This document shows positions 1 through 64,000 of a DNA stretch of 64,000 nt, piece by piece. Numbering within the stretch: the first letter of the stretch is position 1; each line of letters begins with the position of its first letter. This DNA comes from Nitrospirota bacterium (GTDB taxonomy: Bacteria; Nitrospirota; UBA9217). Location of the stretch: NCBI GenBank assembly GCA_029858565.1, contig JAOUEV010000002.1, positions 102,428 through 166,427 of the forward strand, read 5' to 3'. The translations under genes and the position numbers were made by a program. The notes under the pieces were generated by a model, which was not told where the DNA came from, made no database searches, and worked only from the letters and a program-made list of their open reading frames with translations.

Positions 1-5
1 TTGCA

Positions 6-1088
6 TCAAATCCGACTAAATGCGGTCGCAACAGATTTGTTCACGATTTCCCCCCTGTACGTATTTAACGCGCTTTTGATCTCCGTGCTCTCCTGAATCA
101 CTTTCTCGATCCCCCTGGTCGCCAGCAATTTGATATAGGGCAGTGTTGCGTTCGTGAGGGCGAGCGTGGATGTGCGAGGATAAGCGCCTGGCATGTTTGC
201 CACGCAGTAATGCACGATGCCGTCCACTTCGAATGTCGGATCAGCATGGGTCGTCGGCCGGCTGGTCTCGCAGCATCCGCCCTGGTCCACTGACACGTCA
301 ACGATCACCGATCCTTGTTTCATGGTTCCGAGAATTTTTCTCGTTATGAACACCGGCGTCCTCCCCCCGGGGATAAGGATGGAGCCGACGACGATGTCCG
401 CGGTCCGAATCTCCTGCTCCAGGGTTCGTGGCGAGAGCGGCAGGGTCTCGATCCTGCCCTGGAACATGTCATCGATGACCTTCAGCCGGTCCGTGGTCTT
501 GTTCATGACAAGGACCTCCATGCCTATTCCAGCTGCGACGCGCGCGGCATTGGTACCAACCACCCCGGCGCCGAGTACCAGCATCCTTGCCGGTTTGACA
601 CCCGCGGTGCCGGTCGGCAGGATACCGGAACCGCCCCGATGCTTCTGGAGGTGGAACGCCGCAGCCAGCGGAGCCATCCGTCCGGCGATCTCGCTCATGG
701 GGGCAAGGAGCGGCAGTGTGCCGTCCTTTGACAGAGTCTCGTAGGCAAGCCCGATGATCTTCTTCGCAAGCAGGATGTCGGTCAATTCACGGTTCGGTGC
801 GAGATGCAGATAGGTGAAAAGAGCCTGGCCGTCTCGAAGAAGAGCGTATTCTGCCGGGAGGGGCTCCTTGACCTTGATGATGAGCTCCGCGCGGTTAAAC
901 AGCGTTTTCCGGTCAACGATGTCTGCGTCAGCATCAAGGTACTCATCGTCGGAAAATCCGCTGCCCCTGCCCGCTCCCGTTTCAACAAGGATAGTTGTGC
1001 CGAACCGCTTGACCTCCCGGGCAGCATCAGGCGTCATGCCTACACGGTACTCCTCGGTCTTGATCTCCTTTGGCACTCCGATGATCAT
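6..1088 (-). CDS. ald: alanine dehydrogenase
   Basis: Listed ORF 6..1205(-) has a canonical Ald N-terminus MIIGVPKEIKTEEYRVG at internal Met40, so start is taken at 1088, with GGAGG ~8 nt upstream on the minus strand. Rossmann motif LVLGAGVVGTNAA; ~361 aa. Confidence 0.88.
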   Translation of the reverse strand: MIIGVPKEIKTEEYRVGMTPDAAREVKRFGTTILVETGAGRGSGFSDDEYLDADADIVDRKTLFNRAELIIKVKEPLPAEYALLRDGQALFTYLHLAPNRELTDILLAKKIIGLAYETLSKDGTLPLLAPMSEIAGRMAPLAAAFHLQKHRGGSGILPTGTAGVKPARMLVLGAGVVGTNAARVAAGIGMEVLVMNKTTDRLKVIDDMFQGRIETLPLSPRTLEQEIRTADIVVGSILIPGGRTPVFITRKILGTMKQGSVIVDVSVDQGGCCETSRPTTHADPTFEVDGIVHYCVANMPGAYPRTSTLALTNATLPYIKLLATRGIEKVIQESTEIKSALNTYRGEIVNKSVATAFSRI

Positions 1089-1219
1089 GGTATAAACCTC
1101 CATTTGATAAAAGTATAGCATCTCCTGCAGAAGGCATGCAGGAGTAGAATGCTCTTGACTCGCGGTCGGGTTTTCTGTAGTATTTTCCGCCGAACAGATC
1201 GTCATCCGGAGGATATGGT

Positions 1220-1747
1220 ATGGCTGAAGAGAAGAAGGAACCGTGGCTTAATTATCTTGCGCTCACGACCGTCGTTTTTGCGGTGTGCGCGACCCTTTCG
1301 ACACTGAAGGGCGGAGGGTTTTCCACAAAATCGGTGATGATGCAGGCCCAGGCATCGGACCAGTGGGCCTATTTCCAGTCCAAGAGCATTAAGGGATACC
1401 TGTACGAGCTTCAGCGGGACAAACTGGAGATGGAACTGAAGGCCGGCGTGCGCGGGGCGGCCGGTGAGTACCGGAAAAAGATCGACTATTATCAGCAGGA
1501 GATCACCCGGTACAAGGCCGAAAAAGAGGAGATCAGGAAGAAAGCCGAGGAATTCGAGAAAACGCGCGATGAAGCGCGGACCCACTCAGGTGCATTCGGC
1601 ATGGCGGCAATGTTCCTCCAGATCGCCATCCTGCTTTCCTCCATTGCTGCGTTGATGAAACAGAAGTACTTCTGGTTCCTGGGGATGGGGGCCGGATGTT
1701 TCGGGCTGTTCTATTTCTTCAATGGGTTCTTCCTGTTCATGAAATAA
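1220..1747 (+). CDS. small membrane protein, DUF4337-like (N- and C-terminal TM helices flanking a charged coiled-coil segment)
   Basis: 175-aa ORF with a hydrophobic N-terminus (LALTTVVFAVCATL), a central K/E-rich segment and a hydrophobic C-terminus. Family assignment is from memory of DUF4337 architecture. Confidence 0.5.
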   Translation: MAEEKKEPWLNYLALTTVVFAVCATLSTLKGGGFSTKSVMMQAQASDQWAYFQSKSIKGYLYELQRDKLEMELKAGVRGAAGEYRKKIDYYQQEITRYKAEKEEIRKKAEEFEKTRDEARTHSGAFGMAAMFLQIAILLSSIAALMKQKYFWFLGMGAGCFGLFYFFNGFFLFMK

Positions 1748-1849
1748 GGATGTTTTTCCCGGCGGTTCTCCGGGCAGGACCCGAGGTTTGCTATAATCTA
1801 GTCGTGCGGGATTGACGGGTCGTGCCATGGGTAGAAGGGGGCTGCGACC

Positions 1850-2430
1850 GTGAAACAGATCAGGAACCAGGTTGTACTTGGCGTCACGCTCATTATCATC
1901 TCATCGGCACGCTATGTTGCCCGGATCAGGATTTTTCATTCCGCGCGGAGGACCTTCCTGCTGGGTTTGTTGGAGAACCAGAATCTTCTTGAGCATGAGA
2001 CCTTCACTGAGCTGCTCTGGGGCCTTGATTACATCACCGGACCGGAGATTTCCTTTGTAGTGTTCTTCCTCTTCCCCATATTTCTCGTGACGTGGTATGC
2101 TGGCGAAGGAGCGGGGATTGTCATATCCCTGCTGTCCGGGATAGCATGGTTCACCTCGGACGTGCTGACCTCGGCCTCCGATGCCTATCCCCATCCAGGT
2201 GTCATCGCTCCGGCGATCGCAGGACCGTGAACGGAATATGGCGAGAACGGACTATCTGGCCAAAGTTGACAATTCCAGGTACTTTGCCGAACTTGCGCAG
2301 GCCGAGATCAATCGCGCTGCCCGACAGCGCCGATGGCACGATCAGGACCGCGGACGACTTCATGTGTTCGGTTAAGCACGGAGGCAAGGACCGGATCGAG
2401 CATTGGGAGTTAAAATACAAAGCGGCCTGA
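1850..2430 (+). pseudogene. degraded membrane sensor / GGDEF diguanylate cyclase remnant split over three reading frames
   Basis: Frame of 1850: hydrophobic sensor-like N-terminus. Frame of 2181: RTDYLAKVDNSRYFAELAQAEINRAARQRR, resembling the start of a GGDEF domain (TDxLTGLxNRRxF...). Frame of 2092: IALPDSADGTIRTADDFMCSVKHGGKDRIEH, resembling a GGDEF C-terminus (..LL..AD.ALY.AK..GRNR). The GG(D/E)EF core is absent. Confidence 0.4.
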
Positions 2431-2476
2431 GGATTCAGGCCGCTTGAAGGGTAATTATTCTTTGAAGGGAAGCGGA

Positions 2477-3790
2477 TCAGTTCTTATGCTGGAAATTGTC
2501 TCCCCGCGACAGGCTGTCCCAGCTTTTTTTGACAACTGCGGTTGCAGTACGTGTTTTGACCAGGATGACCTGGACCTCGCCAATCACCTTATTTACACCT
2601 GAGTCGTTCCCGCCGTCGGCATATATAAGGTAGCGGTCCCCGGGATCAACGCCATCCTCTTTCCCTTTGTCCAAATAGACGATATCCACCTGCCCGTTGA
2701 GATCCCGCCGATCGACCACTTCCAGGATCTGCCCGGTAAGGTTCTTTGTCGGCCGCGGAGTCGATGTCGGGTAGATAAGCGTCGGTTCCTGATAGGGCAT
2801 GAGCAGACTCCCTTTTTCGGCCGCGTCAAAGGACAGAATGATGCTTGCGGTTGCGGTCGTGGATCCTTCGTCGTTGACCTTAGTTACTTTCAGGATGCCC
2901 AGGATCTTATACAGTTCACCAAAGTACTTGTTGGTGGCAGGGTGTTTTACCGTGTTGACCGGTTGAAAGATCAGGAACCGGTCGCCGACAGCGACCGCGG
3001 GGCGGGAATGAATCGATATGTAGACGACATCATCATGGCCGAAGATCGTTTTCGCGGCATCGGCTGAAGATCCGATAATATAATCATCGCTATCCTCTTC
3101 ACTGACAAAACCGGCGCTTAACATGATGTACTTATCGACAACAGGCCGCTCTGCTTCCGTGGGCAGGATTAGTCTGCTTCCTGGGGCTGGTTCCTCCTGT
3201 CCGGGAGCGGCGGCATCGATCGACTGCTTCCTGAAGAACGAGGGAAGCACCGGCTGATCCGGTGCTGGCGCAGCAGCGACAGGCGCCGGGGCTTCTTTCG
3301 CCGTGATGGTCTTTTCTTCGACCGGCGCAGGTTCCTGAGGAGCGCTCATTGCTCGTTCCACAGGAGCAAGGCTCGGGATCACCAATTGCCGGCCGGGATA
3401 GATAAGATCAGGATCGGCGATGACTGGATTGGCCTGCCAGATAAGCGGCCACAGGAAGGGATCTCGATAATGGGCAGACGCAATGTCCCAGAGCGTATCA
3501 CCTTCCTTGATGACATATTGTCCCGGTTGGTCCGAAGAGGCAGCTGCCTCGGCTGCTTCGGCCGCAGATGCCGGCTGGTCTTTCTTGTCCCCCGGGGGAG
3601 TGACAGGAGCTCCCGGAAGAGCAACAGTGCCCTGCGATGCCCCCCCCTGGTCCTGTGTGTTGCCTCCGGCCGGTGCGGCGGTGTTCGCAGGTTCCTGGAC
3701 CCACGCGGTCTGGGGGCATGTCAGGATGACAAGTAGGGTGAGTATGATCCCGCTGGCGGGGATGTACCGGATGGACCTCCTGCTGGTCAT
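2477..3790 (-). CDS. LysM domain-containing secreted protein
   Basis: Signal-peptide-like N-terminus and LysM motif YVIKEGDTLWDIASAHYRDPFLWPLIWQANPVIADPDLIYPGRQLVIP. Large C-terminal domain of unknown function. Start ATG overlaps the stop of the upstream gene (ATGA). Confidence 0.8.
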   Translation of the reverse strand: MTSRRSIRYIPASGIILTLLVILTCPQTAWVQEPANTAAPAGGNTQDQGGASQGTVALPGAPVTPPGDKKDQPASAAEAAEAAASSDQPGQYVIKEGDTLWDIASAHYRDPFLWPLIWQANPVIADPDLIYPGRQLVIPSLAPVERAMSAPQEPAPVEEKTITAKEAPAPVAAAPAPDQPVLPSFFRKQSIDAAAPGQEEPAPGSRLILPTEAERPVVDKYIMLSAGFVSEEDSDDYIIGSSADAAKTIFGHDDVVYISIHSRPAVAVGDRFLIFQPVNTVKHPATNKYFGELYKILGILKVTKVNDEGSTTATASIILSFDAAEKGSLLMPYQEPTLIYPTSTPRPTKNLTGQILEVVDRRDLNGQVDIVYLDKGKEDGVDPGDRYLIYADGGNDSGVNKVIGEVQVILVKTRTATAVVKKSWDSLSRGDNFQHKN

Positions 3791-4185
3791 TGCTCCTGCC
3801 TCCTCACGGGCTTCGCTTTCTTATTTTTCTTTTTCACAGTGCTCTTCTGTTTTTTCTTTCCCGACGAAGTGTTCTGACCGTTAGTTTGGGACGATCCGAC
3901 AGATGATCCCGAGTCGGCCGAAGTGATCCGGGAAGCCTGGGAACGCTGCTCTTCGACGGCCTTGAGACGGGTGGTCAGCGCCTCGGTCGTGCTCGTCTGT
4001 TCGTCCAGTTTTCGCCGGGTCTCTTTCTGGAGGGACTGGAGCTCAAGCAGCTGTTTTTGAAGGATGAGGACCTGATCCTTGACTGGATCTGCGGGAGGTG
4101 GGGCTGGTTTTGTGGATGCGCATGCGGTGACAACAAACGCGAGAACGGCAGGAAGTATCGCATGGAGCACCACTCTTCGTTCCAT
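3787..4185 (-). CDS. coiled-coil lipoprotein with lysine-rich C-terminal tail
   Basis: Internal Met28 of ORF 3787..4266 gives MERRVVLHAILPAVLAFVVTAC (lipobox-like VTAC) with GGAGG 5 nt upstream. Heptad-like LQKQLLELQSLQKETRRKLDEQ. Tail KKKQKSTVKKKNKKAKP. Translationally coupled to the LysM gene. Confidence 0.55.
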   Translation of the reverse strand: MERRVVLHAILPAVLAFVVTACASTKPAPPPADPVKDQVLILQKQLLELQSLQKETRRKLDEQTSTTEALTTRLKAVEEQRSQASRITSADSGSSVGSSQTNGQNTSSGKKKQKSTVKKKNKKAKPVRRQEQ

Positions 4186-4340
4186 CCATCCTCCTTCCGG
4201 TCGATTAGCAAGCCTGTTGAGCACCGAATTGCACTTAAGATAGCCGAGAAACCCGTTGTTTGTCAAGAGAATTCCTCGATGACGCCGGCGCAGGGAGCAT
4301 GTGGCGCTGCCCTTTACGCTCTATCCGCGGCATGTGTTGA

Positions 4341-4425
4341 CAGCGGACATGCGGTGACAGCGGACATGCGGTGACAGCGGACATGCGGTGACAGCGGACA
4401 TGCGGTGACAGCGGACATGCGGTGC
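4341..4425. repeat. 17-bp perfect tandem direct repeat x5 (cagcggacatgcggtga) in the divergent promoter region
   Basis: Read directly: five head-to-tail copies. The last copy ends in gtgc and runs into the GTG/ATG of the listed ORF 4405. A degenerate copy lies upstream (gcggcatgtgttga). Confidence 0.9.
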
Positions 4426-4464
4426 CTTGCTTTCCCTGGGCTATTTTGGTATTCTGCCGTCATC

Positions 4465-6633
4465 ATGAACCATGATGAACCACAGGTGGTGAAGCGGGTG
4501 AGCTTCAAGGGAGTGCTGTTCCTTGCGGCTTTTGTTATCCTGACCGCGGCAGCCATCGTCCTGCAGATCCGCTTTCGCGGATTCGGGGGCCCGCTTTCGG
4601 ACAACCTGCTCATTCTGATCCTGATCAACGCTAATTTCCTCCTCCTGGCAGCCGTCATATTCATGATCGGCAGGAGCCTCTGGAAGCTTTCAGCGGAACG
4701 CAGAAGCAAAGTCCTGGGAGCGAAGTTCCGCACCCGCCTGGTGGCCGCCTTTGTGAGCCTTTCGTTCATCCCGACGGTGCTCCTGTTTGTCATCGGCAGC
4801 GGCATCTATACCCGCGGCATGGAGCGTCTTTTCAGTCTCCGGCTCGAGAACACCCTGCAGGAATCGGTTTCGGTGTCTCAGGCCTTTTATGATCATTTGA
4901 CCGGCCAGGCACGGGGATTCTCCCGGCAGATCAGCGGGCAGCTGACCGAGGAACGGATGGTGGCCCGGTTCGAACCCGCGGTGCTTCGCGACTATCTGAC
5001 ACGGAAGTCGCAGGAATACGGCATCGGAGCGGTCGAACTCTACGGAGAGAACCGCAGACTGCTCACATCGGTCGTGACGTCCCAGTTCCCAGCCCGGACA
5101 TTCTCCGGAGCCGACCCGGGACTTGTCGCTGCTGCTTTTGAGGCAAAGGAGGCGACGGACAGGACGGACCTCGGAAGAAAGGGAGAGATCGTGCGTGCCG
5201 CCGCTCCGCTCTACGGGGTCGAGACCGGATCAACGGTGGTCGGCGCTGTGGCCGTGAGCTATTATGTTTCCTCGAGCCTGACCAGCAAGATCGATGAGAT
5301 CCGCGCCGGGTACATAGAATACCGGTCGGCATTCAAGAATAAGGAACTGCTCAAGCTGTCCTATCGGCTCGGCTTTCTGGCGGTTATGCTCACACTGGTT
5401 CTGGCTGCCATCTGGGTCGCCCTTCGGGTTGCGGCGGGCATCACCGTTCCGATCAGAAAGCTTGCCGAGGGGACCGTCGAGGTTGCGCGGGGAAACCTGG
5501 ATTACCGGATCGACGATCCGTCAGGCGACGAGGTCGGTCTGCTGGTGGGATCCTTCAACCGGATGACGGCAGATCTGAAGCATTCCAGCGAGCAGCTCCG
5601 CCAGGAAGTATCCAACCGCGAGATCATCCTGACGACCATTGACGCGGGTGTCGTGTCCCTTGACCGAAGCGGCAGGATCACCACGATCAATCCCGCTGCA
5701 TCAAGGATCCTCGGTGTGGTATCCGAAGACCTGCTCGGACGGCGGTATGATGACGCTTTCGGATTCATTGATCTCAAACCGATCCGCAGACTGTTCCGGA
5801 AGCTGGAGGAAGGTCATGGACGGACCGAGGAAGAGCTCACGCTGTCGGTCCGGGGGAGGACCCTCACCCTTCGGATGCGCGTGTCCACGCTTCGGGACAG
5901 CGCCGGAACGCTGATGGGGTCCGTGATCACCTTTGATGACCTGACCGAGTTGCTGCGCGCGAAGAAGGCTGAGACCTGGCAGGACGTGGCGCGCAAGATA
6001 GCTCACGAAGTGAAGAACCCGCTTACCCCTATCAAGCTGTCCGCTGAACGCCTCCGGAAGAAATATCTGGAACGTTCGCCGGATTTCGACCGGGTCTTCG
6101 ACGAGTCGAGCCAGACGATCATCCAGCAGGTCGATGGCCTGAAGGGACTCCTGGACGAGTTCTCCGAATATGCGCGGATGCCGCGGCCCAATCCGGCGCC
6201 TCAGGCGCTGGGGCCGGTCGTGGACAGCGTTGTGAAGCTCTACGACGGTATGCATAAAGGGATACAATTCCGGCAGGAGATACCGCAAGGGCTACCCGAC
6301 CTGCCGATTGATCAGGAACAAATGAAACGGGTGTTCATCAACCTTGTCAAGAACGCAATTGAGGTCATGGACCAGGGTGGTACGATCGGCATCACGGCGC
6401 AGGCAGATGCGGCGGGAAACACCATTCGTATCGATGTGTCCGATGACGGCCCCGGTATCTCCGAGGAGGACGTGGTCCGCCTCTTCGAACCGTATTTTTC
6501 GCGGAAGAAAAAGGGTGGTGGCCTCGGGCTGGCCATTGTTGAGCGCATCGTCGCCGATCACAACGGAACGATCCGTGCCGAGCGGAACCATCCTCAGGGG
6601 GCCAGGTTCATCATTGAGTTGCCCGTGAAGTAA
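4465..6633 (+). CDS. NtrY-type sensor histidine kinase (TM-HAMP-PAS-HisKA-HATPase)
   Basis: H-box IAHEVKNPLTPIKLSAERLRKK, characteristic of the NtrY family. HATPase motifs NLVKNAIEVM and GGGLGLAIVERIV. Two N-terminal TM helices, and PAS between HAMP and HisKA. Start chosen at MNHDEPQ (4465), which gives a positive-inside N-terminus; the listed ORF starts with GTG at 4405 inside the repeat. Confidence 0.82.
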   Translation: MNHDEPQVVKRVSFKGVLFLAAFVILTAAAIVLQIRFRGFGGPLSDNLLILILINANFLLLAAVIFMIGRSLWKLSAERRSKVLGAKFRTRLVAAFVSLSFIPTVLLFVIGSGIYTRGMERLFSLRLENTLQESVSVSQAFYDHLTGQARGFSRQISGQLTEERMVARFEPAVLRDYLTRKSQEYGIGAVELYGENRRLLTSVVTSQFPARTFSGADPGLVAAAFEAKEATDRTDLGRKGEIVRAAAPLYGVETGSTVVGAVAVSYYVSSSLTSKIDEIRAGYIEYRSAFKNKELLKLSYRLGFLAVMLTLVLAAIWVALRVAAGITVPIRKLAEGTVEVARGNLDYRIDDPSGDEVGLLVGSFNRMTADLKHSSEQLRQEVSNREIILTTIDAGVVSLDRSGRITTINPAASRILGVVSEDLLGRRYDDAFGFIDLKPIRRLFRKLEEGHGRTEEELTLSVRGRTLTLRMRVSTLRDSAGTLMGSVITFDDLTELLRAKKAETWQDVARKIAHEVKNPLTPIKLSAERLRKKYLERSPDFDRVFDESSQTIIQQVDGLKGLLDEFSEYARMPRPNPAPQALGPVVDSVVKLYDGMHKGIQFRQEIPQGLPDLPIDQEQMKRVFINLVKNAIEVMDQGGTIGITAQADAAGNTIRIDVSDDGPGISEEDVVRLFEPYFSRKKKGGGLGLAIVERIVADHNGTIRAERNHPQGARFIIELPVK

Positions 6634-6750
6634 GACTTGTACTGACCGCAGATCGCGGATCGAGCGGAAACGTTCACGTGGATGACACGGGAATCGGCGA
6701 TCCGATATCCGGGATCTGCAGGCGGTAATTTTTGCTGAGGAGGTTGTATC

Positions 6751-7122
6751 TTGGATACTTTTTCCATAGTACTGATCGTGTTTTTCGGCGCATATGTTGC
6801 TATCAAGCTCCTGGGCTATCTGAGCAGGCTCGGGATCAAGCAGGTGACCGCGCGTCAGATCGATCAGATGAAGGGCATCATGCTCCTCGATGTGCGCTCG
6901 GACAAGGAGTTCAAACAGGGGCACATCCCGGGATCCATCCACATTCCCCTTGAAGAAGTGGGGAGCAAGGCAAAGAAGCTCCGGAAAGACAAGGAGCTTG
7001 TCGTGTACTGCCAGAGCGGGAACCGGAGTATCTGGGCGATCAAGCGGCTCATGGGGATGGGATTTACGAACCTTCATAATCTGAAGGGCGGCTATCATGC
7101 CTGGAAGCGCATCCATCGTTGA
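6751..7122 (+). CDS. single-domain rhodanese-like sulfurtransferase with N-terminal TM anchor
   Basis: Active-site loop VVYCQSGNRS with the catalytic Cys. 123 aa; hydrophobic N-terminus IVLIVFFGAYVAIKLL. Confidence 0.85.
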   Translation: MDTFSIVLIVFFGAYVAIKLLGYLSRLGIKQVTARQIDQMKGIMLLDVRSDKEFKQGHIPGSIHIPLEEVGSKAKKLRKDKELVVYCQSGNRSIWAIKRLMGMGFTNLHNLKGGYHAWKRIHR

Positions 7123-7750
7123 ACTGAAGCGGGACTATCGGGCGAAGAAGCGAGCCATCGAGTCCCGGCTCAGGGAGTTCCGGAAGGTCCTCCCACGGGG
7201 TGATGAAGCGGTCTTCGAGGAGCTTTGTTTCTGCATACTCACTGCCGGCAGCAGCGCGCGCATGGGGATGAAGACCATCGCGGCCCTGCGCGACCTTCTT
7301 CAGACCGGGAGCGAGGAGGAACTGCAGGAACGGGCGGGAAAGAACCGTGTCCGGTTCTGGAGAGTGCGGCCATCCTATATCTACCAGACCCGGGAGTACC
7401 TTCGTCAGCACTGCGGACTGCGGCTACGGGAACTTCTCGTCTCCTTTGAAGATCCCCAGGAACGCCGTGATTTCTTCGCCGGGAACAGGGCGATCAAAGG
7501 CCTGGGGTACAAGGAGACCAGCCACTTTTTGCGGAACATCGGCTTTGGCGGCTACGCGATCCTGGACAAGCATATCGTGAACAGCCTGCGGGAACTGGGC
7601 GTGATCGGTAAACAGCTTAAACCGACGACCCGGAAGGGATATCTTTCGATCGAGAATAAGATGAGGCGGTTCGCCGAAGAGATCGAAATCGATATGGACC
7701 ACCTGGACCTGCTGCTGTGGTCGCGCAAGACCGGGGAAATACTGAAATAG
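7097..7750 (+). CDS. N-glycosylase/DNA lyase, Ogg2-type 8-oxoguanine DNA glycosylase (HhH-GPD)
   Basis: ELCFCILTAGSSARMG matches the archaeal-type Ogg2 signature (ELCFCILTAN.SA). HhH motif with Lys: KGLGYKETSHFLRNIGF. Catalytic Asp in ILDKHI. Overlaps the rhodanese gene by 26 nt. Confidence 0.75.
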   Translation: MPGSASIVELKRDYRAKKRAIESRLREFRKVLPRGDEAVFEELCFCILTAGSSARMGMKTIAALRDLLQTGSEEELQERAGKNRVRFWRVRPSYIYQTREYLRQHCGLRLRELLVSFEDPQERRDFFAGNRAIKGLGYKETSHFLRNIGFGGYAILDKHIVNSLRELGVIGKQLKPTTRKGYLSIENKMRRFAEEIEIDMDHLDLLLWSRKTGEILK

Positions 7751-7844
7751 ACGGCAAGCCGGAGGGTGGTCTTCCGTAGGTCGCACAGGTGGCGGGGAAT
7801 GGAACCATAACCGTAGATCCGCTGAGCGTAGTCGCGAGGGGAAC

Positions 7845-8141
7845 ATGGCTGACAAGGGACTGAAGAAAGCGATCATCATCGGCGCCGCTCTCGGCGCCGT
7901 TCTTACTCTGGGCGTGGCCCTTTCAATGGACTACTTCCTGTCGAGTTCTCTGCAGGGGACCTGGCGGGATGCTGCCGTGAAGGATGTGACCAAAATGTTC
8001 GGACCATCTTGCGGTCAGAACTGGTTCGCGGTCACCCTGGTCCTGGTGTTCGTCATGGCCTTTCTTGCCGGTTTCGGTGCGATACTCGGGACCGTGGGCG
8101 CCGTCATCATCAACCGGTTCTTTAAATTCCTCCTGAAATGA
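7845..8141 (+). CDS. small two-TM membrane protein, hypothetical
   Basis: 98-aa ORF with two hydrophobic helices. No recognisable motif. Confidence 0.45.
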   Translation: MADKGLKKAIIIGAALGAVLTLGVALSMDYFLSSSLQGTWRDAAVKDVTKMFGPSCGQNWFAVTLVLVFVMAFLAGFGAILGTVGAVIINRFFKFLLK

Positions 8142-8283
8142 TTATGATCCCGAAGCGGTTCACAGGCAGCGGGAGTACGTTTCCTCTCTGGTACGCAGGG
8201 ACGCTGTCCGGATTTGTCTTTTTTTTCGACAGGGAAAGTGCGATAATTTTCCGATATCAGCCGCTCCATGACTAGGTCAGCCT

Positions 8284-9510
8284 ATGTTGTTCAATATCCT
8301 TAAACGCTCATTCCTGAACCAGAAGCGCGCGATGGCGGTCATGATCGTGTCCGTGGCCGTCGGGACCGCTATAGCAGCGTCCCTGCTCGCGCTATCCTTC
8401 GATATTTCATCAAAGGTCTCCAGGGAACTTCGTTCCTTTGGCGCGAATATCGTGGTCCAGCCCCGGATAACAGGATTGGCAGGCGTGAGCGGACAGAAAC
8501 GCTATCTGCGCGAGGCCGACATTCCCAAGGCAAAGACCATCTTCTGGAGGCACAACATCCTCGGTGTTGCACCACTGCTCGTTGTGCGTGATGAAAAGCA
8601 GAACGCCCAGGTGCTCGGGACCTGGTACCTCAGGACGATCGCCTTGCCGGGAGAAAAAAAAGGATTCGATACCGGCGCTTCTACGGTCATGCCATGGTGG
8701 TCTATAGAGGGGAAATGGCCAGCGGGGGACAGCGAAATCCTGGCGGGCATCGGCATTGCAGAAAAGAAGAACCTTAAGATCGGGGACCGCGTTGCCGTAG
8801 GAGGAAGGCAACTCAGGATATCGGGCGTCCTGAACGCCGGCGGGAGAGAAGATGACATGTTCGTCGGCGAGCTCGCGACGGTACAGCTCTTATACGGCCT
8901 CCCCGGCAGGATATCCCAGGTCGCGGTGAGCGCGCTGACCACGCCCATGGACGATTTTGCCTATAAGGACCCGGCGACCATGTCCCGGAAGGAATATGAG
9001 AAGTGGTACTGCACGGGGTATGTCACCTCGATCGCAAAGCAGCTCGAAGAGGTCTTCGCAGGCTCGGTTGCCCGTCCCATCTGGCCGGTCGCCGAGGCAG
9101 AGGGAAATGTGTTAAGCCGACTTGAGCTCCTGATCATACTGCTGACCGCAGTGTCGCTCCTTGCCGCAGCCCTGGGTATATCCACGACCATGATCATGAG
9201 CCTGCTTAAGCGGACCGAGGAGGTCGCGCTCATGAAAGGGCTCGGGGCGAACACGCTGCAGACGGTTACCGTGTTCCTTTCCGAGGCGCTCCTCATCGGC
9301 CTGGCCGGCGGCGCGGTCGGTTATCTTCTTTCCCTGGGCATATCAAGCTATCTCGGATATCAGGTCTTCGGCACGGCGCTGGAGCAGAAGGGGATGCTTC
9401 TGCCGATCAGCATCGGCGTATCCGAGGTGATCTCGGTGCTCGGGGCCTACCTCCCGATCAGGCGTGCGCTTCGGATAAAACCAGCAATTGTGCTGAAGGG
9501 AGGCCAATAG
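8284..9510 (+). CDS. ABC transporter permease, FtsX/MacB-LolC/E-like
   Basis: N-terminal TM helix, ~200-aa periplasmic domain, and a C-terminal FtsX block LMKGLGANTLQTVTVFLSEALLIGLAGG with three further TM helices. Confidence 0.85.
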   Translation: MLFNILKRSFLNQKRAMAVMIVSVAVGTAIAASLLALSFDISSKVSRELRSFGANIVVQPRITGLAGVSGQKRYLREADIPKAKTIFWRHNILGVAPLLVVRDEKQNAQVLGTWYLRTIALPGEKKGFDTGASTVMPWWSIEGKWPAGDSEILAGIGIAEKKNLKIGDRVAVGGRQLRISGVLNAGGREDDMFVGELATVQLLYGLPGRISQVAVSALTTPMDDFAYKDPATMSRKEYEKWYCTGYVTSIAKQLEEVFAGSVARPIWPVAEAEGNVLSRLELLIILLTAVSLLAAALGISTTMIMSLLKRTEEVALMKGLGANTLQTVTVFLSEALLIGLAGGAVGYLLSLGISSYLGYQVFGTALEQKGMLLPISIGVSEVISVLGAYLPIRRALRIKPAIVLKGGQ

Positions 9511-9547
9511 TCGATCTGCGGAAGCTTTACGCAAGATACTCTTCCTT

Positions 9548-10627
9548 ATGAATGCCTGGTTCAGATATTTCCTGACACGATCGATCTCTCAGCGGAGGGG
9601 GCGGTTCATACTGTCGTCATCGGCCGTGCTGCTGTCCGTCATGGTGGTGACCGCGCTGGTCACGGTCTCGCTGGGAGTGCGCGAAAAGATCGGCGCGGAG
9701 CTGAAGCGCTACGGCGCCAACATGATAGTGACACACGGGGAAGGACAGTTGATCCCGGGAGCTGTCGCACAGGAGGTTCGTGGTCTTTCTCCGGCGATCA
9801 AGGACGCAGCATCGCAGCTCTACGGCAGCGCAATGCTCCGGCAAACGGCCGTGGAGATCGTTGGGATCGAACCAGGGAAAATGGCCGGCTACCGGGTAGC
9901 TGGCTCCTTGCCGGCCGGCCCCTCCGAACTGATGGTCGGTGTCAATCTGCGCGAGGCCATCAAGGTCAAACAAGGAGGCACGATAGCATTTGACGGTCAT
10001 TCCGGGGAGTTCACCATTTCGGCTTTTTTTGAAAAAGGGCCTGACGACGATTCCACGATCGTGCTGACCCTCGCAGGAGCGCAGAAACTGCTTGCCATGG
10101 ATGGCGTGAGCGCTGTGCTCCTGAACGCGGATTCCGCCCGGCTGCTGGAGGTTGAGCGCCGGGTGCGTGAACGCTGGCCTTTTCTCGAGGTGAAGACCCT
10201 GAAACAGGTTGCTGTTGCCGAGGAGCGGATACTGGGCAGGATCCAGCTGCTCATGCTGCTGGTGACGGTGGTGGTGCTCTTTTCCTCCATGGTCGCCTTG
10301 GGAAGCACAATGGGCGCCAACGTGATTGAACGCATGGAGGAGATCGGATTGATGAAGGCCATCGGTGCGACCCGGGGCGACATCCGCAGTTTTTTCATGG
10401 CTGAGGCGGCCCTGGCCGGGCTCACTGGTTCGCTTGCGGGATACGGAGGCGGCGTTCTGGCTGCCGAGGCTGTTTCTCGCACAGCTTTCGGTTCCTTCGT
10501 TCCCTTGAACGTTCTTGTCATTCCCGGTGCGCTGGTCCTGGGGATGGTCATTGCCATAGCCGCAACCTATATCCCGGTACGAGGCGCCATGAAGGTAGTG
10601 CCAGCCAGGATACTGCGCGGCGAATAG
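9548..10627 (+). CDS. ABC transporter permease, FtsX/MacB-like (second permease)
   Basis: Same architecture. FtsX block LMKAIGATRGDIRSFFMAEAALAGLTGSLAG. Confidence 0.85.
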   Translation: MNAWFRYFLTRSISQRRGRFILSSSAVLLSVMVVTALVTVSLGVREKIGAELKRYGANMIVTHGEGQLIPGAVAQEVRGLSPAIKDAASQLYGSAMLRQTAVEIVGIEPGKMAGYRVAGSLPAGPSELMVGVNLREAIKVKQGGTIAFDGHSGEFTISAFFEKGPDDDSTIVLTLAGAQKLLAMDGVSAVLLNADSARLLEVERRVRERWPFLEVKTLKQVAVAEERILGRIQLLMLLVTVVVLFSSMVALGSTMGANVIERMEEIGLMKAIGATRGDIRSFFMAEAALAGLTGSLAGYGGGVLAAEAVSRTAFGSFVPLNVLVIPGALVLGMVIAIAATYIPVRGAMKVVPARILRGE

Positions 10628-10764
10628 AGTGAAAGGTGAAGCTCCTTTCGCGGAATTAGGATTGCTGCGGGATTTCGAGAGGATTATCCATGTTTCCCGC
10701 TCTTTTGTCAGTATTGAACAACCACCCCTGTTAACGGGCCGGAATCTTGTTGAGGATCGATACA

Positions 10765-11433
10765 ATGTCTTTTATAACCATTGAGAAGGTGAGCAAGGAA
10801 TACGCAACGACCCGCGCGCTGAATGGCGTGGATTGCACGATCGGATCGGGCGAGTGGGTCAACATCATGGGGCCGTCGGGGTCGGGAAAAAGCACGCTTC
10901 TGAACATCCTCGGGGGACTCGACAGGCCCACCGAGGGCATTGTTACCATCAACAGCACGGACATCAACAGACTGTCGGAGGATGAACTTGCACGCTTTCG
11001 GCGGGAGACGATCGGTTTCGTGTTCCAGCAATCGCACCTGATACCTTACCTCGATGCCACCGAGAACGTGATGCTTGCCCAGTATTTCCACAGCATCCCA
11101 GACCGCGGGGAGGCAGAAGAGGCGCTGAAGCGCGTTGGACTGGGCCACCGCCTCCGGCATCGGCCGGCCGAGCTCTCGGGCGGCGAGCAGCAGCGCGTCG
11201 GGATCGCCCGCGCGCTGATCAACAATCCCAACCTGCTGCTCGCTGACGAACCGACCGGCAACCTTGACCGTTCCAATACCAGGAACATCCTCGAACTGCT
11301 CAAAGAGCTTCACGCCCAGGAAAAGTTCACCGTCGTAGTAGTGACCCACGACCCCTTTGTGTCCCAATGGGCCCGTCGGGTGATCTCCATGGAGGACGGA
11401 AGGATCATCAGGGATGAGCCGGTTCGTTCTTGA
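10765..11433 (+). CDS. ABC transporter ATP-binding protein (MacB/LolD-type)
   Basis: Walker [10 protein letters not shown], signature [15 protein letters not shown], Walker [13 protein letters not shown]. Start taken at [10 protein letters not shown] (Met7 of the listed ORF), with GAGGA 7 nt upstream. Confidence 0.9.
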
Positions 11434-12802
11434 AGCGCTGTTCATTGGAGCGAAAGAAGGCGTCAAGCTTTCTTTTTGCACTCTGCTGGTATTCTCGCTT
11501 CTGAGCGGTCGCGAGCGTCTTCCCCTGAAACGGTCCGTGATTGCCGGACTCCTTGTCGTGTTCCTTGCCTCTTTTCTCCTGCTTACCCTGCCGGTCACGT
11601 TCGAAATGCGCGAAATTATCGTTCGGATGATAGGGTATGTCTTTGGAATTTTCTTTTTTCTTTCCATTGGCGCGCTCTTTCACGAGTCAGGGACCGATAT
11701 CATCGGCCCTTTCCGCAGCGTTGGCGGGAAAAGGGTGCTCCAGATCCCTATCCTGCTGGTCTTAACCATTGGTTATTTTGCGCCTGACATGGCCGGCTCT
11801 GCGCTGTTCATTGCAGACCTTGCATCCATGGCACAGGCGCCTATGCCGGTCTTTCTTGCTTCCGGGCTCGGGTTTGTCCTGTTCATTGCCGGGACCGCTG
11901 CCCTTGGCAGGAAGGTACAGCCTGTGTTCCCGCGTCTTTTTGGTTTGCCCCAGGTGCTGCTGACCCTGGCACTCATCAAACTGCTTGCCGGCGGGATACG
12001 GGGATTTGCCGAACTTACTCTCATCCCGGCGGTGCAGGCTGGTCTCATGAAACTGGTCCACGATGTCATTCACCAGACCTTTGTCATGATCCTTGTGCCT
12101 GACCACCCCGTGCTTTCGACGACAACATGGAACTTTGTGGGTTTCTTGTTTCGGGAGACCGCGGGGCTTTGGTTGTCTCTGATCCTGCTGGTAACGCCGC
12201 TCGTCCTGTTCGTGATCAAACATTTCCGGGAGCCCCTTCGGTATCCCGGGAGCATTGATCGTCCGTCTCAAAGACGCATGTTCATCAGGTCTATTCGCGA
12301 TCAGCGGCTTCTCAAATCGCTTCCCGTGCTTTTCTTTTTAGCGGTAATCATCATGACCTGGTTCTCCCAGCAGGACGCGCCCGGTGTAAGCCTGTATCTA
12401 CCGGACCCTAAACCTGTCGCTGCGGACGGAGATGCATTGAATATTCCCATCCAATCGCCGACAGAAGACCTTCGCGACGGCGCTATTCATAAATTTTCGC
12501 TCCTGATTCGTGACGAACAGGTCAGGTTACTGATCATGAAAAAGCCTGACGGGACGCTCACGGCATGCCTCGATGCATGCGAAATATGCCCGCCCGATGG
12601 TTATGGCCAATCACGAGAACATGTTGTCTGCCTTTACTGTAAAACCCCCATCCCCTTTGATACGGTCGGGAAGCCCGGTGGATGCAATCCAATCCCCCTG
12701 CCAACTGTTGTGACGGACAAGGAAGTGCGGCTGACAATGAAGGATATCTCCGAAAAATGGGTCCTGGTGAAGTCCGGGGCATCCAAGACTACTGTAAAAT
12801 GA
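11414..12802 (+). CDS. polytopic membrane protein with FTR1-like N-terminal domain (degenerate RExxE motifs) and C-terminal Cys-rich COG4393/DUF2318-like domain
   Basis: TM1 LFIGAKEGVKLSF and a later TM FLFRETAGLWLSL resemble the two FTR1/EfeU REGLE helices, but with KEGVK and RETAG. C-terminal domain CLDACEICPPDGYG...CLYCKTPIP...GGC. Overlaps the ATPase gene by 20 nt. Confidence 0.55.
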   Translation: MSRFVLEALFIGAKEGVKLSFCTLLVFSLLSGRERLPLKRSVIAGLLVVFLASFLLLTLPVTFEMREIIVRMIGYVFGIFFFLSIGALFHESGTDIIGPFRSVGGKRVLQIPILLVLTIGYFAPDMAGSALFIADLASMAQAPMPVFLASGLGFVLFIAGTAALGRKVQPVFPRLFGLPQVLLTLALIKLLAGGIRGFAELTLIPAVQAGLMKLVHDVIHQTFVMILVPDHPVLSTTTWNFVGFLFRETAGLWLSLILLVTPLVLFVIKHFREPLRYPGSIDRPSQRRMFIRSIRDQRLLKSLPVLFFLAVIIMTWFSQQDAPGVSLYLPDPKPVAADGDALNIPIQSPTEDLRDGAIHKFSLLIRDEQVRLLIMKKPDGTLTACLDACEICPPDGYGQSREHVVCLYCKTPIPFDTVGKPGGCNPIPLPTVVTDKEVRLTMKDISEKWVLVKSGASKTTVK

Positions 12803-13797
12803 AATCGATTGCCGCCCGAATATATGCATTTCTGCGCTCTGCTGCTCTCACGGTCTGGCTTGTGGGATTGTTCCTGTTCTATTATCTCTCGATGGCCGTG
12901 TGGAGCAATGAAGCTTTTGGTATGTACATTGTCCATCTTTCTTCGAATAACCTGTTTCGTGGGTTTTATCTTTTATTCCTCTCCAATGTGGTTCTTCGTC
13001 TCATAGAGAGACTGCAACGCCTTTGGTCAACAAGGGCGCAATTCATTCTCCAATTGCCCTTGTTGGTGGGGCTTTTGCTGTTCCTGCCGGCCTTGTTCCT
13101 GAGCTTGAACATGAGAAAGACACTGCGAACTCCACCGGTTGGCATGGGAGACATCATCACTGTTCCCCACGGCACGGAGAAGTATCAGATCCAGTCTGTT
13201 GAGCCTGCGCTCAAGAAACGCTCTCTCAGGAATGAAGGGGCCGCGGTCTTTGATTACGAACCGGGGCTCATGCTCCTGGATCCTCAGGGAAGAACGTACC
13301 GGGTCGGCGCTTTTCCTCCCAGTCCTGTCGGCTCAACCTATATGCATGTGCTGACATTCGGGATCGGCCCTGGTGTGGAACTTAAAAAGGGGAGAGAAGT
13401 GGTATTTCGCGGATATATAGCGTTGCAGTTGACGCCATTTGGAAATGTCGACGTTTTTGACAATTCTGATTTGCCCTATAAGTTCTATTTGAGCATAATT
13501 CCCAATAGTACAATAAGAAAAGGAAAGGAATCCGCGAATACGTATGACCTTGAGAAACCGCGGTATAATGTCACTGTCGTAAAGGAAGAACAGACCATTT
13601 TAAACGGGGAAACAGATTCTTCGATCAGAATTGATGAAAACCTCACTCTTTCGTTCTTTACGCCATCGGACTGGGTCATAGTTGAAGTTGTTCAAGATAG
13701 GTTTTTGCCATGGTTTGTTCTTTCGATATGCTTAATCTGCGTGGGAATTGTGCCCTTCCTCTTCTCAATGGTGATGTCTAAACTAAGGGCGAAGTGA
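12799..13797 (+). CDS. membrane protein, possibly a short ResB/Ccs1-like paralogue
   Basis: Start ATG overlaps the upstream stop (ATGA), giving MKSIAARIYAFLRSAALTVWLV. Three N-terminal TM helices, a ~200-aa soluble domain, and a C-terminal TM helix (WFVLSICLICVGIVPFLF). Topology and C-terminal region (DWVIVEVVQDRF) loosely resemble ResB. No CcsA partner. Confidence 0.4.
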   Translation: MKSIAARIYAFLRSAALTVWLVGLFLFYYLSMAVWSNEAFGMYIVHLSSNNLFRGFYLLFLSNVVLRLIERLQRLWSTRAQFILQLPLLVGLLLFLPALFLSLNMRKTLRTPPVGMGDIITVPHGTEKYQIQSVEPALKKRSLRNEGAAVFDYEPGLMLLDPQGRTYRVGAFPPSPVGSTYMHVLTFGIGPGVELKKGREVVFRGYIALQLTPFGNVDVFDNSDLPYKFYLSIIPNSTIRKGKESANTYDLEKPRYNVTVVKEEQTILNGETDSSIRIDENLTLSFFTPSDWVIVEVVQDRFLPWFVLSICLICVGIVPFLFSMVMSKLRAK

Positions 13798-14163
13798 ACG
13801 GCTTTTTATTTCGTTTGAAATGCGCAATAGTTGTCGTACATAAGTCCCTATCGGACGGCAGATTAGGATGAACTTGGCTAGTTATTGTTGAGGAACAAAA
13901 TTATTAGGTGTTTTTTTTATTAAATTTCATGGCATTATAAAAAAATTGCTTTGAGCATTATAAGTCTAGCATGTTTGAAAACCAACAAGGCTTTTGAGCG
14001 ATAACACTCAAAATAAGTCATTGGTGTCTTGTAATATAAAGCTAATATATTGATATTTAAAGAATGCCTATGCTGGTATATGAATTGCAAAGTATATTAA
14101 TTGAAAAAGTAATGTATATAAGCTTGGAAATCTATTAAACATATTGATTTTTAAGGAGAAGCG
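13798..14163 (+). promoter_or_regulatory. ~366-bp strongly AT-rich intergenic island; presumed promoter/regulatory region of the multiheme cytochrome operon
   Basis: Read directly: long A/T runs (ttttttttattaaatttcatggcattataaaaaaattg...), in sharp contrast with the GC-rich flanks. Ends with GGAG 6 nt before the ATG at 14164. Confidence 0.5.
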
Positions 14164-14964
14164 ATGGCCACTTGCAATAGATTCACGAAAACCAATCCCT
14201 TTATCTCATTGCTTGCGCTTGGCTTGGTTTGTGTATGTTTTGCTGCTCCGGTTGATGCGCTGACAATCGTCGGTAGCAAGCATGATTTTACATCGACTGC
14301 CTCGGGCACGAACAATTTCGCGGATAATTTCTTTGTGCCGGATCCGGCAACGGGATTCCCAACGCCGATCGATCAGGTCTGCGTTTTCTGTCATACGCCT
14401 CACCATGCAGCGCTCGGCGCAGCCGCCCCTCTGTGGAACAGGACCTCGTCGCCTCCTGATGCGACGTATACATTCAAAATGTATACAAGCGAGTCCTTCA
14501 CGTATGGTCCTGTTGGCGGTCCCACGGGCATCAGCGCCTTGTGCATGAGCTGCCATGATGGTGTATCGTCTATCGCGGTGAGCACGCTTCTGAACCCCCC
14601 GGGAGACGCGACGCCCGATCAGGTCACTACATCGATGTCCTCCAATGGTGCAATAGGTGCGGTGTATAATGGTGATCCTCTTACGAATGGATGGGGCGCG
14701 AACCTTGGTAATATTGACCCCTTGTTCCCGGGAACCAAGATCATAGACCTGAGCAACGATCATCCGATTTCATTCGTCTATCCGACCAGTGCTTCGGGCA
14801 TCTATCCTTCTACTTCGATAGATACTCGTCTCCGTCTCTTTGGTGCTAGCAAGGACATGGTCGAGTGTGCGACCTGTCATTTGGTGCACGACAACCAGTA
14901 CGAGCCTTTCCTGGCAATGCCGAACAACGGCAGCCAGATGTGTCTATCCTGTCATCAAAAATAG
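14164..14964 (+). CDS. tetraheme c-type cytochrome (doubled-CXXCH type)
   Basis: Signal peptide, then four CXXCH motifs: CVFCHTPHH, CMSCHDG, CATCHLVHD and CLSCHQK. GSKHDF precedes the first motif, as in the Geobacter doubled-CXXCH domain. Confidence 0.85.
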   Translation: MATCNRFTKTNPFISLLALGLVCVCFAAPVDALTIVGSKHDFTSTASGTNNFADNFFVPDPATGFPTPIDQVCVFCHTPHHAALGAAAPLWNRTSSPPDATYTFKMYTSESFTYGPVGGPTGISALCMSCHDGVSSIAVSTLLNPPGDATPDQVTTSMSSNGAIGAVYNGDPLTNGWGANLGNIDPLFPGTKIIDLSNDHPISFVYPTSASGIYPSTSIDTRLRLFGASKDMVECATCHLVHDNQYEPFLAMPNNGSQMCLSCHQK

Positions 14965-15045
14965 ATCCGGAACTGCAGCCATCTGTAGTCGGAAATATTT
15001 ATGAAGAATTATTTAAGAAGAGTGAACGCGGCCTCGGAGGTGGGT

Positions 15046-17787
15046 ATGAAAACGGTGAAGATTTCGATCATTCTGATGATTGCCATCGTGGCAGTGGCCA
15101 GTGCTGCCTTCGCGGCCCCGGTCCGGATCGGGACCCTGGAGCAGAATATCTCGGACCCTGTGCGGGTGGCTTTGGATGCTCAGGGGAATATATATGTGAC
15201 CGAGGCACAGCGCGACCTCGTCCTGGTTTATACCAGTAAAGGTCAGCATAAGACTGGCCTTTCGGTTCCTCGACCGCTCGGTGTTGCGGTTGACGGGAAC
15301 GGAACGATTTATGTAAGTTCTGGAAATCAGAGGACCAAAAACCCGGTGTATGTATTCACCCCGGACTTTGTGAAAGCCGGATGCCTGGGTGGGGCATCAT
15401 GCGCGGAATTTGTAAAGCCCATCGATGTGGCTGTTGATGGAAAAGGCAATGTGTATGTCGTAGACAATGACCCTGATTATAGTGTGGTCAAGGTGTATGA
15501 CGGTGCAGGCTCACTTATCCGTACGATTGCCGGCAGTGGCGCATCGCGGTTGAATAAACCCATGAGTGTTGCCATCGACGATACAGCCGGGGAAATCATA
15601 ATTTCCGATCAGCCGGATGTGATTGTTGCTGGTCAAAAGGCGATTGGCGCACGGATCCAGGCTTTTGATGGATCTGGAATTGCTGTGCGGACGATTGGTC
15701 AGTATGGGATCGAGGTCGGTCAGTTCAAAGAAGCTACAGATATTGCCATTGATGCCAAGGGGCAGCTGTATGTTACTGACGGCGCTTTGGGTGTCACTAA
15801 TATTATCAATGCCTCCGACGGGAACATCGTCGGTATTCTTTATGACGCCGGCAAGCCTGGTTATAACCCTAACGGTGTTGTGGTAAGCAAAAATGGACTT
15901 GCGTATGTGGTCATGCAAAAAGGCGAAGGCAGCAAGGGCAGGATTGACATTTACGCTCTTGAAGGATATGTGACGATGGCGGCTGCGCCTGCAGCGCTGA
16001 TGTTCGAGGCTCGGCAGTTCTCGGGCAATCCTTCCGCTCAGACGGTATCGGTAAGCAACAGCGGCAGCGGCACTCTCAACTGGACGGCATCGAAGAGCCA
16101 GTCGTGGATCGTGCTGGGGCAGGATGCAGGTACGGCGGGACCGAATGGATCTTCCGGTCTTCCCGTTGGTATAGACATCTCCGCGTTGAAGGCGGGAATT
16201 TATACAGGCACTGTTGCGGTCGTATCGGATTTCGGCCAGACGGAGTCAGTCGGTGTTTCTGTGAATGTGCTGAATCCGCTGATCCTGAATATCAGCAAGA
16301 GCACGATGACATTTACTGCTAAGAAGGGCAAAACAGCGGCTGCCCAGTCTCTTGCAACAGGGATCGACAACGTCACCACGGCAACGGCGTGGAGCGCGAA
16401 GTCCGATTCAACGTGGCTTTCTGTAACACCGGCATCGGGAACTGCGACTGCCGCGTCTGCGGTTGCTGGTGCAAACGTAACGATCAACACCGCTGGCATG
16501 GGTGTTGGAACCTATAAGGGTGCTATCACGGTATCTGCCCCCGGAGCTATCGGAGATGGCAGTGCTGTTATGGTTATGCTTACGATAACCCCGACCACGA
16601 AGATCACCGTAAATACGAACAATGAAAATGCCAAGTTCTCGGTAAGCGGCCCGTCGACATACAATGGTAGCGGCTCATCATGGAGTGTGGAAGATGTTCC
16701 TGCGGGCGATTATAAGGTCAACTTTGAGCCTGTTGCCGGCTATCGCAAACCGAAGGCAGCGATGGGGGCTGTCCCGGCGGATGGCGAGGTTTCCTTCTCG
16801 GGAAATTATACGTCCTTCGCTGATATTGCTGCGCGGCGGAATATCCTTGTGGCCGGTGCTCTTGGCGTAAAAGCGCGTGATTCTGAGGTCAGTGTGTATA
16901 GCAATACGGGTGCTCTTTCGCAGGCAATTGATCTGTCAGCGAATTACGGTGCCAGCGTGGCGGTCGCCGATGTTGACAATGACGGCGCAGAAGAGATTAT
17001 TGTTAGTGCCGCAGAAAAGGGGAGCAATCCCGCGACGGTTACGGTTATGAAAGCTGACAGGACCGTACTGAACAGCTTCGTTCCTTTTGCGAATGCCAAT
17101 GCTGTTCGGGTCGCGGCAGGAGACATGGATGGAAATGGGTCTGCGGAAATTGTCGTCATCCCAGCGCCTACCAGAAACGGCGCTGCCGGGACCGCAGCAG
17201 TGTATACCTACGACAGTGCGAGCGCGAAGATGATCGAAGTCGCGGCAGTGACCATGTATAAGAAGACGTCAATAGTTGACGTTGCTGTCGCGGATATTAA
17301 TGGTGATGGAAAAGCGGAACTTTTAACACTAGCCGCGTTTGAAGGAAAATCAGCAGGAATGGTAAAAGCCTGGAGCGTGAGCGCTGCAAAGGGTGGTTGG
17401 TCAGCAGCCTTGATCAACGATATCACCATGAACGGTGAAATGATGGGCGCTGCAGTGGCCGGTGGCGATGTCGATGGAGACGGTGTAAGTGAGATTATTG
17501 TCGGTTCCGCGGCAGATGCGGGTGGTATGCTGACCATCATTAAAGGCGACGGAACTCAGACGAAGGTGAAGGTCTTTGGCAGGAAGGATGTGGCTGGTAT
17601 GACGCTGGCCGTTGCTGACCTCGATGGCGACGGTAAGGCTGATCTCGTTGCGGCGCCTGTGCTTGAGAGTGGGAATGCGAAGAAGGATGGTGCGATCGAG
17701 GTCCTGAATTCGAATGGCACCTTGATGTTCTCGATCGATGTCAAGGCGGATGGTGCGAATGTTGCCATCGGTGAACTTGGTCTCTAA
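15046..17787 (+). CDS. secreted NHL-repeat beta-propeller / Ig-like x2 / PEGA-like / FG-GAP beta-propeller protein
   Basis: Start at Met16 of the listed ORF, with GGAGG 5 nt upstream and a signal peptide MKTVKISIILMIAIVAVASAAFA. NHL-like repeats: PRPLGVAVDGNGTIYVS and PIDVAVDGKGNVYVVD. Two Ig/BACON-like domains. FG-GAP repeats: VADVDNDGAEEIIVS, AGDMDGNGSAEIVV, VADINGDGKAELL, GGDVDGDGVSEIIVG and VADLDGDGKADLV. Confidence 0.8.
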   Translation: MKTVKISIILMIAIVAVASAAFAAPVRIGTLEQNISDPVRVALDAQGNIYVTEAQRDLVLVYTSKGQHKTGLSVPRPLGVAVDGNGTIYVSSGNQRTKNPVYVFTPDFVKAGCLGGASCAEFVKPIDVAVDGKGNVYVVDNDPDYSVVKVYDGAGSLIRTIAGSGASRLNKPMSVAIDDTAGEIIISDQPDVIVAGQKAIGARIQAFDGSGIAVRTIGQYGIEVGQFKEATDIAIDAKGQLYVTDGALGVTNIINASDGNIVGILYDAGKPGYNPNGVVVSKNGLAYVVMQKGEGSKGRIDIYALEGYVTMAAAPAALMFEARQFSGNPSAQTVSVSNSGSGTLNWTASKSQSWIVLGQDAGTAGPNGSSGLPVGIDISALKAGIYTGTVAVVSDFGQTESVGVSVNVLNPLILNISKSTMTFTAKKGKTAAAQSLATGIDNVTTATAWSAKSDSTWLSVTPASGTATAASAVAGANVTINTAGMGVGTYKGAITVSAPGAIGDGSAVMVMLTITPTTKITVNTNNENAKFSVSGPSTYNGSGSSWSVEDVPAGDYKVNFEPVAGYRKPKAAMGAVPADGEVSFSGNYTSFADIAARRNILVAGALGVKARDSEVSVYSNTGALSQAIDLSANYGASVAVADVDNDGAEEIIVSAAEKGSNPATVTVMKADRTVLNSFVPFANANAVRVAAGDMDGNGSAEIVVIPAPTRNGAAGTAAVYTYDSASAKMIEVAAVTMYKKTSIVDVAVADINGDGKAELLTLAAFEGKSAGMVKAWSVSAAKGGWSAALINDITMNGEMMGAAVAGGDVDGDGVSEIIVGSAADAGGMLTIIKGDGTQTKVKVFGRKDVAGMTLAVADLDGDGKADLVAAPVLESGNAKKDGAIEVLNSNGTLMFSIDVKADGANVAIGELGL

Positions 17788-17865
17788 TTCATGATCGTGA
17801 CCAGCATGAACATGAATGGAATTAAAAGATTGATACGGCGTACTCTGCAAGAAGGAGCGGTGACT

Positions 17866-20800
17866 ATGAAGAAATCTACTCTACTTACGATTTCAATTCT
17901 GATTATGCTGTTCGGCATGCTGATTGCCGTGCGGGACGTCGCGGCACTCGATGCCCCGCATAACGCGAACGACGTATCTCGGTCGATCACCTGCTCCACG
18001 TGCCACGTTTCTCCATTGGGACCGACCCCGACGTGGAAAACAATCCCGACGACCACGGACAATACCTATACAAACAATCTTTGTACAAGCTGTCACGCGA
18101 GCGGCAAGCTCACGACCAGCAAGTATGAGGATATTAAGACCCACTCTGCGGCGAACACGGGAAGCACCCGGTGGGGCGGTGGCTGGACGGTTGAGTGTCG
18201 TGTCTGCCATCATGCCCATAACCAGGCGCAGCAGACCACGTTCTATTCAGATGCTAATAATAATGTGCTGACCGGTACGGTGGCGGCGCTGACGTCGTCG
18301 GTATCTGCGACCATGTCCACGCTTACTGCGTCCGCGGGGTCGATGGGAACCGATGGTTACGTTGGTTACCTTCTTATCCCGAATACCGCATATCCTACGA
18401 TCATGTATCGTGTTATAGCCAATGACGCGACGAAGTTTACCGTGAAAGGTGCTATTAACCTGGCTCGTACGGCAGTGGGAAAGACCTGGGCACTGCGCTA
18501 CGGCAAAATGGTGAAAACGCAAATTGCCTATACGAACCCGACTTCGGTGAATGCCTCGGTCAAGTTCTACAATAATGCAGGCAACAATTCCTTTGCAGAA
18601 ACCGCGAGCCCATCAACATCCCTTTGCATGGTCTGTCATACCCAGACCAAGCATTTCAAGAATGACGGAACATTTGAGACTGCAGGTCATCCGGCAGCTG
18701 TCGGAACGGCCTGCACTTCCTGCCATAAACATAATACGGGCTTCAAGGCAAGCGGATGTAATGGCTGTCACGGCCAGAGCGGATCGACCGGCGCGCCTCT
18801 TGTTGCCGGTGATCTTGTCTCGCCAGCAACCGGCCACGCCGAAGGCGCACATCTGCGGCATGCGGTGACCCTGTCTCTGAGTTGTGCTGTCTGTCACGCT
18901 GGAAATACCATGCCTGCGCTCGACAGCGAGATAACCATGTCGTTCAGCGACGCGGCAGCAGGTGGAGCATATCAGGGCACTGCTCTCAACGCTCCTTACA
19001 CCTATAGCGCCAATGTCACCCTGGGCGGCACGCAAACCTGTTCCTCTTTATATTGCCATAGCTCGGGTCAGAGTGCCACGGGTGGTTCGCTTGCCGGCGG
19101 AGACTACAAGTCAGTGAACTGGACAGGAGCCGGCCTGAACTGCGGCAGCTGCCACGTTGATATGGATGCAAGCGCATCGGCAACTGGCAGCCATATTAAG
19201 CACGCACAGGATAAGGCCATTGCTTGTGCGACCTGCCATGATGGATACACAGAAACGTCAACGGCCGCGGCAACGCACGCAAATGCCTCGATCAATCTGA
19301 GCTTCAGCGGTAGGGCTGCTGGCTCGACATACTCCCAGGGAAACTCCCATGCTGTGCAGAACGGATACGGCCAGTGTTCAACGAACGATTGCCATAGCAC
19401 CGGCCAGGGTTCCGATGGCAGTTCGTCCGGCATTACCTATGCGTCTCCGACGTGGGGCGGAACGGTGAATTGCAGCTCCTGCCACAAGAACATGGATGCT
19501 GATGCGACCGCACCGGGCAGCCATGTGAAGCACGCGCAGAGCGCGGCGATTGCCTGCGCCACCTGTCACAACGGATACACCGAGACCACCGCAGCCGTGG
19601 CAACCCATGACGACGGCACGGTGGACATGAGCTTCAGCGGTCCGGGAGACGGCACGTTCTACACCGGCGGTACGACGAGCGGCAACTACGCGCTCGGCGG
19701 CGGTTACGGTTCTTGCTACACCAGCTCCTGCCACAGCTCGGGCCAGTCCGCCACGGGTACGGCCTCGCCGCTGACCTATGGTTCACCGGTATGGGGCGGT
19801 ACCTTGGACTGCGGTTCCTGCCACACGAACATGGATACTGATGCGACCGCACCGGGCAGCCACGTGAAGCATGCCCAGAGCGCGGCCATCGCTTGCGCCT
19901 CCTGTCACAGCGGTTACACTGAGACCACGGTTGCGGTTGCAACGCATAATAACTCGACAGTCAACGTGACGATGGCGACCGGCTTCTACACCGGCGGCAC
20001 AACGAGCGGCAACAACGCGCTCGGCGGCGGCTATGGTTCCTGCTACACCAGCTCCTGCCACAGCTCGGGCCAGTCAGCCACGGGTACGGCCTCGCCGCTG
20101 ACCTATGGTTCTCCGGCATGGGGAGGTACACTGGACTGCGGCTCCTGCCATAAGAACATGGATACTGATGCGACCGCACCGGGCAGCCACGTGAAGCATA
20201 CCCAGAGCGCGGCCATCGCTTGCGCAACCTGTCACAACGGTTACACCGAGACCTCGGTTGCCGCGGCATCGCATAACAACGGCACGGTGGATATGAGCTT
20301 CAGCGGGACGGGTGCCGGGACGTTCTACAGCGGCGGCACAGTGAGCGGCGACAACGCGCTCGGCGGCGGCTACGGTTCCTGCTACACCAGCTCCTGCCAC
20401 AGCTCAGGCCAGTCAGCGACGGGTACGGCATCACCGTTGACCTACGGCTCTCCTGCGTGGGGCGGAGCGCTGGATTGCGGCTCCTGCCACAAGAACATGG
20501 ATACGGATGGAACTGCGCCGGGAAGCCACGTTGGCCATGCACAGACAGCGGCGATTGCGTGCGCAACCTGCCACAGCGGGTACACCGAGACGACGGTTGC
20601 GGCTGCAACGCATAATAACTCGACAGTCAACGTGACGATGTCGACCGGCTTCTACAGCGGCGGCACGGTTTCGGGTGACAATGCGCTGGGCGGCGGTTAT
20701 GGAACCTGTTTCACAACGAACTGCCATGGCTCATCCTCACCCGTCTGGGGCACGAACACCACGAATGCTTCCTGTACGAAGTGCCATGGTGTTTCCGGCG

Positions 20801-21747
20801 CAACCCCTGCGCAGTATACCGCGGATAACAATATAGCGGCGCCTGGATATGTTTCTGTCGCTCCGGTCGGTACCGGTCGCGCAACATCTGGTGCGACAGC
20901 TGCGACAGATCCGAAGGTCGGAGCTCATAACGCACACCTTAAGGGCGTGAGCAACTATTCGGATCCCATTGCCTGCAGCGCCTGCCACAATACGTCATCA
21001 GGGCACATGGATGGTTCCGGCACACTGACATTCAGCGGTTTGTCTACATCGAACGGCGCCGCTGCAAATTATAGCGCGCCGAATTGTTCAACAACCTACT
21101 GTCATTTCGGTAAATCGATCAATTTGTACTCGCCGGCAGTTTCGAGCGCTACAGTGACCTGGAATGATACGGCTTACCTGAGCGGCACACCGAGCATCGG
21201 CGGAGACTGCGCGAAGTGCCATCTCTCACCGCCTTCGGCAACAGGGACCCATGCAGGCTACAGCACCTTCACAGACTGCAACACCTGTCATCCTCATGTG
21301 AGCACAGACGGTACGTTCAACAACAAATCGCTGCATATCAACGGCGTAGTCGAAGCCGCAAGCGGTTGCGACGGCTGCCACGCATATCCGCCTGCAATAG
21401 GCGACGGCAAGGCGTATAAGGGTTCCGCGCTGCTCGGTAAAGGAGCGCATACATCCCATGTCAACTATCTCCTCCTGAGGACCGGATTGACCCTTAGCGC
21501 TAAGGGTGATACTTATACCGGTGCAACGGTTGCGGCGATCTGCGGCGTTTGTCACAACACGTCAGCCGATGCCTTCCATAAGAATGGCAATGATGTCCGT
21601 GACCTCCTGATCCCATCGTCTTACCTCTTTGGTACGGGGACGCCGACATATAACGGGAATCCCGCGACTACGACCAATAAGAACTGCTCGAATGTCAGCT
21701 GCCATTTCAATGTAACTCCGCTGTGGCAGCAGACCGCGGGTCAGTAA
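17866..21747 (+). CDS. giant multiheme c-type cytochrome (~31 heme-binding motifs: 23 CXXCH + 8 CX4CH; Geobacter-type CX4CH...CXXCH repeat domain)
   Basis: Start at Met26 of the listed ORF, with AAGGAG 8 nt upstream and signal peptide MKKSTLLTISILIMLFGMLIAV. Motifs counted by eye include CSTCH, CTSCH, CRVCH, CMVCH, CSSLYCH, CGSCH, CATCH, CYTSSCH x3, CFTTNCH, CSTTYCH and CSNVSCH. Triheme module CX4CH-CXXCH-CXXCH repeated about six times. Confidence 0.9.
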   Translation: MKKSTLLTISILIMLFGMLIAVRDVAALDAPHNANDVSRSITCSTCHVSPLGPTPTWKTIPTTTDNTYTNNLCTSCHASGKLTTSKYEDIKTHSAANTGSTRWGGGWTVECRVCHHAHNQAQQTTFYSDANNNVLTGTVAALTSSVSATMSTLTASAGSMGTDGYVGYLLIPNTAYPTIMYRVIANDATKFTVKGAINLARTAVGKTWALRYGKMVKTQIAYTNPTSVNASVKFYNNAGNNSFAETASPSTSLCMVCHTQTKHFKNDGTFETAGHPAAVGTACTSCHKHNTGFKASGCNGCHGQSGSTGAPLVAGDLVSPATGHAEGAHLRHAVTLSLSCAVCHAGNTMPALDSEITMSFSDAAAGGAYQGTALNAPYTYSANVTLGGTQTCSSLYCHSSGQSATGGSLAGGDYKSVNWTGAGLNCGSCHVDMDASASATGSHIKHAQDKAIACATCHDGYTETSTAAATHANASINLSFSGRAAGSTYSQGNSHAVQNGYGQCSTNDCHSTGQGSDGSSSGITYASPTWGGTVNCSSCHKNMDADATAPGSHVKHAQSAAIACATCHNGYTETTAAVATHDDGTVDMSFSGPGDGTFYTGGTTSGNYALGGGYGSCYTSSCHSSGQSATGTASPLTYGSPVWGGTLDCGSCHTNMDTDATAPGSHVKHAQSAAIACASCHSGYTETTVAVATHNNSTVNVTMATGFYTGGTTSGNNALGGGYGSCYTSSCHSSGQSATGTASPLTYGSPAWGGTLDCGSCHKNMDTDATAPGSHVKHTQSAAIACATCHNGYTETSVAAASHNNGTVDMSFSGTGAGTFYSGGTVSGDNALGGGYGSCYTSSCHSSGQSATGTASPLTYGSPAWGGALDCGSCHKNMDTDGTAPGSHVGHAQTAAIACATCHSGYTETTVAAATHNNSTVNVTMSTGFYSGGTVSGDNALGGGYGTCFTTNCHGSSSPVWGTNTTNASCTKCHGVSGATPAQYTADNNIAAPGYVSVAPVGTGRATSGATAATDPKVGAHNAHLKGVSNYSDPIACSACHNTSSGHMDGSGTLTFSGLSTSNGAAANYSAPNCSTTYCHFGKSINLYSPAVSSATVTWNDTAYLSGTPSIGGDCAKCHLSPPSATGTHAGYSTFTDCNTCHPHVSTDGTFNNKSLHINGVVEAASGCDGCHAYPPAIGDGKAYKGSALLGKGAHTSHVNYLLLRTGLTLSAKGDTYTGATVAAICGVCHNTSADAFHKNGNDVRDLLIPSSYLFGTGTPTYNGNPATTTNKNCSNVSCHFNVTPLWQQTAGQ
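19040..21030 (+). repeat. tandem ~327-339-bp DNA repeats (about six units; four near-identical between ~19376 and 20706) encoding triheme cytochrome modules
   Basis: tgctacaccagctcctgccacagctc recurs at ~19714, 20041 and 20380. cataataactcgacagtcaacgtgacgatg recurs exactly ~660 bp apart. Long and short unit variants alternate, suggesting a ~660-bp higher-order repeat. Confidence 0.8.
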
Positions 21748-21881
21748 GGGAGGGTGTGGACGTGTATACCGTACTGAGGTATAATAGCCAGCCTGCATGC
21801 AAGGCTGCAGTTCATAATCAGAAACGCTCAGCCGCATCCGTGGAATCGACCGGCAGAGCTCTTACAGAAGGCGAGGTACTT

Positions 21882-24425
21882 ATGATGAAGAAAGCTTGTA
21901 ACGATAGCGCGGTAAGCCGGCTCACATGGCTGGGGCTTGCGGTAGTCCTGATCATGCTGATCTCCGCATTCGTTGCTGTACCTCAGGCAACAGCCGGAAC
22001 GTATACGGTAGATACGTGCGGCGATTGCCACGCATACTCCACGGGAACGTTCACGGACGGTTCGGCCCGGAATAATCCGGCCGGCGCCTTCCCGGGCTCG
22101 CATCAACAGCATGTGACGACCTACCAGATGGCCTGCACGGTCTGTCACATCAACAACGGAGCTAATTTTGCCCATCGGAACGGCAATGTTGATATAAATG
22201 CCTCGATCAGCGGAGGCACATACAGCAAAGGTTCATTCTCCCAGGTTAATACGACATCTCTGGGTCGGTGCACTAACGTCTCTTGCCATAGCAACGGAAC
22301 CCCGCTGAACGGTACAGCAACATTCGCAACAGCGACCTGGGGTTCTCCGGCAACAGGTGCTTGCGGAACCTGCCACGGCGTCCTGGCTTCCAGCGCTCCG
22401 ACCTCAACGCATCACAGCAAACACGTGGGAGCTGCTGCGGGATATCAAAACGCCTGCGGTTGGTGCCATAGCAGCACGGTGAACATGACAGCGAATTCAA
22501 CCGTTCAGGCGACGGTCACTTCAACTACGCTGCATGTCAACGGAATCAAGAACGTCTCCTTTGAAACCACCACGAACGCCGGGGCGAACGCCTACGGAAG
22601 CGGGCAGGCCTATAGCTGCACCAACCTCTACTGTCATAGCCAGGGGAACACGTTCACATCACCCTATACAGCGCCGAACACGACAGCGCTCTGGACATTG
22701 GCTGCAGGTTCGCTGAACTGCAACAGCTGCCATGGTTCGACCGTAGCAACAACCACTCGCGGTAATGGCAAGCCTGAGTACGCCAACGGCACGCCGAAGA
22801 AGAACAGCCATGCGGGCCATTTCCCGTGGAACACGCTCCAGTCCTGCCAGATCTGCCATTCGGCAACGACCACGGACGGGGTGAGCGTTACGAACAAAGC
22901 GAACCATGTGAAGAAGTCCTACAACGTGGGTTCCTACACGGGAGGCGGTGCCTGGAACACCTTGGCAAACTTCACCTATACCTATAATGCCAATGGCAGC
23001 ACCTGTAATACCAACCAGTGCCATGCTGGGCTGAACGCACAGTGGGGCTCGACAGGAGCCGGCTCCGGCAGCGAATGGAACTGCATTACCTGCCACTCCA
23101 GCTCGTTCAAGAAGTTCCTCGGCACGGGAACGATCCGGCAGGTTGTCGGTACGACCAACGCCGCTGATTTCAACATGTCAACGATCGGGAACGGCGCAGG
23201 TTCGCGTCACCTGTACGGTGCTTCGACAATCGTGAAATGGGACTGCATCATCTGTCACGAGGAAGGTCAGGCAACGGGCGCTCCTGGAAGGGTTGACTGG
23301 CAGAACCATAATGACTTGGGCGGCTTGATCCATCTGCGGAACGTGGACACGATCGATCCTGCGAACTCGGGCTGGGCGATTAACAACAAGTCCTGGACGA
23401 CGACCGATTATCAGAGTATGGACGAGTTCTGCGTCTCTTGCCATGATTCCAACGGGGCAAGCGCGATCGCGGTGAATGCTGCGAACAACGGACTCTTCAC
23501 CGGCACTGCTGCCTGGAACACCTATCGTGCAGGCTGGAAATCAATGGCAGGAACTTTCCCCGGCAGGGCAGCCCTGGCACCGTTCAACTCCACGGACTGG
23601 CGTTCTGGTTATCTGGTTGCATCCACCTCGTCAGTAGGCGCCGGCGAGGGCAGAGCAAAGATCACTGACGTGAAGACCCAATTCTACGCAGGTACTGCAG
23701 GCAACTGGGCGACAACGAACTACAACGGCAATCCGTCGCAGCACGCGGTGCTCGGTACCCGGTACGGCCGGGCCTGGAACACCTGGACCGCCGCAGCCTG
23801 GTCGAGCTACTTCATGAAGAAGTCTCGTGCGAACATCAACGCCATGCGTGAGACCGCGCTACTCTCATGCGCTGACTGTCACGTGCTCGATGCTCCAGGT
23901 GTGGGCGGCAATGCTCATAGCGGTACAGTGAAATACATGCTGTCTACAGTCACTAGTGATGGCATCTGCACAAAGTGTCATTCGACAACTGCCTACGCTG
24001 CGGCGAGCGCTATATCCCGGTGGAATCACAGCTACTCAAGAGGCGGTTACAATGCCTATGGTCTTTCCAACGCAGCAGGTACGGGTTCTCAGCTCGCCTG
24101 TATGATGTGCCATGCTGGCTGGCAGATAGAGTCAACGGTCTCGAGACAGAGGAGCTACGGCGGCATCCATGGATCCTGGACGACCTTCTATCCCATGAGC
24201 ACGGTAGGAAGTGGAAACCTGACGACCTACCGGTTCTTCCCCGGGACCTGGAGAAAGCATTCATATAGTGCTGATAACCAGTGGGGCTCCATGACAGCTT
24301 CGACCTGTTACTTCGGGGCTACAACCGATAATAGCGGATTTGCGAGCTGTACGTCACATGGAAGCGCGACCGGCAGAACTGGAACGACGTACACGCCGAC
24401 GTACACGCGTCCGGTCAAGTACTAA
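21882..24425 (+). CDS. multiheme c-type cytochrome (~15 heme motifs: 12 CXXCH + 3 CX4CH)
   Basis: Start at MMKKACNDSAVSRLTWLGLAVVLIML (Met54 of the listed ORF), with GAGG upstream. Motifs CGDCH, CTVCH, CTNVSCH, CGTCH, CGWCH, CTNLYCH, CNSCH, CQICH, CNTNQCH, CITCH, CIICH, CVSCH, CADCH, CTKCH and CMMCH. Confidence 0.85.
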   Translation: MMKKACNDSAVSRLTWLGLAVVLIMLISAFVAVPQATAGTYTVDTCGDCHAYSTGTFTDGSARNNPAGAFPGSHQQHVTTYQMACTVCHINNGANFAHRNGNVDINASISGGTYSKGSFSQVNTTSLGRCTNVSCHSNGTPLNGTATFATATWGSPATGACGTCHGVLASSAPTSTHHSKHVGAAAGYQNACGWCHSSTVNMTANSTVQATVTSTTLHVNGIKNVSFETTTNAGANAYGSGQAYSCTNLYCHSQGNTFTSPYTAPNTTALWTLAAGSLNCNSCHGSTVATTTRGNGKPEYANGTPKKNSHAGHFPWNTLQSCQICHSATTTDGVSVTNKANHVKKSYNVGSYTGGGAWNTLANFTYTYNANGSTCNTNQCHAGLNAQWGSTGAGSGSEWNCITCHSSSFKKFLGTGTIRQVVGTTNAADFNMSTIGNGAGSRHLYGASTIVKWDCIICHEEGQATGAPGRVDWQNHNDLGGLIHLRNVDTIDPANSGWAINNKSWTTTDYQSMDEFCVSCHDSNGASAIAVNAANNGLFTGTAAWNTYRAGWKSMAGTFPGRAALAPFNSTDWRSGYLVASTSSVGAGEGRAKITDVKTQFYAGTAGNWATTNYNGNPSQHAVLGTRYGRAWNTWTAAAWSSYFMKKSRANINAMRETALLSCADCHVLDAPGVGGNAHSGTVKYMLSTVTSDGICTKCHSTTAYAAASAISRWNHSYSRGGYNAYGLSNAAGTGSQLACMMCHAGWQIESTVSRQRSYGGIHGSWTTFYPMSTVGSGNLTTYRFFPGTWRKHSYSADNQWGSMTASTCYFGATTDNSGFASCTSHGSATGRTGTTYTPTYTRPVKY

Positions 24426-24456
24426 CAGCTTCGAGGTCTTGAAGGCAACAAATGTA

Positions 24457-24496
24457 GCGGAGGCTCATATGAGCCTCCGCTTTTTTTTTGTTTTTT
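24457..24496 (+). terminator. rho-independent terminator of the cytochrome operon
   Basis: Perfect hairpin gcggaggctca-ta-tgagcctccgc followed by a run of 9 T, then gtttttt, ~30 nt after the stop codon. Confidence 0.85.
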
Positions 24497-25109
24497 ACAG
24501 CGGTGAAGGCGGTTCCTTGTGTTTAACGATAGGGATGTGTTGGTGCACGGTGAAGGAGCAAGGTAAATTGGACGGGAAGCCCGGTGGCCCAAAGTCCGAT
24601 AAACAAGAGTACGGTAGTGAAGTTGCGGCAGCGATCATCTGGGATGAATAAGGAGCCTCTTTCCTGAATGAACTTTCGATCCGCCCTGGTGATATGTTTC
24701 AGACCTCTTTTTATCGGAGCTAGTGCCAACCGCTGTCGCCAATCGGGAGATGTCAACGAAGTGTGCTCAATCGTCATCAGAAACAGAGTGCATTAGCAAG
24801 GTGTTGAGAACGTCCTCTGGTGTTGCCATAGCGAGAAGCATAAGCGACCAGGCAATCTCGTATTTTATGGAAACGCATAACCAGGAATTTGAGGAGTCTG
24901 ATCCAGGCGAAGGGAATGCAAGATTGCTTTGCTTCGCTCGCAATGACCAGTGCAGGACCTGCTCGGAGAGACACTTGAAGGCATTTTTCAGCAAACAGTT
25001 CGTGAATTGTGAAGAGGGGGTAGGGGGGCAGAGAAGTCCGAGCCGTGGCAGTCCCCAGCTAGGCGCGAACGCAGAAAATCGAACGATATGCTGAAAGGAC
25101 CATAATTTA

Positions 25110-26348
25110 CTACGGCAATGACGGTGAAGAAAGCAGGTAACTGTAGAGAAAAGCAGGGACCATGCGTCCGGTGACGAATGGATACAGATAAAGCCCCCAG
25201 ACTGCAGTGAGGCAAAAGAGAATACTAAAGACCTTTCGGGATCGGCCAGAGCCCATGGTCAAAGATGCAAGCGAGTACGCGATCAGTAGATAGGCAAATG
25301 GCAGCACCGCAAAGGCTGAATAGAGGAACACCGGACGCTTCACCAGGATGAACTGTAAGTACGATGAAGCAAAGAGCAGCAAGACCAGGGGGAGGCTCCG
25401 CTCTCTGCGTTGATACGCATAATACAGCCCATAGACCGCAGCAGGTATGGTCAGGAGCCAGATCGGCGGATTGCTCATGAAGGTGAAGAACTTTCCCCAC
25501 CCGGCATTCACGAAGATCGGTTCGCCGTGTATCAGCGGCTTGACGAACCAGTGCCAGGGAACTGATGGCGAAGAACTAAAGAATTTATCAACAAAGGAAT
25601 CAAGCGCCATGGCCTGGAGGGTATGGTAGGCGTCCTTTTGCCATATGATGAAGTCGAGTAGGTTGGACCCCCGTTTGAACCAGGGATACATCAGGAGTAA
25701 GTAAACGCCTCCAGCGACCACGCCTGACGACGCAAGGTAAGTTGAGCTGAGGATTCGGTCTTGCCCGTCACGGTTCGACCAGATCCGGAGGAGAAGATAG
25801 GCGAAGACAGCGAGAGTCGGCAGGACAAAATACCATTTGCCGGAAAGCGCCAGTCCGAGGGGGATCCCTGCCCATGCCAGTGCGCGCTCGTTCCCCTGCA
25901 TATACAGGGCGATCGCGTAGACAAAGAGCAGGAAGAAGAAGATCGGAATTATTTCCATGAAGTTGGTGCGAGATAGGGAAATATGGAAAGGCTCGATGGC
26001 AAAGAAAAGGCCGGAGAGCCAGGCGACGCGCCGGTCCTCGAAGAGTCGCAGGGCAAGCAGCAAGAGCATCAGCACGGAGAGGCTACCGAAGAGGACGTTC
26101 GGCAGCCGCCAGCCATAGGCATTGTTTCCAAAGAGTTTGATGCCGATCGCGGTCACATGGAAGTTCAAGGGCGGATGGAGCCAGACGACCGGGGCGTAGA
26201 GGCCGTTCTTCTGGAAGTTCTCTGCAGCGGGGATGAACTGGAATTCATCGCCGATGACGTATGGCGGTTCGCCGACGCTCCAGACGCGAAGGGCAAAGGC
26301 CAAGAGAAACAGCAGCAGCACGGTATTCCGATTGTTAAAACGTTCCAT
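25110..26348 (-). CDS. GT-C glycosyltransferase family 39, protein O-mannosyltransferase (PMT)-like
   Basis: Loop-1 signature DEFQFIPAAENF...HPPLNFHVTAIGIKLFGNNAYGWRLPNVLFGSLSVLMLLLLALRLF matches the bacterial Pmt pattern DE..F..A....HPPL.K..A.G..LFG.N..GWR...A.FG. Polytopic, 412 aa. Confidence 0.75.
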   Translation of the reverse strand: MERFNNRNTVLLLFLLAFALRVWSVGEPPYVIGDEFQFIPAAENFQKNGLYAPVVWLHPPLNFHVTAIGIKLFGNNAYGWRLPNVLFGSLSVLMLLLLALRLFEDRRVAWLSGLFFAIEPFHISLSRTNFMEIIPIFFFLLFVYAIALYMQGNERALAWAGIPLGLALSGKWYFVLPTLAVFAYLLLRIWSNRDGQDRILSSTYLASSGVVAGGVYLLLMYPWFKRGSNLLDFIIWQKDAYHTLQAMALDSFVDKFFSSSPSVPWHWFVKPLIHGEPIFVNAGWGKFFTFMSNPPIWLLTIPAAVYGLYYAYQRRERSLPLVLLLFASSYLQFILVKRPVFLYSAFAVLPFAYLLIAYSLASLTMGSGRSRKVFSILFCLTAVWGLYLYPFVTGRMVPAFLYSYLLSSPSLP

Positions 26349-27285
26349 CAGCCTTCCTCAGGTCTGAGATGAATTCGACGGCATGGGTGCCGGAGACGGT
26401 CAGAAGGTCGCAGGTGAGCTTTCCGCGCAGGAGCGGGAGGAGCATCCCGCGCTCCTCTGCCGAGACGCTGTCAGCCTGGAGATTGACGATCACCGGCTCT
26501 TTCAGTCCGGGGAAGTCCTGGAAGCGCATGATCCTGACCGAGATCCCTTCCGCAATGGTCATCCTGAAGCTTCCGCCTGAAGATTCCACGGTCTTGCTGT
26601 TCCCGAGCACTGAGGCGACCGTCTCCCACGCAGTGTCCGAAATGAGGTGATAGACCTTGCGGACCATGCCCGACCGGACGGCCTGGTGCACGTAGTTCCC
26701 GGCTACGATGTGGTACTCCGGCCGTTTTGGACAGTGGTCCGGGTAGGAGTGTTCGAGGATGAGCCTGTTGAGCCGCGCGTAGTCGTCAGCGCTGTTGCGT
26801 GGTATCGGGACCGAGAACGAGTCTGTCAGGGCCAGGTAGCCGGCAAGGCTCGTGATCTGCCCGGATGGATCGGGAAGCCCTTTTCTCAGGAACAGGGGAT
26901 AAAGGCTGAATCGCCTCAGGACGTCAGTGTTCAAGCCCTTGATCGTACAGGAGAAGGTGTCCTGTACGCTTCCCTGCAGGTCCGTCCTGAGCGCATCGCA
27001 GAGCCGGTTCAGGCTTGCCGTATCTCTGAATTCAGTGTCCTGGAACTCATCGGTCCTGTCCTCGATGTCAGCATTCAGATGCCTGTCTATGAGCACGAGC
27101 GTCCTGCCGTGCATCCCCTGCTCGCGCCAGACAGCAAAAGCATCTTGGGGAACGTTCACCTGCCTGACCAGCGGGGAGGGCAGGATCGTCCGGTGCGATG
27201 CGCCGTATTGCTGCAGGAACAGCAGGACACTGATGCAGAACAGGAGCGATATTGCTATGACCGCGATCTTCGATTCCTTGCTCAT
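26335..27285 (-). CDS. membrane-anchored protein of an uncharacterised GT39-associated family (member 1)
   Basis: N-terminal TM anchor. Shares EPVIVN(L/V).(A/D) ... VSG(T/S) blocks with the proteins at 38801..39508 and 41120..42562. Overlaps the downstream GT39 gene by 14 nt. Confidence 0.5.
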   Translation of the reverse strand: MSKESKIAVIAISLLFCISVLLFLQQYGASHRTILPSPLVRQVNVPQDAFAVWREQGMHGRTLVLIDRHLNADIEDRTDEFQDTEFRDTASLNRLCDALRTDLQGSVQDTFSCTIKGLNTDVLRRFSLYPLFLRKGLPDPSGQITSLAGYLALTDSFSVPIPRNSADDYARLNRLILEHSYPDHCPKRPEYHIVAGNYVHQAVRSGMVRKVYHLISDTAWETVASVLGNSKTVESSGGSFRMTIAEGISVRIMRFQDFPGLKEPVIVNLQADSVSAEERGMLLPLLRGKLTCDLLTVSGTHAVEFISDLRKADGTF

Positions 27286-28697
27286 CTTGATGTCCCGAGT
27301 GAGACCGCTGCCCTTGCGTACGCGGCCAGCTCGTTCATGGACCGCACCTTGGAGAGCCGATTGAGGATATATCCGGGCCGCAGGTAGTACTTCCTGACGG
27401 CCTTGTGATGGAGACCGTCAATCTCCTGCCTGGTCAGAGTGTGGCCTTTGACGACCGCGGAACCGTAAGCATATTCGAACAGGCAGCTGTCAGCCGGGTC
27501 CTTGGTTCCGAACAGTCCGTTCTCGACCGCGTACCGGAAGAATGCCGTGCCCGGGAAGGGCGTGGCAACGAAGAAGTTGGCGAAGTCGGTCCTCAGGTCA
27601 CGGGCCAGTCGCATGGTCTGCTCCGCGGTCCCGGTCGTCTCCCAGGGGAGGCCGGTCATGTAGTAGGCAAAGGAAGCGATGCCCGTGCCGCGGATGAGCC
27701 GCACGGAATCCCTGATCTGCTCCACGGAAACCTTCTTGCCGATCTTGTCGAGGATCTCCTGGCTGCCGCTCTCGATGCCGAGGCTGATGAGCGAGCAGCC
27801 CGCCTCCTTCATGAGCGTGAGCGTTCCCTGGTTGATGTTGTCCGCCCGCATGTTCGAGGCCCAGGTGAACCGCAGGCCCGATGCACGGATTGCCTGGCAA
27901 AGCCGCCTCACCCACCCGTCGTCGAAGTTGAAGACATCGGACCAGAAGATGAAGTCCTCGATTCCGTAGGTCCGCAAGCAGTGCCGGACCTCGTCGAGGA
28001 TGTTCTCCGGGCTACGCATCCTGACCTTGCGGCCCGAGACCGGCGTTGCCAGGCAGAAAAAACAGTTGTACGGGCAGCCGCGGGAGCACTTGATGATGCC
28101 CTGGGGCCTGCCCTTGTCCGGCCGGACATAGCGACGGTTATCGATGAGGTGGCGTGCAGGGAACGCCAGGGCATCGAGATCGCTCTGGAACGGCGCATCA
28201 TCGTTCCGGAGGACCTCTTCGCCCCGTCTCCAGGTTATGCCGTGAACCGTTTCCAGGGACTCCCCGGAGACGATCCTTTTGATCAGCGGCTCGGGCTCAC
28301 TGCGCAGCAGAATGTCCACCTCGGGATGGGCCCGCAGGACCTCACGGTCAAAGACCAGGAAATGAGCTCCCTTGGCGATGATCGTCAGGCCCGGCAGGGC
28401 CTTTTTCGCCTCCCTGCATACGGTCAGGTCGGCCAGGAGCGTTGGTGTCGTCGTGCTCAAAACCAGAAGGTCCGGCTTATATTCACGCAGGATAGCTGTA
28501 AATGCGGCCATATCAAGTCTGCTTGCCGGACAGTCCAGGACCTGGCACTCAGCCCCGGCAGCCTCTGCGGACGCCGCCATGTACAGGAGGTCTGTGGGCG
28601 GAAGGGTCGGCGCGATCGGAACTTTACCGGTCGGGACCTGGCATCTGTCCTCGCGGTTAATTAGCCCGGTAGGCGGATATGCAAAGAGAACCTTCAT
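27282..28697 (-). CDS. B12-binding (class B) radical SAM enzyme
   Basis: N-terminal cobalamin-binding-like domain (LVLSTTTPTL). Radical SAM cluster CSRGCPYNCFFC. ~470 aa. Confidence 0.85.
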   Translation of the reverse strand: MKVLFAYPPTGLINREDRCQVPTGKVPIAPTLPPTDLLYMAASAEAAGAECQVLDCPASRLDMAAFTAILREYKPDLLVLSTTTPTLLADLTVCREAKKALPGLTIIAKGAHFLVFDREVLRAHPEVDILLRSEPEPLIKRIVSGESLETVHGITWRRGEEVLRNDDAPFQSDLDALAFPARHLIDNRRYVRPDKGRPQGIIKCSRGCPYNCFFCLATPVSGRKVRMRSPENILDEVRHCLRTYGIEDFIFWSDVFNFDDGWVRRLCQAIRASGLRFTWASNMRADNINQGTLTLMKEAGCSLISLGIESGSQEILDKIGKKVSVEQIRDSVRLIRGTGIASFAYYMTGLPWETTGTAEQTMRLARDLRTDFANFFVATPFPGTAFFRYAVENGLFGTKDPADSCLFEYAYGSAVVKGHTLTRQEIDGLHHKAVRKYYLRPGYILNRLSKVRSMNELAAYARAAVSLGTSR

Positions 28698-28700
28698 AGC

Positions 28701-30119
28701 TCAATCCTGGATCGGAAGGCGGCCCACGATACGAGACCGTTCCCGCATGGTCTCCGCGTCTATGTTGCCGGCCAAATAGTCAGCGACGAGGAAACCTTTG
28801 CCGATAGCATTGTGTGCGTTGTTGTAATCGCTTGAGGCCTCTCTTCCACAGAGGACTATGCCGGAATTTTCAAAGAAAGCCTCGATCCTGTCCTGGGCCT
28901 GATATCGCTCATGGTTCAGCACGGGATATGCACCCGGGCAGCGAACGTTGAACGCCCGGAGGATATCGTTCCTGCCGAACCATCCGAGCTCGAGGACAGC
29001 CTCGGTAAGCACCTGGTCGAACTGCTCATTTGACATAGTATCATAACGGCTGCCGTGATCGCAAATAACATCGCACAGGATGATCGCCTGCCCATCAGGG
29101 CAGAGTTCGGGTGAGAACTGGTCGAATGAAGATAGTCTGTTGAAAATGATATGTTCTTCCGGGAATATGATCACCCTCGCCGGGAGCTGGAAATTCCTGA
29201 CCGCAAGGATGCCGAGCCGCATGGTTCTGGACGGGAAAGCTTCGGCGAGCGGCATGATGGGCGAGGCAAGCGGGGCGGCAAGGTATCCGATCAATGTCCT
29301 GTTGGATATCGTGCTGACCATACGATCGGCGACCAGGTGGTGCTCGCGGCCGTTCTTTTCGTAGGAAATGTGGAAGGGGCCTTTGATCGTCTCTGCCTCG
29401 ATCCGCCTGATGTTCGCGGTGAGCTCGATCACCTGCCCCTGTGACCGGACGAATTCTGCCATCGCATCGGGGATGCGGCCGAATCCCTGCCTTGGGTAAT
29501 AGAACATGCTGACGCCGGGAAGCGACCGACCCCTCAAAAATCGCTTCAGCATTGTGCCAATCGTCGGAAGTTCGAAGCGGATCCGGGCAAAATCCTCATG
29601 CAGGTCTTTTGTTCCCCAGACCTTCCTGATCATCGGAAAGGCGACCATTTCGCTGAAAGGCCTGCCGAAGGAATGCAGGATGATGTCCTCAAAGGTAGTG
29701 TTATCAGTCCGGCGGGAGCTGAGCATTCTGAGAACGGCCTGTGAGCGGGCACGCAGCCAGCCTGCGGCGAAGACCGTGGTAAATTTCAGGCTTGATGCAC
29801 TGCACATGTTCCGGAGTTTCGGGGGATAGGAGTATACGGTCCCGTTAAAGTAGACCCCGTGCTCATTCTCCAGTTCGAGGAGGTCAATTCCCGGCAGTCC
29901 GCGGATCTTCTCCACGATGCCCGGGAGCTGCGGTGAGAGGCGATGCGGGCCGATATCGAATCGGAGACCGTCGTGCTCCAGTGTTCGTGAAAGCCCTCCG
30001 ACTGCCGGCGCTGCCTCAAGCAGGGTCACCTCGAGGTTCTTGCGCCCGCATAGGCCCCAGGCAACGGAGAGGCCGGAGCATCCAGCACCAATGATAACGA
30101 TCCGTGTCTTGTGCATCAT
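28701..30119 (-). CDS. FAD-dependent oxidoreductase (amine-oxidase/PPOX/UDP-galactopyranose-mutase-like fold)
   Basis: Dinucleotide-binding motif IVIIGAGCSGLSVA...LLEAAPAVGG at the N-terminus. GPHRLSP resembles the UGM GPHIF segment. Precise subfamily not resolved. Confidence 0.7.
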   Translation of the reverse strand: MMHKTRIVIIGAGCSGLSVAWGLCGRKNLEVTLLEAAPAVGGLSRTLEHDGLRFDIGPHRLSPQLPGIVEKIRGLPGIDLLELENEHGVYFNGTVYSYPPKLRNMCSASSLKFTTVFAAGWLRARSQAVLRMLSSRRTDNTTFEDIILHSFGRPFSEMVAFPMIRKVWGTKDLHEDFARIRFELPTIGTMLKRFLRGRSLPGVSMFYYPRQGFGRIPDAMAEFVRSQGQVIELTANIRRIEAETIKGPFHISYEKNGREHHLVADRMVSTISNRTLIGYLAAPLASPIMPLAEAFPSRTMRLGILAVRNFQLPARVIIFPEEHIIFNRLSSFDQFSPELCPDGQAIILCDVICDHGSRYDTMSNEQFDQVLTEAVLELGWFGRNDILRAFNVRCPGAYPVLNHERYQAQDRIEAFFENSGIVLCGREASSDYNNAHNAIGKGFLVADYLAGNIDAETMRERSRIVGRLPIQD

Positions 30120-31531
30120 GATCTTCCGCCGAGCAGCATCTTGACTCCCATGCCGATCTTGCGGCCTAGCTGGCCGAACCGGAGATGGGTGATATCGCTC
30201 CAGGCTTCCTTGGCCACAAAGGAGGGGGCGAGATAGAACTCCCGCATCAGGCCGTCCCGGATGTCCGTGAAGGCCCTGTCCAACGCATCGCCCCGCCAGG
30301 ATGGCAGCCGGAAATCCTTGACCGGGTGCAGCACGAATTCCTGCCAGTGGTCCCGGTCATAGACGCCGCTCTTCACGAGCTCGAAATAGAAGTCTGAGAA
30401 GGGGACCGGCAGGAGCGTGTTCATCAGGATGAAGTCCGGCTTGATGAGCTTGATAAAATCGCGAGTTGTCCAGGCCTCCTCGGGGGTCTGGTTCGGGAAC
30501 CCGATGATGAAATAGGCCAGGGACTCCAGCTTGTGGCGGTGCAGGATCTCGAAACCGCGGAGGATATCGTCGACCGTGGTTCCCTTGTTGATGTACTGCA
30601 GGATCCTCGGGTCATGGCTTTCGACCCCTGCCGTGAGCCGGAAACAGCCGGCCTCCTTCATGGCCGCTGCCATCTCGTCGTCAAAGGGCTTCAAACGGGC
30701 CCTCGTGGACCAGCGGAACTTCAGGCCGCGCTGAAGGATCTTGGAGCAGATCTCGTTGACCCGCGATTTGCTGATGTTGAAGGTGTAGTCCAGGATGTGG
30801 ATCTCGTCGAATCCCAGCGACAGGATCTCCTCGATCTCGTCCACGATCCGGTCGGCGCTCTTCGTCGCGTAATACCGGGGCACGTTGCAGAAAGTGCAGC
30901 GGAACGAGCAGCCCCGCGACGCGGTCATGGTGGTCATGACATGCCGGTCCGAGAGGGAGACGTATTTCCTGATGTCGAGCCGCTTCCGGTCCGGGAAGGG
31001 GAAATCATCCATGTTCTTGAGGGGATTTGTCCGGGTGGATCTCACCGAGCCGTCCGGCCCCCGGTAGTGCAGATTATCCACGGCGGAGATATCGCCGGTC
31101 CTTCCCGATGCGTACCACTCCACGAAGCGCGGGAAGGTCTGCTCCGCGGGGCCGGTCAGCATGAAGTCGAAGACCGGGTGCGTCATCGTTTCGGAAGGAT
31201 AGAGGTCGGTATGGGTGCCGCCCACGATGATACCGGTCTCCGGCAGGAACTGCTTCACGTCGGCGGCGAGCCTGACGACCCCGTAGAACCGCTCCGTGAC
31301 CGCCGAGATGCCGAGCAGGTCGGGCTTTTCCCGGAGGATGTTCTCGAGCAGGGTCTGGTAGGGCGTATCGTGGGCATCGTAGAGGATGACCTCGTGCTCG
31401 GGACCGATGTTCCGGACGATGGAGAGCAGGCCGAGGGGCGGATACTTGATGAAATCGTCAAGTACATACTGGGGATTGTAATTGAGCACCGATTCCCCTT
31501 CTCGGGGGCTGATGGTGAGGATGATCTTCAT
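30116..31531 (-). CDS. B12-binding (class B) radical SAM enzyme
   Basis: Radical SAM cluster SRGCSFRCTFCNV. B12-like N-terminal domain. Start at MKIILTI (Met18 of the listed ORF), overlapping the upstream gene stop. Confidence 0.8.
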   Translation of the reverse strand: MKIILTISPREGESVLNYNPQYVLDDFIKYPPLGLLSIVRNIGPEHEVILYDAHDTPYQTLLENILREKPDLLGISAVTERFYGVVRLAADVKQFLPETGIIVGGTHTDLYPSETMTHPVFDFMLTGPAEQTFPRFVEWYASGRTGDISAVDNLHYRGPDGSVRSTRTNPLKNMDDFPFPDRKRLDIRKYVSLSDRHVMTTMTASRGCSFRCTFCNVPRYYATKSADRIVDEIEEILSLGFDEIHILDYTFNISKSRVNEICSKILQRGLKFRWSTRARLKPFDDEMAAAMKEAGCFRLTAGVESHDPRILQYINKGTTVDDILRGFEILHRHKLESLAYFIIGFPNQTPEEAWTTRDFIKLIKPDFILMNTLLPVPFSDFYFELVKSGVYDRDHWQEFVLHPVKDFRLPSWRGDALDRAFTDIRDGLMREFYLAPSFVAKEAWSDITHLRFGQLGRKIGMGVKMLLGGRS

Positions 31532-32745
31532 CGTGCTCTGCCTGATATTCCGGAAACGGTCCGTCGGATGATCCTGTCCCAATCGATGCGCGACAGGAGG
31601 TCCTCGGCGATGAGCTTGTTCCCCCGATCGCCAAGATGGCAGCGGTCATAGAACAGCTCGGGGCGTGCGTCGAACAGCCGTGAATGGTCGATGAAGGTGA
31701 ATTCCTCCTGTTCCGAGAGGCCGCCGGCCCCGTGCGCCAGTGATGCGTACAGAGGGGACACCTTCGACCGCTCTTGCTCCCGGACAGGCTGCAGCACATA
31801 AGCGTAAGGGATCTCGCGGGCCTTCAAGTAGGAACTGACGATTCGGATATTTTTCAGTGCCTTTCGGGGGTAGTCGGAGGCCTGAAAATTCTCGCCGGCC
31901 TTTGTCATGATAAGATCGAACATGTCGCGGCCGTGATTGAACAGCTCGTATTCCTCGATCGCGTAGAGAAAATATTCGCCGTCAACGTCATATTGATTGA
32001 GCAGGTCGGTTTTTCTCAGGTGGACCTGGAACAGGTCGTTGTGGCCGGAATAGGAGATGATCATGTCGGGTTCGTACTCGGTGATGCGATTGAAGATCCA
32101 TGTCCGCTCCTGGGTCGAGGTCCATCCGCCGGCTGCCGCGGTTATGACCTTGATGTCCGCGCCCTCGTACCGTTCGCGAAGCGCCTGCTGAAGATATCCT
32201 GCGATGGTATGGTCCGTATCGGTAGCAAAGGCCCCCCATGCGGTCGAACCGCCGGTCAAAAAGACGCGAACTTCGTTCTCCTTCTTCCTGCCGAGATCGT
32301 CCGGATAGCGGAACTGCTGGTAGTTGTGGAATACCAGACCGTTGATATCACCTGCTGCCGGCGCGTAGGTCGTGAAGGGATCGGGCACCATCGTGGTGTG
32401 CACCACCACCGGTCTGGTCGGTTTCTCAAAATAGAGGGCCGCAGGCAGTTCTTCAGGGAATCGTACGACCATGAGCGGATGATTGGTCTTTTCGGGCAGG
32501 GGATTCTCCTCATAGATATGGATCTTCCGCGTTCCGCTGGAGTAATAGAGCGGTTTGTCCTTCCCGAGTTCGAAGAGGCGGGCAGCGATCCTGTCGGAGA
32601 CGGCGCGTACCCGGACGAACAACAGGCCGTGATGTCCCCGCAGGATATAGCTGGGGTATACGGAAAAGATAAAGATGCCTGTGAGCAGGGTGACGGGGAC
32701 CCAGAGGGCAGCGACCAGAGCGTATTTGATGAATTTCCTGCGCAT
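31528..32745 (-). CDS. membrane-anchored SGNH/GDSL-family hydrolase
   Basis: N-terminal TM helix. Block I-like FLTGGSTAWG. Block V DRCHLGDRGNKLIAE (DxxH). Confidence 0.65.
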   Translation of the reverse strand: MRRKFIKYALVAALWVPVTLLTGIFIFSVYPSYILRGHHGLLFVRVRAVSDRIAARLFELGKDKPLYYSSGTRKIHIYEENPLPEKTNHPLMVVRFPEELPAALYFEKPTRPVVVHTTMVPDPFTTYAPAAGDINGLVFHNYQQFRYPDDLGRKKENEVRVFLTGGSTAWGAFATDTDHTIAGYLQQALRERYEGADIKVITAAAGGWTSTQERTWIFNRITEYEPDMIISYSGHNDLFQVHLRKTDLLNQYDVDGEYFLYAIEEYELFNHGRDMFDLIMTKAGENFQASDYPRKALKNIRIVSSYLKAREIPYAYVLQPVREQERSKVSPLYASLAHGAGGLSEQEEFTFIDHSRLFDARPELFYDRCHLGDRGNKLIAEDLLSRIDWDRIIRRTVSGISGRAR

Positions 32746-32847
32746 GAATATCCTTGGACAATCGAACCATTATAACACGCTGAGACGCTTTCGGAAAAGG
32801 ATAGAAAGGCCGTCCCCGCGAGGAAGCTTGAGACGAGGAAATTAGCC

Positions 32848-33555
32848 TTGACGGACACCGTTCATGAACGGTACAATCAACCACGCCTGCGCGCCCGGAC
32901 GTTCCTGCGCCGGAGCAGAGGCGACCTGCCGGGACAGAAGGGCACCAGGAACGGAATGGAAGACCAGGAACGGACAGCAGGGATCCACGGTGACGAGCGC
33001 GCTGGAGCACAGGCTGTTCTCCCTGCCGTGCTGGGGCTGCTGCTTGCTCTTATCGTCTCCTTCGGCGCTCATGGCGGATATGAACATTTCCGTTTCTATG
33101 CCCACGGGTATCTGCGGCAGCAAGAGACAGCAAATGTTGAGGCCACCATCAAGCTTTTCAGCAGCTCTGTTGCGGGTTTCTACGCCACAGGATATACCGT
33201 CGGTCTCAAACAGTTCCCTGCCGACAACATGGTCAAACGACGGATCTTCCAGGACATCAGGAACTGGGAGGAGTCAGGCAAGTTCTTTGTCATGGACCGG
33301 GACCGGATCGCGGTGAGGAACGTGGAGTTCCTCGCGCCGGACATGGCGGTGGCGCTGGTCGATGAGACCTGGTTCAGCGTATTTCAGAACCGGTCGACCC
33401 GCAGGCCGATCTCGGAAAAACAGGCGAACATCCTCACGGTCCGCTATTACCTGAAGAAGAAGTGGGGCCGGTGGATCATTTTCGAATACGAGGTTTTCCC
33501 GCAGGGGAAGCCGCTCCCGCCTGTCCCTGTTGACATGGTGCTGAAATGGGAATAG
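32848..33555 (+). CDS. hypothetical membrane-anchored protein
   Basis: Single TM helix (AVLPAVLGLLLALIVSFGA) followed by a ~150-aa soluble domain. Start is ambiguous (32848 or Met37 at 32956). No recognisable motif. Confidence 0.45.
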   Translation: MTDTVHERYNQPRLRARTFLRRSRGDLPGQKGTRNGMEDQERTAGIHGDERAGAQAVLPAVLGLLLALIVSFGAHGGYEHFRFYAHGYLRQQETANVEATIKLFSSSVAGFYATGYTVGLKQFPADNMVKRRIFQDIRNWEESGKFFVMDRDRIAVRNVEFLAPDMAVALVDETWFSVFQNRSTRRPISEKQANILTVRYYLKKKWGRWIIFEYEVFPQGKPLPPVPVDMVLKWE

Positions 33556-34589
33556 ACTTCGGCACATACCGACGGCCCTCACGCGTGTTTGTGCTCATCA
33601 CGACGGTATCCTACCTCGCGGGTTATGTCCTGCTGCGGTACTCAGGGCTCTTTTCGCTCCCTCCGGAAAATATCTTCCGGGCGCTCCATGCCTGGCCCGC
33701 GCTGCTCGGCGCCGGGATGCTCGTCCTGGTCGGGGCTGCGGGGTTGGCGGCGCTGCGGTCGAGAGCCGGGGAGGACCCTATCCGGCTCTCCGGCAATCTC
33801 GCGGCAGGGGCAGGCTGGCTGGGACTCCTGTTGATCGGTGCCGGCATCGTGACCAGCAGCTTTACGAGGTTCGAGGGCAGCGTCACGCTTCACGAGTCTC
33901 AGGAAGCGGCGCTCGCGGCCACGGTCTATGATGCGGGAACGCTCTACCGGCGCAGGTTCTCGCGGGAGCCGAACGGCGGCATCCTGATGGAAGCTGTTGC
34001 ACCCTTCCCGCAGGCAGGCGGACCGGTAGTACGGGGATTTTCAGCGGAAGCCCGCCTTCGGAAAGACCCGGCCTCTCCGCCACGTGCTCTCAAGATCGGC
34101 TCCCTGTTCCCGGCCATGGCGGACGGCTTCCTGTTCCGGATTGCGGAGGCGGGGTATTCCCCCCACCTGTTCCTTTTCGATCTGAGCGGGAACAGCCTCC
34201 TGGATATCTACGCCATCATGCGGCTGTACCCGCCGGGAGCGGAAGACTCGTTTCGCTTCGACAAGATCATTCCGCATACGTTCTACCTGAGGTACTATCC
34301 TGATGTGTCGCTCCTGTCCTCCGCAACGGGGACCGTCGGGATCAGGTCCGGGCCTGCCTACGAGGTGCGGATCGTGCGCAATCTCGACCTGCTCGCTGAC
34401 CGGTACGCAGCACCGGACGAGCTCATCCGTTTCGATTCCCTGTTCCTGTCCGTGGGTGACAGCAGGCGATGGGTGAGGATTACGATCGTCAGGGATCCCG
34501 GGATGGTCCTGCTGCTCGCAGGTCTTGTCCTGACCATCCTCCGGGCGATCAGTCTTGGGATCAGGAGGACGGAAACCATCCGCTATTGA
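33546..34589 (+). CDS. membrane protein, possibly a short ResB/Ccs1-like paralogue
   Basis: Topology: three N-terminal TM helices, a soluble domain, and a C-terminal TM helix. C-terminus RWVRITIVRDPGMVLLLAGLVLTIL resembles the conserved ResB terminal segment (..vkdPG..lvylGfvll.lG). Confidence 0.4.
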   Translation: MGIDFGTYRRPSRVFVLITTVSYLAGYVLLRYSGLFSLPPENIFRALHAWPALLGAGMLVLVGAAGLAALRSRAGEDPIRLSGNLAAGAGWLGLLLIGAGIVTSSFTRFEGSVTLHESQEAALAATVYDAGTLYRRRFSREPNGGILMEAVAPFPQAGGPVVRGFSAEARLRKDPASPPRALKIGSLFPAMADGFLFRIAEAGYSPHLFLFDLSGNSLLDIYAIMRLYPPGAEDSFRFDKIIPHTFYLRYYPDVSLLSSATGTVGIRSGPAYEVRIVRNLDLLADRYAAPDELIRFDSLFLSVGDSRRWVRITIVRDPGMVLLLAGLVLTILRAISLGIRRTETIRY

Positions 34590-34635
34590 CGACGCGGAAA
34601 AGGGAAGGGAGCGGCTGTCCAGGGTAGTCCGAAAA

Positions 34636-34680
34636 GAAAAGCGCCTCCGGTCCTTCCTGGAGGCGCTTTTTTCGTATGGA
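34636..34680. terminator. bidirectional rho-independent terminator between convergent genes
   Basis: Hairpin gcgcctcc-ggtccttcct-ggaggcgc with ttttttcg downstream on the plus strand and a T-run (aaaagaaaa on plus) on the minus strand. Coordinates approximate to +/-2 nt. Confidence 0.7.
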
Positions 34681-34687
34681 GCCGGTC

Positions 34688-35113
34688 TCAGGGCTTGACG
34701 AGGAACCACAGGCCATCCATCCCATGGCCCTTTCTGTCTCCCGGCTTCTTGTCCCCGGCGAAATTATAGAGCGGCATGCCCTTATAGGCCAGATGATCCT
34801 GGTCGTTGTCGGTGCGGTGGAAGGATACGAAATCCGACTGCTTGAGCCCCCTGGACAGGGATATCTCCTCGGCCGTATAGCAGTAGACCGGCCAGGTTTG
34901 CGTGCAGGAACCCGTGCATTCGCTTTTTCCGGGTCCGTCCTTCTTGTAATAATACAGCGCCCGGCCGTTGGAGTTCGTCAGGTACTTCCCCAGCTTCTTG
35001 TCGACCGCGATCTTGACCAGTTCCTTTTGCTCCTGCGCGGCAGCGATGCCTGCCATTGGCCCTGCAAGAAACAGAACTGCCACGATCGCCCCCACCACAG
35101 CTTGTTTGCTCAT
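34688..35113 (-). CDS. secreted lipoprotein_15/COG4315-family repeat protein
   Basis: Signal peptide, and two copies of the family motif G.xLYx(F/Y)xxD: GRALYYYKKDGPG and GMPLYNFAGDKKPGD. Confidence 0.7.
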   Translation of the reverse strand: MSKQAVVGAIVAVLFLAGPMAGIAAAQEQKELVKIAVDKKLGKYLTNSNGRALYYYKKDGPGKSECTGSCTQTWPVYCYTAEEISLSRGLKQSDFVSFHRTDNDQDHLAYKGMPLYNFAGDKKPGDRKGHGMDGLWFLVKP

Positions 35114-35231
35114 ACGTGCCCCCTCATGTGCTCTCTGAAAGATCGTCCATCGTACGGAATAAGCATATCATACTGTTTCTAAACTGTCAAAACCACGGTC
35201 CTGACGCGGTCCTGAACGGGCATGGCGGTTT

Positions 35232-37505
35232 TCACCTCCCCTTCAGGGAATCCCGAAGCATAGGGTATTCTTTCTTCGCGAGCGGGTGCCCGGCCTTTGC
35301 CGCCGTGCGCAGCACCCGGAGCGCTTGCACTGGATGTCCATACTGCCGCAATACCATGCCATGCCAGTACAGGGACTCCCGGGAGCCGTCCTGCGCCCAG
35401 CGGCCAAAGAGGCGCAGGATGGGGTCATCAAGGATGATCAGCGGCGGATGCGCGCCGGCAGTGGACAGATAGAGCAGAGCGCCCTCCCGGTACCGTCCTG
35501 CCCTGCTCAGCGCGGCAGCCAGGTAGATCTTTCCTTTCACATAGTCCGGCTGCAAGGCAGCGAGCCGTGCAAGATGGTCAACAGCCTTCTGCGGCTCATC
35601 GCTCTCGAGGCACGCACGGCCGAGGAAGAGGTGTCCGTCCGCATCGTCATAGTACCGGAAAAGGCGCTCGACAGGGGCTTCCTCGCCGGTCATGCAGCCG
35701 AGCAAGGCGAGGACCTCGGGATCACCGGGACTCCTCCGGAGCGCCTCGCGCAGGTACTGAACGGCTTCCTCGCGCTTCTTCCGGAGAGTGGCTATGCGGC
35801 CGAGGTGGTAGAGCGGCTCCGGGTTCCGGCCGTTCAGGGGATCGAAGCGGATGCCTTCACCGGCCAGCGCCGTCAGGAGGTGCTCAGCCTCGTCCAGCCG
35901 GCTGAGCTCGATCAGCAGCAGCGCCCGGTCAAACCGCGCTGAAGGGGTATCCCCGCTGCGCGAGGAGAGCAGATCGACGGCGCCGGCGAGCAGCGTTGAC
36001 GAGTCCGCAGTCAGTCCGGCCGGCCTGCCGGATCCCATCCTCCATGGGGAGGCCGCAAGCATTTGGGCGGTCTTTTGGAGCGCTGTTGGATGGTCAAGTG
36101 CGTCGCGTGCCTGCATCGCCTCCGGAAGGAGGGACGCTGTTCGCGCAATACCCTCCCAGAGGTGGCGATCATCGCGCATGCGGTCGCTTGGGAGCGACAG
36201 GACGAGCGCAAGGGGCAGGAAGACGCTGATGGCGACGAGCCTGCCGCGTTTATGGGTTAGGAGCCATGACAGGCCGAGAACGGCAAAGTAGATGAAGAAG
36301 GGGTAGAGGCCCACCCGCTGCCGGTCCGTTGCATAGGTCAGGGCCATGAGGGCTGCCTGGTTAAGGAAAACCGCATAGGCGAGGAAATGCTGTCTCCAGG
36401 AAAGGGAAGCGGCTGCCATGCCCACGAGCGCCAGGGCGGAAAGCGGGGCAAAGGGGAAGAACGGCATGCCGCGTTTCTCGAGGACCTCGTCCGCGGACCA
36501 GGCGGTCGCAAGGTCGTACCATCGGTAGCTGTGGAACAGGAGGAAGAGGCGGCGGGCCGTGAGCGCAAGGAACCTGCCCGGATGGTCCGACAGGTAGGCA
36601 GCAGCCTTCCCGGCCCAGAACCTGTTCGCCTCGGTCGGGGAAATGCTGCTCCCGGCCACGGCCCGGGCCACCTGGCGGTAGACGGCATGCTCGTAGTCGC
36701 TCTCCCCCGGGAACTGGTCAGCCATATCATTGATGAGCGGGGGGTAGGCTGCCCGCGTGCCCTCGGACAATGGATTGTTGCCGTCGAAGAAGACGGTGCC
36801 CGGGCTCATGAACCACAGGGAGACCTGCCCCTGGAGGAGGTAGTTCCTGATACCGATGAACAGGAACCCCATGATCACGGGGAGGAGGAAGAGCATGATC
36901 CCGGGCAGCGCCTGCCGAAGGCCCCGGTGGCGCAGGACGAAGTACAGCGGCACGATCAGGATCAGGGGAAAGAAGGTAGGACGCGTCAGGATGCAGAGGG
37001 TCAATGAAATGCCTGCAGCGGCCGCGCTCAGGGGATCCCGCCGGCCGGCGAAGTAGACTAGCGCCACCAGGAAAAAGAGCATGAAGGGCTCCGGTTCGAA
37101 GACATACCCGAAGATCACCACGCTCCTGCTGAGCAGGAGCACGACGGCGCCTCCCAGGGAGAGGGCGCGGCCGGCATGGCGGCGGAGGATCAGGTAGGTG
37201 AGCGCGGCGGCGAGCGAGAGGACACTGATATGCATCCAGAGCATGGTCCCGAGGGGGTCCGCCATGAACCGGAACGCGGCGATGTGGAGGCCGAGATAGA
37301 GGGGGCTGAAGTCCAGGAGCCGCTCGGGAGCCATCGCGCTGCCGAGGTACTGCAGGGCGGCTGTGGGATACTTGGAGAACTGGCTCGCGGCGTCCTGGAG
37401 GCCGAATATCTGCAGGGAGAAGAGGAGGGCCGCGGCGAGCGCGATCGCGGACGCGATGAGGCGATCGTTGCGGCCTGCCGCTCGCTGTTCTGGGGTCAGC
37501 TCCAT
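35232..37505 (-). CDS. polytopic membrane protein with C-terminal TPR repeats (possible GT-C-like or polymerase/ligase-like)
   Basis: Roughly 12 predicted TM helices in the first ~450 aa, then TPR-like helical repeats (LYHLGRIATLRKKREEAVQYLREALRRSPGDPEVLALLG). Lacks the DD..Y motif of the TMTC-like paralogues. Confidence 0.6.
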   Translation of the reverse strand: MELTPEQRAAGRNDRLIASAIALAAALLFSLQIFGLQDAASQFSKYPTAALQYLGSAMAPERLLDFSPLYLGLHIAAFRFMADPLGTMLWMHISVLSLAAALTYLILRRHAGRALSLGGAVVLLLSRSVVIFGYVFEPEPFMLFFLVALVYFAGRRDPLSAAAAGISLTLCILTRPTFFPLILIVPLYFVLRHRGLRQALPGIMLFLLPVIMGFLFIGIRNYLLQGQVSLWFMSPGTVFFDGNNPLSEGTRAAYPPLINDMADQFPGESDYEHAVYRQVARAVAGSSISPTEANRFWAGKAAAYLSDHPGRFLALTARRLFLLFHSYRWYDLATAWSADEVLEKRGMPFFPFAPLSALALVGMAAASLSWRQHFLAYAVFLNQAALMALTYATDRQRVGLYPFFIYFAVLGLSWLLTHKRGRLVAISVFLPLALVLSLPSDRMRDDRHLWEGIARTASLLPEAMQARDALDHPTALQKTAQMLAASPWRMGSGRPAGLTADSSTLLAGAVDLLSSRSGDTPSARFDRALLLIELSRLDEAEHLLTALAGEGIRFDPLNGRNPEPLYHLGRIATLRKKREEAVQYLREALRRSPGDPEVLALLGCMTGEEAPVERLFRYYDDADGHLFLGRACLESDEPQKAVDHLARLAALQPDYVKGKIYLAAALSRAGRYREGALLYLSTAGAHPPLIILDDPILRLFGRWAQDGSRESLYWHGMVLRQYGHPVQALRVLRTAAKAGHPLAKKEYPMLRDSLKGR

Positions 37506-37550
37506 GGGGTACCGTCCTTTGTGCGCCCGAGAGCGGCAGGGCCGCCCGCG

Positions 37551-38819
37551 CTAGCGATGGGGCGTATAGAACTCGGCAAGCGGCTTCATCCACGCATGGT
37601 CGAGCGCCTGGAACGTGGACATCGGATACATGATTGCCGAGAGCGCGAGAACGAACGCCAGGTACACGATGACCGTCCTGGCCGAAAGGGCTCTCCGTTC
37701 CAGGAGCGCGTCAACAGCATAGGACGACAGCGTGAACGCGAACACCAGCAGCGGCGTCGCGATGAAGACCCAGATGGAGCGGGTGGTCAGCAGGAGCGGG
37801 AGATAGGAGGCAAAGAATATGGCGAGCACATACCCGAGCTCGAACGTCCTGCTGCGGAGCCATTCTCTGACGGCAAAAAAGAGGGCGGGAAGCGTCAGCA
37901 CCCACGCAAGGAGATTGCCCATCGCGATGCTCAGGTACGCCTTGCCCTGGTGGAACACGAAATCCACCCAGGCAACAGGCCAGAGGAACCATTGGTAGGC
38001 CCGGTGCGAGAGGATGTCCTCGGTATAGGGCGTGCCCTTCCAGAAGTACTGGTGCTTGACGAGCCAGGCCTGCAGGCCGGCGAAATCCCCGAGCGAATAC
38101 CCCCGCTGGAGCCAGGGGAGGTAAAGGGCCGTATAGATGGCAACAGGAACGACGAGGTAGGCGGAGAAGGCCGTCAGCAGCCGTTTCCCCGGCTGCCGCT
38201 GTTCTGCGCGGTCCCTGCACAGCCAGGGATAGAGCAGATAGGAGGCCGCGGAAACGGCCCAGGGGAAGAGGCCGTTCCACTTCGACGCGGATGCGATGCC
38301 GTACAGCGCCCCGGAAAGATAGCAGAGAAGCACATTATCCTTTCTGATGGCGTGAAGCGAGGCGAGGGTCCCTGCGACGATGAAGAAGGAGGTGGTCGTT
38401 TCCTGAAAGGCCACCCGCGAAAGATAGATGTGGAGAGGGTCGACAGCGAGAAAGAAGGCGGCGATATAGGCGGCGGTCCGCTTTCCGAAGAGGCCGTGGA
38501 CCAGGTATCCCAGCAGCAGGACCGCGGCGCTCCCGAAGAGCAGGCTGCCGCCCCGCAGGCCCCATGCACTGTATCCGCCGAAGAGCTTGCCCGCGGTCAG
38601 GATGACGATGTTCCGCAGGGGCGGATGGTACCACATCACCTGGCCGAACAGCCCGCTGGTCACATAGTTCAGGGCCGCGGACGCCGTGCCGACCTCGTCA
38701 TCGGTCGGCGGCTGCGCAGGGAGCCCGTAGGCGCGCACGAAGAGTGCCAGGGCGAAGATCCCCCACAGTACGGCATGATGGTTGCCCCACAGTCGCCTCA
38801 TCATCCGCGACTGCTCCAT
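37551..38819 (-). CDS. GT-C glycosyltransferase family 39, PMT-like (second copy)
   Basis: DDEVGTASAALNY...WYHPPLRNIVILTAGKLFGGYSAWGLRGGSLLFGSAAVLLLGYLVHGLF, the same loop-1 signature as the copy at 25110. 422 aa, polytopic. Confidence 0.75.
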   Translation of the reverse strand: MEQSRMMRRLWGNHHAVLWGIFALALFVRAYGLPAQPPTDDEVGTASAALNYVTSGLFGQVMWYHPPLRNIVILTAGKLFGGYSAWGLRGGSLLFGSAAVLLLGYLVHGLFGKRTAAYIAAFFLAVDPLHIYLSRVAFQETTTSFFIVAGTLASLHAIRKDNVLLCYLSGALYGIASASKWNGLFPWAVSAASYLLYPWLCRDRAEQRQPGKRLLTAFSAYLVVPVAIYTALYLPWLQRGYSLGDFAGLQAWLVKHQYFWKGTPYTEDILSHRAYQWFLWPVAWVDFVFHQGKAYLSIAMGNLLAWVLTLPALFFAVREWLRSRTFELGYVLAIFFASYLPLLLTTRSIWVFIATPLLVFAFTLSSYAVDALLERRALSARTVIVYLAFVLALSAIMYPMSTFQALDHAWMKPLAEFYTPHR

Positions 38820-39508
38820 GCTTTTTCGAATTGCCGGAGACGCTTCCGGTCCCCGTCGACGACCTCCGGTTCATCGCGGCTTCCCGAGACCACGATCAGC
38901 CGGATGTCGGGACACTTCTCGCGAAGCCCGGCGAGCACCCTTCCGGGGTCCTCGCCGAACCCGAAGTACCCTGCATCGACGTTCACGATGACCGGCTCGC
39001 GGATCGCCGGCATGGCGTCGAGCGTTGTTACCGTCAGGGGCATGTCGTGGGTGTATCCCCGGACGATCTCCCCGGACACGGAAAAGGCGAAATCGCCTTC
39101 GAACTGGACGAGGCGCTCCCGCAGCACCGGCGCCGGAAGGACCACGGTAACCGTTCGCACCATTCCCGTGCGGTTCGCGATGAACAGCCAGTTATGGCTG
39201 TCGAGGCCCTTCTCGTAGAGCGGCCGCACGTCCCCCACCCTGACCGGGAAGGGCATGGTGACGTTCTCCTCGCGGGGAAGGTAGTCCACCAGGTTCAGGA
39301 AACGGTTGAGGTGCACCACCCGCGCGCCCCAGAGGCCGCTCCGCTGGTAGACCACGTAGATGTCCTTCTGCGAATCGACACGGACCATCAACGGTCCCTG
39401 TGCACTCCTGGCCGGGAACACCCGAGCAGCTTTCGCGCTGCCGTCCATCCAGAGGAAAAGAGCGAGGGCGGCGATCACGACCGCGATATGGAAGGTTTGT
39501 CTCGTCAT
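38801..39508 (-). CDS. membrane-anchored protein of the GT39-associated family (member 2)
   Basis: N-terminal TM anchor. Shares REPVIVNVDAGYFGFGEDPG and ...IVVSGS blocks with members 1 and 3. Overlaps the downstream GT39 gene by 19 nt, the same gene order as the first pair. Confidence 0.55.
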   Translation of the reverse strand: MTRQTFHIAVVIAALALFLWMDGSAKAARVFPARSAQGPLMVRVDSQKDIYVVYQRSGLWGARVVHLNRFLNLVDYLPREENVTMPFPVRVGDVRPLYEKGLDSHNWLFIANRTGMVRTVTVVLPAPVLRERLVQFEGDFAFSVSGEIVRGYTHDMPLTVTTLDAMPAIREPVIVNVDAGYFGFGEDPGRVLAGLREKCPDIRLIVVSGSRDEPEVVDGDRKRLRQFEKAWSSRG

Positions 39509-39537
39509 GCCTGTCCGACGGCCCTGTCCGTTCCGAC

Positions 39538-40710
39538 CTAGGGGAGGAGCCGCTCTTTCCTGAGGAATTGGAGGACCTCGCCTGCGATACGGCGGTGGCC
39601 GTCAGCGGTCCAGTGGTGATCGGAACGATCGACGGTGTAGAGGGACAGGCCCTGCCGGCACTGGGTGCGCGAAAAGGGGAGGAGGTCCAGGTAGGGGATC
39701 CGCTCCCTCCGGCTGAAGGCCGACAACGCCGCGCTCAACGCGGAGTTGCGTTCATAGGTGCCTTCCTTGACCCCCTGGAGCTGGACCCTTCCGGAGCGGT
39801 CCTCCTCCTTCTCCGGGATGAACACCAGGACGAAAGCCGCTCCCGACGCCTCCGCGGCCTTCCTGCTCTCCCTGATCAGCCTGAAGGCGATCTCCCGGAC
39901 CTGCTCCGGCGGATTGGTCAGGACCGGGATGTCCCCGATGTCCTGACTATATTCTTCCGCGAGGCCGAGGTTGATCAGCAGCAGCCGTATCTCGGGATTG
40001 CTGTTGAGCCGTCCCATGATGAACTGGTAGGTGTGCGTATGGAACCGCAGGAACTTCTTGACCTTCCCGAAGAGGGTCCGGGGCTTTCCGAAGGTCTTGC
40101 GGTCCGTCTGCTCGCTCCGGGGGACCGGCACGTTCTTGAGGACCAGTTCGCCGCCCTCGAGCATGAAGAGGGGCTTGGGAGAGTAATACTGCACCGAACT
40201 GGCGATCTCGTCGAGGTCGTTCGCTGCGGTGAACCCGAAGAGCACGATGTTTGGCTGAAGCGAGAGCCCCGCGTGCTTGAGCCAGAGGTGCGCCTGGTCG
40301 GTCCCGTAGCCGGTGGTCCCTCCATTCAGGACCTCGACCGCAGGGGGAAGTTCCTTCTGCAGGACCGCGGACAGCACGTTGTCATCGGAAACGCCGTACC
40401 CCCAGAAGAACGAATCCCCGACGAGGAGGATCCTCTTCGTTCCCCGCGGCTTCTCCTTGGTGGTCTCAGGGCCGCGCAGCCCGAGGCTGTTGTGACGAAC
40501 CTGGAAGAAGCGGTCGCGGGCGAACTCGAAATGGACTCCCTCGTCCTTGAGCGGCTTGTTGACCCATCCCATGACCGGGTCGTAGGTCTCGTGGTAGGGC
40601 TGGATCCTGAGCTTGTGCGGGGCGAACAGGGCAAGTGACAGTTCCAGCAGCAGGAAGAACGTCGCGATCGACGTGAAGAGGAGGAGGATGTTGTTCAATC
40701 GGGGTCTCAT
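39538..40710 (-). CDS. membrane-anchored SGNH/GDSL-family hydrolase
   Basis: N-terminal TM helix. Block I LLVGDSFFWGYG. Block V DHHWTADGHRRIA. Confidence 0.75.
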   Translation of the reverse strand: MRPRLNNILLLFTSIATFFLLLELSLALFAPHKLRIQPYHETYDPVMGWVNKPLKDEGVHFEFARDRFFQVRHNSLGLRGPETTKEKPRGTKRILLVGDSFFWGYGVSDDNVLSAVLQKELPPAVEVLNGGTTGYGTDQAHLWLKHAGLSLQPNIVLFGFTAANDLDEIASSVQYYSPKPLFMLEGGELVLKNVPVPRSEQTDRKTFGKPRTLFGKVKKFLRFHTHTYQFIMGRLNSNPEIRLLLINLGLAEEYSQDIGDIPVLTNPPEQVREIAFRLIRESRKAAEASGAAFVLVFIPEKEEDRSGRVQLQGVKEGTYERNSALSAALSAFSRRERIPYLDLLPFSRTQCRQGLSLYTVDRSDHHWTADGHRRIAGEVLQFLRKERLLP

Positions 40711-41119
40711 GTTGTTAGGAACGGGCCGGCAACGAGCCCGGCAGGATGCCGGCCGGCCCGTCCTGGCCGGTGTTCCGCCCCTGTCGGTCTCCTGTTGTCG
40801 CGCACGGTATCAATCTAATGAATGCGCCCCCCCTTGTCAATCGATATTATGCCGCACCGGGCAGCGGTCGGGTAGGCTGATGATGCGGCCGCGGCATGTC
40901 CGGCGAAGACCGCGCAGGAAGCGCCCACCCCTGGTCCGAGCGATGCAACCATGGGCAAAACAGTGATGAAAAGGCAGGGTCGCTATGGTATAATGAACAG
41001 CGTGATGAGAGGATTCAGAGGACCGGTACGCTGATCCGCCTCGCGGGAATCGCAGACAGCTGTTCTCGCCGTCTTCGTCAGCCTTGTCAGCAGGATATCT
41101 GCAGCAATCTACTCGATAA

Positions 41120-42562
41120 ATGATGCATTCAACAGTACAATCGAAACAGCAGGCCATCCTGCCGGTGGTTCTGCTGGTCATGTTCCTCTCCGGCGCCTGT
41201 ACGCAGCGACCTGCAGGGACAGAACCCCTGCGCCTGCTCGGGACCGATCCCCTCACCGCAGTGTCCGTGACCGGGTACCACGAGGTCCTTGTAACCTGGA
41301 TGCAAAGGGGCCTTCGGAACATGACGGCGGTCCATGCGGGGCCGAAGGACGGACTTGCATTCGTCCCGCCTGCCCGGGTGAAGACGATCAAGGATCTCCT
41401 GCAGAACGGGGGCTCCGGCACGGATGTCGGGGACCTGGTCACTGCCGACAACTATCTGTTCCTGGCCCAGCGCCTCGGTCTGATACGCCGCGTCTTCTGG
41501 GTCATTCCCTACCACCATGTCGACTATATCAATGCAGAACTGCGCGTCCAGGCCTTTCTCCGCAACGAGACATCCCATTTCAGTCCGCAGGATGTGGGCT
41601 CCATGCGGTTCCGGAACGGTTGCGTCTCCGGGACCCTTGCCGGCATCGAGGTGCATGTCTGCAGTCCGACGACTCTGCCGCGCCTCGCAGAACCGGCCGT
41701 TGTCACGATCGATCCCGGGTTCTTTCCGCTCTATGCGGCGAACCGGGGCCCGAGCGGTCTCGGCGCGACGAAGGAGTTCTTCGACCTCATGGCAATTAAG
41801 CGGATCGGCACCCGGGCAGTGTCGGTCGCCGCTTCCCCGGAGTTCCAGGGGATGCGGGGGTATCTGTCAGAAGAGATCGTCAGCATCCTGAAGGACCCGG
41901 AAATCCTCCAGAGCACGCAGCCGCCTGACCTCTGGGCCCTCCGTGAGCAGGCTGACGGGATGCTGACGCGCGGGGACGTGAAGGAGGCGGCCGGGCATCT
42001 GGAAAAGCATGGTGCTGCGTTTCCCGCCGATCCCTATTTGCATCTGATGCGGTGGACGGCCCAGGCCCTTCTGTCGAAGAGGGCGTCGGCGCTCAATGCG
42101 CTGACGGCTCTCTGCGTGAAGGATCCCGTGCTGTGCAGCGGCATCGTCGATGCCGGCGTCCTGCTCCGGGAACAGGGCGACCTGGCCGGAGCGGAGGAAT
42201 TCCTGAGGAAAGCGGTCTCCCTGCAGCAGCTGCGTCCCGGCCGCGCGCGACGGGAGTACGCGGTCACCCTCTACCAGGCAGGAAAGTATGCCGATGCGCA
42301 GCGGGAGGCGTCACCCCTGGTTGCCGATCCGGCATACACCGTCGCGGGCGGTCTGCTGCTGGGAGATTGCGCGTACGCATTGCAGCAGAACGACGAGGCC
42401 GTGCGCCGGTACGAAGGAGCGCTCAGTTCCTACCGGGAGGCCGGAGGATACCGACTGAGCAAACGGGAGCAGGAAAGCATCAGCAGGCTGAAGTCGCTCT
42501 ATCAGCGGAGGAACGACAAGCGCGGCCTGCGGACCCTGGAGGGAACACCTGCCTTTGAATAG
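41120..42562 (+). CDS. putative lipoprotein: GT39-associated-family domain fused to C-terminal TPR repeats (member 3)
   Basis: Lipobox-like FLSGAC. N-terminal domain shares RRV...VDY, EPAVVTIDPGFF and VSVAAS blocks with members 1 and 2. C-terminal TPR-like repeats (AEEFLRKAVSLQQ..., YEGALSSYREAG). Confidence 0.6.
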   Translation: MMHSTVQSKQQAILPVVLLVMFLSGACTQRPAGTEPLRLLGTDPLTAVSVTGYHEVLVTWMQRGLRNMTAVHAGPKDGLAFVPPARVKTIKDLLQNGGSGTDVGDLVTADNYLFLAQRLGLIRRVFWVIPYHHVDYINAELRVQAFLRNETSHFSPQDVGSMRFRNGCVSGTLAGIEVHVCSPTTLPRLAEPAVVTIDPGFFPLYAANRGPSGLGATKEFFDLMAIKRIGTRAVSVAASPEFQGMRGYLSEEIVSILKDPEILQSTQPPDLWALREQADGMLTRGDVKEAAGHLEKHGAAFPADPYLHLMRWTAQALLSKRASALNALTALCVKDPVLCSGIVDAGVLLREQGDLAGAEEFLRKAVSLQQLRPGRARREYAVTLYQAGKYADAQREASPLVADPAYTVAGGLLLGDCAYALQQNDEAVRRYEGALSSYREAGGYRLSKREQESISRLKSLYQRRNDKRGLRTLEGTPAFE

Positions 42563-44036
42563 CGAACTCGAAAAGGGGACGCCCGCCGCGCCCCGCTCTT
42601 TCCGGGAGGTTGCCGAAGGGATCTATCGTTCCTTCCGGCGGCCGCGGGTAACGGTCATCATCATTTCGGCGCTGCTTGCGCTGTTCCTCTCCGGGCTGCT
42701 CATTCCCCAGAAAACGCTCTTCACATCACGGGAACAGTTCGAGCAGTGGAACGCGGACCATCCGCTCCTGTCGCTGGTGATCACTGGCCTCAAGCTCAAT
42801 GAGATCTATGTTGCGCCGGTCACCGTGGTCTTCCTGGCGCTCTTTTTCCTGAACCTCCTGGCGGTCCTTGCGCACCGGGTCCCCCATGTGCTCAGGCGGG
42901 CATATGTCATCGACCGGCGCAGCGCCGTCGAAGGCCTTGAGAAGGTGAAGAACGACCCACAGGCGCACACCATCGTCCTGCGCGGGACAACGCAGGGTGC
43001 GGCGGGGGTGGCCGCAGGACAGGCTGCTTCGTTCTTCCGGAAGCGGTTCTGGTCCGTGATGACCGCTGATGACGGCCGTTCGTTCATCGCCGTCCGGAAC
43101 CGTCTGTCCCCGTTGGGATTCCTGCTGTTCCATGTCAGTTTTTTTCTGTGTCTTGCCGGCGGGCTTCTCGTGATGTACACGCGGTTTTCCGGCAACCTGC
43201 TGCTGACCGAGGGGGAGGAATTCCAGTCGAACATCGCGCAGTTCCGGAAGATCAGCCGGGAGCCGAAGATATTCCATGCGCTTCCGGAGCTCAGGATCGC
43301 CTTGCGCAAGGTGTTCCCCACGTATGAAGGCAGCACCGGAACGGACCTGAAGGTCTCGATGCAGATACAGTATTTCAAGGAAGCCTTCGAAGCGGTCAGC
43401 AGGATCAATGAGCCGATCAGAAAAGGGGCGATCTCGATCCTGCCGGAGAACATCGGGATCTCGCCCCTCTTTGTCCTGCACGGGCCGGGCGGGGCCGAGG
43501 CGTCGGGGGGCTATTTCATCCTGAACGTGTTGAAGGGCGAGGAGGACTCGTTCCAGTTTCCCGACCTTCCCTATACCGTCTTTGTGCGGTTCTACCCGGA
43601 TTTTACCGAAGAGGCAGGCAAGCCGGTCAGCAGGTCACTGGACATAAGAAATCCGGTCTTCCATATCCGGGTGCAGGAGGGGGAGCGGACGCTTGCCGAG
43701 GGCTATCGGAGGCCCGGAGAGGGGATCCGGTTCGGAGCGCATGAGCTCTCCTGCAGCGAGATCCGGTACTGGGTCGACCTGCTCGTGGTGCGCGAGTACG
43801 GGGACACGCCGATCGCGGTGGGATTCATCCTCGGGGCCGTGGGCCTGATCATGCGGCTCATCTTTTACCAGAAGACCGTTCGCGTGCACATCGAGGAACT
43901 CGATGATGCGACCGTCCTGTACGTCGGCGGAAACGGTGAATACTATCAGCATACGTTCCGGGAGGAACTGGAGCGATTGGCCGCAGCCTTGACCAATGCT
44001 CTCCAGCAGACCCGGGAGGGGGGGACGGCACTATGA
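42555..44036 (+). CDS. resB: cytochrome c biogenesis protein ResB/Ccs1 (system II)
   Basis: TTG start per the ORF track. N-terminal TM then a large periplasmic domain. C-terminus YWVDLLVVREYGDTPIAVGFILGAVGLIMRLIFY. Directly followed, with a 4-nt overlap, by CcsA. Confidence 0.75.
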   Translation: MNSELEKGTPAAPRSFREVAEGIYRSFRRPRVTVIIISALLALFLSGLLIPQKTLFTSREQFEQWNADHPLLSLVITGLKLNEIYVAPVTVVFLALFFLNLLAVLAHRVPHVLRRAYVIDRRSAVEGLEKVKNDPQAHTIVLRGTTQGAAGVAAGQAASFFRKRFWSVMTADDGRSFIAVRNRLSPLGFLLFHVSFFLCLAGGLLVMYTRFSGNLLLTEGEEFQSNIAQFRKISREPKIFHALPELRIALRKVFPTYEGSTGTDLKVSMQIQYFKEAFEAVSRINEPIRKGAISILPENIGISPLFVLHGPGGAEASGGYFILNVLKGEEDSFQFPDLPYTVFVRFYPDFTEEAGKPVSRSLDIRNPVFHIRVQEGERTLAEGYRRPGEGIRFGAHELSCSEIRYWVDLLVVREYGDTPIAVGFILGAVGLIMRLIFYQKTVRVHIEELDDATVLYVGGNGEYYQHTFREELERLAAALTNALQQTREGGTAL

Positions 44037-44872
44037 GCTGGATCGAACCGATTCTTGCGTGGGGGATCATCTATCTGTATGCCATATGTTCGATCCTGCT
44101 GCTGACGGCGTTCGTCTTTGAGAAGGACCGCCTCCTCAGGCTGGTCCCCTACATCCTGGTCCCCGCGTTCGTTGCCCATACCGCGGTCTTCGTCGCGCGC
44201 TGGGTGCGGACCGGCTACTTCCCGGCGAACGGGGAGTTCGAGAACGCGATCAGCGGCGGCTGGTTCACCATCCTGTTGACCCTCGGCCTCTTCTTCCGGA
44301 AGAAGGAGCTCTCGGGCGTATCCCTCATCACGGTCCCGGTGACCCTGCTGTTTCTCGGCTACGGGATCATGAAGAATCCCGCGGCCCTTCCCCATGCTGC
44401 CACGCTGAAAAGCTCCTGGCTCGTCATTCACGTGCTCTTTGCGCAGCTTGCATTCGGGGCGTACCTGATCGCATCCGGCTTCGGCGTGGTGTACCTCCTC
44501 AAGGAGAGCAAGACGCGAACGGGAGGGACCTCGCCGATCTATGACAAGCTGCCACAGCTTACGGTCATCGAGGAGCTCATGTTCAAGTTCGTGATCTACG
44601 GATTCATCGCTGACGCGATCATGATCGCCGCGGGAACGATCTGGGCAAAGGACCTCTGGGGCAGCTACTGGAGCTGGGACCCCGTCGAGGTCTGGTCACT
44701 GGCCTCGTGGCTCATCTACGGGCTCTCGATCCACCTGAAGGTGCAGATGGGCTGGCGGGGCCGCCGGCTGGCTTGGGTCTACGTGTTCGCGGTCCTCGGT
44801 ATCATCATTACCTACTGGGGCGTGGACCTGTTCGTGAAGAACACCCAGCATGTCTTCGGTGTTCAGTCGTGA
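44033..44872 (+). CDS. ccsA: cytochrome c assembly protein CcsA/ResC (system II heme lyase subunit)
   Basis: Tryptophan-rich WWD motif WAKDLWGSYWSWDPVEVWSL. Multiple TM helices, conserved His residues. 279 aa. Confidence 0.85.
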   Translation: MSWIEPILAWGIIYLYAICSILLLTAFVFEKDRLLRLVPYILVPAFVAHTAVFVARWVRTGYFPANGEFENAISGGWFTILLTLGLFFRKKELSGVSLITVPVTLLFLGYGIMKNPAALPHAATLKSSWLVIHVLFAQLAFGAYLIASGFGVVYLLKESKTRTGGTSPIYDKLPQLTVIEELMFKFVIYGFIADAIMIAAGTIWAKDLWGSYWSWDPVEVWSLASWLIYGLSIHLKVQMGWRGRRLAWVYVFAVLGIIITYWGVDLFVKNTQHVFGVQS

Positions 44873-44942
44873 ACGCGGGGGGGCTGCGGCGGATCACCAC
44901 GACGGACCGGCCGGGACGCGGCACGCGGGAGAAAGGGGTCTG

Positions 44943-46907
44943 ATGCTGCGGCTGGCAATGGATAGGAACCTGCACCGCCTTGCCCTCGTCATGCTCTTCA
45001 TGGTGATCGGTCTCGCCCTGTACGGGCAGGTCATCCTGCACGGTGAGTTCCTGTTCGACGATTTCGAGTATATTGTCAACAATCCGATGATCGCCGATGT
45101 CCTTTCGCGCGGCAGCATGAGCGATCCGCGGTACGTCGGGTATCTCAGTTTCTCGCTCAATCATGCCGTTGCCGGCGAGGACCCCGTGGGGTTTCACCTG
45201 TTCAACGTCCTGGTGCACATAGCCAACAGCCTGCTGGTCTTTGCCGTGGCCGGCCAGTTGTTCAACATCCTCAGCGGGTTTGCCGTACCCACGCGGATGA
45301 CCCGTCAGGCAGCGTTTCTGGCAGCCCTCTTGTTCCTCGTCCATCCGGTGCAGACACAGGCGGTTTCCTACATCACCCAGCGATTTACCTCGCTTGCGAC
45401 GTTCTTCTACCTCCTGACAACGTGGCTGTATCTGAGCGCCCGCATTCGCCTTGAGCGGTACGAAGGTTCCGGAAGGGCACATGCTTTCTATGCGCTGTCG
45501 GTCCTCAGCGCCGTGCTGGCCATGAAGACCAAGGAGATCGCCTTCACGATCCCCTTCATGCTTCTGCTCTTCGAGGCATTGGTGCTGAATCCGTCGAAGC
45601 TCCACCACCGGAAGCGGTTTCTCTATCTTGCCCCCTTTGCCGCAGCATGTCTCATCATCCCGCTCTCGCTCCTCGGTCCGGACCTGGGGATCAGCAGGCC
45701 GGACGACGGCATCGCCGAGGTCACGCGGGCGGCGAAACTCCATGATCTGACCAGCTATCCAGTGCTTCCGTACTTTTTCACGCAGATCCGCGTTGTCGTC
45801 GTATATATTAGGACACTCCTCCTGCCCGTCGGGCTCCGTGCGGTGTATGATCTCCCGATCTCCTATACCTTCTGGGACGCCAGGGTCATCGCGTCCTGCA
45901 TGCTGCTCCTGACGCTTGCCGGCGGCGCGTTCTTCCTGTGGAGGAAAGGCTCCGCTGCCGGAAAGGGGGGTGAGTCATCGCTGGCCGCCCGGATGATCGC
46001 GCTTGGCATCTTCTGGTTCTTCATCGCCCTTTCGGTGGAGTCATCGGTCATCCCGATCAAGGACATCATCTTTGAGCATCGCATCTACCTGCCCAGCGTC
46101 GGATTCCTCATGGCCGGCGCCACCCTGCTCAGCCATATGAGCGAACGGCTCCTCCGGTCACGGGGACGCCTCCTGACGGTCGGGGCGCCGGTCGTGCTCC
46201 TGGCGGTGCCGCTGGCGACAGGGACGTACGTGAGGAACGAGGTCTGGACCGATGAACTGAAGCTGTGGCAGGATGTTGTGCAGAAGTCACCGGCGAAGGC
46301 CATCGGCTACAACAATCGCGGCGTCTCGTATGCAAAGCGGGGTGCGTTCGAATCGGCCCTGGAGGACCTCACGAAGGCCATCAGTTTCTATCCAAAGAAC
46401 ATCAATGAGCGGGCGAAATGGGAGAATGCGGACCTGAATGCCGAGAACCTGGCCCGGGTCCTAAGCTCCCGGGGAGACGTCAACATCGCCCTTGGCAACT
46501 ATGAACAGGCGCGGGAAGACTTCCGGAAGGCGAAGCAACTTGCCTCCATGCCTGTTGACGTGGACTCCCTGCTCAGGCTCGCCGACGGGTATGCAAAACG
46601 CGGGGCGTATAAGCACGCGATCGAGGAATATAATAAGATCCTGCAGTGGAACCCGGAACATATCGAATCGCTGAACGACCGGGCAAATGCCTATTCCTAT
46701 CTCGGACGCTACGATGAAGCGGTCAATGACTTCACGAGGATCATTGCCCTTGACCCGGACTTTATCCTTGCCTATCATAACCGGGGCATTGCGCTGTCAT
46801 GGACCGGAAAGAGCGAACGGGCGATCCGGGATTTCGAGCACGCGTGCACGAGGGGGTTTCGCCCGTCCTGCGAGAGCATTGAGGTTGCGCGTCAGGGCGG
46901 CAGGTAG
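44943..46907 (+). CDS. TMTC-like GT-C protein: DUF1736-type membrane domain + C-terminal TPR repeats (paralogue 1)
   Basis: Start at Met32 of the listed ORF. N-terminal signature GEFLFDDFEYIVNNPMI...YVGYLSFSLNHAVAG...GFHLFNVLVHIANSLLVF, typical of DUF1736/TMTC. TPR repeats in the last ~250 aa (AIGYNNRGVSYAKRGAFESALEDLTKAI). Confidence 0.7.
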   Translation: MLRLAMDRNLHRLALVMLFMVIGLALYGQVILHGEFLFDDFEYIVNNPMIADVLSRGSMSDPRYVGYLSFSLNHAVAGEDPVGFHLFNVLVHIANSLLVFAVAGQLFNILSGFAVPTRMTRQAAFLAALLFLVHPVQTQAVSYITQRFTSLATFFYLLTTWLYLSARIRLERYEGSGRAHAFYALSVLSAVLAMKTKEIAFTIPFMLLLFEALVLNPSKLHHRKRFLYLAPFAAACLIIPLSLLGPDLGISRPDDGIAEVTRAAKLHDLTSYPVLPYFFTQIRVVVVYIRTLLLPVGLRAVYDLPISYTFWDARVIASCMLLLTLAGGAFFLWRKGSAAGKGGESSLAARMIALGIFWFFIALSVESSVIPIKDIIFEHRIYLPSVGFLMAGATLLSHMSERLLRSRGRLLTVGAPVVLLAVPLATGTYVRNEVWTDELKLWQDVVQKSPAKAIGYNNRGVSYAKRGAFESALEDLTKAISFYPKNINERAKWENADLNAENLARVLSSRGDVNIALGNYEQAREDFRKAKQLASMPVDVDSLLRLADGYAKRGAYKHAIEEYNKILQWNPEHIESLNDRANAYSYLGRYDEAVNDFTRIIALDPDFILAYHNRGIALSWTGKSERAIRDFEHACTRGFRPSCESIEVARQGGR

Positions 46908-47039
46908 AGGGCTTTAATAGATTGCGGGGGCCACCAGGGCCTGGACGGCCTTTACCACGGCCTCCAGACGTGACCGGAGGCGATCTCGTCGCGTCGCATC
47001 CCTCGGAGATGCGGCCGGGAAGGAATTGGGAAGACGCAC

Positions 47040-49016
47040 ATGCAAGGAACGAATAAGGGCCGCTACCTGCGTAGCCACCCGACCGTGGGCGTTATAGTCC
47101 TTTACGCGGTGGTCGGCTTCATCCTGTATTTTCAGGTGATCAGTGAGGCGGGGTTCGTGTTCGATGATCTCGAGTATATTGTCGACAACCCGATCCTGTT
47201 CGATCTACCGTCGTTGCTCAGGAACTTCAGCGATCCCCGGCAGATCGGCTATCTGTCCTTTGCCATCAACTATCTGGTCGGCGGGACGGATCCGCTGGGG
47301 TACCACCTGGTCAATGTGGTGATCCATATTGCGAACGCCGTGCTCGTGTTCTTTCTGGTGAGCAGGCTGCTGGCCTTGGCGGGATGGAGCCGGGAGCAGC
47401 TCGGCTCCAGGACCCTGTTCACGCTCCCTGCGGCTGCGGGGCTGCTCTTTCTCGTCCATCCGCTCCAGACCCAGGCCGTGTCCTATGTGACCCAGCGCTT
47501 CACGTCGCTGGCCGTGCTCTTCTATCTCCTTTCCGTCGTGCTGTACCTGGAGGCGCGAGCGAGGATGGACGGATCAGGCCAACGGACCCGGGGCATGACG
47601 CTGTACTGGCTGGCGGTCCTGAGCGCCCTGCTGGCCATGAAGGTCAAGGAGATATCCTTCACCCTTCCGCTCGTGATCCTGGCCGTAGAGATCCTCCTGA
47701 TCGGCGGATACCCGGTGCGGGCGAAGTCGATCTATCTCGTCGTCCCGTTCCTGGCGACCATGGTCATCATTCCACTTTCGATCATCGGACCGGAATGGGG
47801 GTTGATCGAACGGAGCGTCGGGGTGGCGGAATCGACCCGCGCGCTCAAGATCATCGATCTGACCACGCGCTCTCCGCTCGAGTATTTCGCCACCCAGATG
47901 CGGGTGCTGGTCATCTACCTTCGGCTGCTATTCCTTCCCTATTCACAGAGCGTGGTGTACGAGATCACGGCATCGAGAAGCCTCTGGGAGCCGAAGGTCC
48001 TGCTCTCGCTCTTCCTGCACCTCAGCCTGTGTGCGGGCGCGGTGGTCCTCTGGTTCCGGTCGAGTCGCGAAGGGATTTCACGGGCTCCTTTGCTGCGGCT
48101 TGCGGCGCTCGGGATCGGCTGGTTCTATGTGACCGCGTCAGTCGAGTCCTCGGTGATCCCCATCAAGGACCTGATCTTCGAGCATCGCGCCTACCTTCCC
48201 GGCGTCGGGATCCTGATGGCGGTGTGTTCGGCCGCGCTGCTCCTTGCCGGCACGGGTGATGAACGCCGGCTGGCCGCCCGCTTCCCCATCGCCGTGCTGG
48301 CGGTCGTGGTGGTGTTTGGCGGCGCCACGATCGCCAGGAACAAGGTGTGGCTCAACGAACTCGTCCTGTGGGACGATGTCATCGTAAAAGCCCCCAACAA
48401 GGCGATCGGCTACAATAACCGGGGTAATGCGCTGAAAGGTCTCGGACGGCTAGAGGAGGCGATCCAGGACATCAACACCACGATCCGCATCGTTGAAAAG
48501 ACCATCGGCCGTCCGCTCGCCTGGGAAGAGGCGGATTACACGCAGGAGAACCTGGCGAAAACCTACCTTGGCAGGGCGGAGATCCATCGGGCGCTGGGGG
48601 ATTACGAACAGGCCGATGCCGACATGCGCACCGCGAAGTTCATGATGATGAGCACGACGCCGATCCCGCTCGAGCAGGAGCGCGCGCGGGCCGCTTCGCT
48701 CTTTGAGCAAGGGGCCTATGCGGAGGCGGTGCAGGTCTACTCCACCATCCTGGCGTGGTTCCCTGATGACCTCGACGCCATCATCGGCAGGGCGAATGCT
48801 TTCGCCGGACGGGGGACGTACGACAACGCCCTGCATGATCTCGATGCAGCTGTCCGGCGCCATCCGGGCTCGCCCGTGCCGCTCTACTATCGAGGGATCA
48901 CGTACCTGCGCATGGGGAAGCGGGAAGCAGCGGCAGCGGACCTGGAGCGTTCGTGTACCATGGGCTATCCGCCTGCCTGCGAAGGCAGGGCCACCATCCG
49001 GCAGGGAGAGCGGTGA
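47040..49016 (+). CDS. TMTC-like GT-C protein: DUF1736-type membrane domain + TPR repeats (paralogue 2)
   Basis: AGFVFDDLEYIVDNPIL...IGYLSFAINYLVGG...GYHLVNVVIHIANAVLVF, colinear with paralogue 1. TPR repeats at the C-terminus. Confidence 0.7.
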   Translation: MQGTNKGRYLRSHPTVGVIVLYAVVGFILYFQVISEAGFVFDDLEYIVDNPILFDLPSLLRNFSDPRQIGYLSFAINYLVGGTDPLGYHLVNVVIHIANAVLVFFLVSRLLALAGWSREQLGSRTLFTLPAAAGLLFLVHPLQTQAVSYVTQRFTSLAVLFYLLSVVLYLEARARMDGSGQRTRGMTLYWLAVLSALLAMKVKEISFTLPLVILAVEILLIGGYPVRAKSIYLVVPFLATMVIIPLSIIGPEWGLIERSVGVAESTRALKIIDLTTRSPLEYFATQMRVLVIYLRLLFLPYSQSVVYEITASRSLWEPKVLLSLFLHLSLCAGAVVLWFRSSREGISRAPLLRLAALGIGWFYVTASVESSVIPIKDLIFEHRAYLPGVGILMAVCSAALLLAGTGDERRLAARFPIAVLAVVVVFGGATIARNKVWLNELVLWDDVIVKAPNKAIGYNNRGNALKGLGRLEEAIQDINTTIRIVEKTIGRPLAWEEADYTQENLAKTYLGRAEIHRALGDYEQADADMRTAKFMMMSTTPIPLEQERARAASLFEQGAYAEAVQVYSTILAWFPDDLDAIIGRANAFAGRGTYDNALHDLDAAVRRHPGSPVPLYYRGITYLRMGKREAAAADLERSCTMGYPPACEGRATIRQGER

Positions 49017-49077
49017 GCGGATTATAAGATCGCGCGCCTGCGCCGGCGGTCCTGACCGGCCAGGGAGGAGGAACAGT

Positions 49078-50007
49078 ATGGCAAAGGTCCTTATTATCAA
49101 GCTTGGCTACTCCGAGACCATTGATCCCGAGATCAGCAGGACATCCAGCCTCGGCGATGTTCTGCGGACCACGGTGATCCTCTATCCCTTCAAGGACAAC
49201 CATGTCACCTGGCTCGTGGACCAGGCTGCCTATCCGCTGCTCGAGGGCAATCCCTTCATTAAGCGCATACTGGTCTTCGATCTGGCCACGGTCCTGCAAC
49301 TCCAGCGGGAGAAGTTCGATACGGTGATCAACCTGGAGAAAGTGCCGGGTGTGTGCGCGTTGGCTGATTCGATCTCGGCCTGGAGGCGGTATGGCTTCCG
49401 GTTCGATGAGCTCAAGGGCGAGGCGGAGGCTTACGACCGCTGCGAATATATCTTCGACCTCTGCAAGGACTCGGAGCTCAAGAAGGCTCATAAAGGGAGT
49501 TGGCAGCAGATGCTGCTGGAGGTCGTGGGCGCGAAGTGGGATGGCCAGGAATACGTGCTCGGCTACAAGCCGAAGACGCAGGAAACCTATGATGTGGGGC
49601 TGAACTGGGCGGTCGGGTCCAAGTGGCCGAACAAGGCCTGGCCCAAGGAGAACTGGGAAGCGCTCAAGAAGCTCATGGAGGGGAAGTATTCCTACTCCAT
49701 GCAGCAAGGGCTTGACAGCCTGCACAAGTATATGGACTGGATCAACTCCTGCCGCCTGCTCGTGACCAATGACAGTCTCGGGCTCCATATCGCCCTTGCG
49801 CTCAGGAAAAAAGTGGTGGTTCTGTACGGTCCCACGAATCCGAACGAGACCTACTTCTATGGACGGGGAGAGGTCCTATATCCTTCCGTTGACTATGACT
49901 GCGTTCCCTGTCTTGCTCCGGAGTGCACCCAACCACAGGTCTGCATGCAGTTCATCCGGCCTGAAGATGTCATACAACGGATAGATCTGCTGCTGAAAGT
50001 GAAATGA
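49078..50007 (+). CDS. glycosyltransferase family 9 (heptosyltransferase-like)
   Basis: Start at MAKVLIIKLGYSETI with GGAGGAGG upstream (Met126 of the listed ORF 48703..50007). C-terminal GT9 signature LLVTNDSLGLHIALALRKKVVVLYGPTNP. Confidence 0.8.
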   Translation: MAKVLIIKLGYSETIDPEISRTSSLGDVLRTTVILYPFKDNHVTWLVDQAAYPLLEGNPFIKRILVFDLATVLQLQREKFDTVINLEKVPGVCALADSISAWRRYGFRFDELKGEAEAYDRCEYIFDLCKDSELKKAHKGSWQQMLLEVVGAKWDGQEYVLGYKPKTQETYDVGLNWAVGSKWPNKAWPKENWEALKKLMEGKYSYSMQQGLDSLHKYMDWINSCRLLVTNDSLGLHIALALRKKVVVLYGPTNPNETYFYGRGEVLYPSVDYDCVPCLAPECTQPQVCMQFIRPEDVIQRIDLLLKVK

Positions 50008-51983
50008 TGCAGGATACCGACCATTCATCCCCGGCGGAGGGGAGGGCGTATCTGGGCGACACGAGGAGGATGAGTCCGCTTATCCGGTACAGCGGGTTCA
50101 TCGCTCCGCTACTGATACTGGCAGCGGTCTTCCTGGTATACTCAAATACGCTGCACGGACAGTTTCTCCTTGATGAACGGGTCTATCTCCTGGAGAACCC
50201 CTTCGTGACTGAGGCGGATGCCACCTTGCGAAGCCTGCCGCCGGGAGGGGAACTGTACAAGTCGGTCGTTCAGCGATATATCGGCTATCTTACTTTCACG
50301 CTCAACCATCGCCTCCATGGGTTTCAGGTCGAAGGGTATCACATCGTCAACGTGACGATCCACTTTCTCAACAGTCTCCTTGTCTATTTTGTCGTACTTT
50401 TGACCTTTCGCGCCCCCCGGCTTGCAGATTCTGCCCTGCACGGTCACGCGGGCATAACGGCATTCATGACCGCGATGCTCTTTGCCGTGCATCCGGTGCA
50501 TACCGAGGCAGTCACGTACGTCATGCAGCGGTTTGCCTCACTTGCAGCGTTCTTTTCGCTCGTGGCACTGCTCTGCTACATTCAGTGGCGGCTTGCGGGA
50601 GGAGACGGGGGCCGGGATCAACGGCGCATATGGTGGTACGCAGGCTCCCTACTGTCATGCGTTCTCGCCATGAAGACGAAGGAGAACACGCTGCTCTTGC
50701 CGATCGCTATCGTACTCTATGAGGCGATCATTTTCCGGGGCGATGCGAGACGACGGGTGATAGGCCTGCTGCCGATATTGACGACGATGCTGATCATCCC
50801 CCTGACGGCAGTCTTCCTCGCGCGGGACGGCGCAGGGATGCCTATCTCAGAGATGGCGGCCGGCGGATCCGCAACGGTTCCCTGGCGGACCTATCTGATC
50901 ACACAGGTCCGGGCTCTCATTACCTACTATCGGCTTCTCATCGCGCCGGTACGCCAGAATTTTCTCTATAACTATCCGATCTACGATTCGTTCGGTCATC
51001 CTGAGGTCGTTCTCTCGGCGATCCTTCACGCCTGTGTGATTTCGGGAGGGGTCTTCATTCTTGCCAGGCCGCACCGCTTCGATCCGGCACTGAGGACCAT
51101 CTCCTTCGGGATCTTCTGGTTCTATTTGATGCTCTTTGTGGAATCAGGTATGATCCCGCTTCCGATCATGCTCTGCGAATATCGGCTCTACTTACCGTCG
51201 GTCGGTTTCTTCCTTGCTACAATGACCGCTGTCCAACTCGTATTCGTGAAGGTCCGCTCGCGGAGCGTGCTGCTGGCGGGGGCGGTCGTTATTCTCGTCC
51301 TGCTGCTGGCAGCGGCTGCTGTCGCGTATCGCCGGAATGCATTGCTGAGCGACCATGTCGCGCTCTGGGAGGATACCGTCCGGAAGAGCCCGAATAGTGC
51401 GAAAGCGCACACGAATCTTGGAACAATGTATCTAGAACAGGACCGCCTCGACGAGGCATTGGATCAGTTCCAGACTGTCTTGCGCATTGATCCCGGCGGG
51501 TATCGCAGCCGTCGGAACATTATCATCACCTATGTCCGTCAGGGCAGGTTCGAAGACGCGGCTGACGAGTTCAGAAAGACCCTCAGTGACGGTGTGGACG
51601 CAGTCCAGGCGCACAAGCGCCTGGGCGACCTCTACATGGAGAACGGCGCTATCAAACAGGCGAGCGAGGAATATCAGATTGCGCTCCGCCAGGAGCCGAA
51701 CAACATTGAGATCCGCTATGATCTCGGCAACGCCTTCGCCCAGCTTGGGAGCCGAGAGGGAGCGATAGCCGCATACCAGGAAGTGATCAGGCAGGTGCCC
51801 GGCCATAGCGAGGCACGGAACAATCTTGCCGGTGTATATGCGCAGCTTGGGCGCTATGATGATGCCCTTCGTGAGCTTCAACACGTGCTGGACCGAAATC
51901 CCAAGGATGAGAACACACGGTACAACGTCAAGATAGTTCTGGAACAACTCGAGCAGGATCGCGGTCACGCAACCGATCGATGA
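50004..51983 (+). CDS. TMTC-like GT-C protein: DUF1736-type membrane domain + TPR repeats (paralogue 3)
   Basis: HGQFLLDERVYLLENPFV...IGYLTFTLNHRLHG...GYHIVNVTIHFLNSLLVYF. TPR repeats (AKAHTNLGTMYLEQDRLDEALDQFQTVLRIDP). Start overlaps the GT9 stop (ATGA). Confidence 0.7.
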   Translation: MMQDTDHSSPAEGRAYLGDTRRMSPLIRYSGFIAPLLILAAVFLVYSNTLHGQFLLDERVYLLENPFVTEADATLRSLPPGGELYKSVVQRYIGYLTFTLNHRLHGFQVEGYHIVNVTIHFLNSLLVYFVVLLTFRAPRLADSALHGHAGITAFMTAMLFAVHPVHTEAVTYVMQRFASLAAFFSLVALLCYIQWRLAGGDGGRDQRRIWWYAGSLLSCVLAMKTKENTLLLPIAIVLYEAIIFRGDARRRVIGLLPILTTMLIIPLTAVFLARDGAGMPISEMAAGGSATVPWRTYLITQVRALITYYRLLIAPVRQNFLYNYPIYDSFGHPEVVLSAILHACVISGGVFILARPHRFDPALRTISFGIFWFYLMLFVESGMIPLPIMLCEYRLYLPSVGFFLATMTAVQLVFVKVRSRSVLLAGAVVILVLLLAAAAVAYRRNALLSDHVALWEDTVRKSPNSAKAHTNLGTMYLEQDRLDEALDQFQTVLRIDPGGYRSRRNIIITYVRQGRFEDAADEFRKTLSDGVDAVQAHKRLGDLYMENGAIKQASEEYQIALRQEPNNIEIRYDLGNAFAQLGSREGAIAAYQEVIRQVPGHSEARNNLAGVYAQLGRYDDALRELQHVLDRNPKDENTRYNVKIVLEQLEQDRGHATDR

Positions 51984-51993
51984 TGACAACAGC

Positions 51994-53376
51994 ATGAACA
52001 TCGCGCTAATCATCCCGCCTTCGCCGGGCAGGACAAACATCATCAGGATGATCGACTGCAGCCATGAGGCGAAGGCGAACTATCTCTGGCAGCCGAATGA
52101 CTTCATGATCATCACCTCCCGGGCCGAGCCCGATGACGACGTGCAGTTCGTCGACGGCACGGCTGATGCGCTGGATAACGACCAGTTCCTGGAACTGATC
52201 GATGCTGTCCGGGGGGATCTTGTGATCATCGCGCTCTCCAGCGTGTGCTGGGAGTCCGACTACGCCTATTTTCTGAAGGTCAAAGAGCGGTTCGCGGCGA
52301 TACCACTCTATGTGCTGGGCGACATCTTCCTTGAGGAGGCTTATCGTCGACACATCCTCGAACACTGTGACGGGATCATTGTCAATCCTTACGTGCTGGA
52401 CCTGCGGTCCCTCGCGACGCAGCGAAAGGACAGGACCGGGAGACTTTCGGGAGTCTGTATCACGGCCGATGGCCCGTTGTTTCCCGAAGGCAAGCGGGCG
52501 GTTGCCGTTACTAGCAGCCCCCCGCGTCACGAGCTGTTCCAGAAGACCGGCTACCGATTTCCTTTCGCAATGCATGTCCGCTTCACGACGGTTACCACCA
52601 TGTGGGGCTGCCCCTTCACCTGCACATACTGCTCGGACTCGAAATTCCCCCCTATCCTACGGTCCTACGAGGATGTTCTACGCGAGCTCGTCCATGTCGC
52701 GAATCTCGGCATCCGAGAGATTTTCTTCGCGGACAAGGTCTTCGGATTCAACCGGAAGAGCATTGATCCGTTGCTCGCGACAATGCGCGAGCGGTTTTCC
52801 TTCTCCTGGAGCTGTTATTTCCATCCGCAGCTCTGTGATCGGAACCTCCTCCAGGACATGAAGGCGGCCGGCTGCCACACGATTATCATCGGCGTAGATT
52901 CGGCCGATGTCCGCTCGCTGAAACGATATCGCCGCTACACAGAGAGGGAGCAGGTCGAACGCGTCATAGCGGAAGCAAACGATCTGCGGATCGATGTTTG
53001 TGCGGACTTCATCCTAGGGCTGGAGCATGAAGACGAAGCGGACATCCTTCGCACGATCGAATATGCCCTTGAAATTCCAATCGATTTCGCATCGTTCAAT
53101 ATTGCCGCGCCACTGCCCGGGTCGGATATCAGGCGGTCGATGAATGAGGCGGGGGTCTTGAAGTTCGGCAGGGAAGGCTTCGATACCTGTGGACGGTCGG
53201 GGATCCTGGGCAACAGGAACATCACTGCGAGACGCCTGCGCGAACTGCGGAAAACTGCGTTCCGCCGTTTCTACCTGCGGCCATCCTATCTTCTGCGACG
53301 ACTTCGGCGGACGAGGTCGGTGGAACATCTGCTAATCCAGGTGCAGGAAATGATCTCGATGATCCGGAAGATCTGA
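51994..53376 (+). CDS. B12-binding (class B) radical SAM enzyme
   Basis: Radical SAM cluster MWGCPFTCTYCSDS. N-terminal B12-like domain (DLVIIALSSV). 460 aa. Confidence 0.8.
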   Translation: MNIALIIPPSPGRTNIIRMIDCSHEAKANYLWQPNDFMIITSRAEPDDDVQFVDGTADALDNDQFLELIDAVRGDLVIIALSSVCWESDYAYFLKVKERFAAIPLYVLGDIFLEEAYRRHILEHCDGIIVNPYVLDLRSLATQRKDRTGRLSGVCITADGPLFPEGKRAVAVTSSPPRHELFQKTGYRFPFAMHVRFTTVTTMWGCPFTCTYCSDSKFPPILRSYEDVLRELVHVANLGIREIFFADKVFGFNRKSIDPLLATMRERFSFSWSCYFHPQLCDRNLLQDMKAAGCHTIIIGVDSADVRSLKRYRRYTEREQVERVIAEANDLRIDVCADFILGLEHEDEADILRTIEYALEIPIDFASFNIAAPLPGSDIRRSMNEAGVLKFGREGFDTCGRSGILGNRNITARRLRELRKTAFRRFYLRPSYLLRRLRRTRSVEHLLIQVQEMISMIRKI

Positions 53377-53427
53377 CGACGGACAGCCGACTAGGATCCC
53401 CTACCGCTAGCCGACAGGAAGACAACG

Positions 53428-54906
53428 ATGAAGGATGAACGGACCGTACTGCTGATTAATCCCTGCTACGACAAAAGCGATATGCTGGGCCCCTTTGCAC
53501 GCTATATTTCTTCCCAGCTCCCGCTGTCGCTCGGACTGCTTGCCGGCTATTTGCTGGAAAGAGGGATTCCCGTTGAGATTGTTGACGAACAGTTGCGGCA
53601 GGCCGACGGCCAGCACTTGCGCGCTCTCCTTGATACGGGGGCAGTCCGCGTCGTCGGGATCTCGGTTCTCACCCTGACCTCAGCACGGGCATATGAGCTA
53701 GGAGCCCTGATCAAGCGTTTGTGGCCGCAGATAACCGTTGTCATGGGCGGTGTTCATGTCACGCTTCTGCCCGAAGAGCCCCTCGCCAGGGGGGCTGCAG
53801 ACATTGTGGTGAGAAATGAGGGCGAGGTCACCTTTTATGAGATCGTCAGCCGAATCCACGCTGGTAGCCCGTACGGCGATGTTGTGGGGGTCTCCTACGT
53901 GCGGGAAGGAAAGGTCGTTCATAATCCGGAGCGGACGCCCGTGGACGAGCTCGACAAGCTTCCTGTCTTCCCCTATCACCTTTTTGAGGAGAATAGTGCA
54001 CGATACCAATTTGGCAATATGCTGACATCACGCGGATGTCCCTACGAATGCATCTTTTGCTCCCAGCGGGCGATAAGCGGTCGCCGATACCGCGTTCAAT
54101 CTCCTGAGCGGACCTTTCGGGAGCTTGAGCGGCTTGTGTTCCACTATGGTCAGAGGTTCATTTTCATCAATGATGATAATTTCCTGGTACAACCGCAAAA
54201 GGTGCGTAGATTGTGCGAACTGATCATTCGACGGGGATTTCCTGACGATGTCAGGATCGGATTCAACGGGCGGGGCGATTCGCTGGACCCAGACCTGCTC
54301 CGGGACATGCGAGCAGCCCGTTTTTCTTTCATACTTATCGGTTTTGAGACCGGTTCCGAACGGCTGATGAGCATGGTAAAGAAGGGTGAGACGGTCAGCC
54401 AGATCGCTGAGGGGGTCAGGGTGGCAAAAGAGGCCGGCTTCACCGTAGGCGGACAGTTTATCCTTGGTTTTCCGACAGAGACGCGGCGCGAGTCTTTCCG
54501 GACCATTTGGCATGCACTTCGGCTCCCTATTGATTTCGTCCGGTTCAATCTCCTGGTGCCGTATCCAGGGACCGAGGTGCACGCTATGGTGCGTCGAGAA
54601 AAGGATCGCCTGGCACACGACTGGACCGGCTATGCGACCCATGGGGGGCTCACGGGAAAGGGCGCGCCCTATGTTCCGGAGGGACGGTCTGCGCGGGAGC
54701 TGGTGTCCCTTCAGTGGATCGGCCATCTGCTCTTCTACCTCCGTCCCCGCCAGCTCCTGAACATGGGGAACATGCGGTATGCCACGGGCGGGCAGGTAAT
54801 GGTGCCCGAGACCACCTCGCTGCGGGGTTGTCTTGAGTTTCTGGGATTTGCCTTCCAGTTGCTCATGTACCTGGTCGTAGGTGCGGTACGGAGCAAAAAG
54901 CGCTGA
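53428..54906 (+). CDS. B12-binding (class B) radical SAM enzyme
   Basis: Radical SAM cluster SRGCPYECIFCSQ. N-terminal B12-like domain (VRVVGISVLT). 492 aa. Confidence 0.85.
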   Translation: MKDERTVLLINPCYDKSDMLGPFARYISSQLPLSLGLLAGYLLERGIPVEIVDEQLRQADGQHLRALLDTGAVRVVGISVLTLTSARAYELGALIKRLWPQITVVMGGVHVTLLPEEPLARGAADIVVRNEGEVTFYEIVSRIHAGSPYGDVVGVSYVREGKVVHNPERTPVDELDKLPVFPYHLFEENSARYQFGNMLTSRGCPYECIFCSQRAISGRRYRVQSPERTFRELERLVFHYGQRFIFINDDNFLVQPQKVRRLCELIIRRGFPDDVRIGFNGRGDSLDPDLLRDMRAARFSFILIGFETGSERLMSMVKKGETVSQIAEGVRVAKEAGFTVGGQFILGFPTETRRESFRTIWHALRLPIDFVRFNLLVPYPGTEVHAMVRREKDRLAHDWTGYATHGGLTGKGAPYVPEGRSARELVSLQWIGHLLFYLRPRQLLNMGNMRYATGGQVMVPETTSLRGCLEFLGFAFQLLMYLVVGAVRSKKR

Positions 54907-55107
54907 GAAGATCCGGGCGGGGAAGAAACAGGAGGCATCCCTTGTGTCCGGCCGTGCCTCTCCTCGTAGCCGGCGACACACTCGGGGCCGGTCACGGGCG
55001 AGCTGCAAAGGCTTGAGCGGTGCGAGTACTGGTTGAGGCATTGAATGCAGCAAAATGCTAGTTGTGACATCGGCTGCTGATTCCTCCTCAAAGATCCCTG
55101 GAGAAAG

Positions 55108-56069
55108 ATGAACATGGATGTGACAACCTGGATCCGTCGCAATCCAAAGAAGTCCCTGGTGATCTCGCTGGCGCTGTTTTTCATCGGTCTTGATTTTACC
55201 CTGGAAAAGATCTATTTTCCCGTGGACCTGAACACTCGATCCGCCCGGATCCACCATGTTTTTTACCATCACGGACTGAAGGAGAACTGCCACTCCGAAG
55301 GATGGTGGGGACACGTCTATTACATCATCGAGACGAACTCCCTCGGCTTCAAGGACCGCAGGGTCCGTGATGTTCCGCTGCGAACAGCGGGACGGCGGAT
55401 CGTGTTCATGGGGGACTCCTTTACGGAAGGCCTTGGCATACCTGAGGACAAGACCTTTGTCGGGCTTGTGGAGGACCTGTTCGGAGGCAGGGGATATGAC
55501 ATCCTGAACGCCGGTGTGGTTTCCTCCTCTCCGATCGTGTATTACAACAAGACGAAGTACTATGTGGAAAAGAAAGGATTGCAGATCAACGACCTGTTCG
55601 TTTTCCTCGACATTTCCGATGTGCATGACGAATATATTTACCAGGAGAAGGAACACTTCGTTTCTCGTGAGGAAGAGGGGTTGTCCGAAAGGGTTATCGA
55701 TGCCGTGGACCAATTCCTGGTCGACAATTCCTTACTCTCACCATCGCGGTTTATCCCTGGACCAATCTGGTGGATCGGCGGGACCAGGAATCCATCCAGG
55801 TGACATTCTGGAGGGATTTCGCGAAGCGTAATAACATCGGATTTCTCAATTATTTCCCCTTGTTCATAAATAACACTCCCGCGCAGGTCATTAACGACCG
55901 GTATTGCATTAAGAACGACATTCACTGGAACGAGGCAGGCCATGCCTTGATCGCGGGCCAGCTTATCGACTTGATCCGGAACCGGGAGGGCGGGAACCGA
56001 AAATTACGTGCTGAGTATTTCCCACCCCGGGGATGGGGCTGGCAAAGAAAAGTTTCCTCCGGTAGATGA
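55108..56069 (+). pseudogene. SGNH/GDSL hydrolase interrupted by a frameshift near 55740
   Basis: ORF 55108..55803 carries block I IVFMGDSFTEG. ORF 55770..56069, in another frame, carries block V DIHWNEAGHALIA. Both frames read as plausible protein across the junction (..VDNSLLS | TIAVYPWTNLVD..), so this is a single-base indel, either genuine or an sequencing/assembly error. Confidence 0.5.
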
Positions 56070-56166
56070 TCTCCGATTTCACAATCCCTTCCGGTAGTGC
56101 GGCATTGGTGAGGCGCAAAAGATCCGCCTGCAAACCCAGCGAAATCCCAAACAGGAGAAAACCATA

Positions 56167-56195
56167 TTGACATACCTGTCATGTTATGGGAATAT
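56167..56195 (+). promoter_or_regulatory. sigma70-like promoter upstream of the radical SAM/SPASM gene
   Basis: TTGACA, a 17-nt spacer (tacctgtcatgttatgg), then GAATAT, ~30 nt upstream of the ATG at 56226. Lies in a locally AT-rich stretch. Confidence 0.35.
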
Positions 56196-56225
56196 GCATA
56201 ACAAATTGAATTTATAGGAATTTCA

Positions 56226-57296
56226 ATGTCTGATGAGTTTCGCATCGACAGCCATAAGCTTATCTTCCATCCGCGGCGGGTGGCGGAATGGTTGGCTGGC
56301 GATCAGATATATCCTCTGTACGCCGAGATATCCCCTTCCGGTGCCTGCAATCATCGTTGTACCTTCTGCGCTCTCGATTACATGGAATATAAGCCACGGT
56401 TCCTTGATACGGCCGTTCTGAAGGACCGCCTCACGGAAATGGGCCGTCTGGGGCTTAAAAGCGTCATGTATGGAGGAGAAGGAGAGCCCTTTCTGCACAA
56501 GGACATTGGTGAGATCATCGTTCATACGAAACGATCGGGTATCGATGTCGGGATAACCACGAACGGCGTGCTGCTGACCGAGAAGCTCTCGACCCGTATC
56601 CTTGGCAGCACGGCCTGGATCAAGGTCAGCCTGAACGCAGGATGCGCGGAAACCTACGCCAAGGTCCACCGGACCAAGCCTGATGATTTCGACCGGGTCT
56701 TCGAGAACCTCAAGATGGCCCTCAAGATCAAGCAGGAGTCCGGCGCCGGCTGCACCATCGGCGTGCAGACCCTGTTGCTTCCGGAGAATGCCCAGGAGGT
56801 CGAACAGCTTGCTGAGAAGGCAAAGGAGACCGGTCTCCGATACGTGGTCGTCAAACCCTATTCCCAGCATCATAAGAGCCGCACCCAGACCTATCGTGAT
56901 GTGGACTATGCACAATTCCATCACCTCAGGGATAAGCTTGCCCGGTTCCAGAGCAAGGACTTCAGCGTTATCTTCCGCGAACAGACCATGAAAAAGATGA
57001 AGCGCACGATGCGGGGGTATGAACGCTGTCTGGCGCTGCCTTTTTGGTCCTATATCGATTCGGGCGGCAATGTATGGGGTTGCAGCGCCTATCTTGGCGA
57101 TGACCGGTTCCGGTACGGGAACATTCACGAACAGACCTTTGAACAGATCTGGACCGGGCCGCTTCGCAAGGCGAACCTGAGCATGGTGGCCGAACAGCTC
57201 GATCCCGAAGCGTGTCGCATGAACTGCCGGATGGATGAGATCAATCTCTACCTCTGGGAACTTACCCATCCGAAGGACCATGTGAATTTCATATAA
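56226..57296 (+). CDS. radical SAM protein with C-terminal SPASM/twitch-like Cys-rich domain
   Basis: Cluster CNHRCTFC. C-terminal cysteines (CLALPFW...GCSAY...CRMNC) and GNIHEQTFEQIW typical of SPASM domains. Tail NLYLWELTHPKDHVNFI is shared with the paralogue at 60145. Confidence 0.7.
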   Translation: MSDEFRIDSHKLIFHPRRVAEWLAGDQIYPLYAEISPSGACNHRCTFCALDYMEYKPRFLDTAVLKDRLTEMGRLGLKSVMYGGEGEPFLHKDIGEIIVHTKRSGIDVGITTNGVLLTEKLSTRILGSTAWIKVSLNAGCAETYAKVHRTKPDDFDRVFENLKMALKIKQESGAGCTIGVQTLLLPENAQEVEQLAEKAKETGLRYVVVKPYSQHHKSRTQTYRDVDYAQFHHLRDKLARFQSKDFSVIFREQTMKKMKRTMRGYERCLALPFWSYIDSGGNVWGCSAYLGDDRFRYGNIHEQTFEQIWTGPLRKANLSMVAEQLDPEACRMNCRMDEINLYLWELTHPKDHVNFI

Positions 57297-57338
57297 ACAG
57301 TAGCCAGTAGCATGTAGCCAGTAGCCGGGAACATATCC

Positions 57339-58313
57339 ATGCGAAAAGAAATATCAAAGGATATATTGCAAAAGCTCTTCACCACCATGCTTACCATCCG
57401 CACGGTGGAGGAGCGGGTGGCCGAGCTCTATTCCGAACAGGAAATGAAATGTCCGGTCCACCTCTGCACAGGGCAGGAAGCGATCGCCGCGGGTGTCTGT
57501 TCCCATCTTGCGAAGGATGATACGATCTTCAGCACCCACCGGTCCCATGGACACTGCATCGCTAAAGGGATGGACCTGAAACCGCTCGTGGCCGAGCTCT
57601 ACGGCAGGACAACGGGCTGCGCACGGGGCAAGGGCGGTTCCATGCACCTGGTCGCCCCGGAGCTTGGCATCCCCGGCACCACGGCAATCGTGGGCGGATG
57701 CATTCCCCTTGCTGTTGGAGCGGCATTGTCCTCAGTGCTTCAGGGAAAGAGGGGGCAGGTGTCAGTGGCGTTCTTCGGCGACGGTGCTGTTGACGAAGGG
57801 ACCTTCTACGAAAGCATGAACTTCGCGTCCCTCAAGGGCCTGCCCGTGGTCTTTGTGTGCGAGAACAATAATTACGCCACCAACTCTCCCCAGTCAGCGC
57901 GCCAACCGGCAGTGCCGATCGTTGACCGGGCGCCGGCGTACGGCATTCCCGGTGTTGCTGCAGACGGGAACGATGTCCTGGCTGTCCATCGCGCGGCAGG
58001 AGAGGCCATTGAACGGGCGCGGAACGGAGCCGGTCCAACTCTTCTGGAATTCCGGACCTATCGCTGGAAAGGCCATGTGGGGCCGACGTCGGACATCGAA
58101 TCCGGATGCCGGCCCGCTGATGAACATGAGGAATGGCTCAGAAGATGCCCCCTTGACCGGTTCAAAGCCTATTTGCGGGAGAAGGACCTCCTGTCCCAGC
58201 ATGATATGAACCACGTTACTGTCGAAGTGGAGCGGTTGGTGAACGATGCGATCGAGTTCGGGAAGAAGGGACCATTCCCCGACGCGGCGGAGCTGTACGA
58301 TCACGTGTGGTAA
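57339..58313 (+). CDS. TPP-dependent 2-oxoacid dehydrogenase E1 component, alpha subunit
   Basis: E1_dh family motifs: TPP-binding GDGA..EG (FFGDGAVDEGTFYESMNFA) followed by CENNNYA. Also HLCTGQEA and GKGGSMH. 324 aa. Confidence 0.85.
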   Translation: MRKEISKDILQKLFTTMLTIRTVEERVAELYSEQEMKCPVHLCTGQEAIAAGVCSHLAKDDTIFSTHRSHGHCIAKGMDLKPLVAELYGRTTGCARGKGGSMHLVAPELGIPGTTAIVGGCIPLAVGAALSSVLQGKRGQVSVAFFGDGAVDEGTFYESMNFASLKGLPVVFVCENNNYATNSPQSARQPAVPIVDRAPAYGIPGVAADGNDVLAVHRAAGEAIERARNGAGPTLLEFRTYRWKGHVGPTSDIESGCRPADEHEEWLRRCPLDRFKAYLREKDLLSQHDMNHVTVEVERLVNDAIEFGKKGPFPDAAELYDHVW

Positions 58314-58321
58314 CAAAAACT

Positions 58322-59371
58322 ATGCCCTGGACAAAAATACAAGCAGATGAGGCCGGCCGGCCGGGGATCTTCGGAGCTTCCGCGGGAACAGCCCGGGAAC
58401 TGTCTTATCGCGACGCGATCAAGGAGGCGCTTGCACAGGCCCTGGAGCGCGACAAGCGCGTGTTCCTGATCGGCGAAGGCATTGACGATCCCGGCGGCGT
58501 GTTCGGCACCACGGTCGGCCTGAAGGAAAAATTCGGCAGGGACCGTGTCATGGACATGCCGATCGCTGAGAACGGCCTGACCGGCGTGGTGAACGGGGCC
58601 GCCATGACGGGCATGCATCCCGTGATGATCCATATGCGGGTCGATTTCCTGCCCATGGCCATGGACCAGATGGTGAACCACGCGGCAAAGTGGAGCTACA
58701 TGACCGCGGGCCGGGTGAAGGTGCCGGTCACGTTTCGGGCCATCGTGGGCAGGGGCTGGGGTTCCGCTGCTCAGCATTCCCAGAGCCTCCAGTCGCTCTT
58801 TGCGCATATTCCGGGGATCCAGGTGCTGATGCCAGCTTCTCCCTACGATGCCAAGGGCATGCTGCTTTCCTCGATCGCCGGCGACCGGCCAACGCTGATC
58901 ATCGAGCATCGTTGGCTCTACGACCAGACAGAGGCAGTGCCTGAAGACCCCTATTTTGTCCCGTCCGGAAAGGCGCTCGTGCGAAGACCGGGCAAAGACA
59001 TCACGATCGTTGCTACATCCTATATGGTCTACGAGGCCATGCGAGCCGCAGCGGAACTGGAAAAAGCGGATATAAGCGCCGAAGTGATCGATCTCCGGTC
59101 GATCCAGCCGCTTGACGGGAACGCGATCATTGATTCGGTGAAGAAGACCGGCAGACTCATAGCCGCGGACATGGGATGGAAGCTCTGCGGCGTTTCCGCA
59201 GAGGTCGCCGCGATCGCGGCTGAGCACGCACACGATAAGCTCAAGGCGCCGGTGCGGCGCATTACCCTGCCGGCGACGCCGACGCCTGCGAGCAATGTGC
59301 TCGAAAAGGCCTATTATCCGACGTTCGAGGATATTGTGAGAACGGCAAAGGAAATGATTGGCAACGTATGA
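58322..59371 (+). CDS. TPP-dependent 2-oxoacid dehydrogenase E1 component, beta subunit (transketolase-like)
   Basis: Start at Met6 of the listed ORF. Motifs LIGEGIDDPGGVFGTT, ENGLTGVVNGAAMTGMHP and the C-terminal transketolase-C-like domain. 349 aa. Confidence 0.85.
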   Translation: MPWTKIQADEAGRPGIFGASAGTARELSYRDAIKEALAQALERDKRVFLIGEGIDDPGGVFGTTVGLKEKFGRDRVMDMPIAENGLTGVVNGAAMTGMHPVMIHMRVDFLPMAMDQMVNHAAKWSYMTAGRVKVPVTFRAIVGRGWGSAAQHSQSLQSLFAHIPGIQVLMPASPYDAKGMLLSSIAGDRPTLIIEHRWLYDQTEAVPEDPYFVPSGKALVRRPGKDITIVATSYMVYEAMRAAAELEKADISAEVIDLRSIQPLDGNAIIDSVKKTGRLIAADMGWKLCGVSAEVAAIAAEHAHDKLKAPVRRITLPATPTPASNVLEKAYYPTFEDIVRTAKEMIGNV

Positions 59372-60132
59372 ATACTTACCAGATCACCGCTGTCATGCCC
59401 TCTCTGAACGAGGAAAAGAATTTATCTTCGGCGGTCCAGAACGTGCTCGATTCCTACCAGCGCCTCGGCATCAAGGGCGAGGTCCTGATCGTGAACGACG
59501 GCAGCACCGACGGGACCGGCAGGCTCGCCGAGGAGTTCAAGCACAAGGATCCCTCGATCCAGGTCATCCACCACGCTGCGCCGCAGGGCATCGGCGGATC
59601 CTTCTGGGACGGGGTCAAGGCTGCACGCGGCGAAGTGGTGGTCATGATACCCGGGGACGGGGAGAACGACGCAGCAGAGATCCTGCGCTATCTGCCGCTC
59701 ATGGAGCAGGTGGATATGGTAGTCCCGTATGTGTTCAATCGCCAGGTGCGGTCCTGGTTCCGCAGAAAGCTTTCGAACCTCTACCGGGGGATCATCAACA
59801 TCACCTTCGGAACCACGCTCAATTACATGAACGGCACTGTGCTGTACCGGAAATGCATTCTCGACGACATCGAGCTCAAGGCGCGCGGATTCTTCTATCA
59901 GACGGAACTTCTGATCAAGTGCATCCGCAGGGGATATCTCTATGCCGAGGTTCCTTATGCGCTGCTGCAGCGGGCCGCGGGAAGGTCGAAGGCCACGAGC
60001 CTGAGGTCACTTAAGAACGTGATGCAGGCCTATCTCACCCTGCTGCTGGAGATACATATTGCACGTCCAAGCCACACTGCTCCTGCTGTTGATTCGCGGA
60101 CCGCGGCCCGGTGGAAAGGCCTGCAAGCCTAG
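59368..60132 (+). CDS. GT2 polyprenyl-phosphate sugar synthase (Dpm1/Ppm1/GtrB-like)
   Basis: GT-A motifs AVMPSLNEEKNL, IVNDGSTDGT and the DxD-type PGDGEND. 254 aa. Start overlaps the E1-beta stop (ATGA). Confidence 0.8.
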   Translation: MNTYQITAVMPSLNEEKNLSSAVQNVLDSYQRLGIKGEVLIVNDGSTDGTGRLAEEFKHKDPSIQVIHHAAPQGIGGSFWDGVKAARGEVVVMIPGDGENDAAEILRYLPLMEQVDMVVPYVFNRQVRSWFRRKLSNLYRGIINITFGTTLNYMNGTVLYRKCILDDIELKARGFFYQTELLIKCIRRGYLYAEVPYALLQRAAGRSKATSLRSLKNVMQAYLTLLLEIHIARPSHTAPAVDSRTAARWKGLQA

Positions 60133-60144
60133 AACCGTGAGATT

Positions 60145-61263
60145 ATGAGCGATAGAACCACTGACAAGATCATCCTCGACGGCCACAAGATCGAATGGCA
60201 CCGGGACCGGGTAGAGGCCTGGCTCCGGGGCGAACGCATCGCGCCGATCACGATCGACTGTGCGCTAACCCGGGCCTGCACCTACCGGTGCGTCTATTGC
60301 TATGGCCAGCTCCAGGCGAACGACGAGAAACAAATGACCAGGGACGTCATCTTTCGGTTCCTCGACGACGCGGCCGAGATCGGCGTGAAGGCCGTCAGCT
60401 TTGTTTCGGACGGGGAGAGCACCTGTTCGCCCCATCTTTACGACGCCATCCTGCGGGGGAAGCACAACGGCCTGGATATGGCGCTCGGCACGAACGGTTA
60501 CCTCTTGAAGGACGAGCGGCTTGAAGAGATCCTTCCTGCCCTGACCTACCTCCGGTTCAATATCTCCGCGGCGGACCCTAAGCGGTACGCTGAGATCCAC
60601 GGTTGTACGGTCAAGGAATATGAAAAGGTCATCGGCACCATCAGGAAAGCCGTGGCGATCAAGAAGGCGAAGAACCTTGAGGTGACCCTCGGTCTCCAGA
60701 TGGTACTGCTGCCGCAGTTCCAGGACCAGATCATCCCGCTGGCGAGGCTCGGGAAAGACCTCGGTGTGGACTACCTGGTGATCAAACACTGCAGCGACGA
60801 TGAGCAGGGCAGCCTGGGCGTGGACTATTCCCGCTACGAGGTCATGGTGGACATCCTGAAGGAGGCTGAGGAACTGTCCTCGCCGGATTATCTCGTGCGC
60901 GCCAAATGGTCCAAGATCCTGTCCGGCGGGAAACGGTGCTATTCCCGATGCTATGGTCCGCCGTTCATCATGCAGTTCTCCGGTTCGGGACTTGTGGCGC
61001 CCTGCGGCATGCTGTTCAACAGCAAGTACAAGAAATACCATATCGGGAACATTGCTGAAAAGTCGTTCAAGGAGATCTGGAAGAGCGACCGGTATTGGGA
61101 AGTGATCGACCTGATCGCATCGGAGCAGTTCGATGCCCGGACCATGTGCGGTTCCCTTTGTCTCCAGCACAAGGTGAACGAGTACCTCTGGGAGCTGAAG
61201 CTCGGGAAGATCAAGCTTCGGACGCCGGGCGGCGCTCCGCCGATGCACGGGAATTTCATCTGA
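60145..61263 (+). CDS. radical SAM protein with C-terminal SPASM/twitch-like domain (paralogue of 56226)
   Basis: Cluster CTYRCVYC. C-terminal CYSRC...CGMLF...CGSLC cysteines. Tail NEYLWELKLGKIKLRTPGGAPPMHGNFI, colinear with the 56226 product. Confidence 0.7.
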   Translation: MSDRTTDKIILDGHKIEWHRDRVEAWLRGERIAPITIDCALTRACTYRCVYCYGQLQANDEKQMTRDVIFRFLDDAAEIGVKAVSFVSDGESTCSPHLYDAILRGKHNGLDMALGTNGYLLKDERLEEILPALTYLRFNISAADPKRYAEIHGCTVKEYEKVIGTIRKAVAIKKAKNLEVTLGLQMVLLPQFQDQIIPLARLGKDLGVDYLVIKHCSDDEQGSLGVDYSRYEVMVDILKEAEELSSPDYLVRAKWSKILSGGKRCYSRCYGPPFIMQFSGSGLVAPCGMLFNSKYKKYHIGNIAEKSFKEIWKSDRYWEVIDLIASEQFDARTMCGSLCLQHKVNEYLWELKLGKIKLRTPGGAPPMHGNFI

Positions 61264-61297
61264 GGGGGCCGGGGATGCTGCGCAAGGCGAAAGAGAC

Positions 61298-62629
61298 ATG
61301 AAACTCCTGCTGATCTGCCCGCCCTTCAGTGAACACAGCCAGAAGGACAAGGGAATGCCGATCGCTCCGCCGGTGCTCGAGTATCTGGCGGGGCTCACCC
61401 GGCGGCTGCGGCCGGACATCGAGATCGCGCTTCTCGATGCAAAGCATGAGCACTTCGACGCCGGGCTGATCGACGCGGACCTTGTCGGTATCTCGGTCAT
61501 GACGGCCCAGGCCACATGGGCCTACCGCGCCGCGGACGCGCTCCGGGAACGCGGTATCCGGGTGGTGCTGGGCGGCATCCATCCGACTGCCATGCCGGAG
61601 GAGGCATCGGCCCATGCCGATGCCCTGGTGCTGGGCGAGTGCGAGAATGTCTGGGCCGAGGTGCTGCGGGATGCGGAGCAGGGAAGGCTCGGACCCCGCT
61701 ACCAGGGAGGGCTGCCGGAGCTGAACGATCTCGCTCCGCCGGTCACGGACCGCTGGAACCAGCGGTACATGTTCGGCTATTTCCAGACTGCCCGCGGGTG
61801 CCCGCACCGCTGTAGTTTCTGCTCGGTCCACAAGTTCTTCGGAAACCGGATCAGGCTGCGCCCGATCGGCGAGGTGATCCGCGAGGTCGCCGCGAACGAA
61901 CGGCGGCTCTTCTGGTGCATCGACGACAATGTCTGGGGCGTGAACCCGAAGCGCTCGATCGAGCTGTTCCGGGAGATGAGCACCACGGTACGCGGGAAGT
62001 GGTGGTTCGGGTCCGGTGACCTCCGGACGGTGCAGCAGCCCGAGGGGGACCAACTGCTCAAGTACGCGCGGCGGGCCGGGCTCACGGCAGTGATGCTCGG
62101 CTGGGAGACCGAGAACATCGCCAGTCTCGAGGAATACCGCGCAATGACCAAGCAGGGGAGCGACCGGCGGGACGCGCTCAGAAGGATCCGCGACCACGGC
62201 ATCGATGTGATGCTCTTCATCGTCGTCGGCGGCAGGAATGACACGAAAAGGGATTTCGATGACATCCTGAAGCTCTGCGATGACCTGCAGGTCTCGGCCC
62301 ATCCGGTGATGTTGACCCCGCTGCCCGACACGGAGCTGTTCAGGCAGTATGAGCCCTACCTCTACCCGGAGATGGACTGGGACCTCTACGACGGGAACCA
62401 TGCGGTGTTCGATCATCCCACCATGGACCCGCTGGAGCGGGAAGCCGAGTTCATCAAGCTTCGAACGGCGATCTTCACCCCCGGGCGCATCCTGTCGCGC
62501 ATCCGGAAGGTCTCGTGGAAAGGATTTCCCATGAGCCATTTCTCGTCGTTCATGCTCCAGTATCCGCAGGGCAGGGCGTTCAAGGACTATGCACGGACGT
62601 GGATGCAGAAGCATCCGGAGTACTCGTAA
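61298..62629 (+). CDS. B12-binding (class B) radical SAM enzyme
   Basis: N-terminal B12-like domain (MKLLLICPPF...DLVGISVMT). Cluster ARGCPHRCSFCSV. 443 aa. Confidence 0.85.
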   Translation: MKLLLICPPFSEHSQKDKGMPIAPPVLEYLAGLTRRLRPDIEIALLDAKHEHFDAGLIDADLVGISVMTAQATWAYRAADALRERGIRVVLGGIHPTAMPEEASAHADALVLGECENVWAEVLRDAEQGRLGPRYQGGLPELNDLAPPVTDRWNQRYMFGYFQTARGCPHRCSFCSVHKFFGNRIRLRPIGEVIREVAANERRLFWCIDDNVWGVNPKRSIELFREMSTTVRGKWWFGSGDLRTVQQPEGDQLLKYARRAGLTAVMLGWETENIASLEEYRAMTKQGSDRRDALRRIRDHGIDVMLFIVVGGRNDTKRDFDDILKLCDDLQVSAHPVMLTPLPDTELFRQYEPYLYPEMDWDLYDGNHAVFDHPTMDPLEREAEFIKLRTAIFTPGRILSRIRKVSWKGFPMSHFSSFMLQYPQGRAFKDYARTWMQKHPEYS

Positions 62630-62646
62630 GGAAGGGGAGCTGTTCA

Positions 62647-64000
62647 TTGAAGACGGATCGAATCCTCCGGCGCGTCAAGGAAACGAGCGGTTGGAGCCGC
62701 GCCGCGGTCGTCCTGATCGTCCTGCTTGCGCTGTTCCTCTCGGTGCGGGCGGCCGATGAGTATCACTGGAGCGACTGGGGCTTCGGCGACGCCCAGAGCC
62801 TGCTCTCGCTCCGGCAGTGGGAGGAGGGGGGCTGGTTCAAGAACTACTTCCTCTTCAAACCCCAGGGATACGCCGAGGTCATCGACCTGCTCGATGAGCC
62901 GGAGCTGCGGCATCATGCCCACGGCACCTGTCCGGGCAGTTCGCCGAACGTCGGCCCCCGATTGTGGTACACGCACTACCCGGCGGGCTATCTGATACCC
63001 TATGCGCTGCTGTTCAGGCTGGGCCTGGACAGCATGTTCGCGGTGCGCCTGCTTTCGATCGCGTTCTCGGCCGGCGGGCTTGCGCTGATGTTCGTTCTCT
63101 TCTCCCGGATCACGAATCCGGCGATCTCCTTCCTGTCGGTGCTGTTCTATGGGCTGTCGTCGGCCTTCCTGGGATATGCCGACAGCCTCGCGAACCAGCC
63201 GGTCGACGATCTGCTCCGTTTCGGCTTCATGCTGGCGGTCGTCCTGTCGACACGGACGGCCACGGAAACGCTTCGGCAACGATGGCTCGTCGCGGCCTGG
63301 ATCATGGAGTTCTGCCTTTCCCTGGTCTCCTTTGATTCGGTCTTCTTCCTCTACGTCTGGCTCATCGGCTGGGACTGGATCGACGGGAAAGGGTTCCGGT
63401 GGAAACGCTATCTCCTCTTTTCCCTGGCGCCTGTTTCCGCCCATGGCCTTCAGTTCCTGCAGAACGTATGGTATCTCGGGTTCAAGGATGCCGTGCTGGA
63501 TATCAAGGACGCGTTCCTGCTGAAGCACGGTTCGGTCACTGGTTACAACCAGGGCCAGGGGCGGCTGGCGGTCATCTTCACGTCCCTCTGGATCGTCCTC
63601 GAAAATATCTATCGTCCGCTGTGGCTCATCGCCCCGGTCCTTGCTCTCTATGCGGCATTCATCCTCTATTTCCGGCCGGGCAGCGAATTCCCGTCGCTGA
63701 GACTGCTGCTGGTCCTGTTCCTTTCAGGTCTTGCATTCATCTTCGTGCTTCCCCACGCCGCGCGCATGCCCTACGAGGCGCGCCAGATGCTGCCCTTCAG
63801 CTCGATGCTCATGGGTGGATTGACCTGGTCCTGCTTCCTGGTGGTCCTGAAGGCGGTCCGGCATGACGACTCCGGCGAGGGGCGCGCTGCCGCGTTCAAC
63901 GTGCGCGTTGCCGCGCCCTACCTGCTGCTCTCCATGGTAGTGCTGCTGGTCGTGTGGTTCCGCCATGCGACCGTCGACCGTGCATCGGTGTATGAGCTGG
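62647..64000 (+). CDS. GT-C glycosyltransferase, PMT/ArnT-like (GT39/GT83 family), 5' partial - runs off window end
   Basis: Translated by hand from a TTG at 62647 with an RBS-like aggggag upstream; no stop before 64000, so absent from the ORF track. Contains DEYHW (DE loop motif) and WYTHYPAGYLIPYALLFRLGLDSMFAVRLLSIAFSAGGLALMF, resembling the HPPL...LFG...R...FG block of the other two GT39 copies. Polytopic. Confidence 0.5.
   Translation, partial: MKTDRILRRVKETSGWSRAAVVLIVLLALFLSVRAADEYHWSDWGFGDAQSLLSLRQWEEGGWFKNYFLFKPQGYAEVIDLLDEPELRHHAHGTCPGSSPNVGPRLWYTHYPAGYLIPYALLFRLGLDSMFAVRLLSIAFSAGGLALMFVLFSRITNPAISFLSVLFYGLSSAFLGYADSLANQPVDDLLRFGFMLAVVLSTRTATETLRQRWLVAAWIMEFCLSLVSFDSVFFLYVWLIGWDWIDGKGFRWKRYLLFSLAPVSAHGLQFLQNVWYLGFKDAVLDIKDAFLLKHGSVTGYNQGQGRLAVIFTSLWIVLENIYRPLWLIAPVLALYAAFILYFRPGSEFPSLRLLLVLFLSGLAFIFVLPHAARMPYEARQMLPFSSMLMGGLTWSCFLVVLKAVRHDDSGEGRAAAFNVRVAAPYLLLSMVVLLVVWFRHATVDRASVYEL

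What the first reader, a model, noticed from the sequence alone, without database searches (positions are those of the whole stretch)
19040..21030. Giant cytochrome is built from near-identical ~330-bp tandem DNA repeats (triheme cassettes)
Directly visible: the CX4CH-CXXCH-CXXCH module recurs about six times. The central four copies are close to identical at the nucleotide level. The 26-mer tgctacaccagctcctgccacagctc occurs three times, and a 30-mer is exactly duplicated ~660 bp apart. Long and short unit variants alternate, so the structure is a higher-order ~660-bp repeat. Such arrays are hot spots for unequal recombination, so the heme-wire length is probably variable between strains. They are also a classic site of assembly collapse or expansion, so the true copy number in the organism may differ.
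Basis: seen in the sequence. Interest (0 to 1): 0.6.

Follow-up and report, generated by a model that had tools for sequence, protein, structure and literature searches.

The report
Repeat-built 31-heme cytochrome, copy number disputed
A giant 31-heme electron-carrying protein of a Nitrospirota bacterium is built from repeated three-heme modules, a known design, but the repeats are old and only 67-86% alike, and two assemblies of essentially the same genome disagree by exactly one module.

Summary
The array is real. Window 19039-20706 holds five in-frame tandem cassettes (336, 339, 327, 339, 327 bp), followed by two diverged ones. They lie inside one gene (17866-21747, 1293 aa, 31 heme motifs). 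NCBI already annotates it as a CxxxxCH/CxxCH (TIGR01904) cytochrome of a Nitrospirota MAG.

"Near-identical" is overstated. The central units are 67-86% identical in DNA and the longest exact repeat is 46 nt. Most unit pairs are near saturation at synonymous sites (dS 0.75-1.8) and under purifying selection. Unit U2 is a recombinant mosaic with 9 private bases. The ~660-bp higher-order pattern holds only in the last third of each unit.

The copy-number concern is borne out. An ENA MEGAHIT contig matches the window over 23.9 kb except for one SNP and a clean 327-bp loss of U2, joined inside a 35-nt exact repeat. Two Logan (k=31) contigs of run SRR7132115 break to the base where only a U2-containing genome would branch, so the window's longer version is real. 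Two other family members show the same one-cassette disagreement between otherwise identical contigs. Eight diverged ortholog pairs keep their cassette number. I therefore favour assembly collapse over true polymorphism, about 55:35. This is an ordinary member of a known family and a useful assembly caveat.

The parts
14164..14964 (+). First gene of the operon: a secreted 266-aa tetraheme c-type cytochrome (4 CXXCH, paired-CXXCH domain)
   Evidence: A 39%-identical homologue sits at the same position in L016, and one is also present in L001.
15001..17787 (+). 928-aa secreted NHL / BACON / FG-GAP beta-propeller protein with no heme motifs
   Evidence: Pfam hits. It is 38.5% identical over its full length to the gene at the same position in L016. 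An NHL protein also lies upstream of the cytochrome in L013/L014 and L001.
17866..21747 (+). 31-heme CxxxxCH/CxxCH-domain cytochrome, 1293 aa from M26 (the ORF opens at 17791). It has an N-terminal signal peptide MKKSTLLTISILIMLFGMLIAVRDVAA. It equals NCBI MDH4161402.1 (Nitrospirota MAG).
   Evidence: (TIGR01904: 155 bits against a cut-off of 27, 7 stretches).
19039..19374 (+). Cassette U0 (336 bp, 112 aa), 54-60% DNA identity to U1-U4
19375..19713 (+). Cassette U1 (339 bp, long variant)
19714..20040 (+). Cassette U2 (327 bp, short variant). It is a mosaic: the front resembles U3 (92-98%), the middle resembles U4 (94-96%) and the tail resembles U1, with 9 private bases. This is the unit missing from the ENA contig.
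20041..20379 (+). Cassette U3 (339 bp, long variant)
20380..20706 (+). Cassette U4 (327 bp, short variant)
20707..21366 (+). Diverged cassettes U5 (20707-21084) and U6 (21085-21366), under 50% DNA identity to the others
19714..19748 (+). 35-nt exact repeat, also at 20041-20075, within which the 327-bp deletion junction lies. Logan contig L012 ends at 19743, which is k-1 = 30 nt into it.
20604..20640 (+). 37-nt exact repeat shared only with U2 (19938-19974). Logan contig SRR7132115_214589 starts at 20611, immediately after its last shared 31-mer.
21882..24425 (+). Second TIGR01904 cytochrome: 15 heme motifs, about 847 aa from the MMKK start (the ORF opens at 21723)
24456..24481 (+). Intrinsic-terminator-like hairpin (11 bp stem, 8 GC pairs) followed by a T8 run, closing the four-gene operon

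Best explanation
**What it is.** The region is the middle of one gene for a secreted 31-heme c-type cytochrome of the CxxxxCH/CxxCH (TIGR01904 / PF09698) family, in a Nitrospirota MAG. The protein is a chain of triheme cassettes of about 110 aa each.

**What each cassette contains.** Each carries CX4CH, CXXCH and CXXCH. It also carries three conserved free histidines (two invariant, one in at least 90% of sequences) and one invariant tryptophan. That is enough ligands to make all three hemes bis-His electron-transfer hemes.

**How it probably works (inferred).** Concatenated cassettes give a continuous intramolecular heme wire. Each cassette adds three hemes. The gene is the third of a conserved four-gene operon: tetraheme cytochrome, NHL/BACON/FG-GAP propeller, this cytochrome, then a 15-heme paralogue. 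The operon presumably moves electrons through the periplasm or beyond the cell.

**How the array arose (shown).** It formed by in-frame tandem duplication. Most duplications are old and are held by purifying selection. Unequal recombination or gene conversion has reshuffled the units, and U2 is a three-parent mosaic.

**Copy number.** Because short exact stretches (up to 46 nt) persist between units, the array is a place where copy number is miscalled or truly changes by whole cassettes. The window's version, which includes U2, is genuine. The one-cassette-shorter version in an independent assembly is most likely a short-read collapse, and less likely a real deletion allele formed within the 35-nt identity.
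For: - **Family and anatomy:** TIGR01904 at E 2.8e-46 with 7 stretches, PF09698 and Cytochrome_C7 hits, and 31 motifs. NCBI names it a CxxxxCH/CxxCH domain-containing protein of a Nitrospirota bacterium.
- **Conserved residues per cassette:** C1, C6, H7, W27, C33, C36, H37, H50, C61, C64, H65 and H78 are invariant, and H53 is present in at least 90%, across 42 two-cassette segments.
- **Old duplicates under constraint:** dS 0.75-1.8 and dN/dS 0.05-0.38. Only the front of U2/U3 is younger, at dS 0.18.
- **Mosaic U2 with 9 private bases**.
- **Family-wide amplification:** 15 of 116 homologues have cassettes at least 80% identical, some 100% identical, amplified in 1-, 2- or 3-cassette steps. One of these is in a complete Geotalea uraniireducens genome.
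- **Concerted evolution in P0104:** paralogous units are 98% identical but only 79-81% identical to the orthologous units of P0119.
- **Copy-number discordance:** ENA contig k141_362376 equals window 7866-31747 apart from A17905G and a 327-bp deletion.
- **The longer allele is real:** the 4-cassette allele has no repeated 31-mer, whereas the 5-cassette allele has 35. Logan contigs of SRR7132115 end at 19743 and start at 20611, exactly at the predicted k=31 branch points. The second of these was predicted before the look-up.
- **Operon conservation:**. **Terminator:**
Against: - No structure supports the wire geometry. The AF2 full-length model is poor (pLDDT 51) and the two-cassette model is only moderate (pLDDT 68.9). 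Foldseek found no PDB match and no solved homologue is detectable by sequence.
- Localisation (periplasmic or extracellular) and function are inferred from family and context only. No porin gene was recognised next to the operon.
- It is not proven that ERZ27296335 was assembled from SRR7132115. Collapse and real polymorphism therefore cannot be separated.
- The two contigs do differ elsewhere: a SNP at 17905 and a variable 17-bp repeat region at 4.2-4.5 kb. This leaves room for two genuine genotypes.
Confidence: 0.8

Rival explanations
1. **Genuine strain-level or within-population length polymorphism.** RecA-mediated or slippage-type recombination between the 35-nt identical starts of U2 and U3 deleted one cassette in frame. 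On this reading, 28-heme and 31-heme alleles of the wire coexist or distinguish strains.
For: - The deletion is exactly one cassette and in frame, with its junction inside the longest local identity.
- The two contigs carry other real differences (A17905G; clustered SNPs and a different 17-bp repeat tract at 4277-4471). They are therefore not one consensus.
- Recombination between cassettes demonstrably happens in this family, as shown by mosaic U2 and concerted evolution in P0104.
- MEGAHIT at k=141 should resolve repeats whose exact stretches are no longer than 46 nt (assembler behaviour from general knowledge).
Against: - The Logan graph shows that U2 is present in the same run that carries the ENA contig's G allele.
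- All three one-cassette indels found are between contigs with 0-1 substitutions over 11-24 kb, from different pipelines, and in one case with near-identical contig coordinates. That looks like re-assembly of the same reads.
- Eight ortholog pairs diverged by 5-17% in protein sequence show no cassette-number change.
- dS of 0.18 between U2 and U3 means U2 long predates the split of these two near-identical genomes.
Confidence: 0.35
2. **Pure assembly collapse.** The organism has a fixed five-cassette array (U0-U4) and the MEGAHIT contig dropped U2 while traversing the repeat graph at low k.
For: - Logan break points show U2 in SRR7132115.
- Analogous discordances occur in two other loci. In one of them the junction lies in a 139-nt exact repeat that a k=141 assembly of short reads cannot resolve.
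- Cassette number is stable among diverged orthologs.
- The fronts of U2 and U3 are 92-98% identical over about 190 nt, which is bubble-like at low k.
Against: - Exact repeats here reach only 46 nt, well below k=141.
- In one of the three cases the k141 assembly is the longer one, so there is no systematic collapse.
- The link between ERZ27296335 and SRR7132115 is inferred only from one shared SNP.
Confidence: 0.55
3. **The window itself is over-expanded.** On this reading U2 is a chimeric path stitched from U3, U4 and U1 by the assembler, and the true gene has four clear cassettes.
For: U2 is a mosaic of its neighbours, and an independent assembly lacks it.
Against: - U2 has 9 bases found in no other unit.
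- The exact protein is deposited in both NCBI and JGI/IMG.
- Two Logan contig ends fall to the base on branch points that exist only if U2-type sequence is in the reads.
Confidence: 0.05

Closest known systems
CxxxxCH/CxxCH-domain multiheme cytochromes (TIGR01904 / Pfam PF09698 GSu_C4xC__C2xCH), first defined in Geobacter sulfurreducens
   Same: It has the same domain, at 155 bits against a cut-off of 27, in 7 copies. It has the same CX4CH...CXXCH spacing and the same many-copies-per-protein architecture. Homologues from Geotalea, Geomobilimonas, Desulfuromonas and Nitrospirota carry 2-16 CX4CH and 13-54 hemes.
   Different: The host is a Nitrospirota MAG. The specific cassette has a third CXXCH and three conserved distal His. 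No member of the family has a solved structure or a tested function that I could find.
GSU1996-type 'nanowire' cytochromes (polymers of triheme c7-type domains; PDB 3OV0)
   Same: The concept is the same: a single polypeptide made of concatenated triheme modules, thought to arise by duplication (PMC11492766). Pfam Cytochrome_C7 matches 4 stretches.
   Different: There is only a weak profile match to 3ov0 (E 1e-4). The cassette here starts with CX4CH and is about 110 aa rather than about 75. Ligation is predicted as all bis-His, whereas c7-type domains of GSU1996 have one His-Met heme (from memory).
PCC3 extracellular and periplasmic multiheme cytochromes of Gallionellaceae, and the Uet cluster of Tenderiales/Gallionella
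   Same: Homologous clusters there have widely variable heme counts (10-35) and are modelled as long linear wires. Uet clusters combine a tetraheme cytochrome, NHL-repeat proteins and larger cytochromes (PMC10734462), resembling the operon here.
   Different: No porin gene was recognised beside this operon. Homology to PCC3 or Uet proteins was not tested.
'Grafting and pruning' modular evolution of multiheme cytochromes (Soares et al. 2022, PMC9250108)
   Same: Heme number changes by gain or loss of whole modules.
   Different: That work concerns ancient events between families. Here the event, if real, is a single-cassette change between genomes that differ by one SNP in 24 kb.

Membership tests
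TIGR01904 / PF09698 CxxxxCH/CxxCH-domain cytochrome | Whole-protein HMM score above the curated cut-off | tested here: met
   TIGR01904.2 scores 155.2 bits (cut-off 27), E 2.8e-46, 7 stretches. PF09698 scores 34.8 bits (cut-off 21.7).
TIGR01904 / PF09698 CxxxxCH/CxxCH-domain cytochrome | CX4CH followed about 30 residues later by CXXCH, repeated several times per protein | tested here: met
   There are 8 CX4CH. In U0-U4 each is followed by a CXXCH 32-34 residues later (22 and 41 in the diverged U5 and U6). Cassette spacing is 109-113 aa.
TIGR01904 / PF09698 CxxxxCH/CxxCH-domain cytochrome | Export signal and covalent heme attachment at every motif | not testable with these tools
   An N-terminal signal-like sequence is visible. 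Heme loading needs biochemistry.
c7-type domain polymers (GSU1996 family) | Detectable homology of the repeating unit to the cytochrome c7 / GSU1996 domains | tested here: inconclusive
   Pfam Cytochrome_C7 gives E 1.5e-25. The profile against PDB gives only E 1e-4 to 3ov0 over about 40 residues. Foldseek found no hits.
Recently amplified (near-identical) tandem repeat / contingency locus | Units near-identical at DNA level (>95%) with long exact repeats | tested here: not met
   Identity is 67-86%, the longest exact repeat is 46 nt and dS is 0.18-1.8.
Recently amplified (near-identical) tandem repeat / contingency locus | Copy number varies among cells or strains | tested here: inconclusive
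   There is a one-cassette difference between two assemblies. However, the longer allele is present in the run that shares the shorter contig's SNP. Reads are needed to decide.
Higher-order (two-cassette) repeat | Lag-2 identity clearly above lag-1 identity across the unit | tested here: not met
   Mean lag-1 is 0.62 and lag-2 is 0.60 in this protein. The pattern is true only for the last third of each unit. True 2- and 3-cassette higher-order repeats exist in relatives P0037, P0051 and P0002.
Porin-cytochrome EET module (Mtr/Pcc/PCC3/Uet-like) | Outer-membrane beta-barrel porin gene adjacent to the cytochromes | tested here: inconclusive
   No porin family was found in ORFs 11414-14964 or 25110-27285. 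The 371-aa ORF upstream has no Pfam match. No dedicated beta-barrel predictor was available.

The most novel reading that the evidence does not exclude
In-frame gain and loss of whole triheme cassettes happens fast enough in natural Nitrospirota and Geobacterales populations that 28-heme and 31-heme alleles of the same cytochrome coexist. That would make heme-wire length a standing, selectable, contingency-like trait. The one-cassette discordances seen in three independent loci would then be real population heterogeneity that different assemblers resolve differently.
Probability: 0.3. Interest if true: 0.6.

Novelty: new member of a known kind. Interest (0 to 1): 0.3.

Why it matters
For annotation, heme counts and lengths of giant multiheme cytochromes taken from short-read MAGs can be wrong by whole cassettes. 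Three of roughly 17 near-identical contig pairs in this family disagreed by exactly one cassette. Comparative statements about heme number per protein should therefore be checked against reads or long reads.

For biology, if the length variants are real they would show that the reach or capacitance of an electron-transfer wire can be tuned by simple recombination. They would also give a natural series of 3-heme increments for testing how conductance scales with length.

The conserved operon (tetraheme cytochrome, NHL/BACON/FG-GAP propeller, two TIGR01904 cytochromes) is a candidate extracellular electron-transfer module in Nitrospirota that nobody has characterised.

Tried and rejected
- **Sequence search of the full protein against PDB:** no hit. 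The two-cassette profile gave only weak, motif-driven hits to NrfA, OcwA, GSU1996 and reaction-centre cytochromes.
- **AF2 of the 1184-aa short allele with 40 full-length homologues:** pLDDT 51, unusable except for an N-terminal beta domain.
- **Scans of genome contigs and metagenome contigs** found no further close relative of this gene; the best hits were 39-45% identical. Copy number could therefore not be compared across more strains.
- **Exact look-up of the 1293-aa product in the contig index** found nothing, although the protein is in the cluster table.
- **Literature:** searches for SRR7132115 and for TIGR01904/PF09698 gave no functional or provenance information.
- **Rejected: the idea that U2 is an assembler chimera.** It has private bases and matches the Logan break points.
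- **Rejected: the idea of a clean 660-bp higher-order repeat**.
- **Not pursued:** one large align_proteins call failed and was repeated with fewer sequences.
Full report
**1. What is in the sequence**

The interval lies inside a single + strand ORF, 17791-21747. The likely true start is M26 at 17866 (MKKSTLL..., a signal-peptide-like N-terminus). That start gives a 1293-aa product whose exact sequence is NCBI MDH4161402.1, [quoted passage not shown], on a 183,872-bp contig.

The protein has 31 heme-attachment motifs, 23 CXXCH and 8 CX4CH. It scores 155 bits against TIGR01904 (cut-off 27) with seven matched stretches. It also hits PF09698, Cytochrome_C7 and Cytochrom_c3_2.

Taking each cassette from the first Cys of CX4CH, the units are:

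| Unit | Coordinates | Length | Note |
|---|---|---|---|
| U0 | 19039-19374 | 336 bp | |
| U1 | 19375-19713 | 339 bp | long variant |
| U2 | 19714-20040 | 327 bp | short variant |
| U3 | 20041-20379 | 339 bp | long variant |
| U4 | 20380-20706 | 327 bp | short variant |
| U5 | 20707-21084 | 378 bp | diverged |
| U6 | 21085-21366 | 282 bp | diverged |

**2.

- The tandem array is real and far beyond chance. TRF gives period 339, 3.5 copies, 82% matches and score 1544.
- The 26-mer occurs exactly three times, against zero in 100 shuffles.
- The "30-mer ~660 bp apart" is a 37-mer at 19938 and 20604.
- Long and short units do alternate.

"Close to identical" is not correct:
- Pairwise DNA identity among U1-U4 is 67-86%. 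U0 is 54-60% identical to the others.
- The longest exact repeat is 46 nt.
- Nei-Gojobori estimates put most unit pairs at dS 0.75-1.8 with dN/dS 0.05-0.38. These are old duplicates under purifying selection.
- The only young segment is the front of U2 against U3 (dS 0.18; 92-98% identity over about 190 nt).

U2 is a mosaic. Its front matches U3, its middle carries the short-variant loop of U4 (94-96%), and its tail matches U1. It also has nine bases found in no other unit.

The "higher-order 660-bp repeat" holds only in the last third of each unit. Over whole units, mean lag-1 protein identity is 0.62 and lag-2 is 0.60.

**3. Surroundings**

The gene is third in a four-gene + strand operon:
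- a secreted tetraheme cytochrome (14164-14964);
- a 928-aa NHL/BACON/FG-GAP propeller protein (15001-17787);
- this cytochrome;
- a 15-heme TIGR01904 paralogue (about 21882-24425).

The operon is closed by a strong terminator-like hairpin at 24456-24481. The same gene order, with 37-39% identical products, is found around homologue P0018/P0162 (L015/L016). The tetraheme and NHL genes also precede the cytochrome in L001. An NHL protein precedes P0045 as well.

**4. The cassette and how it probably works**

I aligned 42 two-cassette segments from the window and from homologues. In every cassette the following are invariant: CX4CH, a Trp 20 residues later, the first CXXCH, a His 13 residues after it, the second CXXCH, and a His 13 residues after that. 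A further His is present in at least 90% of sequences.

So each cassette offers three attachment motifs and three free His. That is the arithmetic of three bis-His electron-transfer hemes. I infer that concatenated cassettes form a continuous intramolecular heme chain, as proposed for modular "wire" cytochromes (PMC11492766; PMC10734462).

This inference is not shown structurally:
- AF2 on the full-length short allele was poor (pLDDT 51).
- AF2 on two cassettes was moderate (pLDDT 68.9).
- Foldseek found no PDB neighbour.
- Sequence and profile searches found no solved homologue beyond motif-level matches.

**5. Copy number: the key result**

The nearest database protein, P0001 (1184 aa), comes from ENA assembly ERZ27296335, contig k141_362376 (305 kb). 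A global alignment shows that the contig equals window 7866-31747 except for two things: one substitution (A17905G, M to V in the signal peptide) and a clean 327-bp deletion corresponding to U2. The deletion junction can lie anywhere in the 35-nt exact repeat 19714-19748 / 20041-20075.

**6. Which version is real?**

- U2's nine private bases argue that it is not a chimeric path.
- A third, independent assembly exists: Logan contigs of run SRR7132115, which carry the same G at 17905 as the ENA contig.
- Logan assembles at k=31 (my knowledge of that resource).
- I computed that the 4-cassette allele contains no repeated 31-mer in this gene, whereas the 5-cassette allele contains 35.
- Logan contig L012 ends at 19743, exactly k-1 = 30 nt into the 35-nt repeat.
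- I then predicted that, if U2 is in those reads, another contig should begin at 20611. That is the first 31-mer after the 37-nt repeat that U4 shares only with U2. Its truncated gene product should be translate(20611-21747).
- The exact look-up found it: SRR7132115_214589 equals window 20611-23227.

Two base-exact break points that only a U2-containing genome produces show that the window's longer array is genuine sequence in that population. An "assembly expansion" in the window is therefore very unlikely.

**7. Is the shorter version real too?**

This cannot be decided without reads, because every 31-mer of the short allele is also in the long allele.

For a real allele:
- The two contigs differ elsewhere. 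There are clustered SNPs and a different 17-bp repeat tract at 4277-4471.
- k=141 should resolve repeats with exact stretches of 46 nt or less.

For a collapse:
- Cluster look-ups on 20 further homologue clusters gave roughly 17 (near-)identical full-length pairs in all. Two more of these showed a clean one-cassette indel.
  - P0045/P0122: 303 bp, junction in a 63-nt exact repeat, 0 substitutions in 11.6 kb.
  - P0018/P0162: 303 bp, junction in a 139-nt exact repeat, 0 substitutions in 10.9 kb, with almost the same contig coordinates.
- Each case pits an ENA k141 contig against a JGI or NCBI contig, which looks like re-assembly of the same reads.
- The shorter version is the ENA one in two cases and the JGI one in the third.
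- Eight ortholog pairs that differ by 5-17% in protein sequence all keep the same cassette number. That is not what fast, fixable length change would give.

I therefore put assembly collapse at about 0.55 and a real co-occurring or strain-specific deletion at about 0.35.

**8. Recombination in the family is nevertheless real**

- Fifteen of 116 homologues contain cassettes at least 80% identical, and several contain 100% identical ones. Amplification is in 1-cassette steps (P0045, P0050), 2-cassette steps (P0037, P0051 from a complete Geotalea uraniireducens genome, P0104) or 3-cassette steps (P0002).
- In P0104 two paralogous cassettes are 98% identical but only 79-81% identical to the orthologous cassettes of P0119. 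This is a signature of gene conversion or re-amplification after divergence.
- Heme counts in the family run from 13 to 54.

**9. Comparison with what is known**

This is a member of the TIGR01904/PF09698 family, and all testable defining features are met. It works like the modular wire cytochromes discussed for Geobacter GSU1996 and for PCC3 of Gallionellaceae, where homologues with 10-35 hemes are already described. It also fits the "grafting and pruning" view of multiheme cytochrome evolution.

It is not a recently amplified, near-identical repeat, and it is not a clean higher-order repeat.

What this analysis adds is modest. It documents base-exact, in-frame, one-cassette discordance between assemblies at three loci. 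It also offers a k-mer-graph argument that validates the longer allele here.

**10. Verdict**

This is an ordinary, already-annotated kind of gene. The assembly warning is justified. The window's copy number is supported. True strain-to-strain length variation remains possible but unproven.

Interest 0.3; new member of a known kind.

Noticed in passing
window 4327-4424 (context 4277-4471): There is a 17-bp tandem repeat (GCGGACATGCGGTGACA, 5.8 copies, 96% matches) in the intergenic region just upstream of a PAS/HAMP sensor histidine kinase gene (about 4465-6633). The ENA contig of the otherwise near-identical genome is 42 nt shorter here, has no perfect copy of the unit, and carries several clustered SNPs. 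This is a second hypervariable or assembler-discordant repeat.
   Followed up: partly
window 14164-24481; L016 406-11177; L001 ~2400-5800: The four-gene order is conserved at 37-39% protein identity in another lineage: tetraheme cytochrome, then NHL/BACON/FG-GAP propeller, then a TIGR01904 cytochrome, then a second TIGR01904 cytochrome. It is partly conserved in a Nitrospiraceae MAG. This is a candidate uncharacterised electron-transfer module. No porin gene was recognised next to it.
   Followed up: partly
P0104 vs P0119 (homologues; Desulfuromonadia-type): Cassettes 2 and 4 of P0104 are 98% identical to each other but only 79-81% identical to the orthologous cassettes of P0119. This suggests concerted evolution (gene conversion or re-amplification) inside the array after the lineages split.
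   Followed up: partly
window 18253-18510 (residues ~130-215 of the mature-start numbering): A beta-strand-rich insert between heme motifs 3 and 4 is the only part of the full-length AF2 model predicted with confidence (pLDDT 85-93). It has no heme motif and could be a binding or docking domain.
   Followed up: no
window 12001-16000: G+C drops to 0.48-0.50, against 0.56-0.62 in the flanking sequence. The dip spans the unannotated 371-aa membrane ORF, the tetraheme gene and the start of the NHL gene. It could mark a horizontally acquired segment.
   Followed up: no
window 21723-24425 vs L005 14293-16233: The ENA gene call for the second cytochrome (646 aa) starts well inside the ORF. It omits a signal-peptide-like start (MMKKACNDS..., about 21882) and the first heme motifs, so the public call is probably 5'-truncated.
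   Followed up: no
window 23228-23345: Logan contigs of SRR7132115 leave a 118-nt gap inside the second cytochrome gene. One contig ends at 23227 and the next starts at 23346, although no repeated 31-mer exists there within the window. The cause is unknown; possibilities are a repeat elsewhere in the metagenome, a variant or low coverage.
   Followed up: no
window 25110-32745 (- strand): A divergently oriented cluster encodes a PMT-family glycosyltransferase, two B12-binding radical SAM proteins, an amine-oxidase/NAD-binding protein and a GDSL lipase. It is identical in the ENA and Logan contigs. Any link to the cytochrome operon is unknown.
   Followed up: no

Follow-up and report, generated by a model that had tools for sequence, protein, structure and literature searches.

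What are the partner proteins encoded immediately 5' of two glycosyltransferase genes in this Nitrospirota genome, and what might they do for these enzymes? In the window analyzed (the whole 64,000-nt stretch), two short PMT-like GT39 genes are each preceded by a gene for a small anchored protein (partners A and B), and a third protein with the same domain (partner C) carries TPR repeats (Table 1). Related loci from other genomes are given L numbers, and single homologs P numbers.

Table 1. Genes of the partner region and its surroundings, in window coordinates.
Feature	Position	Strand	Description
Tetrahaem OmcE homolog	14164-14964	+	Match to 7tfs_A (OmcE), E 1.1e-22
NHL/FG-GAP propeller protein	15001-17787	+	Pfam
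Multihaem cytochrome	17791-21747	+	23 CXXCH (motif count)
Multihaem cytochrome	21723-24425	+	12 CXXCH (motif count)
GT39-A	25110-26348	-	412 aa; short PMT-like GT-C glycosyltransferase
Partner A	26335-27285	-	316 aa; N-terminal TM helix, degenerate UPF0489-like arginase-fold domain
hyp235 and hyp347	32848-34589	+	Conserved pair; synteny in L001, L004, L007-L010, L012, L019
GT-C-TPR	35232-37505	-	757 aa; GT-C-like membrane protein with C-terminal TPR; orthologs in related loci
GT39-B	37551-38819	-	422 aa; short PMT-like GT-C
Partner B	38801-39508	-	235 aa; TM helix (residues 2-27), degenerate UPF0489-like domain
SGNH/AlgX-like	39538-40710	-	Esterase or acyltransferase, immediately 5' of partner B; Lipase_GDSL_2 5e-10, ALGX 7.7e-6
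Partner C	41120-42562	+	480 aa; lipoprotein-type signal (…FLSGAC27), degenerate UPF0489-like domain, C-terminal TPR repeats
ResB	42555-44036	+	Pfam ResB 5.8e-29; System II cytochrome c haem attachment
CcsA/CcsB	44033-44872	+	Pfam Cytochrom_C_asm 3.6e-32; TIGR03144 CcsB 5e-47
GT-C-TPR, three further genes	44850-46907, 47040-49016, 50004-51983		Four in total with 35232-37505

Gene Pairs and Their Conservation

The two pairs and their overlaps are as the initial annotation described them. The end of the partner gene overlaps the start of the glycosyltransferase gene by 14 nt in pair A, where a Shine-Dalgarno sequence (AGGAAGG) lies 3 nt upstream of the ATG, and by 19 nt in pair B. At the second junction another ATG is possible at 38,804, in which case the overlap would be just 4 nt (ATGA) and GGAG would precede the start by 9 nt; with either start, GT39-B overlaps the partner B gene. 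Both glycosyltransferases pass the Pfam PMT model (PF02366, GA 22.7), GT39-A at 60.7 bits (2.1e-16) and GT39-B at 47.4 bits (2.3e-12), and both match PMT_2 (7e-15 and 2.7e-10, respectively); the two share 30% identity (E 1e-36). The NCBIfam model PrMnsylTfPmt gives GT39-A 63.5 bits, far under its cutoff of 800. An Asp-Glu motif is found in each (D34-E35, in the first loop, in GT39-A; D41-E42 in GT39-B), nearly all of both sequences is membrane-embedded by hydropathy, and GT39-A is without a soluble domain of its own.

The pairing extends well past the window. Wherever a related locus extends far enough downstream, the short partner form lies directly 5' of a PMT-like gene, a total of 25 out of 25 pairs (23 in 22 other loci plus the two described here) with no exceptions, which is far beyond chance. 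The genes overlap by 1-20 nt or abut, and even distant short-form members (profile E ~1e-22) are paired in the same way. A GT39-B ortholog follows the partner B ortholog in L001, L003, L004, L006-L012, L015, L018-L022, and L024-L027. The pair also duplicates as a unit: L006 has an A-type and a B-type pair in tandem, each partner with a glycosyltransferase of its own type, and partner and GT39 identities covary over 20 loci (r = 0.84). The short form thus has a tight, specific link to PMT-like GT-C genes, and the partner-GT-C module itself appears to be undescribed so far.

The initial annotation tied the whole family to O-mannosyltransferases. This holds for the short form; the TPR-fused paralog goes with ResB/CcsA, and not with a GT39 gene, in the window, L001, and L009.

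A Degenerate Arginase-Fold Domain

Homology among the three partners, including the TPR-fused one, had been proposed from their sequences and is upheld by BLASTP (A-B 2e-5, B-C 4e-8, A-C 2e-3) and hhalign (A-B 97.8%, C-B 98.0%, A-C 88.3%). An HMM built from B sequences only matches partner A at 7.5e-13; A also carries a helical insertion of ~90 aa (residues ~89-180). The motifs first thought to be shared fared unevenly. The E-P-V block (E171 in 94% of the family, P172 in 88%, V173 in 87%) and the G-x-V-R-x-V block (R118, 94%) are conserved family-wide, but D.G(Y/F)F occurs in B and C only, the VDY of B and that of C are not colinear, and VSG(S/T) lacks family-wide conservation. The B subfamily (27 sequences; column identity averages 48%) has ten invariant polar positions: H66, N68, N72, E99, H105, D155, D178, S210, D212, and E213. 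Two of these are kept family-wide, D178 (D/N in 87%) and D212 (71%).

That the partners could not be placed in a known family, as was first stated, is correct as far as Pfam and NCBIfam are concerned: neither has a match to the family, which is labeled hypothetical in every source, and all 35 close homologs of partner B are unnamed. An assignment can nevertheless be made from predicted structure. For the AF2 model of partner B (pLDDT 91.4), the best Foldseek match in the PDB (E 2.8e-4, prob 1.0, TMq 0.53) is 8brp, the peptide arginase OspR, with plant arginases ranking next; the partner A model (pLDDT 82) has no significant structural match there. OspR is a member of pfam12640, with Mn ligands H12, D39/H41/D43, and D165/D167 (PMC10028609). 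Bridging sequences point the same way: P0181, a family member by profile (E 1.6e-21), passes PF12640 at 30.6 bits (GA 27), and its alignment to OspR spans OspR residues 6-174. Since the window proteins do not match PF12640 even at E ≤ 5, and a B-family profile finds nothing among PDB sequences, the link to the superfamily rests on these Foldseek matches and bridging members. On this basis (one Foldseek family of matches plus the bridging sequences), the three partners are best classified as a divergent, undescribed branch of UPF0489/PF12640.

The superfamily, which includes cytoplasmic RiPP enzymes and human C5orf22, is mostly found without GT39 (PMC10028609).

The metal site sets the partners apart from the known enzymes. 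Three TPR-fused relatives (P0138, P0177, and P0181) keep all six Mn ligands, as ENH, DxHxD, and DIDLD in the aligned columns. The corresponding positions are P46, D67-x-H69-x-N71, and Q270-x-D272 in partner A (three of six kept); Q47, N68-x-F70-x-N72, and D178-x-G180 in partner B (one); and Y, G-K-G, and D-P-G in partner C (one). Across the whole family these columns are mostly G/S/N, F/H/R/Y, and S/G. With so few ligands left, the window copies are probably pseudo-enzymes; their binuclear-Mn site having decayed, they most likely serve as modules that bind polypeptides without catalysis. The invariant polar set of the B subfamily counts against this, since these residues might form a novel active site and not a pocket for binding.

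OspR, BipC, and C5orf22 share with the partners an arginase-type α/β/α fold with three metal motifs in the same alignment columns, and both groups go back to enzymes acting on unfolded peptides. Unlike the peptide arginases, the window partners lack three to five of the six ligands and escape the PF12640 model; and whereas the RiPP enzymes are cytoplasmic and lie in RiPP clusters, the partners are membrane-anchored or lipoproteins, and therefore presumably exported, and are paired with GT-C or ResB genes. Each of the three has a single N-terminal hydrophobic helix; for the short form, charge bias does not discriminate between the two topologies (mean K+R, 2.7 N-terminal vs. 2.8 C-terminal). 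Another protein with an arginase fold and a degenerate metal site, the metal-free T. brucei arginase-like protein (PDB 4rhk), is the rank 8 Foldseek match, but it is cytosolic and eukaryotic, with no glycosyltransferase link and no detectable sequence relationship to the partners.

Cytochrome and Glycosylation Genes Nearby

The partner region lies beside a cluster for an OmcE-type conductive cytochrome filament (14,164-24,425, forward strand; 7TFS is OmcE, PMC12954529), a setting that the initial annotation did not mention. In a preprint on Desulfuromonadia, OmcE clusters are described beside resB/ccsB, followed by islands of GT2, GT4, GT39, and TPR genes (bioRxiv 10.1101/2025.10.22.684050), and the presence of such islands is said to agree with putative glycan densities on OmcE (bioRxiv 10.1101/2025.10.22.684050; PMC9473688). 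By gene content, the window region matches these GT39-rich "glycosylation islands" next to Geobacter OmcE clusters: as described there, Geobacter and Geomonas have resB/ccsB, an OmcE subunit, β-propellers, and large multihaem cytochromes, then GT2, GT39, TPR, and methyltransferase genes. The present locus differs in being from Nitrospirota, and the preprint's description is at the cluster level, with no mention of a partner family in the passages covered. One related locus (L010) is itself from a Geobacter MAG.

ResB/CcsA is inside the flank in 12 of the 17 loci with at least 5 kb of flank (no ResB is inside the flank in L006, L011, L016, or L021), and multihaem cytochromes are immediate neighbors in the window, L001, L009, L011, L015, L027, L013, and L014. 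The order in related loci is CcsA, hyp235, hyp347, GT-C-TPR, partner B, GT39-B; hyp347 is a truncated ResB paralog (BLASTP to the window ResB, 6e-14). In L012, ResB and a following partner are translationally adjacent.

The TPR-fused form has signal peptides that end in Cys, in favor of a periplasmic location, and is immediately followed by ResB in all three loci (window, L001, L009), in translational adjacency; in the window the listed TTG start of ResB, which is uncertain, would lie within partner C, giving an 8-nt overlap. Other TPR-fused paralogs stand alone between cytochrome genes. Among 144 family representatives, five have TPRs that match PF23914 (TPR_CcmH_CycH, an apocytochrome-chaperone TPR), two above threshold; partner C's own TPR is under the PF23914 threshold. 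Partner C resembles CcmI/CycH of System I in being a TPR protein genetically coupled to haem-attachment machinery, but it is coupled to System II (ResB/CcsA) and has the additional UPF0489-like domain.

Possible Functions

The reading we tentatively prefer, which we hold at slightly short of an even chance, is that the UPF0489-like domain is a non-catalytic subunit that handles polypeptides in the periplasm while exported cytochromes are glycosylated and matured. The analysis shows homology, fold, ligand loss, obligate gene pairing, and genomic context; that the short form is periplasmic, binds peptides, and forms a complex, and that cytochromes are the acceptors, is inferred. The short form and its compact PMT-like GT-C, an enzyme without a soluble domain of its own, are co-translated and probably form a complex. 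In it, the short form would supply in trans a periplasmic domain for handling the acceptor, which eukaryotic PMTs (MIR domain) as well as TMTC-type enzymes (TPR) hold in cis. The lipoprotein TPR form may do an equivalent job for ResB/CcsA haem attachment. Likely clients would be multihaem cytochromes that have just been exported and are not yet folded (the OmcE-type filament subunit and the giant cytochromes encoded nearby), O-glycosylated with polyprenyl-phosphate sugars from small GT2 enzymes; the small GT2 gene of the window nearest the pairs is at 59,368-60,132, 20 kb off. Of the roles first suggested for the partner, a substrate-recruiting subunit is the best fit.

As proposed here for the partner, the MIR domain (PMT1/2) and the TPR array (TMTC1-4, bacterial PMT_2-TPR) are lumenal or periplasmic soluble modules on a PMT-type GT-C core. 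Within the window, the four GT-C-TPR fusions have no partner gene, and the two domain-less GT39s have one each. The partner, unlike these modules, is a separate polypeptide with a different fold, for which acceptor handling is presumed.

Rather unlikely, but the main rival, is that the partner works as a periplasmic hydrolase, for instance a deacylase or amidohydrolase, whose active site has been remodelled (possibly mononuclear or metal-free), editing the sugar on its polyprenyl-phosphate carrier or after transfer. This would follow the GT2, deacylase, and GT-C logic of ArnC/ArnD/ArnT, LgmA/C/B, and FlmF2/NaxD/FlmK. A small GT2, partner, GT-C order is indeed found in L003 and L016, with a small GT2 adjacent in L011 and L015, an arrangement resembling GtrA/B/C and ArnC/ArnD/ArnT, where a third gene also stands with a small GT2 and a GT-C. 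The partner, however, does not qualify as a multi-TM flippase or as a NodB/YdjC-type deacylase, and ArnD and NaxD have other folds. Acyl-handling neighbors (SGNH/AlgX-like, MBOAT, carbamoyltransferase) would suit a hydrolase; the SGNH/AlgX-like ortholog in L003 adjoins an MBOAT gene. So would the B subfamily's ten invariant polar residues, which lie at or near strand C-termini, and the family-wide conservation of D178 and D212. Yet the invariant set is lost in A, in C, and family-wide, while all short forms keep the GT39 pairing, and all characterized arginase-fold enzymes require the metal site, of which three to five ligands are here N, Q, F, G, P, or K. The periplasmic hydrolase of the initial annotation is weakened by this loss.

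It is improbable that the partner is a factor for the biogenesis or stability of the GT-C, such as a membrane chaperone or obligatory structural subunit, with no role in acceptor or sugar recognition. The strict adjacency, duplication as a unit, and correlated divergence of the pairs would all be expected of such a factor, and the most conserved residues look structural rather than pocket-lining: R118 at a strand start, E171 just before one, and G61, A111, and P125. This leaves unexplained both the TPR-fused paralogs, coupled to ResB or alone between cytochrome genes, and the descent from a peptide-modifying enzyme with a cleft that binds unfolded peptides.

An equally poor prospect is that GT-C and partner modify lipid, LPS, or exopolysaccharide, the cytochrome and ResB neighborhood being island hitch-hiking. 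Both GT39 proteins fit the broader PMT_2 model about as well as PMT, with weak Agl23 and ArnT-type NCBIfam matches; the island is rich in polysaccharide-type genes (GT2, GT9, SGNH, MBOAT); and the L016 and L017 pairs are amid sugar-modification genes only, plus a CcsA-like ORF at the L017 edge. Against this, ResB/CcsA, of which a genome normally has only one or a few copies, is within a few kilobases in most loci with sufficient flank and translationally adjacent in four (L012, window, L001, L009), and the two TPR-fused relatives that have an intact site and whose neighbors are visible both adjoin multihaem cytochromes.

A flippase accessory, also suggested at first, finds no support because the protein has a single TM helix.

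Two general points count against the preferred polypeptide-handling role: PMT/PMT_2-like GT-Cs can act on lipids or glycans too, and the link to cytochromes is one of neighborhood, in organisms that encode many of them. With their metal site lost and their genes paired with a PMT-like glycosyltransferase (two copies) or with haem-attachment genes (one), the partners nonetheless look like missing protein-handling subunits for decorating exported cytochromes.

The partner and transferase genes

Two genes for PMT-like transferases in the window (GT39-A and GT39-B) are each directly preceded, on the minus strand, by one for a smaller membrane-anchored protein (partners A and B), and a third paralogue (partner C), in which the same N-terminal domain is followed by TPR repeats, lies upstream of ResB. 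The gene pairs and the TPR fusion had been proposed in the initial annotation and were borne out: the partner/GT39 overlaps, put there at 14–19 nt, are 14 nt for the A pair and 19 nt for the B pair, and the third homologue at 41120 does carry the TPR fusion. At the A junction, a Shine-Dalgarno sequence (AGGAAGG) is found 3 nt ahead of the GT39-A ATG. At the B junction, the end of partner B is overlapped from either the listed GT39-B ATG or a second one at 38804, the latter with an ATGA overlap and GGAG 9 nt upstream. The listed start of ResB is a TTG at 42555, giving an 8-nt overlap with partner C; as its match to Pfam starts at residue 31, with no ATG or GTG between the TTG and that point, both start and overlap are uncertain.

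Features of the window, with two partner homologues from related metagenomic or genomic loci (L013, L014; positions within those loci)
Feature	Position	Strand	Description
OmcE filament subunit homologue	14164-14964	+	266 aa; tetrahaem, 4 CXXCH; 7tfs_A, E 1.1e-22
NHL/FG-GAP/BACON propeller, then two multihaem cytochromes	15001-24425	+	928 aa; 1318 and 900 aa, with 23 and 12 CXXCH
GT39-A	25110-26348	-	412 aa; PMT-like GT-C
Partner A	26335-27285	-	316 aa
Radical SAM genes	27282-31582	-	
hyp235 and hyp347	32848-34589	+	conserved pair
hyp168	34676-35182	+	168 aa
GT-C-TPR protein	35232-37505	-	large; C-terminal TPR array
GT39-B	37551-38819	-	422 aa; PMT-like GT-C
Partner B	38801-39508	-	235 aa
Partner C	41120-42562	+	480 aa; TPR-fused
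GT-C-TPR proteins	44850-46907, 47040-49016, 50004-51983	+	large; C-terminal TPR arrays
Radical SAM genes	51994-54906, 56226-57296, 60145-61263	+	
Small GT2 nearest the pairs	59368-60132		
P0138	L013, 6001-7818		TPR-fused lipoprotein; complete Mn-ligand set
P0181	L014, 2582-4078		TPR-fused lipoprotein; complete Mn-ligand set

The GT39 assignment made earlier also holds, both proteins passing PF02366 (GT39-A, 60.7 bits; GT39-B, 47.4; gathering score 22.7). They are 30% identical and, by hydropathy, are multi-TM proteins without an appended soluble domain; PMT_4TMC and MIR domains are not reported by Pfam in either. The first extracytoplasmic loop of each carries an Asp-Glu motif (D34-E35 in GT39-A, D41-E42 in GT39-B), and the two motifs align with each other. 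This acidic first-loop motif is essential in yeast Pmt1. Against the NCBIfam equivalog for bacterial Pmt (NF058602; 530 positions, cutoff 800 bits), they reach 63.5 and 31.6 bits, and at 412–422 aa they are shorter than the model. Because these scores are so far under the cutoff, they are called PMT-like GT-C proteins here rather than mannosyltransferases. The four large GT-C-TPR membrane proteins look like a TMTC-like GT-C architecture; their N-terminal halves have no Pfam match, and one has an acidic motif, FDDFEY, after the first TM helix.

The partner family

Homology among the three partners, as first claimed, is weak but significant by BLASTP (A–B, 2e-5; B–C, 4e-8; A–C, 2e-3), with hhalign probabilities of 97.8% for A–B, 98.0% for C–B, and 88.3% for A–C. 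Only part of the motif set on which that claim was built is general: E-P-V and G-x-V-R are conserved family-wide, and "VDY" and "VSG(S/T)" are not. A word-indexed search yielded 35 close relatives for B, five for A, and four for C, all unnamed. When a profile was run exhaustively against 1.84 billion cluster representatives, it matched 999 proteins at E ≤ 1e-3, 520 of them at E ≤ 1e-10. Most members are ~240 aa long; about nine of the top 144 have C-terminal TPR repeats and lengths of 390–605 aa. One B-family member (P0033) carries the JGI label "prepilin-type processing-associated H-X9-DG protein," which looks like a mis-annotation prompted by its N-terminal hydrophobic helix. Sequence models were of little help in classifying the partners: Pfam and NCBIfam gave no match to A, B, or C except for TPR, the 36 close relatives scanned to E ≤ 5 added none, and a B-family profile had no match among PDB sequences at E ≤ 10.

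Structure prediction does place the domain, which the initial annotation had not assigned to any known family. The AF2 model of partner B (pLDDT 91.4) has a TM helix and, after it, an α/β/α domain with the three-layer fold of the arginases. Its best Foldseek matches in the PDB are three chains of the peptide arginase OspR (8brp; E 2.8e-4, probability 1.0, TMq 0.53), followed by plant arginases and a T. brucei arginase-like protein. OspR belongs to Pfam family PF12640 (UPF0489), and its binuclear Mn site is formed by His12, Asp39/His41/Asp43, and Asp165/Asp167, within the motifs EEHxE, DxHxD, and DIDLD (PMC10028609; PMC12707348). The partner A model (pLDDT 82) follows B in its succession of strands and helices and has an additional helical insertion. 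Foldseek found nothing significant for it (best E 0.013, TM <0.25). The TM helix and the ~90-aa insertion probably account for this, and the result is taken as uninformative rather than as counter-evidence.

More distant relatives bridge the remaining gap. PF12640 was not matched by A, B, C, or 36 close relatives in a Pfam scan to E ≤ 5, and was matched by just two of 144 more distant family representatives. One that passes is P0181 (family profile E 1.6e-21), at 30.6 bits vs. a gathering threshold of 27, and it aligns with OspR residues 6–174. P0181 and two other TPR-fused relatives, P0138 and P0177, are the sole members in the family alignment with the full six-ligand set, as ENH, DxHxD, and DIDLD in single columns. 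In the same columns, partner A has P, D-H-N, and Q-D for motifs 1 to 3 (three of six ligands kept); partner B has Q, N-F-N, and D-G (one of six); and partner C has Y, G-K-G, and D-G (one of six). Across 188 family members, the ligand columns are mostly occupied by non-ligand residues. As PF12640 is now defined the partners fall outside it, on model score and on metal ligands. The fold of the B model, its top match to OspR, the PF12640 score of P0181, and the shared ligand columns nevertheless support common ancestry and fold, with the partners forming a divergent branch of the peptide-arginase superfamily that is for the most part decayed. With three to five of the six Mn ligands lost, hydrolysis of peptide arginine to ornithine with release of urea would not be expected of A, B, or C, to judge from their sequences.

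As to location, nearly all of the TPR forms, partner C included (…FLSGAC27), have an N-terminal signal peptide ending in Cys, which marks them as exported lipoproteins. In the short, membrane-anchored forms (the A and B type), charges flanking the TM helix are balanced, and the positive-inside rule gives no topology; their domain is probably periplasmic, given the exported paralogues and the periplasm-facing chemistry of GT-C enzymes.

Conservation of the gene neighbourhood

A scan of a genome collection with the partner B family alignment gave five close loci, and one of metagenomes gave 12 more, of which eight were new and usable. The neighbourhood set comprises 22 distinct related loci, with members as distant as a profile E of ~1e-22. 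In all 22, a short partner is immediately upstream of a PMT-like gene, for 23 pairs, or 25 of 25 with the window included; the junctions mostly overlap by 1–20 nt or abut. Lineages that conserve the pairing range from Nitrospirota to a Geobacter MAG. One locus (L006) has an A-type and a B-type pair in tandem, and the pair has thus been duplicated as a unit. Across 20 loci, identities of partner and of GT39 to the window B pair are correlated (r = 0.84), the partner diverging faster.

The surroundings are also recurrent. A block [C-type TPR partner]-ResB-CcsA-hyp235-hyp347-(GT-C-TPR)-partner B-GT39-B is found in L001, L004, and L007–L009, and ResB/CcsA are within the flank in 12 of the 17 loci having at least 5 kb of it; in L012, the stop codon of ResB and the start of the partner overlap. 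In all three loci with a C-type paralogue (the window, L001, and L009), ResB comes directly after it. In related loci, the hyp235/hyp347 pair always follows CcsA (L001, L004, L007–L010, L012, L019); hyp347, which matches the window ResB by BLASTP (6e-14), is a truncated paralogue of ResB, and hyp235 a single-TM protein without family assignment. The next ORF in the window, hyp168, has an odd composition, is overlapped by a 141-aa ORF on the opposite strand, and is missing from every related locus; it is unlikely to be a gene. Small GT2 genes that may encode polyprenyl-phosphate sugar synthases adjoin the pair in L003, L011, L015, and L016 and are near it in L012. The nearest one in the window has weak matches to ArnC, AglJ, and PpgS-type models.

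The window also has an unusual density of radical SAM genes: three with and one without a B12-binding match, and two SPASM, plus an FAD amine-oxidase-like gene. The best NCBIfam match of one B12-binding gene is HpnJ-like, under cutoff. Homologues of the B12-binding radical SAM and FAD-oxidase genes adjoin the partner-GT39 pair in L006, L009, L010, L012, L015, L019, and L026.

Cytochrome context

The OmcE homologue, which also matches a 218-aa putative multihaem cytochrome (9yuq, 3.5e-19), suggests that this Nitrospirota MAG encodes an OmcE-type nanowire cluster, and the genes following the homologue resemble the "two cytochromes plus β-propeller" pattern of OmcE clusters. G+C content dips to 0.48–0.50 at 12001–16000, a stretch that takes in the OmcE homologue and the first part of the propeller gene, vs. 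0.56–0.64 elsewhere. Giant multihaem cytochromes flank the partner-GT39 pair in L001, L011, and L015 as well. A 2025 preprint (10.1101/2025.10.22.684050) describes OmcE clusters adjoining resB/ccsB in Desulfuromonadia and, in Geobacter-like genera, followed by 15–70 GT2/GT4/GT39, sugar-modification, and TPR genes; the gene content is reported to match the occurrence of putative glycan densities, which are seen on G. sulfurreducens OmcE and lacking in D. soudanensis (see also PMC9473688). The window corresponds, in Nitrospirota, to such a glycosylation island. Association of GT39 with OmcE and resB at the cluster level is thus already in the literature, which on glycosyltransferases with OmcE or nanowires was found to give cluster-level description only, with no mention of the partner. 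No description was found of the partners as a family, of their origin from peptide arginases, of the strict linkage to PMT-like GT-C proteins, or of the ResB-coupled TPR paralogue.

The TPR-fused lipoprotein relatives with intact sites are flanked by giant multihaem cytochromes in both loci with visible context (those of P0138 and P0181; the contigs of P0177 are too short to show its neighbours). The cluster of P0138 includes GBD93327.1 and GBE26624.1. All three are candidate periplasmic peptide arginases; if so, the periplasm would be a new setting for this chemistry. PF23914 (TPR_CcmH_CycH), the domain expected of a CcmI/CycH-type apocytochrome chaperone, is above threshold only in P0138 and another relative, P0159; the best E-value for the C family is 0.018.

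Possible functions

The favoured reading is that the decayed domain is a retired peptide-modifying enzyme, which would have kept its grip on unfolded polypeptide and lost catalysis. Other PMT-type enzymes have an acceptor-side module in cis; the short form, anchored next to a PMT-like GT-C protein without such a domain, would supply the module in trans. The four GT-C-TPR fusions of the window have no partner gene. The TPR-fused lipoprotein could render equivalent service to ResB/CcsA, the shared clients being newly exported apocytochromes. Of the elements of this reading, homology, fold, loss of ligands, the obligate pairing, and the genomic context are shown; the topology of the short form, its complex with the GT-C protein, peptide binding, and the nature of the acceptor are inferred. 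That the dead copies hold unfolded apocytochrome for GT39 (short form) or for the System II haem lyase ResB/CcsA (TPR form), and that the intact-site relatives install ornithine in extracellular cytochromes, is as a joint proposition rather improbable.

The main rival to client handling is that the partner is a remodelled hydrolase. Ten polar residues are invariant in the B subfamily, and a GT2-partner-GT-C gene order would suit such an enzyme, but A, C, and the wider family all keep the pairing without sharing these residues, and this weakens the case. The obligate pairing could also reflect a pure stability subunit of the GT-C protein, or the acceptor might be a non-cytochrome lipid or polysaccharide. 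An ArnD/NaxD-like deacylase, the first idea suggested by the gene order, was downgraded after the ligand analysis: ArnC/ArnD/ArnT-like systems use a catalytically intact NodB/YdjC-type deacylase between GT2 and GT-C, whereas the fold of the partner is of the arginase type and its site has decayed, and no polysaccharide-deacetylase match was found for the partners in Pfam. The role of flippase accessory raised in the initial annotation is rejected on the architecture, a single TM helix with a large globular domain.

Under the client-handling and ornithine proposal, were it true, the partner would be the first dedicated subunit of a bacterial PMT-like enzyme, and the family would include the first System II apocytochrome chaperone and the first peptide arginases with a role outside RiPPs. 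The findings suggest that a separate subunit can furnish compact bacterial GT-C enzymes with an acceptor-side domain, and that cytochrome c biogenesis by System II may be served by a chaperone of its own. For the UPF0489 superfamily, which is poorly understood and includes human C5orf22, they add ~1000 sequence clusters (at 50% identity) and show clearly how an enzyme evolved into a pseudo-enzyme, intact intermediates being still found today. The surface modifications of OmcE-type filaments are thought to be glycans, and a GT39-like transferase with an obligate partner is a concrete, testable candidate gene pair for adding them.

Follow-up and report, generated by a model that had tools for sequence, protein, structure and literature searches.

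In class-B (B12-type) radical SAM enzymes, cobalamin is bound base-off with no histidine ligand, and therefore no universal sequence motif for cobalamin binding exists. HpnJ, according to genetic evidence, converts a hopanoid-linked glucosamine to a cyclitol ether, and so provides a precedent for a B12-type radical SAM enzyme acting on a membrane-lipid-bound sugar made by a GT2 enzyme. Both AprD4 and ArsL have class-B architecture yet bind no cobalamin, and a 2026 review lists AprD4 as a non-binder (PMC12931638). AprD4, the radical SAM 1,2-diol dehydratase of apramycin, acts on a sugar and has been solved with paromamine.

In sugar pathways, thiamine-dependent E1 alpha/beta enzymes of the YerE and AviB1/B2 type use a two-carbon unit to branch the sugar or to extend its chain. 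Three-component extracytoplasmic glycosylation (GtrABC, CsbB/YfhO) combines a synthase of polyprenyl-phosphate sugar, a flippase, and a GT-C enzyme, and auxiliary enzymes make the sugar more diverse. To our knowledge, there is no example of radical SAM tailoring in such a system. The auxiliary enzymes named in the abstract of Kelly et al. 2024 are epimerases, with no radical SAM enzyme among them (PMC11127046). No paper on the gene cassette described below was found in the literature.

The window analyzed here is a stretch of 64,000 nucleotides from a Nitrospirota bacterium (GCA_029858565.1 JAOUEV010000002.1:102428-166427), an uncultured anaerobe, and carries five B12-type radical SAM genes, rS1 to rS5, amid sugar-transfer genes. 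The five are distributed over two divergent arrays, one on each strand, and do not make up one operon. The features of the region are as follows:

25110..26348, minus strand: PMT/PMT_2-type GT-C membrane glycosyltransferase (Pfam PMT 60.7 bits, PMT_2 56 bits; at least 6 transmembrane segments)
26335..27285, minus strand: 316-aa protein, flanked by rS1 and the PMT gene, with a single transmembrane segment at its N-terminus
27282..28697, minus strand: rS1, B12-binding-domain radical SAM, 471 aa (Pfam)
28701..30119, minus strand: FAD oxidoreductase of amine oxidase/CrtI type (Pfam Amino_oxidase and NAD_binding_8)
30116..31531, minus strand: rS2, B12-binding-domain radical SAM, 471 aa (Pfam; source-contig gene call)
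31528..32745, minus strand: GDSL/SGNH hydrolase, opening the minus-strand array (Pfam Lipase_GDSL_2)
35232..40710, minus strand: second envelope block (757-aa membrane-TPR protein, PMT-type GT-C at 37551-38819, 235-aa protein, GDSL/AlgX-like hydrolase)
41120..51983, plus strand: first genes of the plus-strand array (TPR protein, ResB, CcsA, three polytopic membrane-TPR proteins, GT9 at 49078-50007)
51994..53376, plus strand: rS3, radical SAM of 460 aa whose N-terminal domain is B12-like but degenerate
53428..54906, plus strand: rS4, B12-binding-domain radical SAM, 492 aa
56226..57296, plus strand: SPASM1, radical SAM/SPASM, first gene of the core cassette (Pfam)
57339..59371, plus strand: stand-alone thiamine-diphosphate E1 alpha (57339-58313) and E1 beta (58322-59371)
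59368..60132, plus strand: GT2 glycosyltransferase, 254 aa (Pfam Glycos_transf_2)
60145..61263, plus strand: SPASM2, radical SAM/SPASM
61298..62629, plus strand: rS5, B12-binding-domain radical SAM, 443 aa
62647..64000, plus strand: polytopic membrane protein of 594 aa, cut by the window end so that its 5' part is included (open frame; source-contig gene call)

The open reading frame of rS2 (30116-31582) reaches a TTG at 31582, but its likely start is 31531, as called on the source contig, where it overlaps the GDSL/SGNH hydrolase by 4 nt (31528-31531). Two long minus-strand frames, 61256-62647 and 62644-63528, were rejected as spurious. About 7.6 kb past the window end is a sixth gene for a B12-type radical SAM enzyme (495 aa, 50% identity to the rS1 protein), and YfhO and two further GT2 genes are also found there on the source contig. 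Both PMT-type enzymes exceed the PMT/PMT_2 cut-offs, and the PMT_2 match of the 594-aa membrane protein is weak and sub-threshold (E=0.001). The three polytopic membrane-TPR proteins of the plus-strand array have 8-9 transmembrane segments each, and their N-terminal membrane domains have no Pfam match even at E=1; none of the four membrane-TPR proteins of the window fits any GT-C family. The 316-aa protein has no Pfam or NCBIfam match.

The grouping of the five genes with their neighbors is not due to chance, because the arrays are tight, co-directional and often overlapping, and their synteny is kept in the related contigs L169 and L171. Synteny of the second envelope block extends to locus L008 of a Nitrospirae MAG, with 70% identity for the PMT. 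The original prediction of one glycan locus is correct as far as content is concerned, since two PMT-type GT-C enzymes, a GT2, and a GT9 lie in the window; it is qualified by the two divergent arrays, by the ResB/CcsA cytochrome c biogenesis genes situated mid-region, and by the sixth radical SAM gene outside the window. Genes for nucleotide-sugar synthesis (HldE, GmhA, epimerase, or aminotransferase) are absent from the window, as are a cobalamin riboswitch and bacteriochlorophyll genes, and neither a flippase (GtrA, MATE or similar) nor hopanoid genes were seen among the window genes scanned.

All five predicted open reading frames proved to be real genes at the positions given. The predicted combination of a B12-like N-terminal domain with a CxxxCxxC radical SAM core was confirmed by Pfam for four of the five proteins, and for rS3 through homology and predicted fold. 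Each protein has one CxxxCxxC motif (residues 208, 225, 206, 204, and 168 for rS1 to rS5), and all belong to the radical SAM superfamily (PF04055, 48.7-89.8 bits against a cut-off of 29.5). The B12-binding domain (PF02310, cut-off 32.1) is significant at 46-57 bits in rS1, rS2, rS4, and rS5, and is not detected by Pfam in rS3 at E<=0.01. Residues 34-427 of rS3 align with residues 34-438 of rS1 (BLASTP), and its AlphaFold model (pLDDT 83) has a beta-alpha-beta N-terminal domain and a full-length match to AprD4 (TM 0.72-0.75); this model was built on an alignment of paralogues and is thus not independent evidence. Homology and predicted fold, and not Pfam, therefore suggest the B12-like domain of rS3. 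With pairwise identities of 22-29%, the five proteins are anciently diverged paralogues. Their architecture is class-B-like, and cobalamin use and methylase activity are putative.

Domain order and the CxxxCxxC motif are shared with the class-B C-methyltransferases (MgmA/QCMT, TokK, CysS, GenK, Fom3, HpnP/HpnR), but none of the five proteins reached the cut-off of any curated NCBIfam family, methylase or not. HpnJ, BchE, and ApyD gave the highest scores overall, 85-214 bits, where the cut-offs are 481-750. HpnJ (TIGR03471, cut-off 577.6) gave 214, 127, 98, 161, and 38 bits for rS1 to rS5 and was the top match of rS1 (residues 49-451 aligned), rS3, and rS4; the anaerobic cyclase BchE (TIGR02026, cut-off 481) gave 190, 132, 63, 152, and 85 bits. 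The AprD4 model (NF033070, cut-off 500) gave 123, 75, 78, and 61 bits for rS1 to rS4. The C- and P-methyltransferase models scored were HpnR, KedN5, TsrM-type, MgmA, PhpK, Sden_1168, and RiPP C-methyltransferase, and none came to its cut-off, the best case being PhpK with rS2 (129 against 600). MgmA reached 109 against 360 (rS4) and HpnR 37-99 against 650, the 99 belonging to rS4; KedN5 reached 20-103 against 700 in four proteins, with no listed match for rS3, and the tryptophan 2-C-methyltransferase (TsrM-type) model 21-38 against 500 in four, with none for rS5.

AprD4 (PDB 6fd2) is the top PDB sequence match of rS1, rS2, and rS3, at 19-23% identity. It is similar in size and likewise combines an N-terminal Rossmann-like domain with a radical SAM core, and the rS1 and rS3 models match it at TM of about 0.75 (rS1: pLDDT 88.6, top fold match, TM 0.74-0.77). 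However, AprD4 binds no cobalamin, while four window proteins retain a Pfam-detectable B12-binding domain, and no AprD3-like partner was identified here. In the PDB sequence search, the N-terminal domains of rS1, rS2, and rS4 align with those of the cobalamin enzymes TokK, OxsB, and CysS. The closest PDB match of rS4 is the C-methylase MgmA (9ccb), followed by OxsB and TokK, and MgmA is also the closest for rS5; methylation by these two proteins is possible on the basis of such matches. Sugars or small molecules are the substrates of the nearest solved structures.

The distribution of the five genes differs widely. rS1 is a member of a widespread family: GTDB species genomes gave 304 matches, and several phyla have homologues at 45-57% identity. 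An MFS transporter precedes the rS1 homologue in 49 of 80 loci, and gut Gastranaerophilales homologues mostly adjoin an MFS transporter and housekeeping genes rather than glycan genes, which argues against a glycan reading. An rS4 homologue (51%) adjoins split transketolase and GT2 in L172, and some relatives at 39-40% are fused to a class-I methyltransferase domain. rS5 is the most divergent of the five, and no more than about 10 representative clusters reach 42% identity; several other loci have a non-orthologous B12-type radical SAM gene at its position, directly downstream of SPASM2.

Module 1 on the minus strand consists of the GDSL hydrolase, rS2, FAD oxidase, rS1, the 316-aa protein, and the PMT-type GT-C. 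Its counterparts in L169 are rS2 (83%), FAD oxidase (67%), rS1 (74%), the 316-aa protein (43%, again next to rS1 and PMT), and PMT (53%); the rS2 orthologue keeps its position in L169 and also in L003 (39%). The FAD oxidase, which has no close solved structure, adjoins the rS1 orthologue in L003, L006, L168, and L169 at 47-67% identity. A YfhO-type GT-C replaces PMT beside this pair in other lineages; the order is YfhO, FAD oxidase, rS1, YfhO in L168, and FAD oxidase, rS1, 755-aa protein in L006. In L003, a Gastranaerophilales MAG, an rS2-like gene, FAD oxidase, and rS1 stand directly beside SPASM2 (70%), GT2 (51%), YfhO, and split transketolase, and therefore one locus unites both modules of the window.

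On the plus strand, module 2 (GT9, rS3, rS4) is followed by the core cassette (SPASM1, E1 alpha/beta, GT2, SPASM2) and then by rS5 and the membrane protein. In L171 the identities are 79% for GT9, 69% for rS3, 65% for rS4, 83% for SPASM1, and 79% for E1 alpha, and the rS3 orthologue is directly upstream of that of rS4. SPASM1 reached no NCBIfam family, and is present in 28 of the 40 long loci anchored on SPASM2. SPASM2, for which there is no close solved structure, is unusually conserved, at about 77-87% across Nitrospirota, Omnitrophota, Planctomycetota, CPR, and Deltaproteobacteria. With 31-59 bits, under every cut-off, the GT2 weakly resembles AglJ, ArnC, PpgS, and dolichyl-P hexose transferases. 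E1 alpha/beta has neither an E2 nor an E3 gene nearby, and in this stand-alone arrangement within a sugar cassette the pair is like the YerE and AviB1/B2 type. As in three-component glycosylation, GT2 and GT-C genes occur together with flanking sugar-modifying enzymes; here, however, no flippase was identified and the GT2 lacks a transmembrane segment and hence a membrane anchor.

The neighbors of the core cassette were counted in 80 SPASM2-anchored metagenome loci. GT2 adjoins SPASM2 in 38 of them; split transketolase is present in 25 and E1 alpha/beta in 17, the former filling the slot of the latter, with both together in only 1 locus. HldE-like kinase/nucleotidyltransferase (19 loci), GmhA-like isomerase (18), epimerase/dehydratase (18), and DegT aminotransferase (15) also recur, as do GT9 and NTP transferases. 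The G. sulfurreducens sugar operon GSU2085-2087 (PMC5585712) is the counterpart of the HldE, GSU2086-family, and GmhA genes of the cassette. Because the core adjoins heptose-nucleotide, epimerase, and aminotransferase genes in these loci, its assignment to a sugar pathway has good support. To this core, B12-type radical SAM genes are a variable addition: 22 ORFs were found in 15 of the 80 loci, at no more than 38% identity to those of the window, and none is orthologous. In other phyla, too, comparative genomics links radical SAM modules to genes for sugar-nucleotide and GT-C enzymes.

The original prediction held that five paralogues imply iterative C-methylation, that is, that all five are cobalamin-dependent C-methyltransferases placing several methyls on unactivated carbons of one glycan or its lipid carrier. 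We consider this unlikely. The significant B12-binding domain in four proteins, the alignments with TokK, OxsB, and CysS, the MgmA matches of rS4 and rS5, the methyltransferase fusions among rS4 relatives, and the presence of PhpK and ApyD among the top weak model matches all speak for it, but the methylase models (HpnR, KedN5, TsrM-type) remain far under their cut-offs, and the non-methylases HpnJ and BchE are top or near-top for all five. Iterative C-methylation is unproven because no family cut-off is reached and because rS1 and rS3 are structurally most similar to AprD4, a non-binder of cobalamin that is also the closest solved structure by sequence for rS1 to rS3. Moreover, proteins of such low mutual identity, falling into at least 3 separately conserved modules, are unlike one iterative set; the undetected B12 domain of rS3 and the lack of a cobalamin riboswitch in the window also count against it.

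Somewhat less probable still is that the B12-type radical SAM enzymes and the CrtI-like FAD oxidase modify a lipid (polyprenyl carrier, hopanoid-like, or membrane-spanning) and not a sugar. The FAD oxidase is a member of the amine oxidase/CrtI/HpnE superfamily and matches CrtI and HpnE weakly at its N-terminus; HpnJ, the top model of rS1, is an enzyme of hopanoid side-chain biosynthesis; a 'lipid biosynthesis B12/radical SAM' model gives 55-105 bits; the rS1 homologue often comes after an MFS transporter; and membrane proteins are the partners. All of these scores are nevertheless far under cut-offs of 360-578, genes for isoprenoids, squalene-hopene cyclase, and fatty acids were found neither in the window nor in related loci, and the recurring partners are glycosyltransferases and sugar-nucleotide enzymes. 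No specific support was obtained for the lipid-cyclase alternative of the original prediction. Maturation of the neighboring multihaem cytochromes (genes at 14164-24425), with haem or apocytochromes as radical SAM substrates, is very improbable as the function of the region, although the plus-strand array includes ResB and CcsA, whose start and stop codons overlap TPR genes, their linkage to membrane-TPR genes recurs in L008, L169, and L171, and weak matches to BchE, NirJ, and AhbD exist. Neither ResB/CcsA nor cytochromes accompany the rS1/FAD oxidase pair, the rS4 module, and the SPASM2 cassette in L003, L006, L168, L172, and most of L088-L167; in those loci all three are linked with sugar genes. 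The tetrapyrrole-family scores are far under cut-off.

We give about an even chance to the preferred explanation, that rS1 to rS5 are anciently diverged tailoring enzymes in separate modules of an envelope glycosylation region and not iterating methylases. The observations behind it are the gene content, the domain architecture, and the conserved linkage to glycan genes. Against it count the lack of nucleotide-sugar synthesis genes in the window, of an identified flippase, of a membrane segment in the GT2, and of a GT-C family match for the four membrane-TPR proteins. The position of ResB/CcsA within the plus-strand array, with overlapping codons, also counts against it, as a part of the region may have cytochrome maturation for its function. 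As no enzyme of the region reaches any equivalog cut-off, we infer every step of the mechanism. The core cassette would make an unusual cytoplasmic sugar, probably heptose-derived and chain-extended or branched, to which the thiamine enzyme would add a two-carbon unit, with the SPASM enzymes performing an oxygen-independent oxidation or rearrangement. GT2 would load this sugar onto an acceptor or polyprenyl phosphate. The B12-type radical SAM enzymes may then introduce lineage-specific radical modifications, for which deoxygenation/dehydration (AprD4-like), rearrangement (HpnJ-like), and C-methylation are candidates, and GT-C enzymes of PMT or YfhO type would move the product to a periplasmic acceptor. 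The most likely role of rS1 to rS5 in this organism is the tailoring of an unusual cell-surface sugar.

The original prediction named five class-B radical SAM genes in the window, here rS1 to rS5, and all five coordinates proved to be exact open reading frames whose third-position GC bias is that of genuine genes. The radical SAM core was likewise confirmed, with a single CxxxCxxC motif and the Pfam Radical_SAM domain present in 5 of 5 proteins.

27282-28697, minus strand: rS1, 471 aa, CxxxCxxC at residue 208
30116-31531, minus strand: rS2, 471 aa, CxxxCxxC at residue 225 (counted from the TTG at 31582)
51994-53376, plus strand: rS3, 460 aa, CxxxCxxC at residue 206
53428-54906, plus strand: rS4, 492 aa, CxxxCxxC at residue 204
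61298-62629, plus strand: rS5, 443 aa, CxxxCxxC at residue 168

The rS2 frame extends to a TTG at 31582, and the gene call of the source contig is 471 aa. A cobalamin-binding-like N-terminal domain had been claimed for every member; Pfam B12-binding is significant in rS1, rS2, rS4, and rS5, but no match at E<=0.01 was found in rS3. The N-terminal half of rS3 can be aligned to that of rS1, and its AlphaFold model (pLDDT 83) displays an N-terminal beta-alpha-beta domain and a match to AprD4 across the whole chain. Since this model derives from an alignment of paralogues, it is supporting, non-independent evidence for the domain. Pairwise identity among the five is 22-29%, indicating old paralogues rather than a recent duplication. 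The rS1 family has 304 matches in GTDB species genomes, and the rS5 orthogroup is small.

Several further features were observed in these families. In the rS1-family alignment, an N-terminal REDRC motif (residues 15-20 region of the protein at 27282, including Cys19) is invariant and is followed by Q in at least 90% of sequences; the rS1 model is at its least confident in the loop that follows the motif, residues 22-28. Cys267 and Cys301, outside CxxxCxxC, are also invariant, and these conserved residues could be auxiliary cluster ligands or have a catalytic role. Two rS4 homologues (P0292 and P0297, 39-40% identity) are fusions of about 750 aa that join a B12-type radical SAM enzyme to a class-I SAM methyltransferase domain. 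A C-terminal membrane anchor of rS4, considered as a sign of a lipid-linked substrate, was dropped, as it is seen in only 6 of 58 homologues.

The five genes lie in two divergent arrays. Module 1, on the minus strand, consists in order of a GDSL hydrolase, rS2, an FAD amine-oxidase-type oxidoreductase (FAD oxidase), rS1, an unknown 316-aa protein, and a PMT-type GT-C enzyme, and its neighbouring genes overlap by 4-14 nt or leave a 3-nt gap. Module 2 is the plus-strand set GT9, rS3, and rS4, and the core cassette comprises two SPASM radical SAM enzymes (SPASM1 and SPASM2), a thiamine enzyme (E1 alpha and beta), and GT2.

35232-40710, minus strand: second block, with a membrane-TPR protein, a second PMT-type GT-C enzyme, and a GDSL/AlgX-like hydrolase
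from 41120, plus strand: first part of the array, with a TPR protein, ResB, CcsA, and three polytopic membrane-TPR proteins (GT9 between the second and third)
to the window end, plus strand: later part of the array, with rS3, rS4, two small unknown ORFs, SPASM1, E1 alpha, E1 beta, GT2, SPASM2, rS5, and a membrane protein
56226-57296, plus strand: SPASM1, radical SAM/SPASM
57339-59371, plus strand: E1 alpha/beta
60145-61263, plus strand: SPASM2, radical SAM/SPASM

The phrase "one glycan locus" thus fits the region fairly but loosely, given the two divergent arrays and the cytochrome c biogenesis genes inside one of them. Each membrane-TPR protein is predicted to span the membrane 8-9 times, and the N-terminal membrane domains of all four have no Pfam match even at E=1. 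Their labelling as GT-C enzymes, by topology alone, was rejected, and they were left out of the glycosyltransferase count. The part of the window before 25 kb holds unrelated genes, namely alanine dehydrogenase, a sensor kinase, Ogg, a MacB-type ABC system, and multihaem cytochromes. Within 12001-24425, a stretch of lower GC (0.48-0.50 at 12-16 kb) is followed by a 928-aa NHL/FG-GAP/BACON protein and very large multihaem cytochromes. Two of these, ORFs of 1318 and 900 aa, carry the Geobacter CxxxxCH...CxxCH motif, and both are called shorter on the source contig.

The source contig is a metagenomic contig of 305 kb that continues past the window end, where a 286-aa radical SAM enzyme, YfhO, a methyltransferase, an epimerase, and two GT2 genes are found. 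About 7.6 kb past the end, flanked by two GT2 genes, lies a sixth B12-type radical SAM gene (495 aa; L170, 18949-20436), whose product is 50% identical to rS1 and thus a member of the rS1 family. The count of five is limited by the window edge, beyond which this gene lies. The edge also divides the gene of a 594-aa membrane protein, which starts with TTG at 62647 and has its 5' part at 62647-64000. Minus-strand ORFs at 61256-62647 and 62644-63528 were rejected as spurious, having no domains, odd codon statistics, and an open plus-strand frame across both; they lie opposite genuine plus-strand genes, and the second covers that 5' part.

Both modules recur in related loci. Module 1 is found in contig L169 (rS2 83%, FAD oxidase 67%, rS1 74%, unknown protein 43%, and PMT 53% identity), and in more distant lineages the pair of FAD oxidase and rS1 stands beside another GT-C enzyme, as in L168 with YfhO on both sides; in L006 the pair is next to a 755-aa protein. 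Module 2 is repeated in L171, with CcsA, membrane-TPR genes, GT9 (79%), rS3 (69%), rS4 (65%), SPASM1 (83%), and E1 alpha (79%). An rS4 homologue (51%) in L172 has as neighbours a 619-aa protein that matches nothing in Pfam, a split transketolase, GT2, a sulfotransferase, and an epimerase. In a Gastranaerophilales MAG (L003), a SPASM gene, an rS2-like gene (39%), FAD oxidase (47%), and rS1 (50%) stand in a row that directly adjoins SPASM2 (70%), GT2 (51%), and YfhO; a split transketolase is close by. This locus brings together genes that 30 kb separates in the window, an argument for a functional link between both window modules. A shared context for all rS1 homologues was rejected: most of those in gut Gastranaerophilales have no FAD oxidase and GT2 and follow an MFS transporter rather than glycan genes. 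Among 80 loci (L008-L087, mostly Gastranaerophilales), the rS1 homologue (43-50% identity) is directly after a same-strand MFS transporter in 49.

The core cassette is widely conserved, and SPASM2 gives the strongest pointer to function. Identity within the SPASM2 family is about 77-87% across the unrelated phyla Nitrospirota, Omnitrophota, Planctomycetota, CPR Magasanikbacteria, and Deltaproteobacteria, and 70% in Gastranaerophilales, whereas its GT2 and E1 neighbours are only about 50% identical; such strong constraint is unusual in an enzyme that is still uncharacterised. The closest known relatives of SPASM2, MoaA and viperin, act on nucleotides, and the matches are weak. In 80 metagenome loci anchored on SPASM2 (L088-L167), ORFs were clustered and the clusters annotated. 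GT2 was present in 38 of the 80, split transketolase in 25, an HldE-like kinase/nucleotidyltransferase in 19, a GmhA-like isomerase and an epimerase/dehydratase in 18 each, E1 alpha/beta in 17, and a DegT aminotransferase in 15. A SPASM1-like enzyme, extra nucleotidyltransferases, GT9, and a GSU2086-family protein are also recurrent. Split transketolase (L101, L102, L105, and others) and E1 alpha/beta alternate in one slot between two SPASM genes and occur together in only 1 locus, which looks like non-orthologous replacement of a thiamine-dependent step.

Together, these recurrent neighbours make up the gene set of a nucleotide-sugar pathway, and the product is most likely a heptose or chain-extended sugar. 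None of the HldE, GmhA, epimerase, or aminotransferase genes of this wider cassette occurs in the window. The GSU2086-family protein (cluster c15; 376 bits against a cut-off of 250) accompanies HldE and GmhA upstream of the cassette (L090, L093, L094, L099, and others). In Geobacter sulfurreducens, GSU2085-2087 form an hldE/hypothetical/gmhA sugar operon, and mutants with a transposon in this operon show impaired growth on electrodes (PMC5585712). B12-type radical SAM genes exist in only 15 of the 80 loci (22 ORFs), none more than 38% identical to the window proteins, and several hold the rS5 position directly after SPASM2. Their pattern is thus that of extras which differ between lineages and can stand in for one another, while the core stays fixed. 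In the searchable literature, neither this deeply conserved SPASM/thiamine-enzyme/GT2/SPASM core nor a linkage of six B12-type and three other radical SAM enzymes to GT2 and GT-C genes was found.

From these arrangements we infer a scheme that, taken as a whole, is given an even chance. An unusual sugar would be made in the cytoplasm by the core cassette, with a two-carbon unit added by the thiamine enzyme and an oxygen-independent oxidation or rearrangement performed by the SPASM enzymes. GT2 would then transfer the sugar, the B12-type enzymes may edit it further by deoxygenation, ring rearrangement, or C-methylation, and PMT- or YfhO-type GT-C enzymes would carry the product outside the cytoplasmic membrane. 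The scheme resembles three-component systems, in which the sugar is diversified by auxiliary enzymes (PMC11127046).

The prediction had proposed iterative C-methylation or unusual C-C chemistry, and the possibility that all five enzymes are methylases was weighed against family models and structures. No radical SAM protein, nor the FAD oxidase, GT2, or E1 alpha, reached an NCBIfam cut-off, and E1 beta passed only a broad subfamily model. Against cut-offs of 481-750 bits for the models concerned, the best scores were HpnJ 214, BchE 190, and ApyD 140 for rS1; ApyD 132.5, BchE 132, PhpK 129, and HpnJ 127.5 for rS2; HpnJ 98 for rS3; HpnJ 161, ApyD 156, and BchE 152 for rS4; and BchE 85 for rS5. 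These top models mix methylases (PhpK and ApyD) with non-methylases (HpnJ and BchE). The best PDB sequence match is the protein C-methylase MgmA (9ccb) for rS4 and rS5, and AprD4 for rS1, rS2, and rS3. AprD4, a 1,2-diol dehydratase acting on the aminoglycoside sugar paromamine, is also the best fold match of the predicted structures of rS1 (pLDDT 88.6) and rS3 (TM 0.72-0.77), ahead of the cobalamin enzymes MgmA, TsrM, OxsB, CysS, and TokK (TM 0.58-0.70). Methylation by all five is thus judged unlikely. A lipid instead of a sugar as the substrate is quite unlikely.

Use of cobalamin is a separate matter. Cobalamin in such enzymes is bound base-off, without a signature motif by which sequence could reveal its use. 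AprD4 itself lies inside the B12 radical SAM similarity network, yet binds no cobalamin (2026 review, PMC12931638). Phmmer alignments to AprD4 cover the radical SAM core only, and those to TokK, OxsB, and CysS span the B12 domain of rS1, rS2, and rS4, which weakly favours a real cobalamin domain in these three. An Rfam scan of the window found no cobalamin riboswitch and no other Rfam family. As a caution, "class B" architecture alone implies neither methylation nor B12 use. A role of the region in cytochrome or haem maturation has in its favour the embedded ResB and CcsA, which at 41120-46907 overlap stop-to-start with the upstream TPR gene and the downstream polytopic membrane-TPR gene, a linkage with membrane-TPR genes repeated in L008, L169, and L171. 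The membrane-TPR proteins could belong to cytochrome maturation and not to glycan synthesis; for the region as a whole, such a role is very unlikely.

The reactions of radical SAM enzymes with a B12-type domain rank among the most difficult in biology, and most of these enzymes have no known function. The architecture itself is of an already known kind; we know of no precedent for a lipid-linked glycan donor being edited by radical SAM enzymes. It is suggested tentatively, as a doubtful but possible reading, that the region represents an anaerobic pathway, widespread yet undescribed, in which radical chemistry of a deeply conserved core yields a higher-carbon or branched sugar, interchangeable B12-type enzymes edit the sugar, possibly while bound to polyprenyl phosphate, and GT-C enzymes then place it on the envelope. 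The second SPASM enzyme of this core is about 80% identical across phyla, CPR bacteria included. Conserved gene order connects at least six B12-type radical SAM enzymes, and three others of the radical SAM type, with glycosyltransferases in uncultured anaerobes of several phyla, gut Melainabacteria among them. If the link is real, these organisms would build chemically undescribed surface sugars by oxygen-independent radical reactions, which would matter for antigen diversity, for phage receptors, and for the discovery of enzymes.
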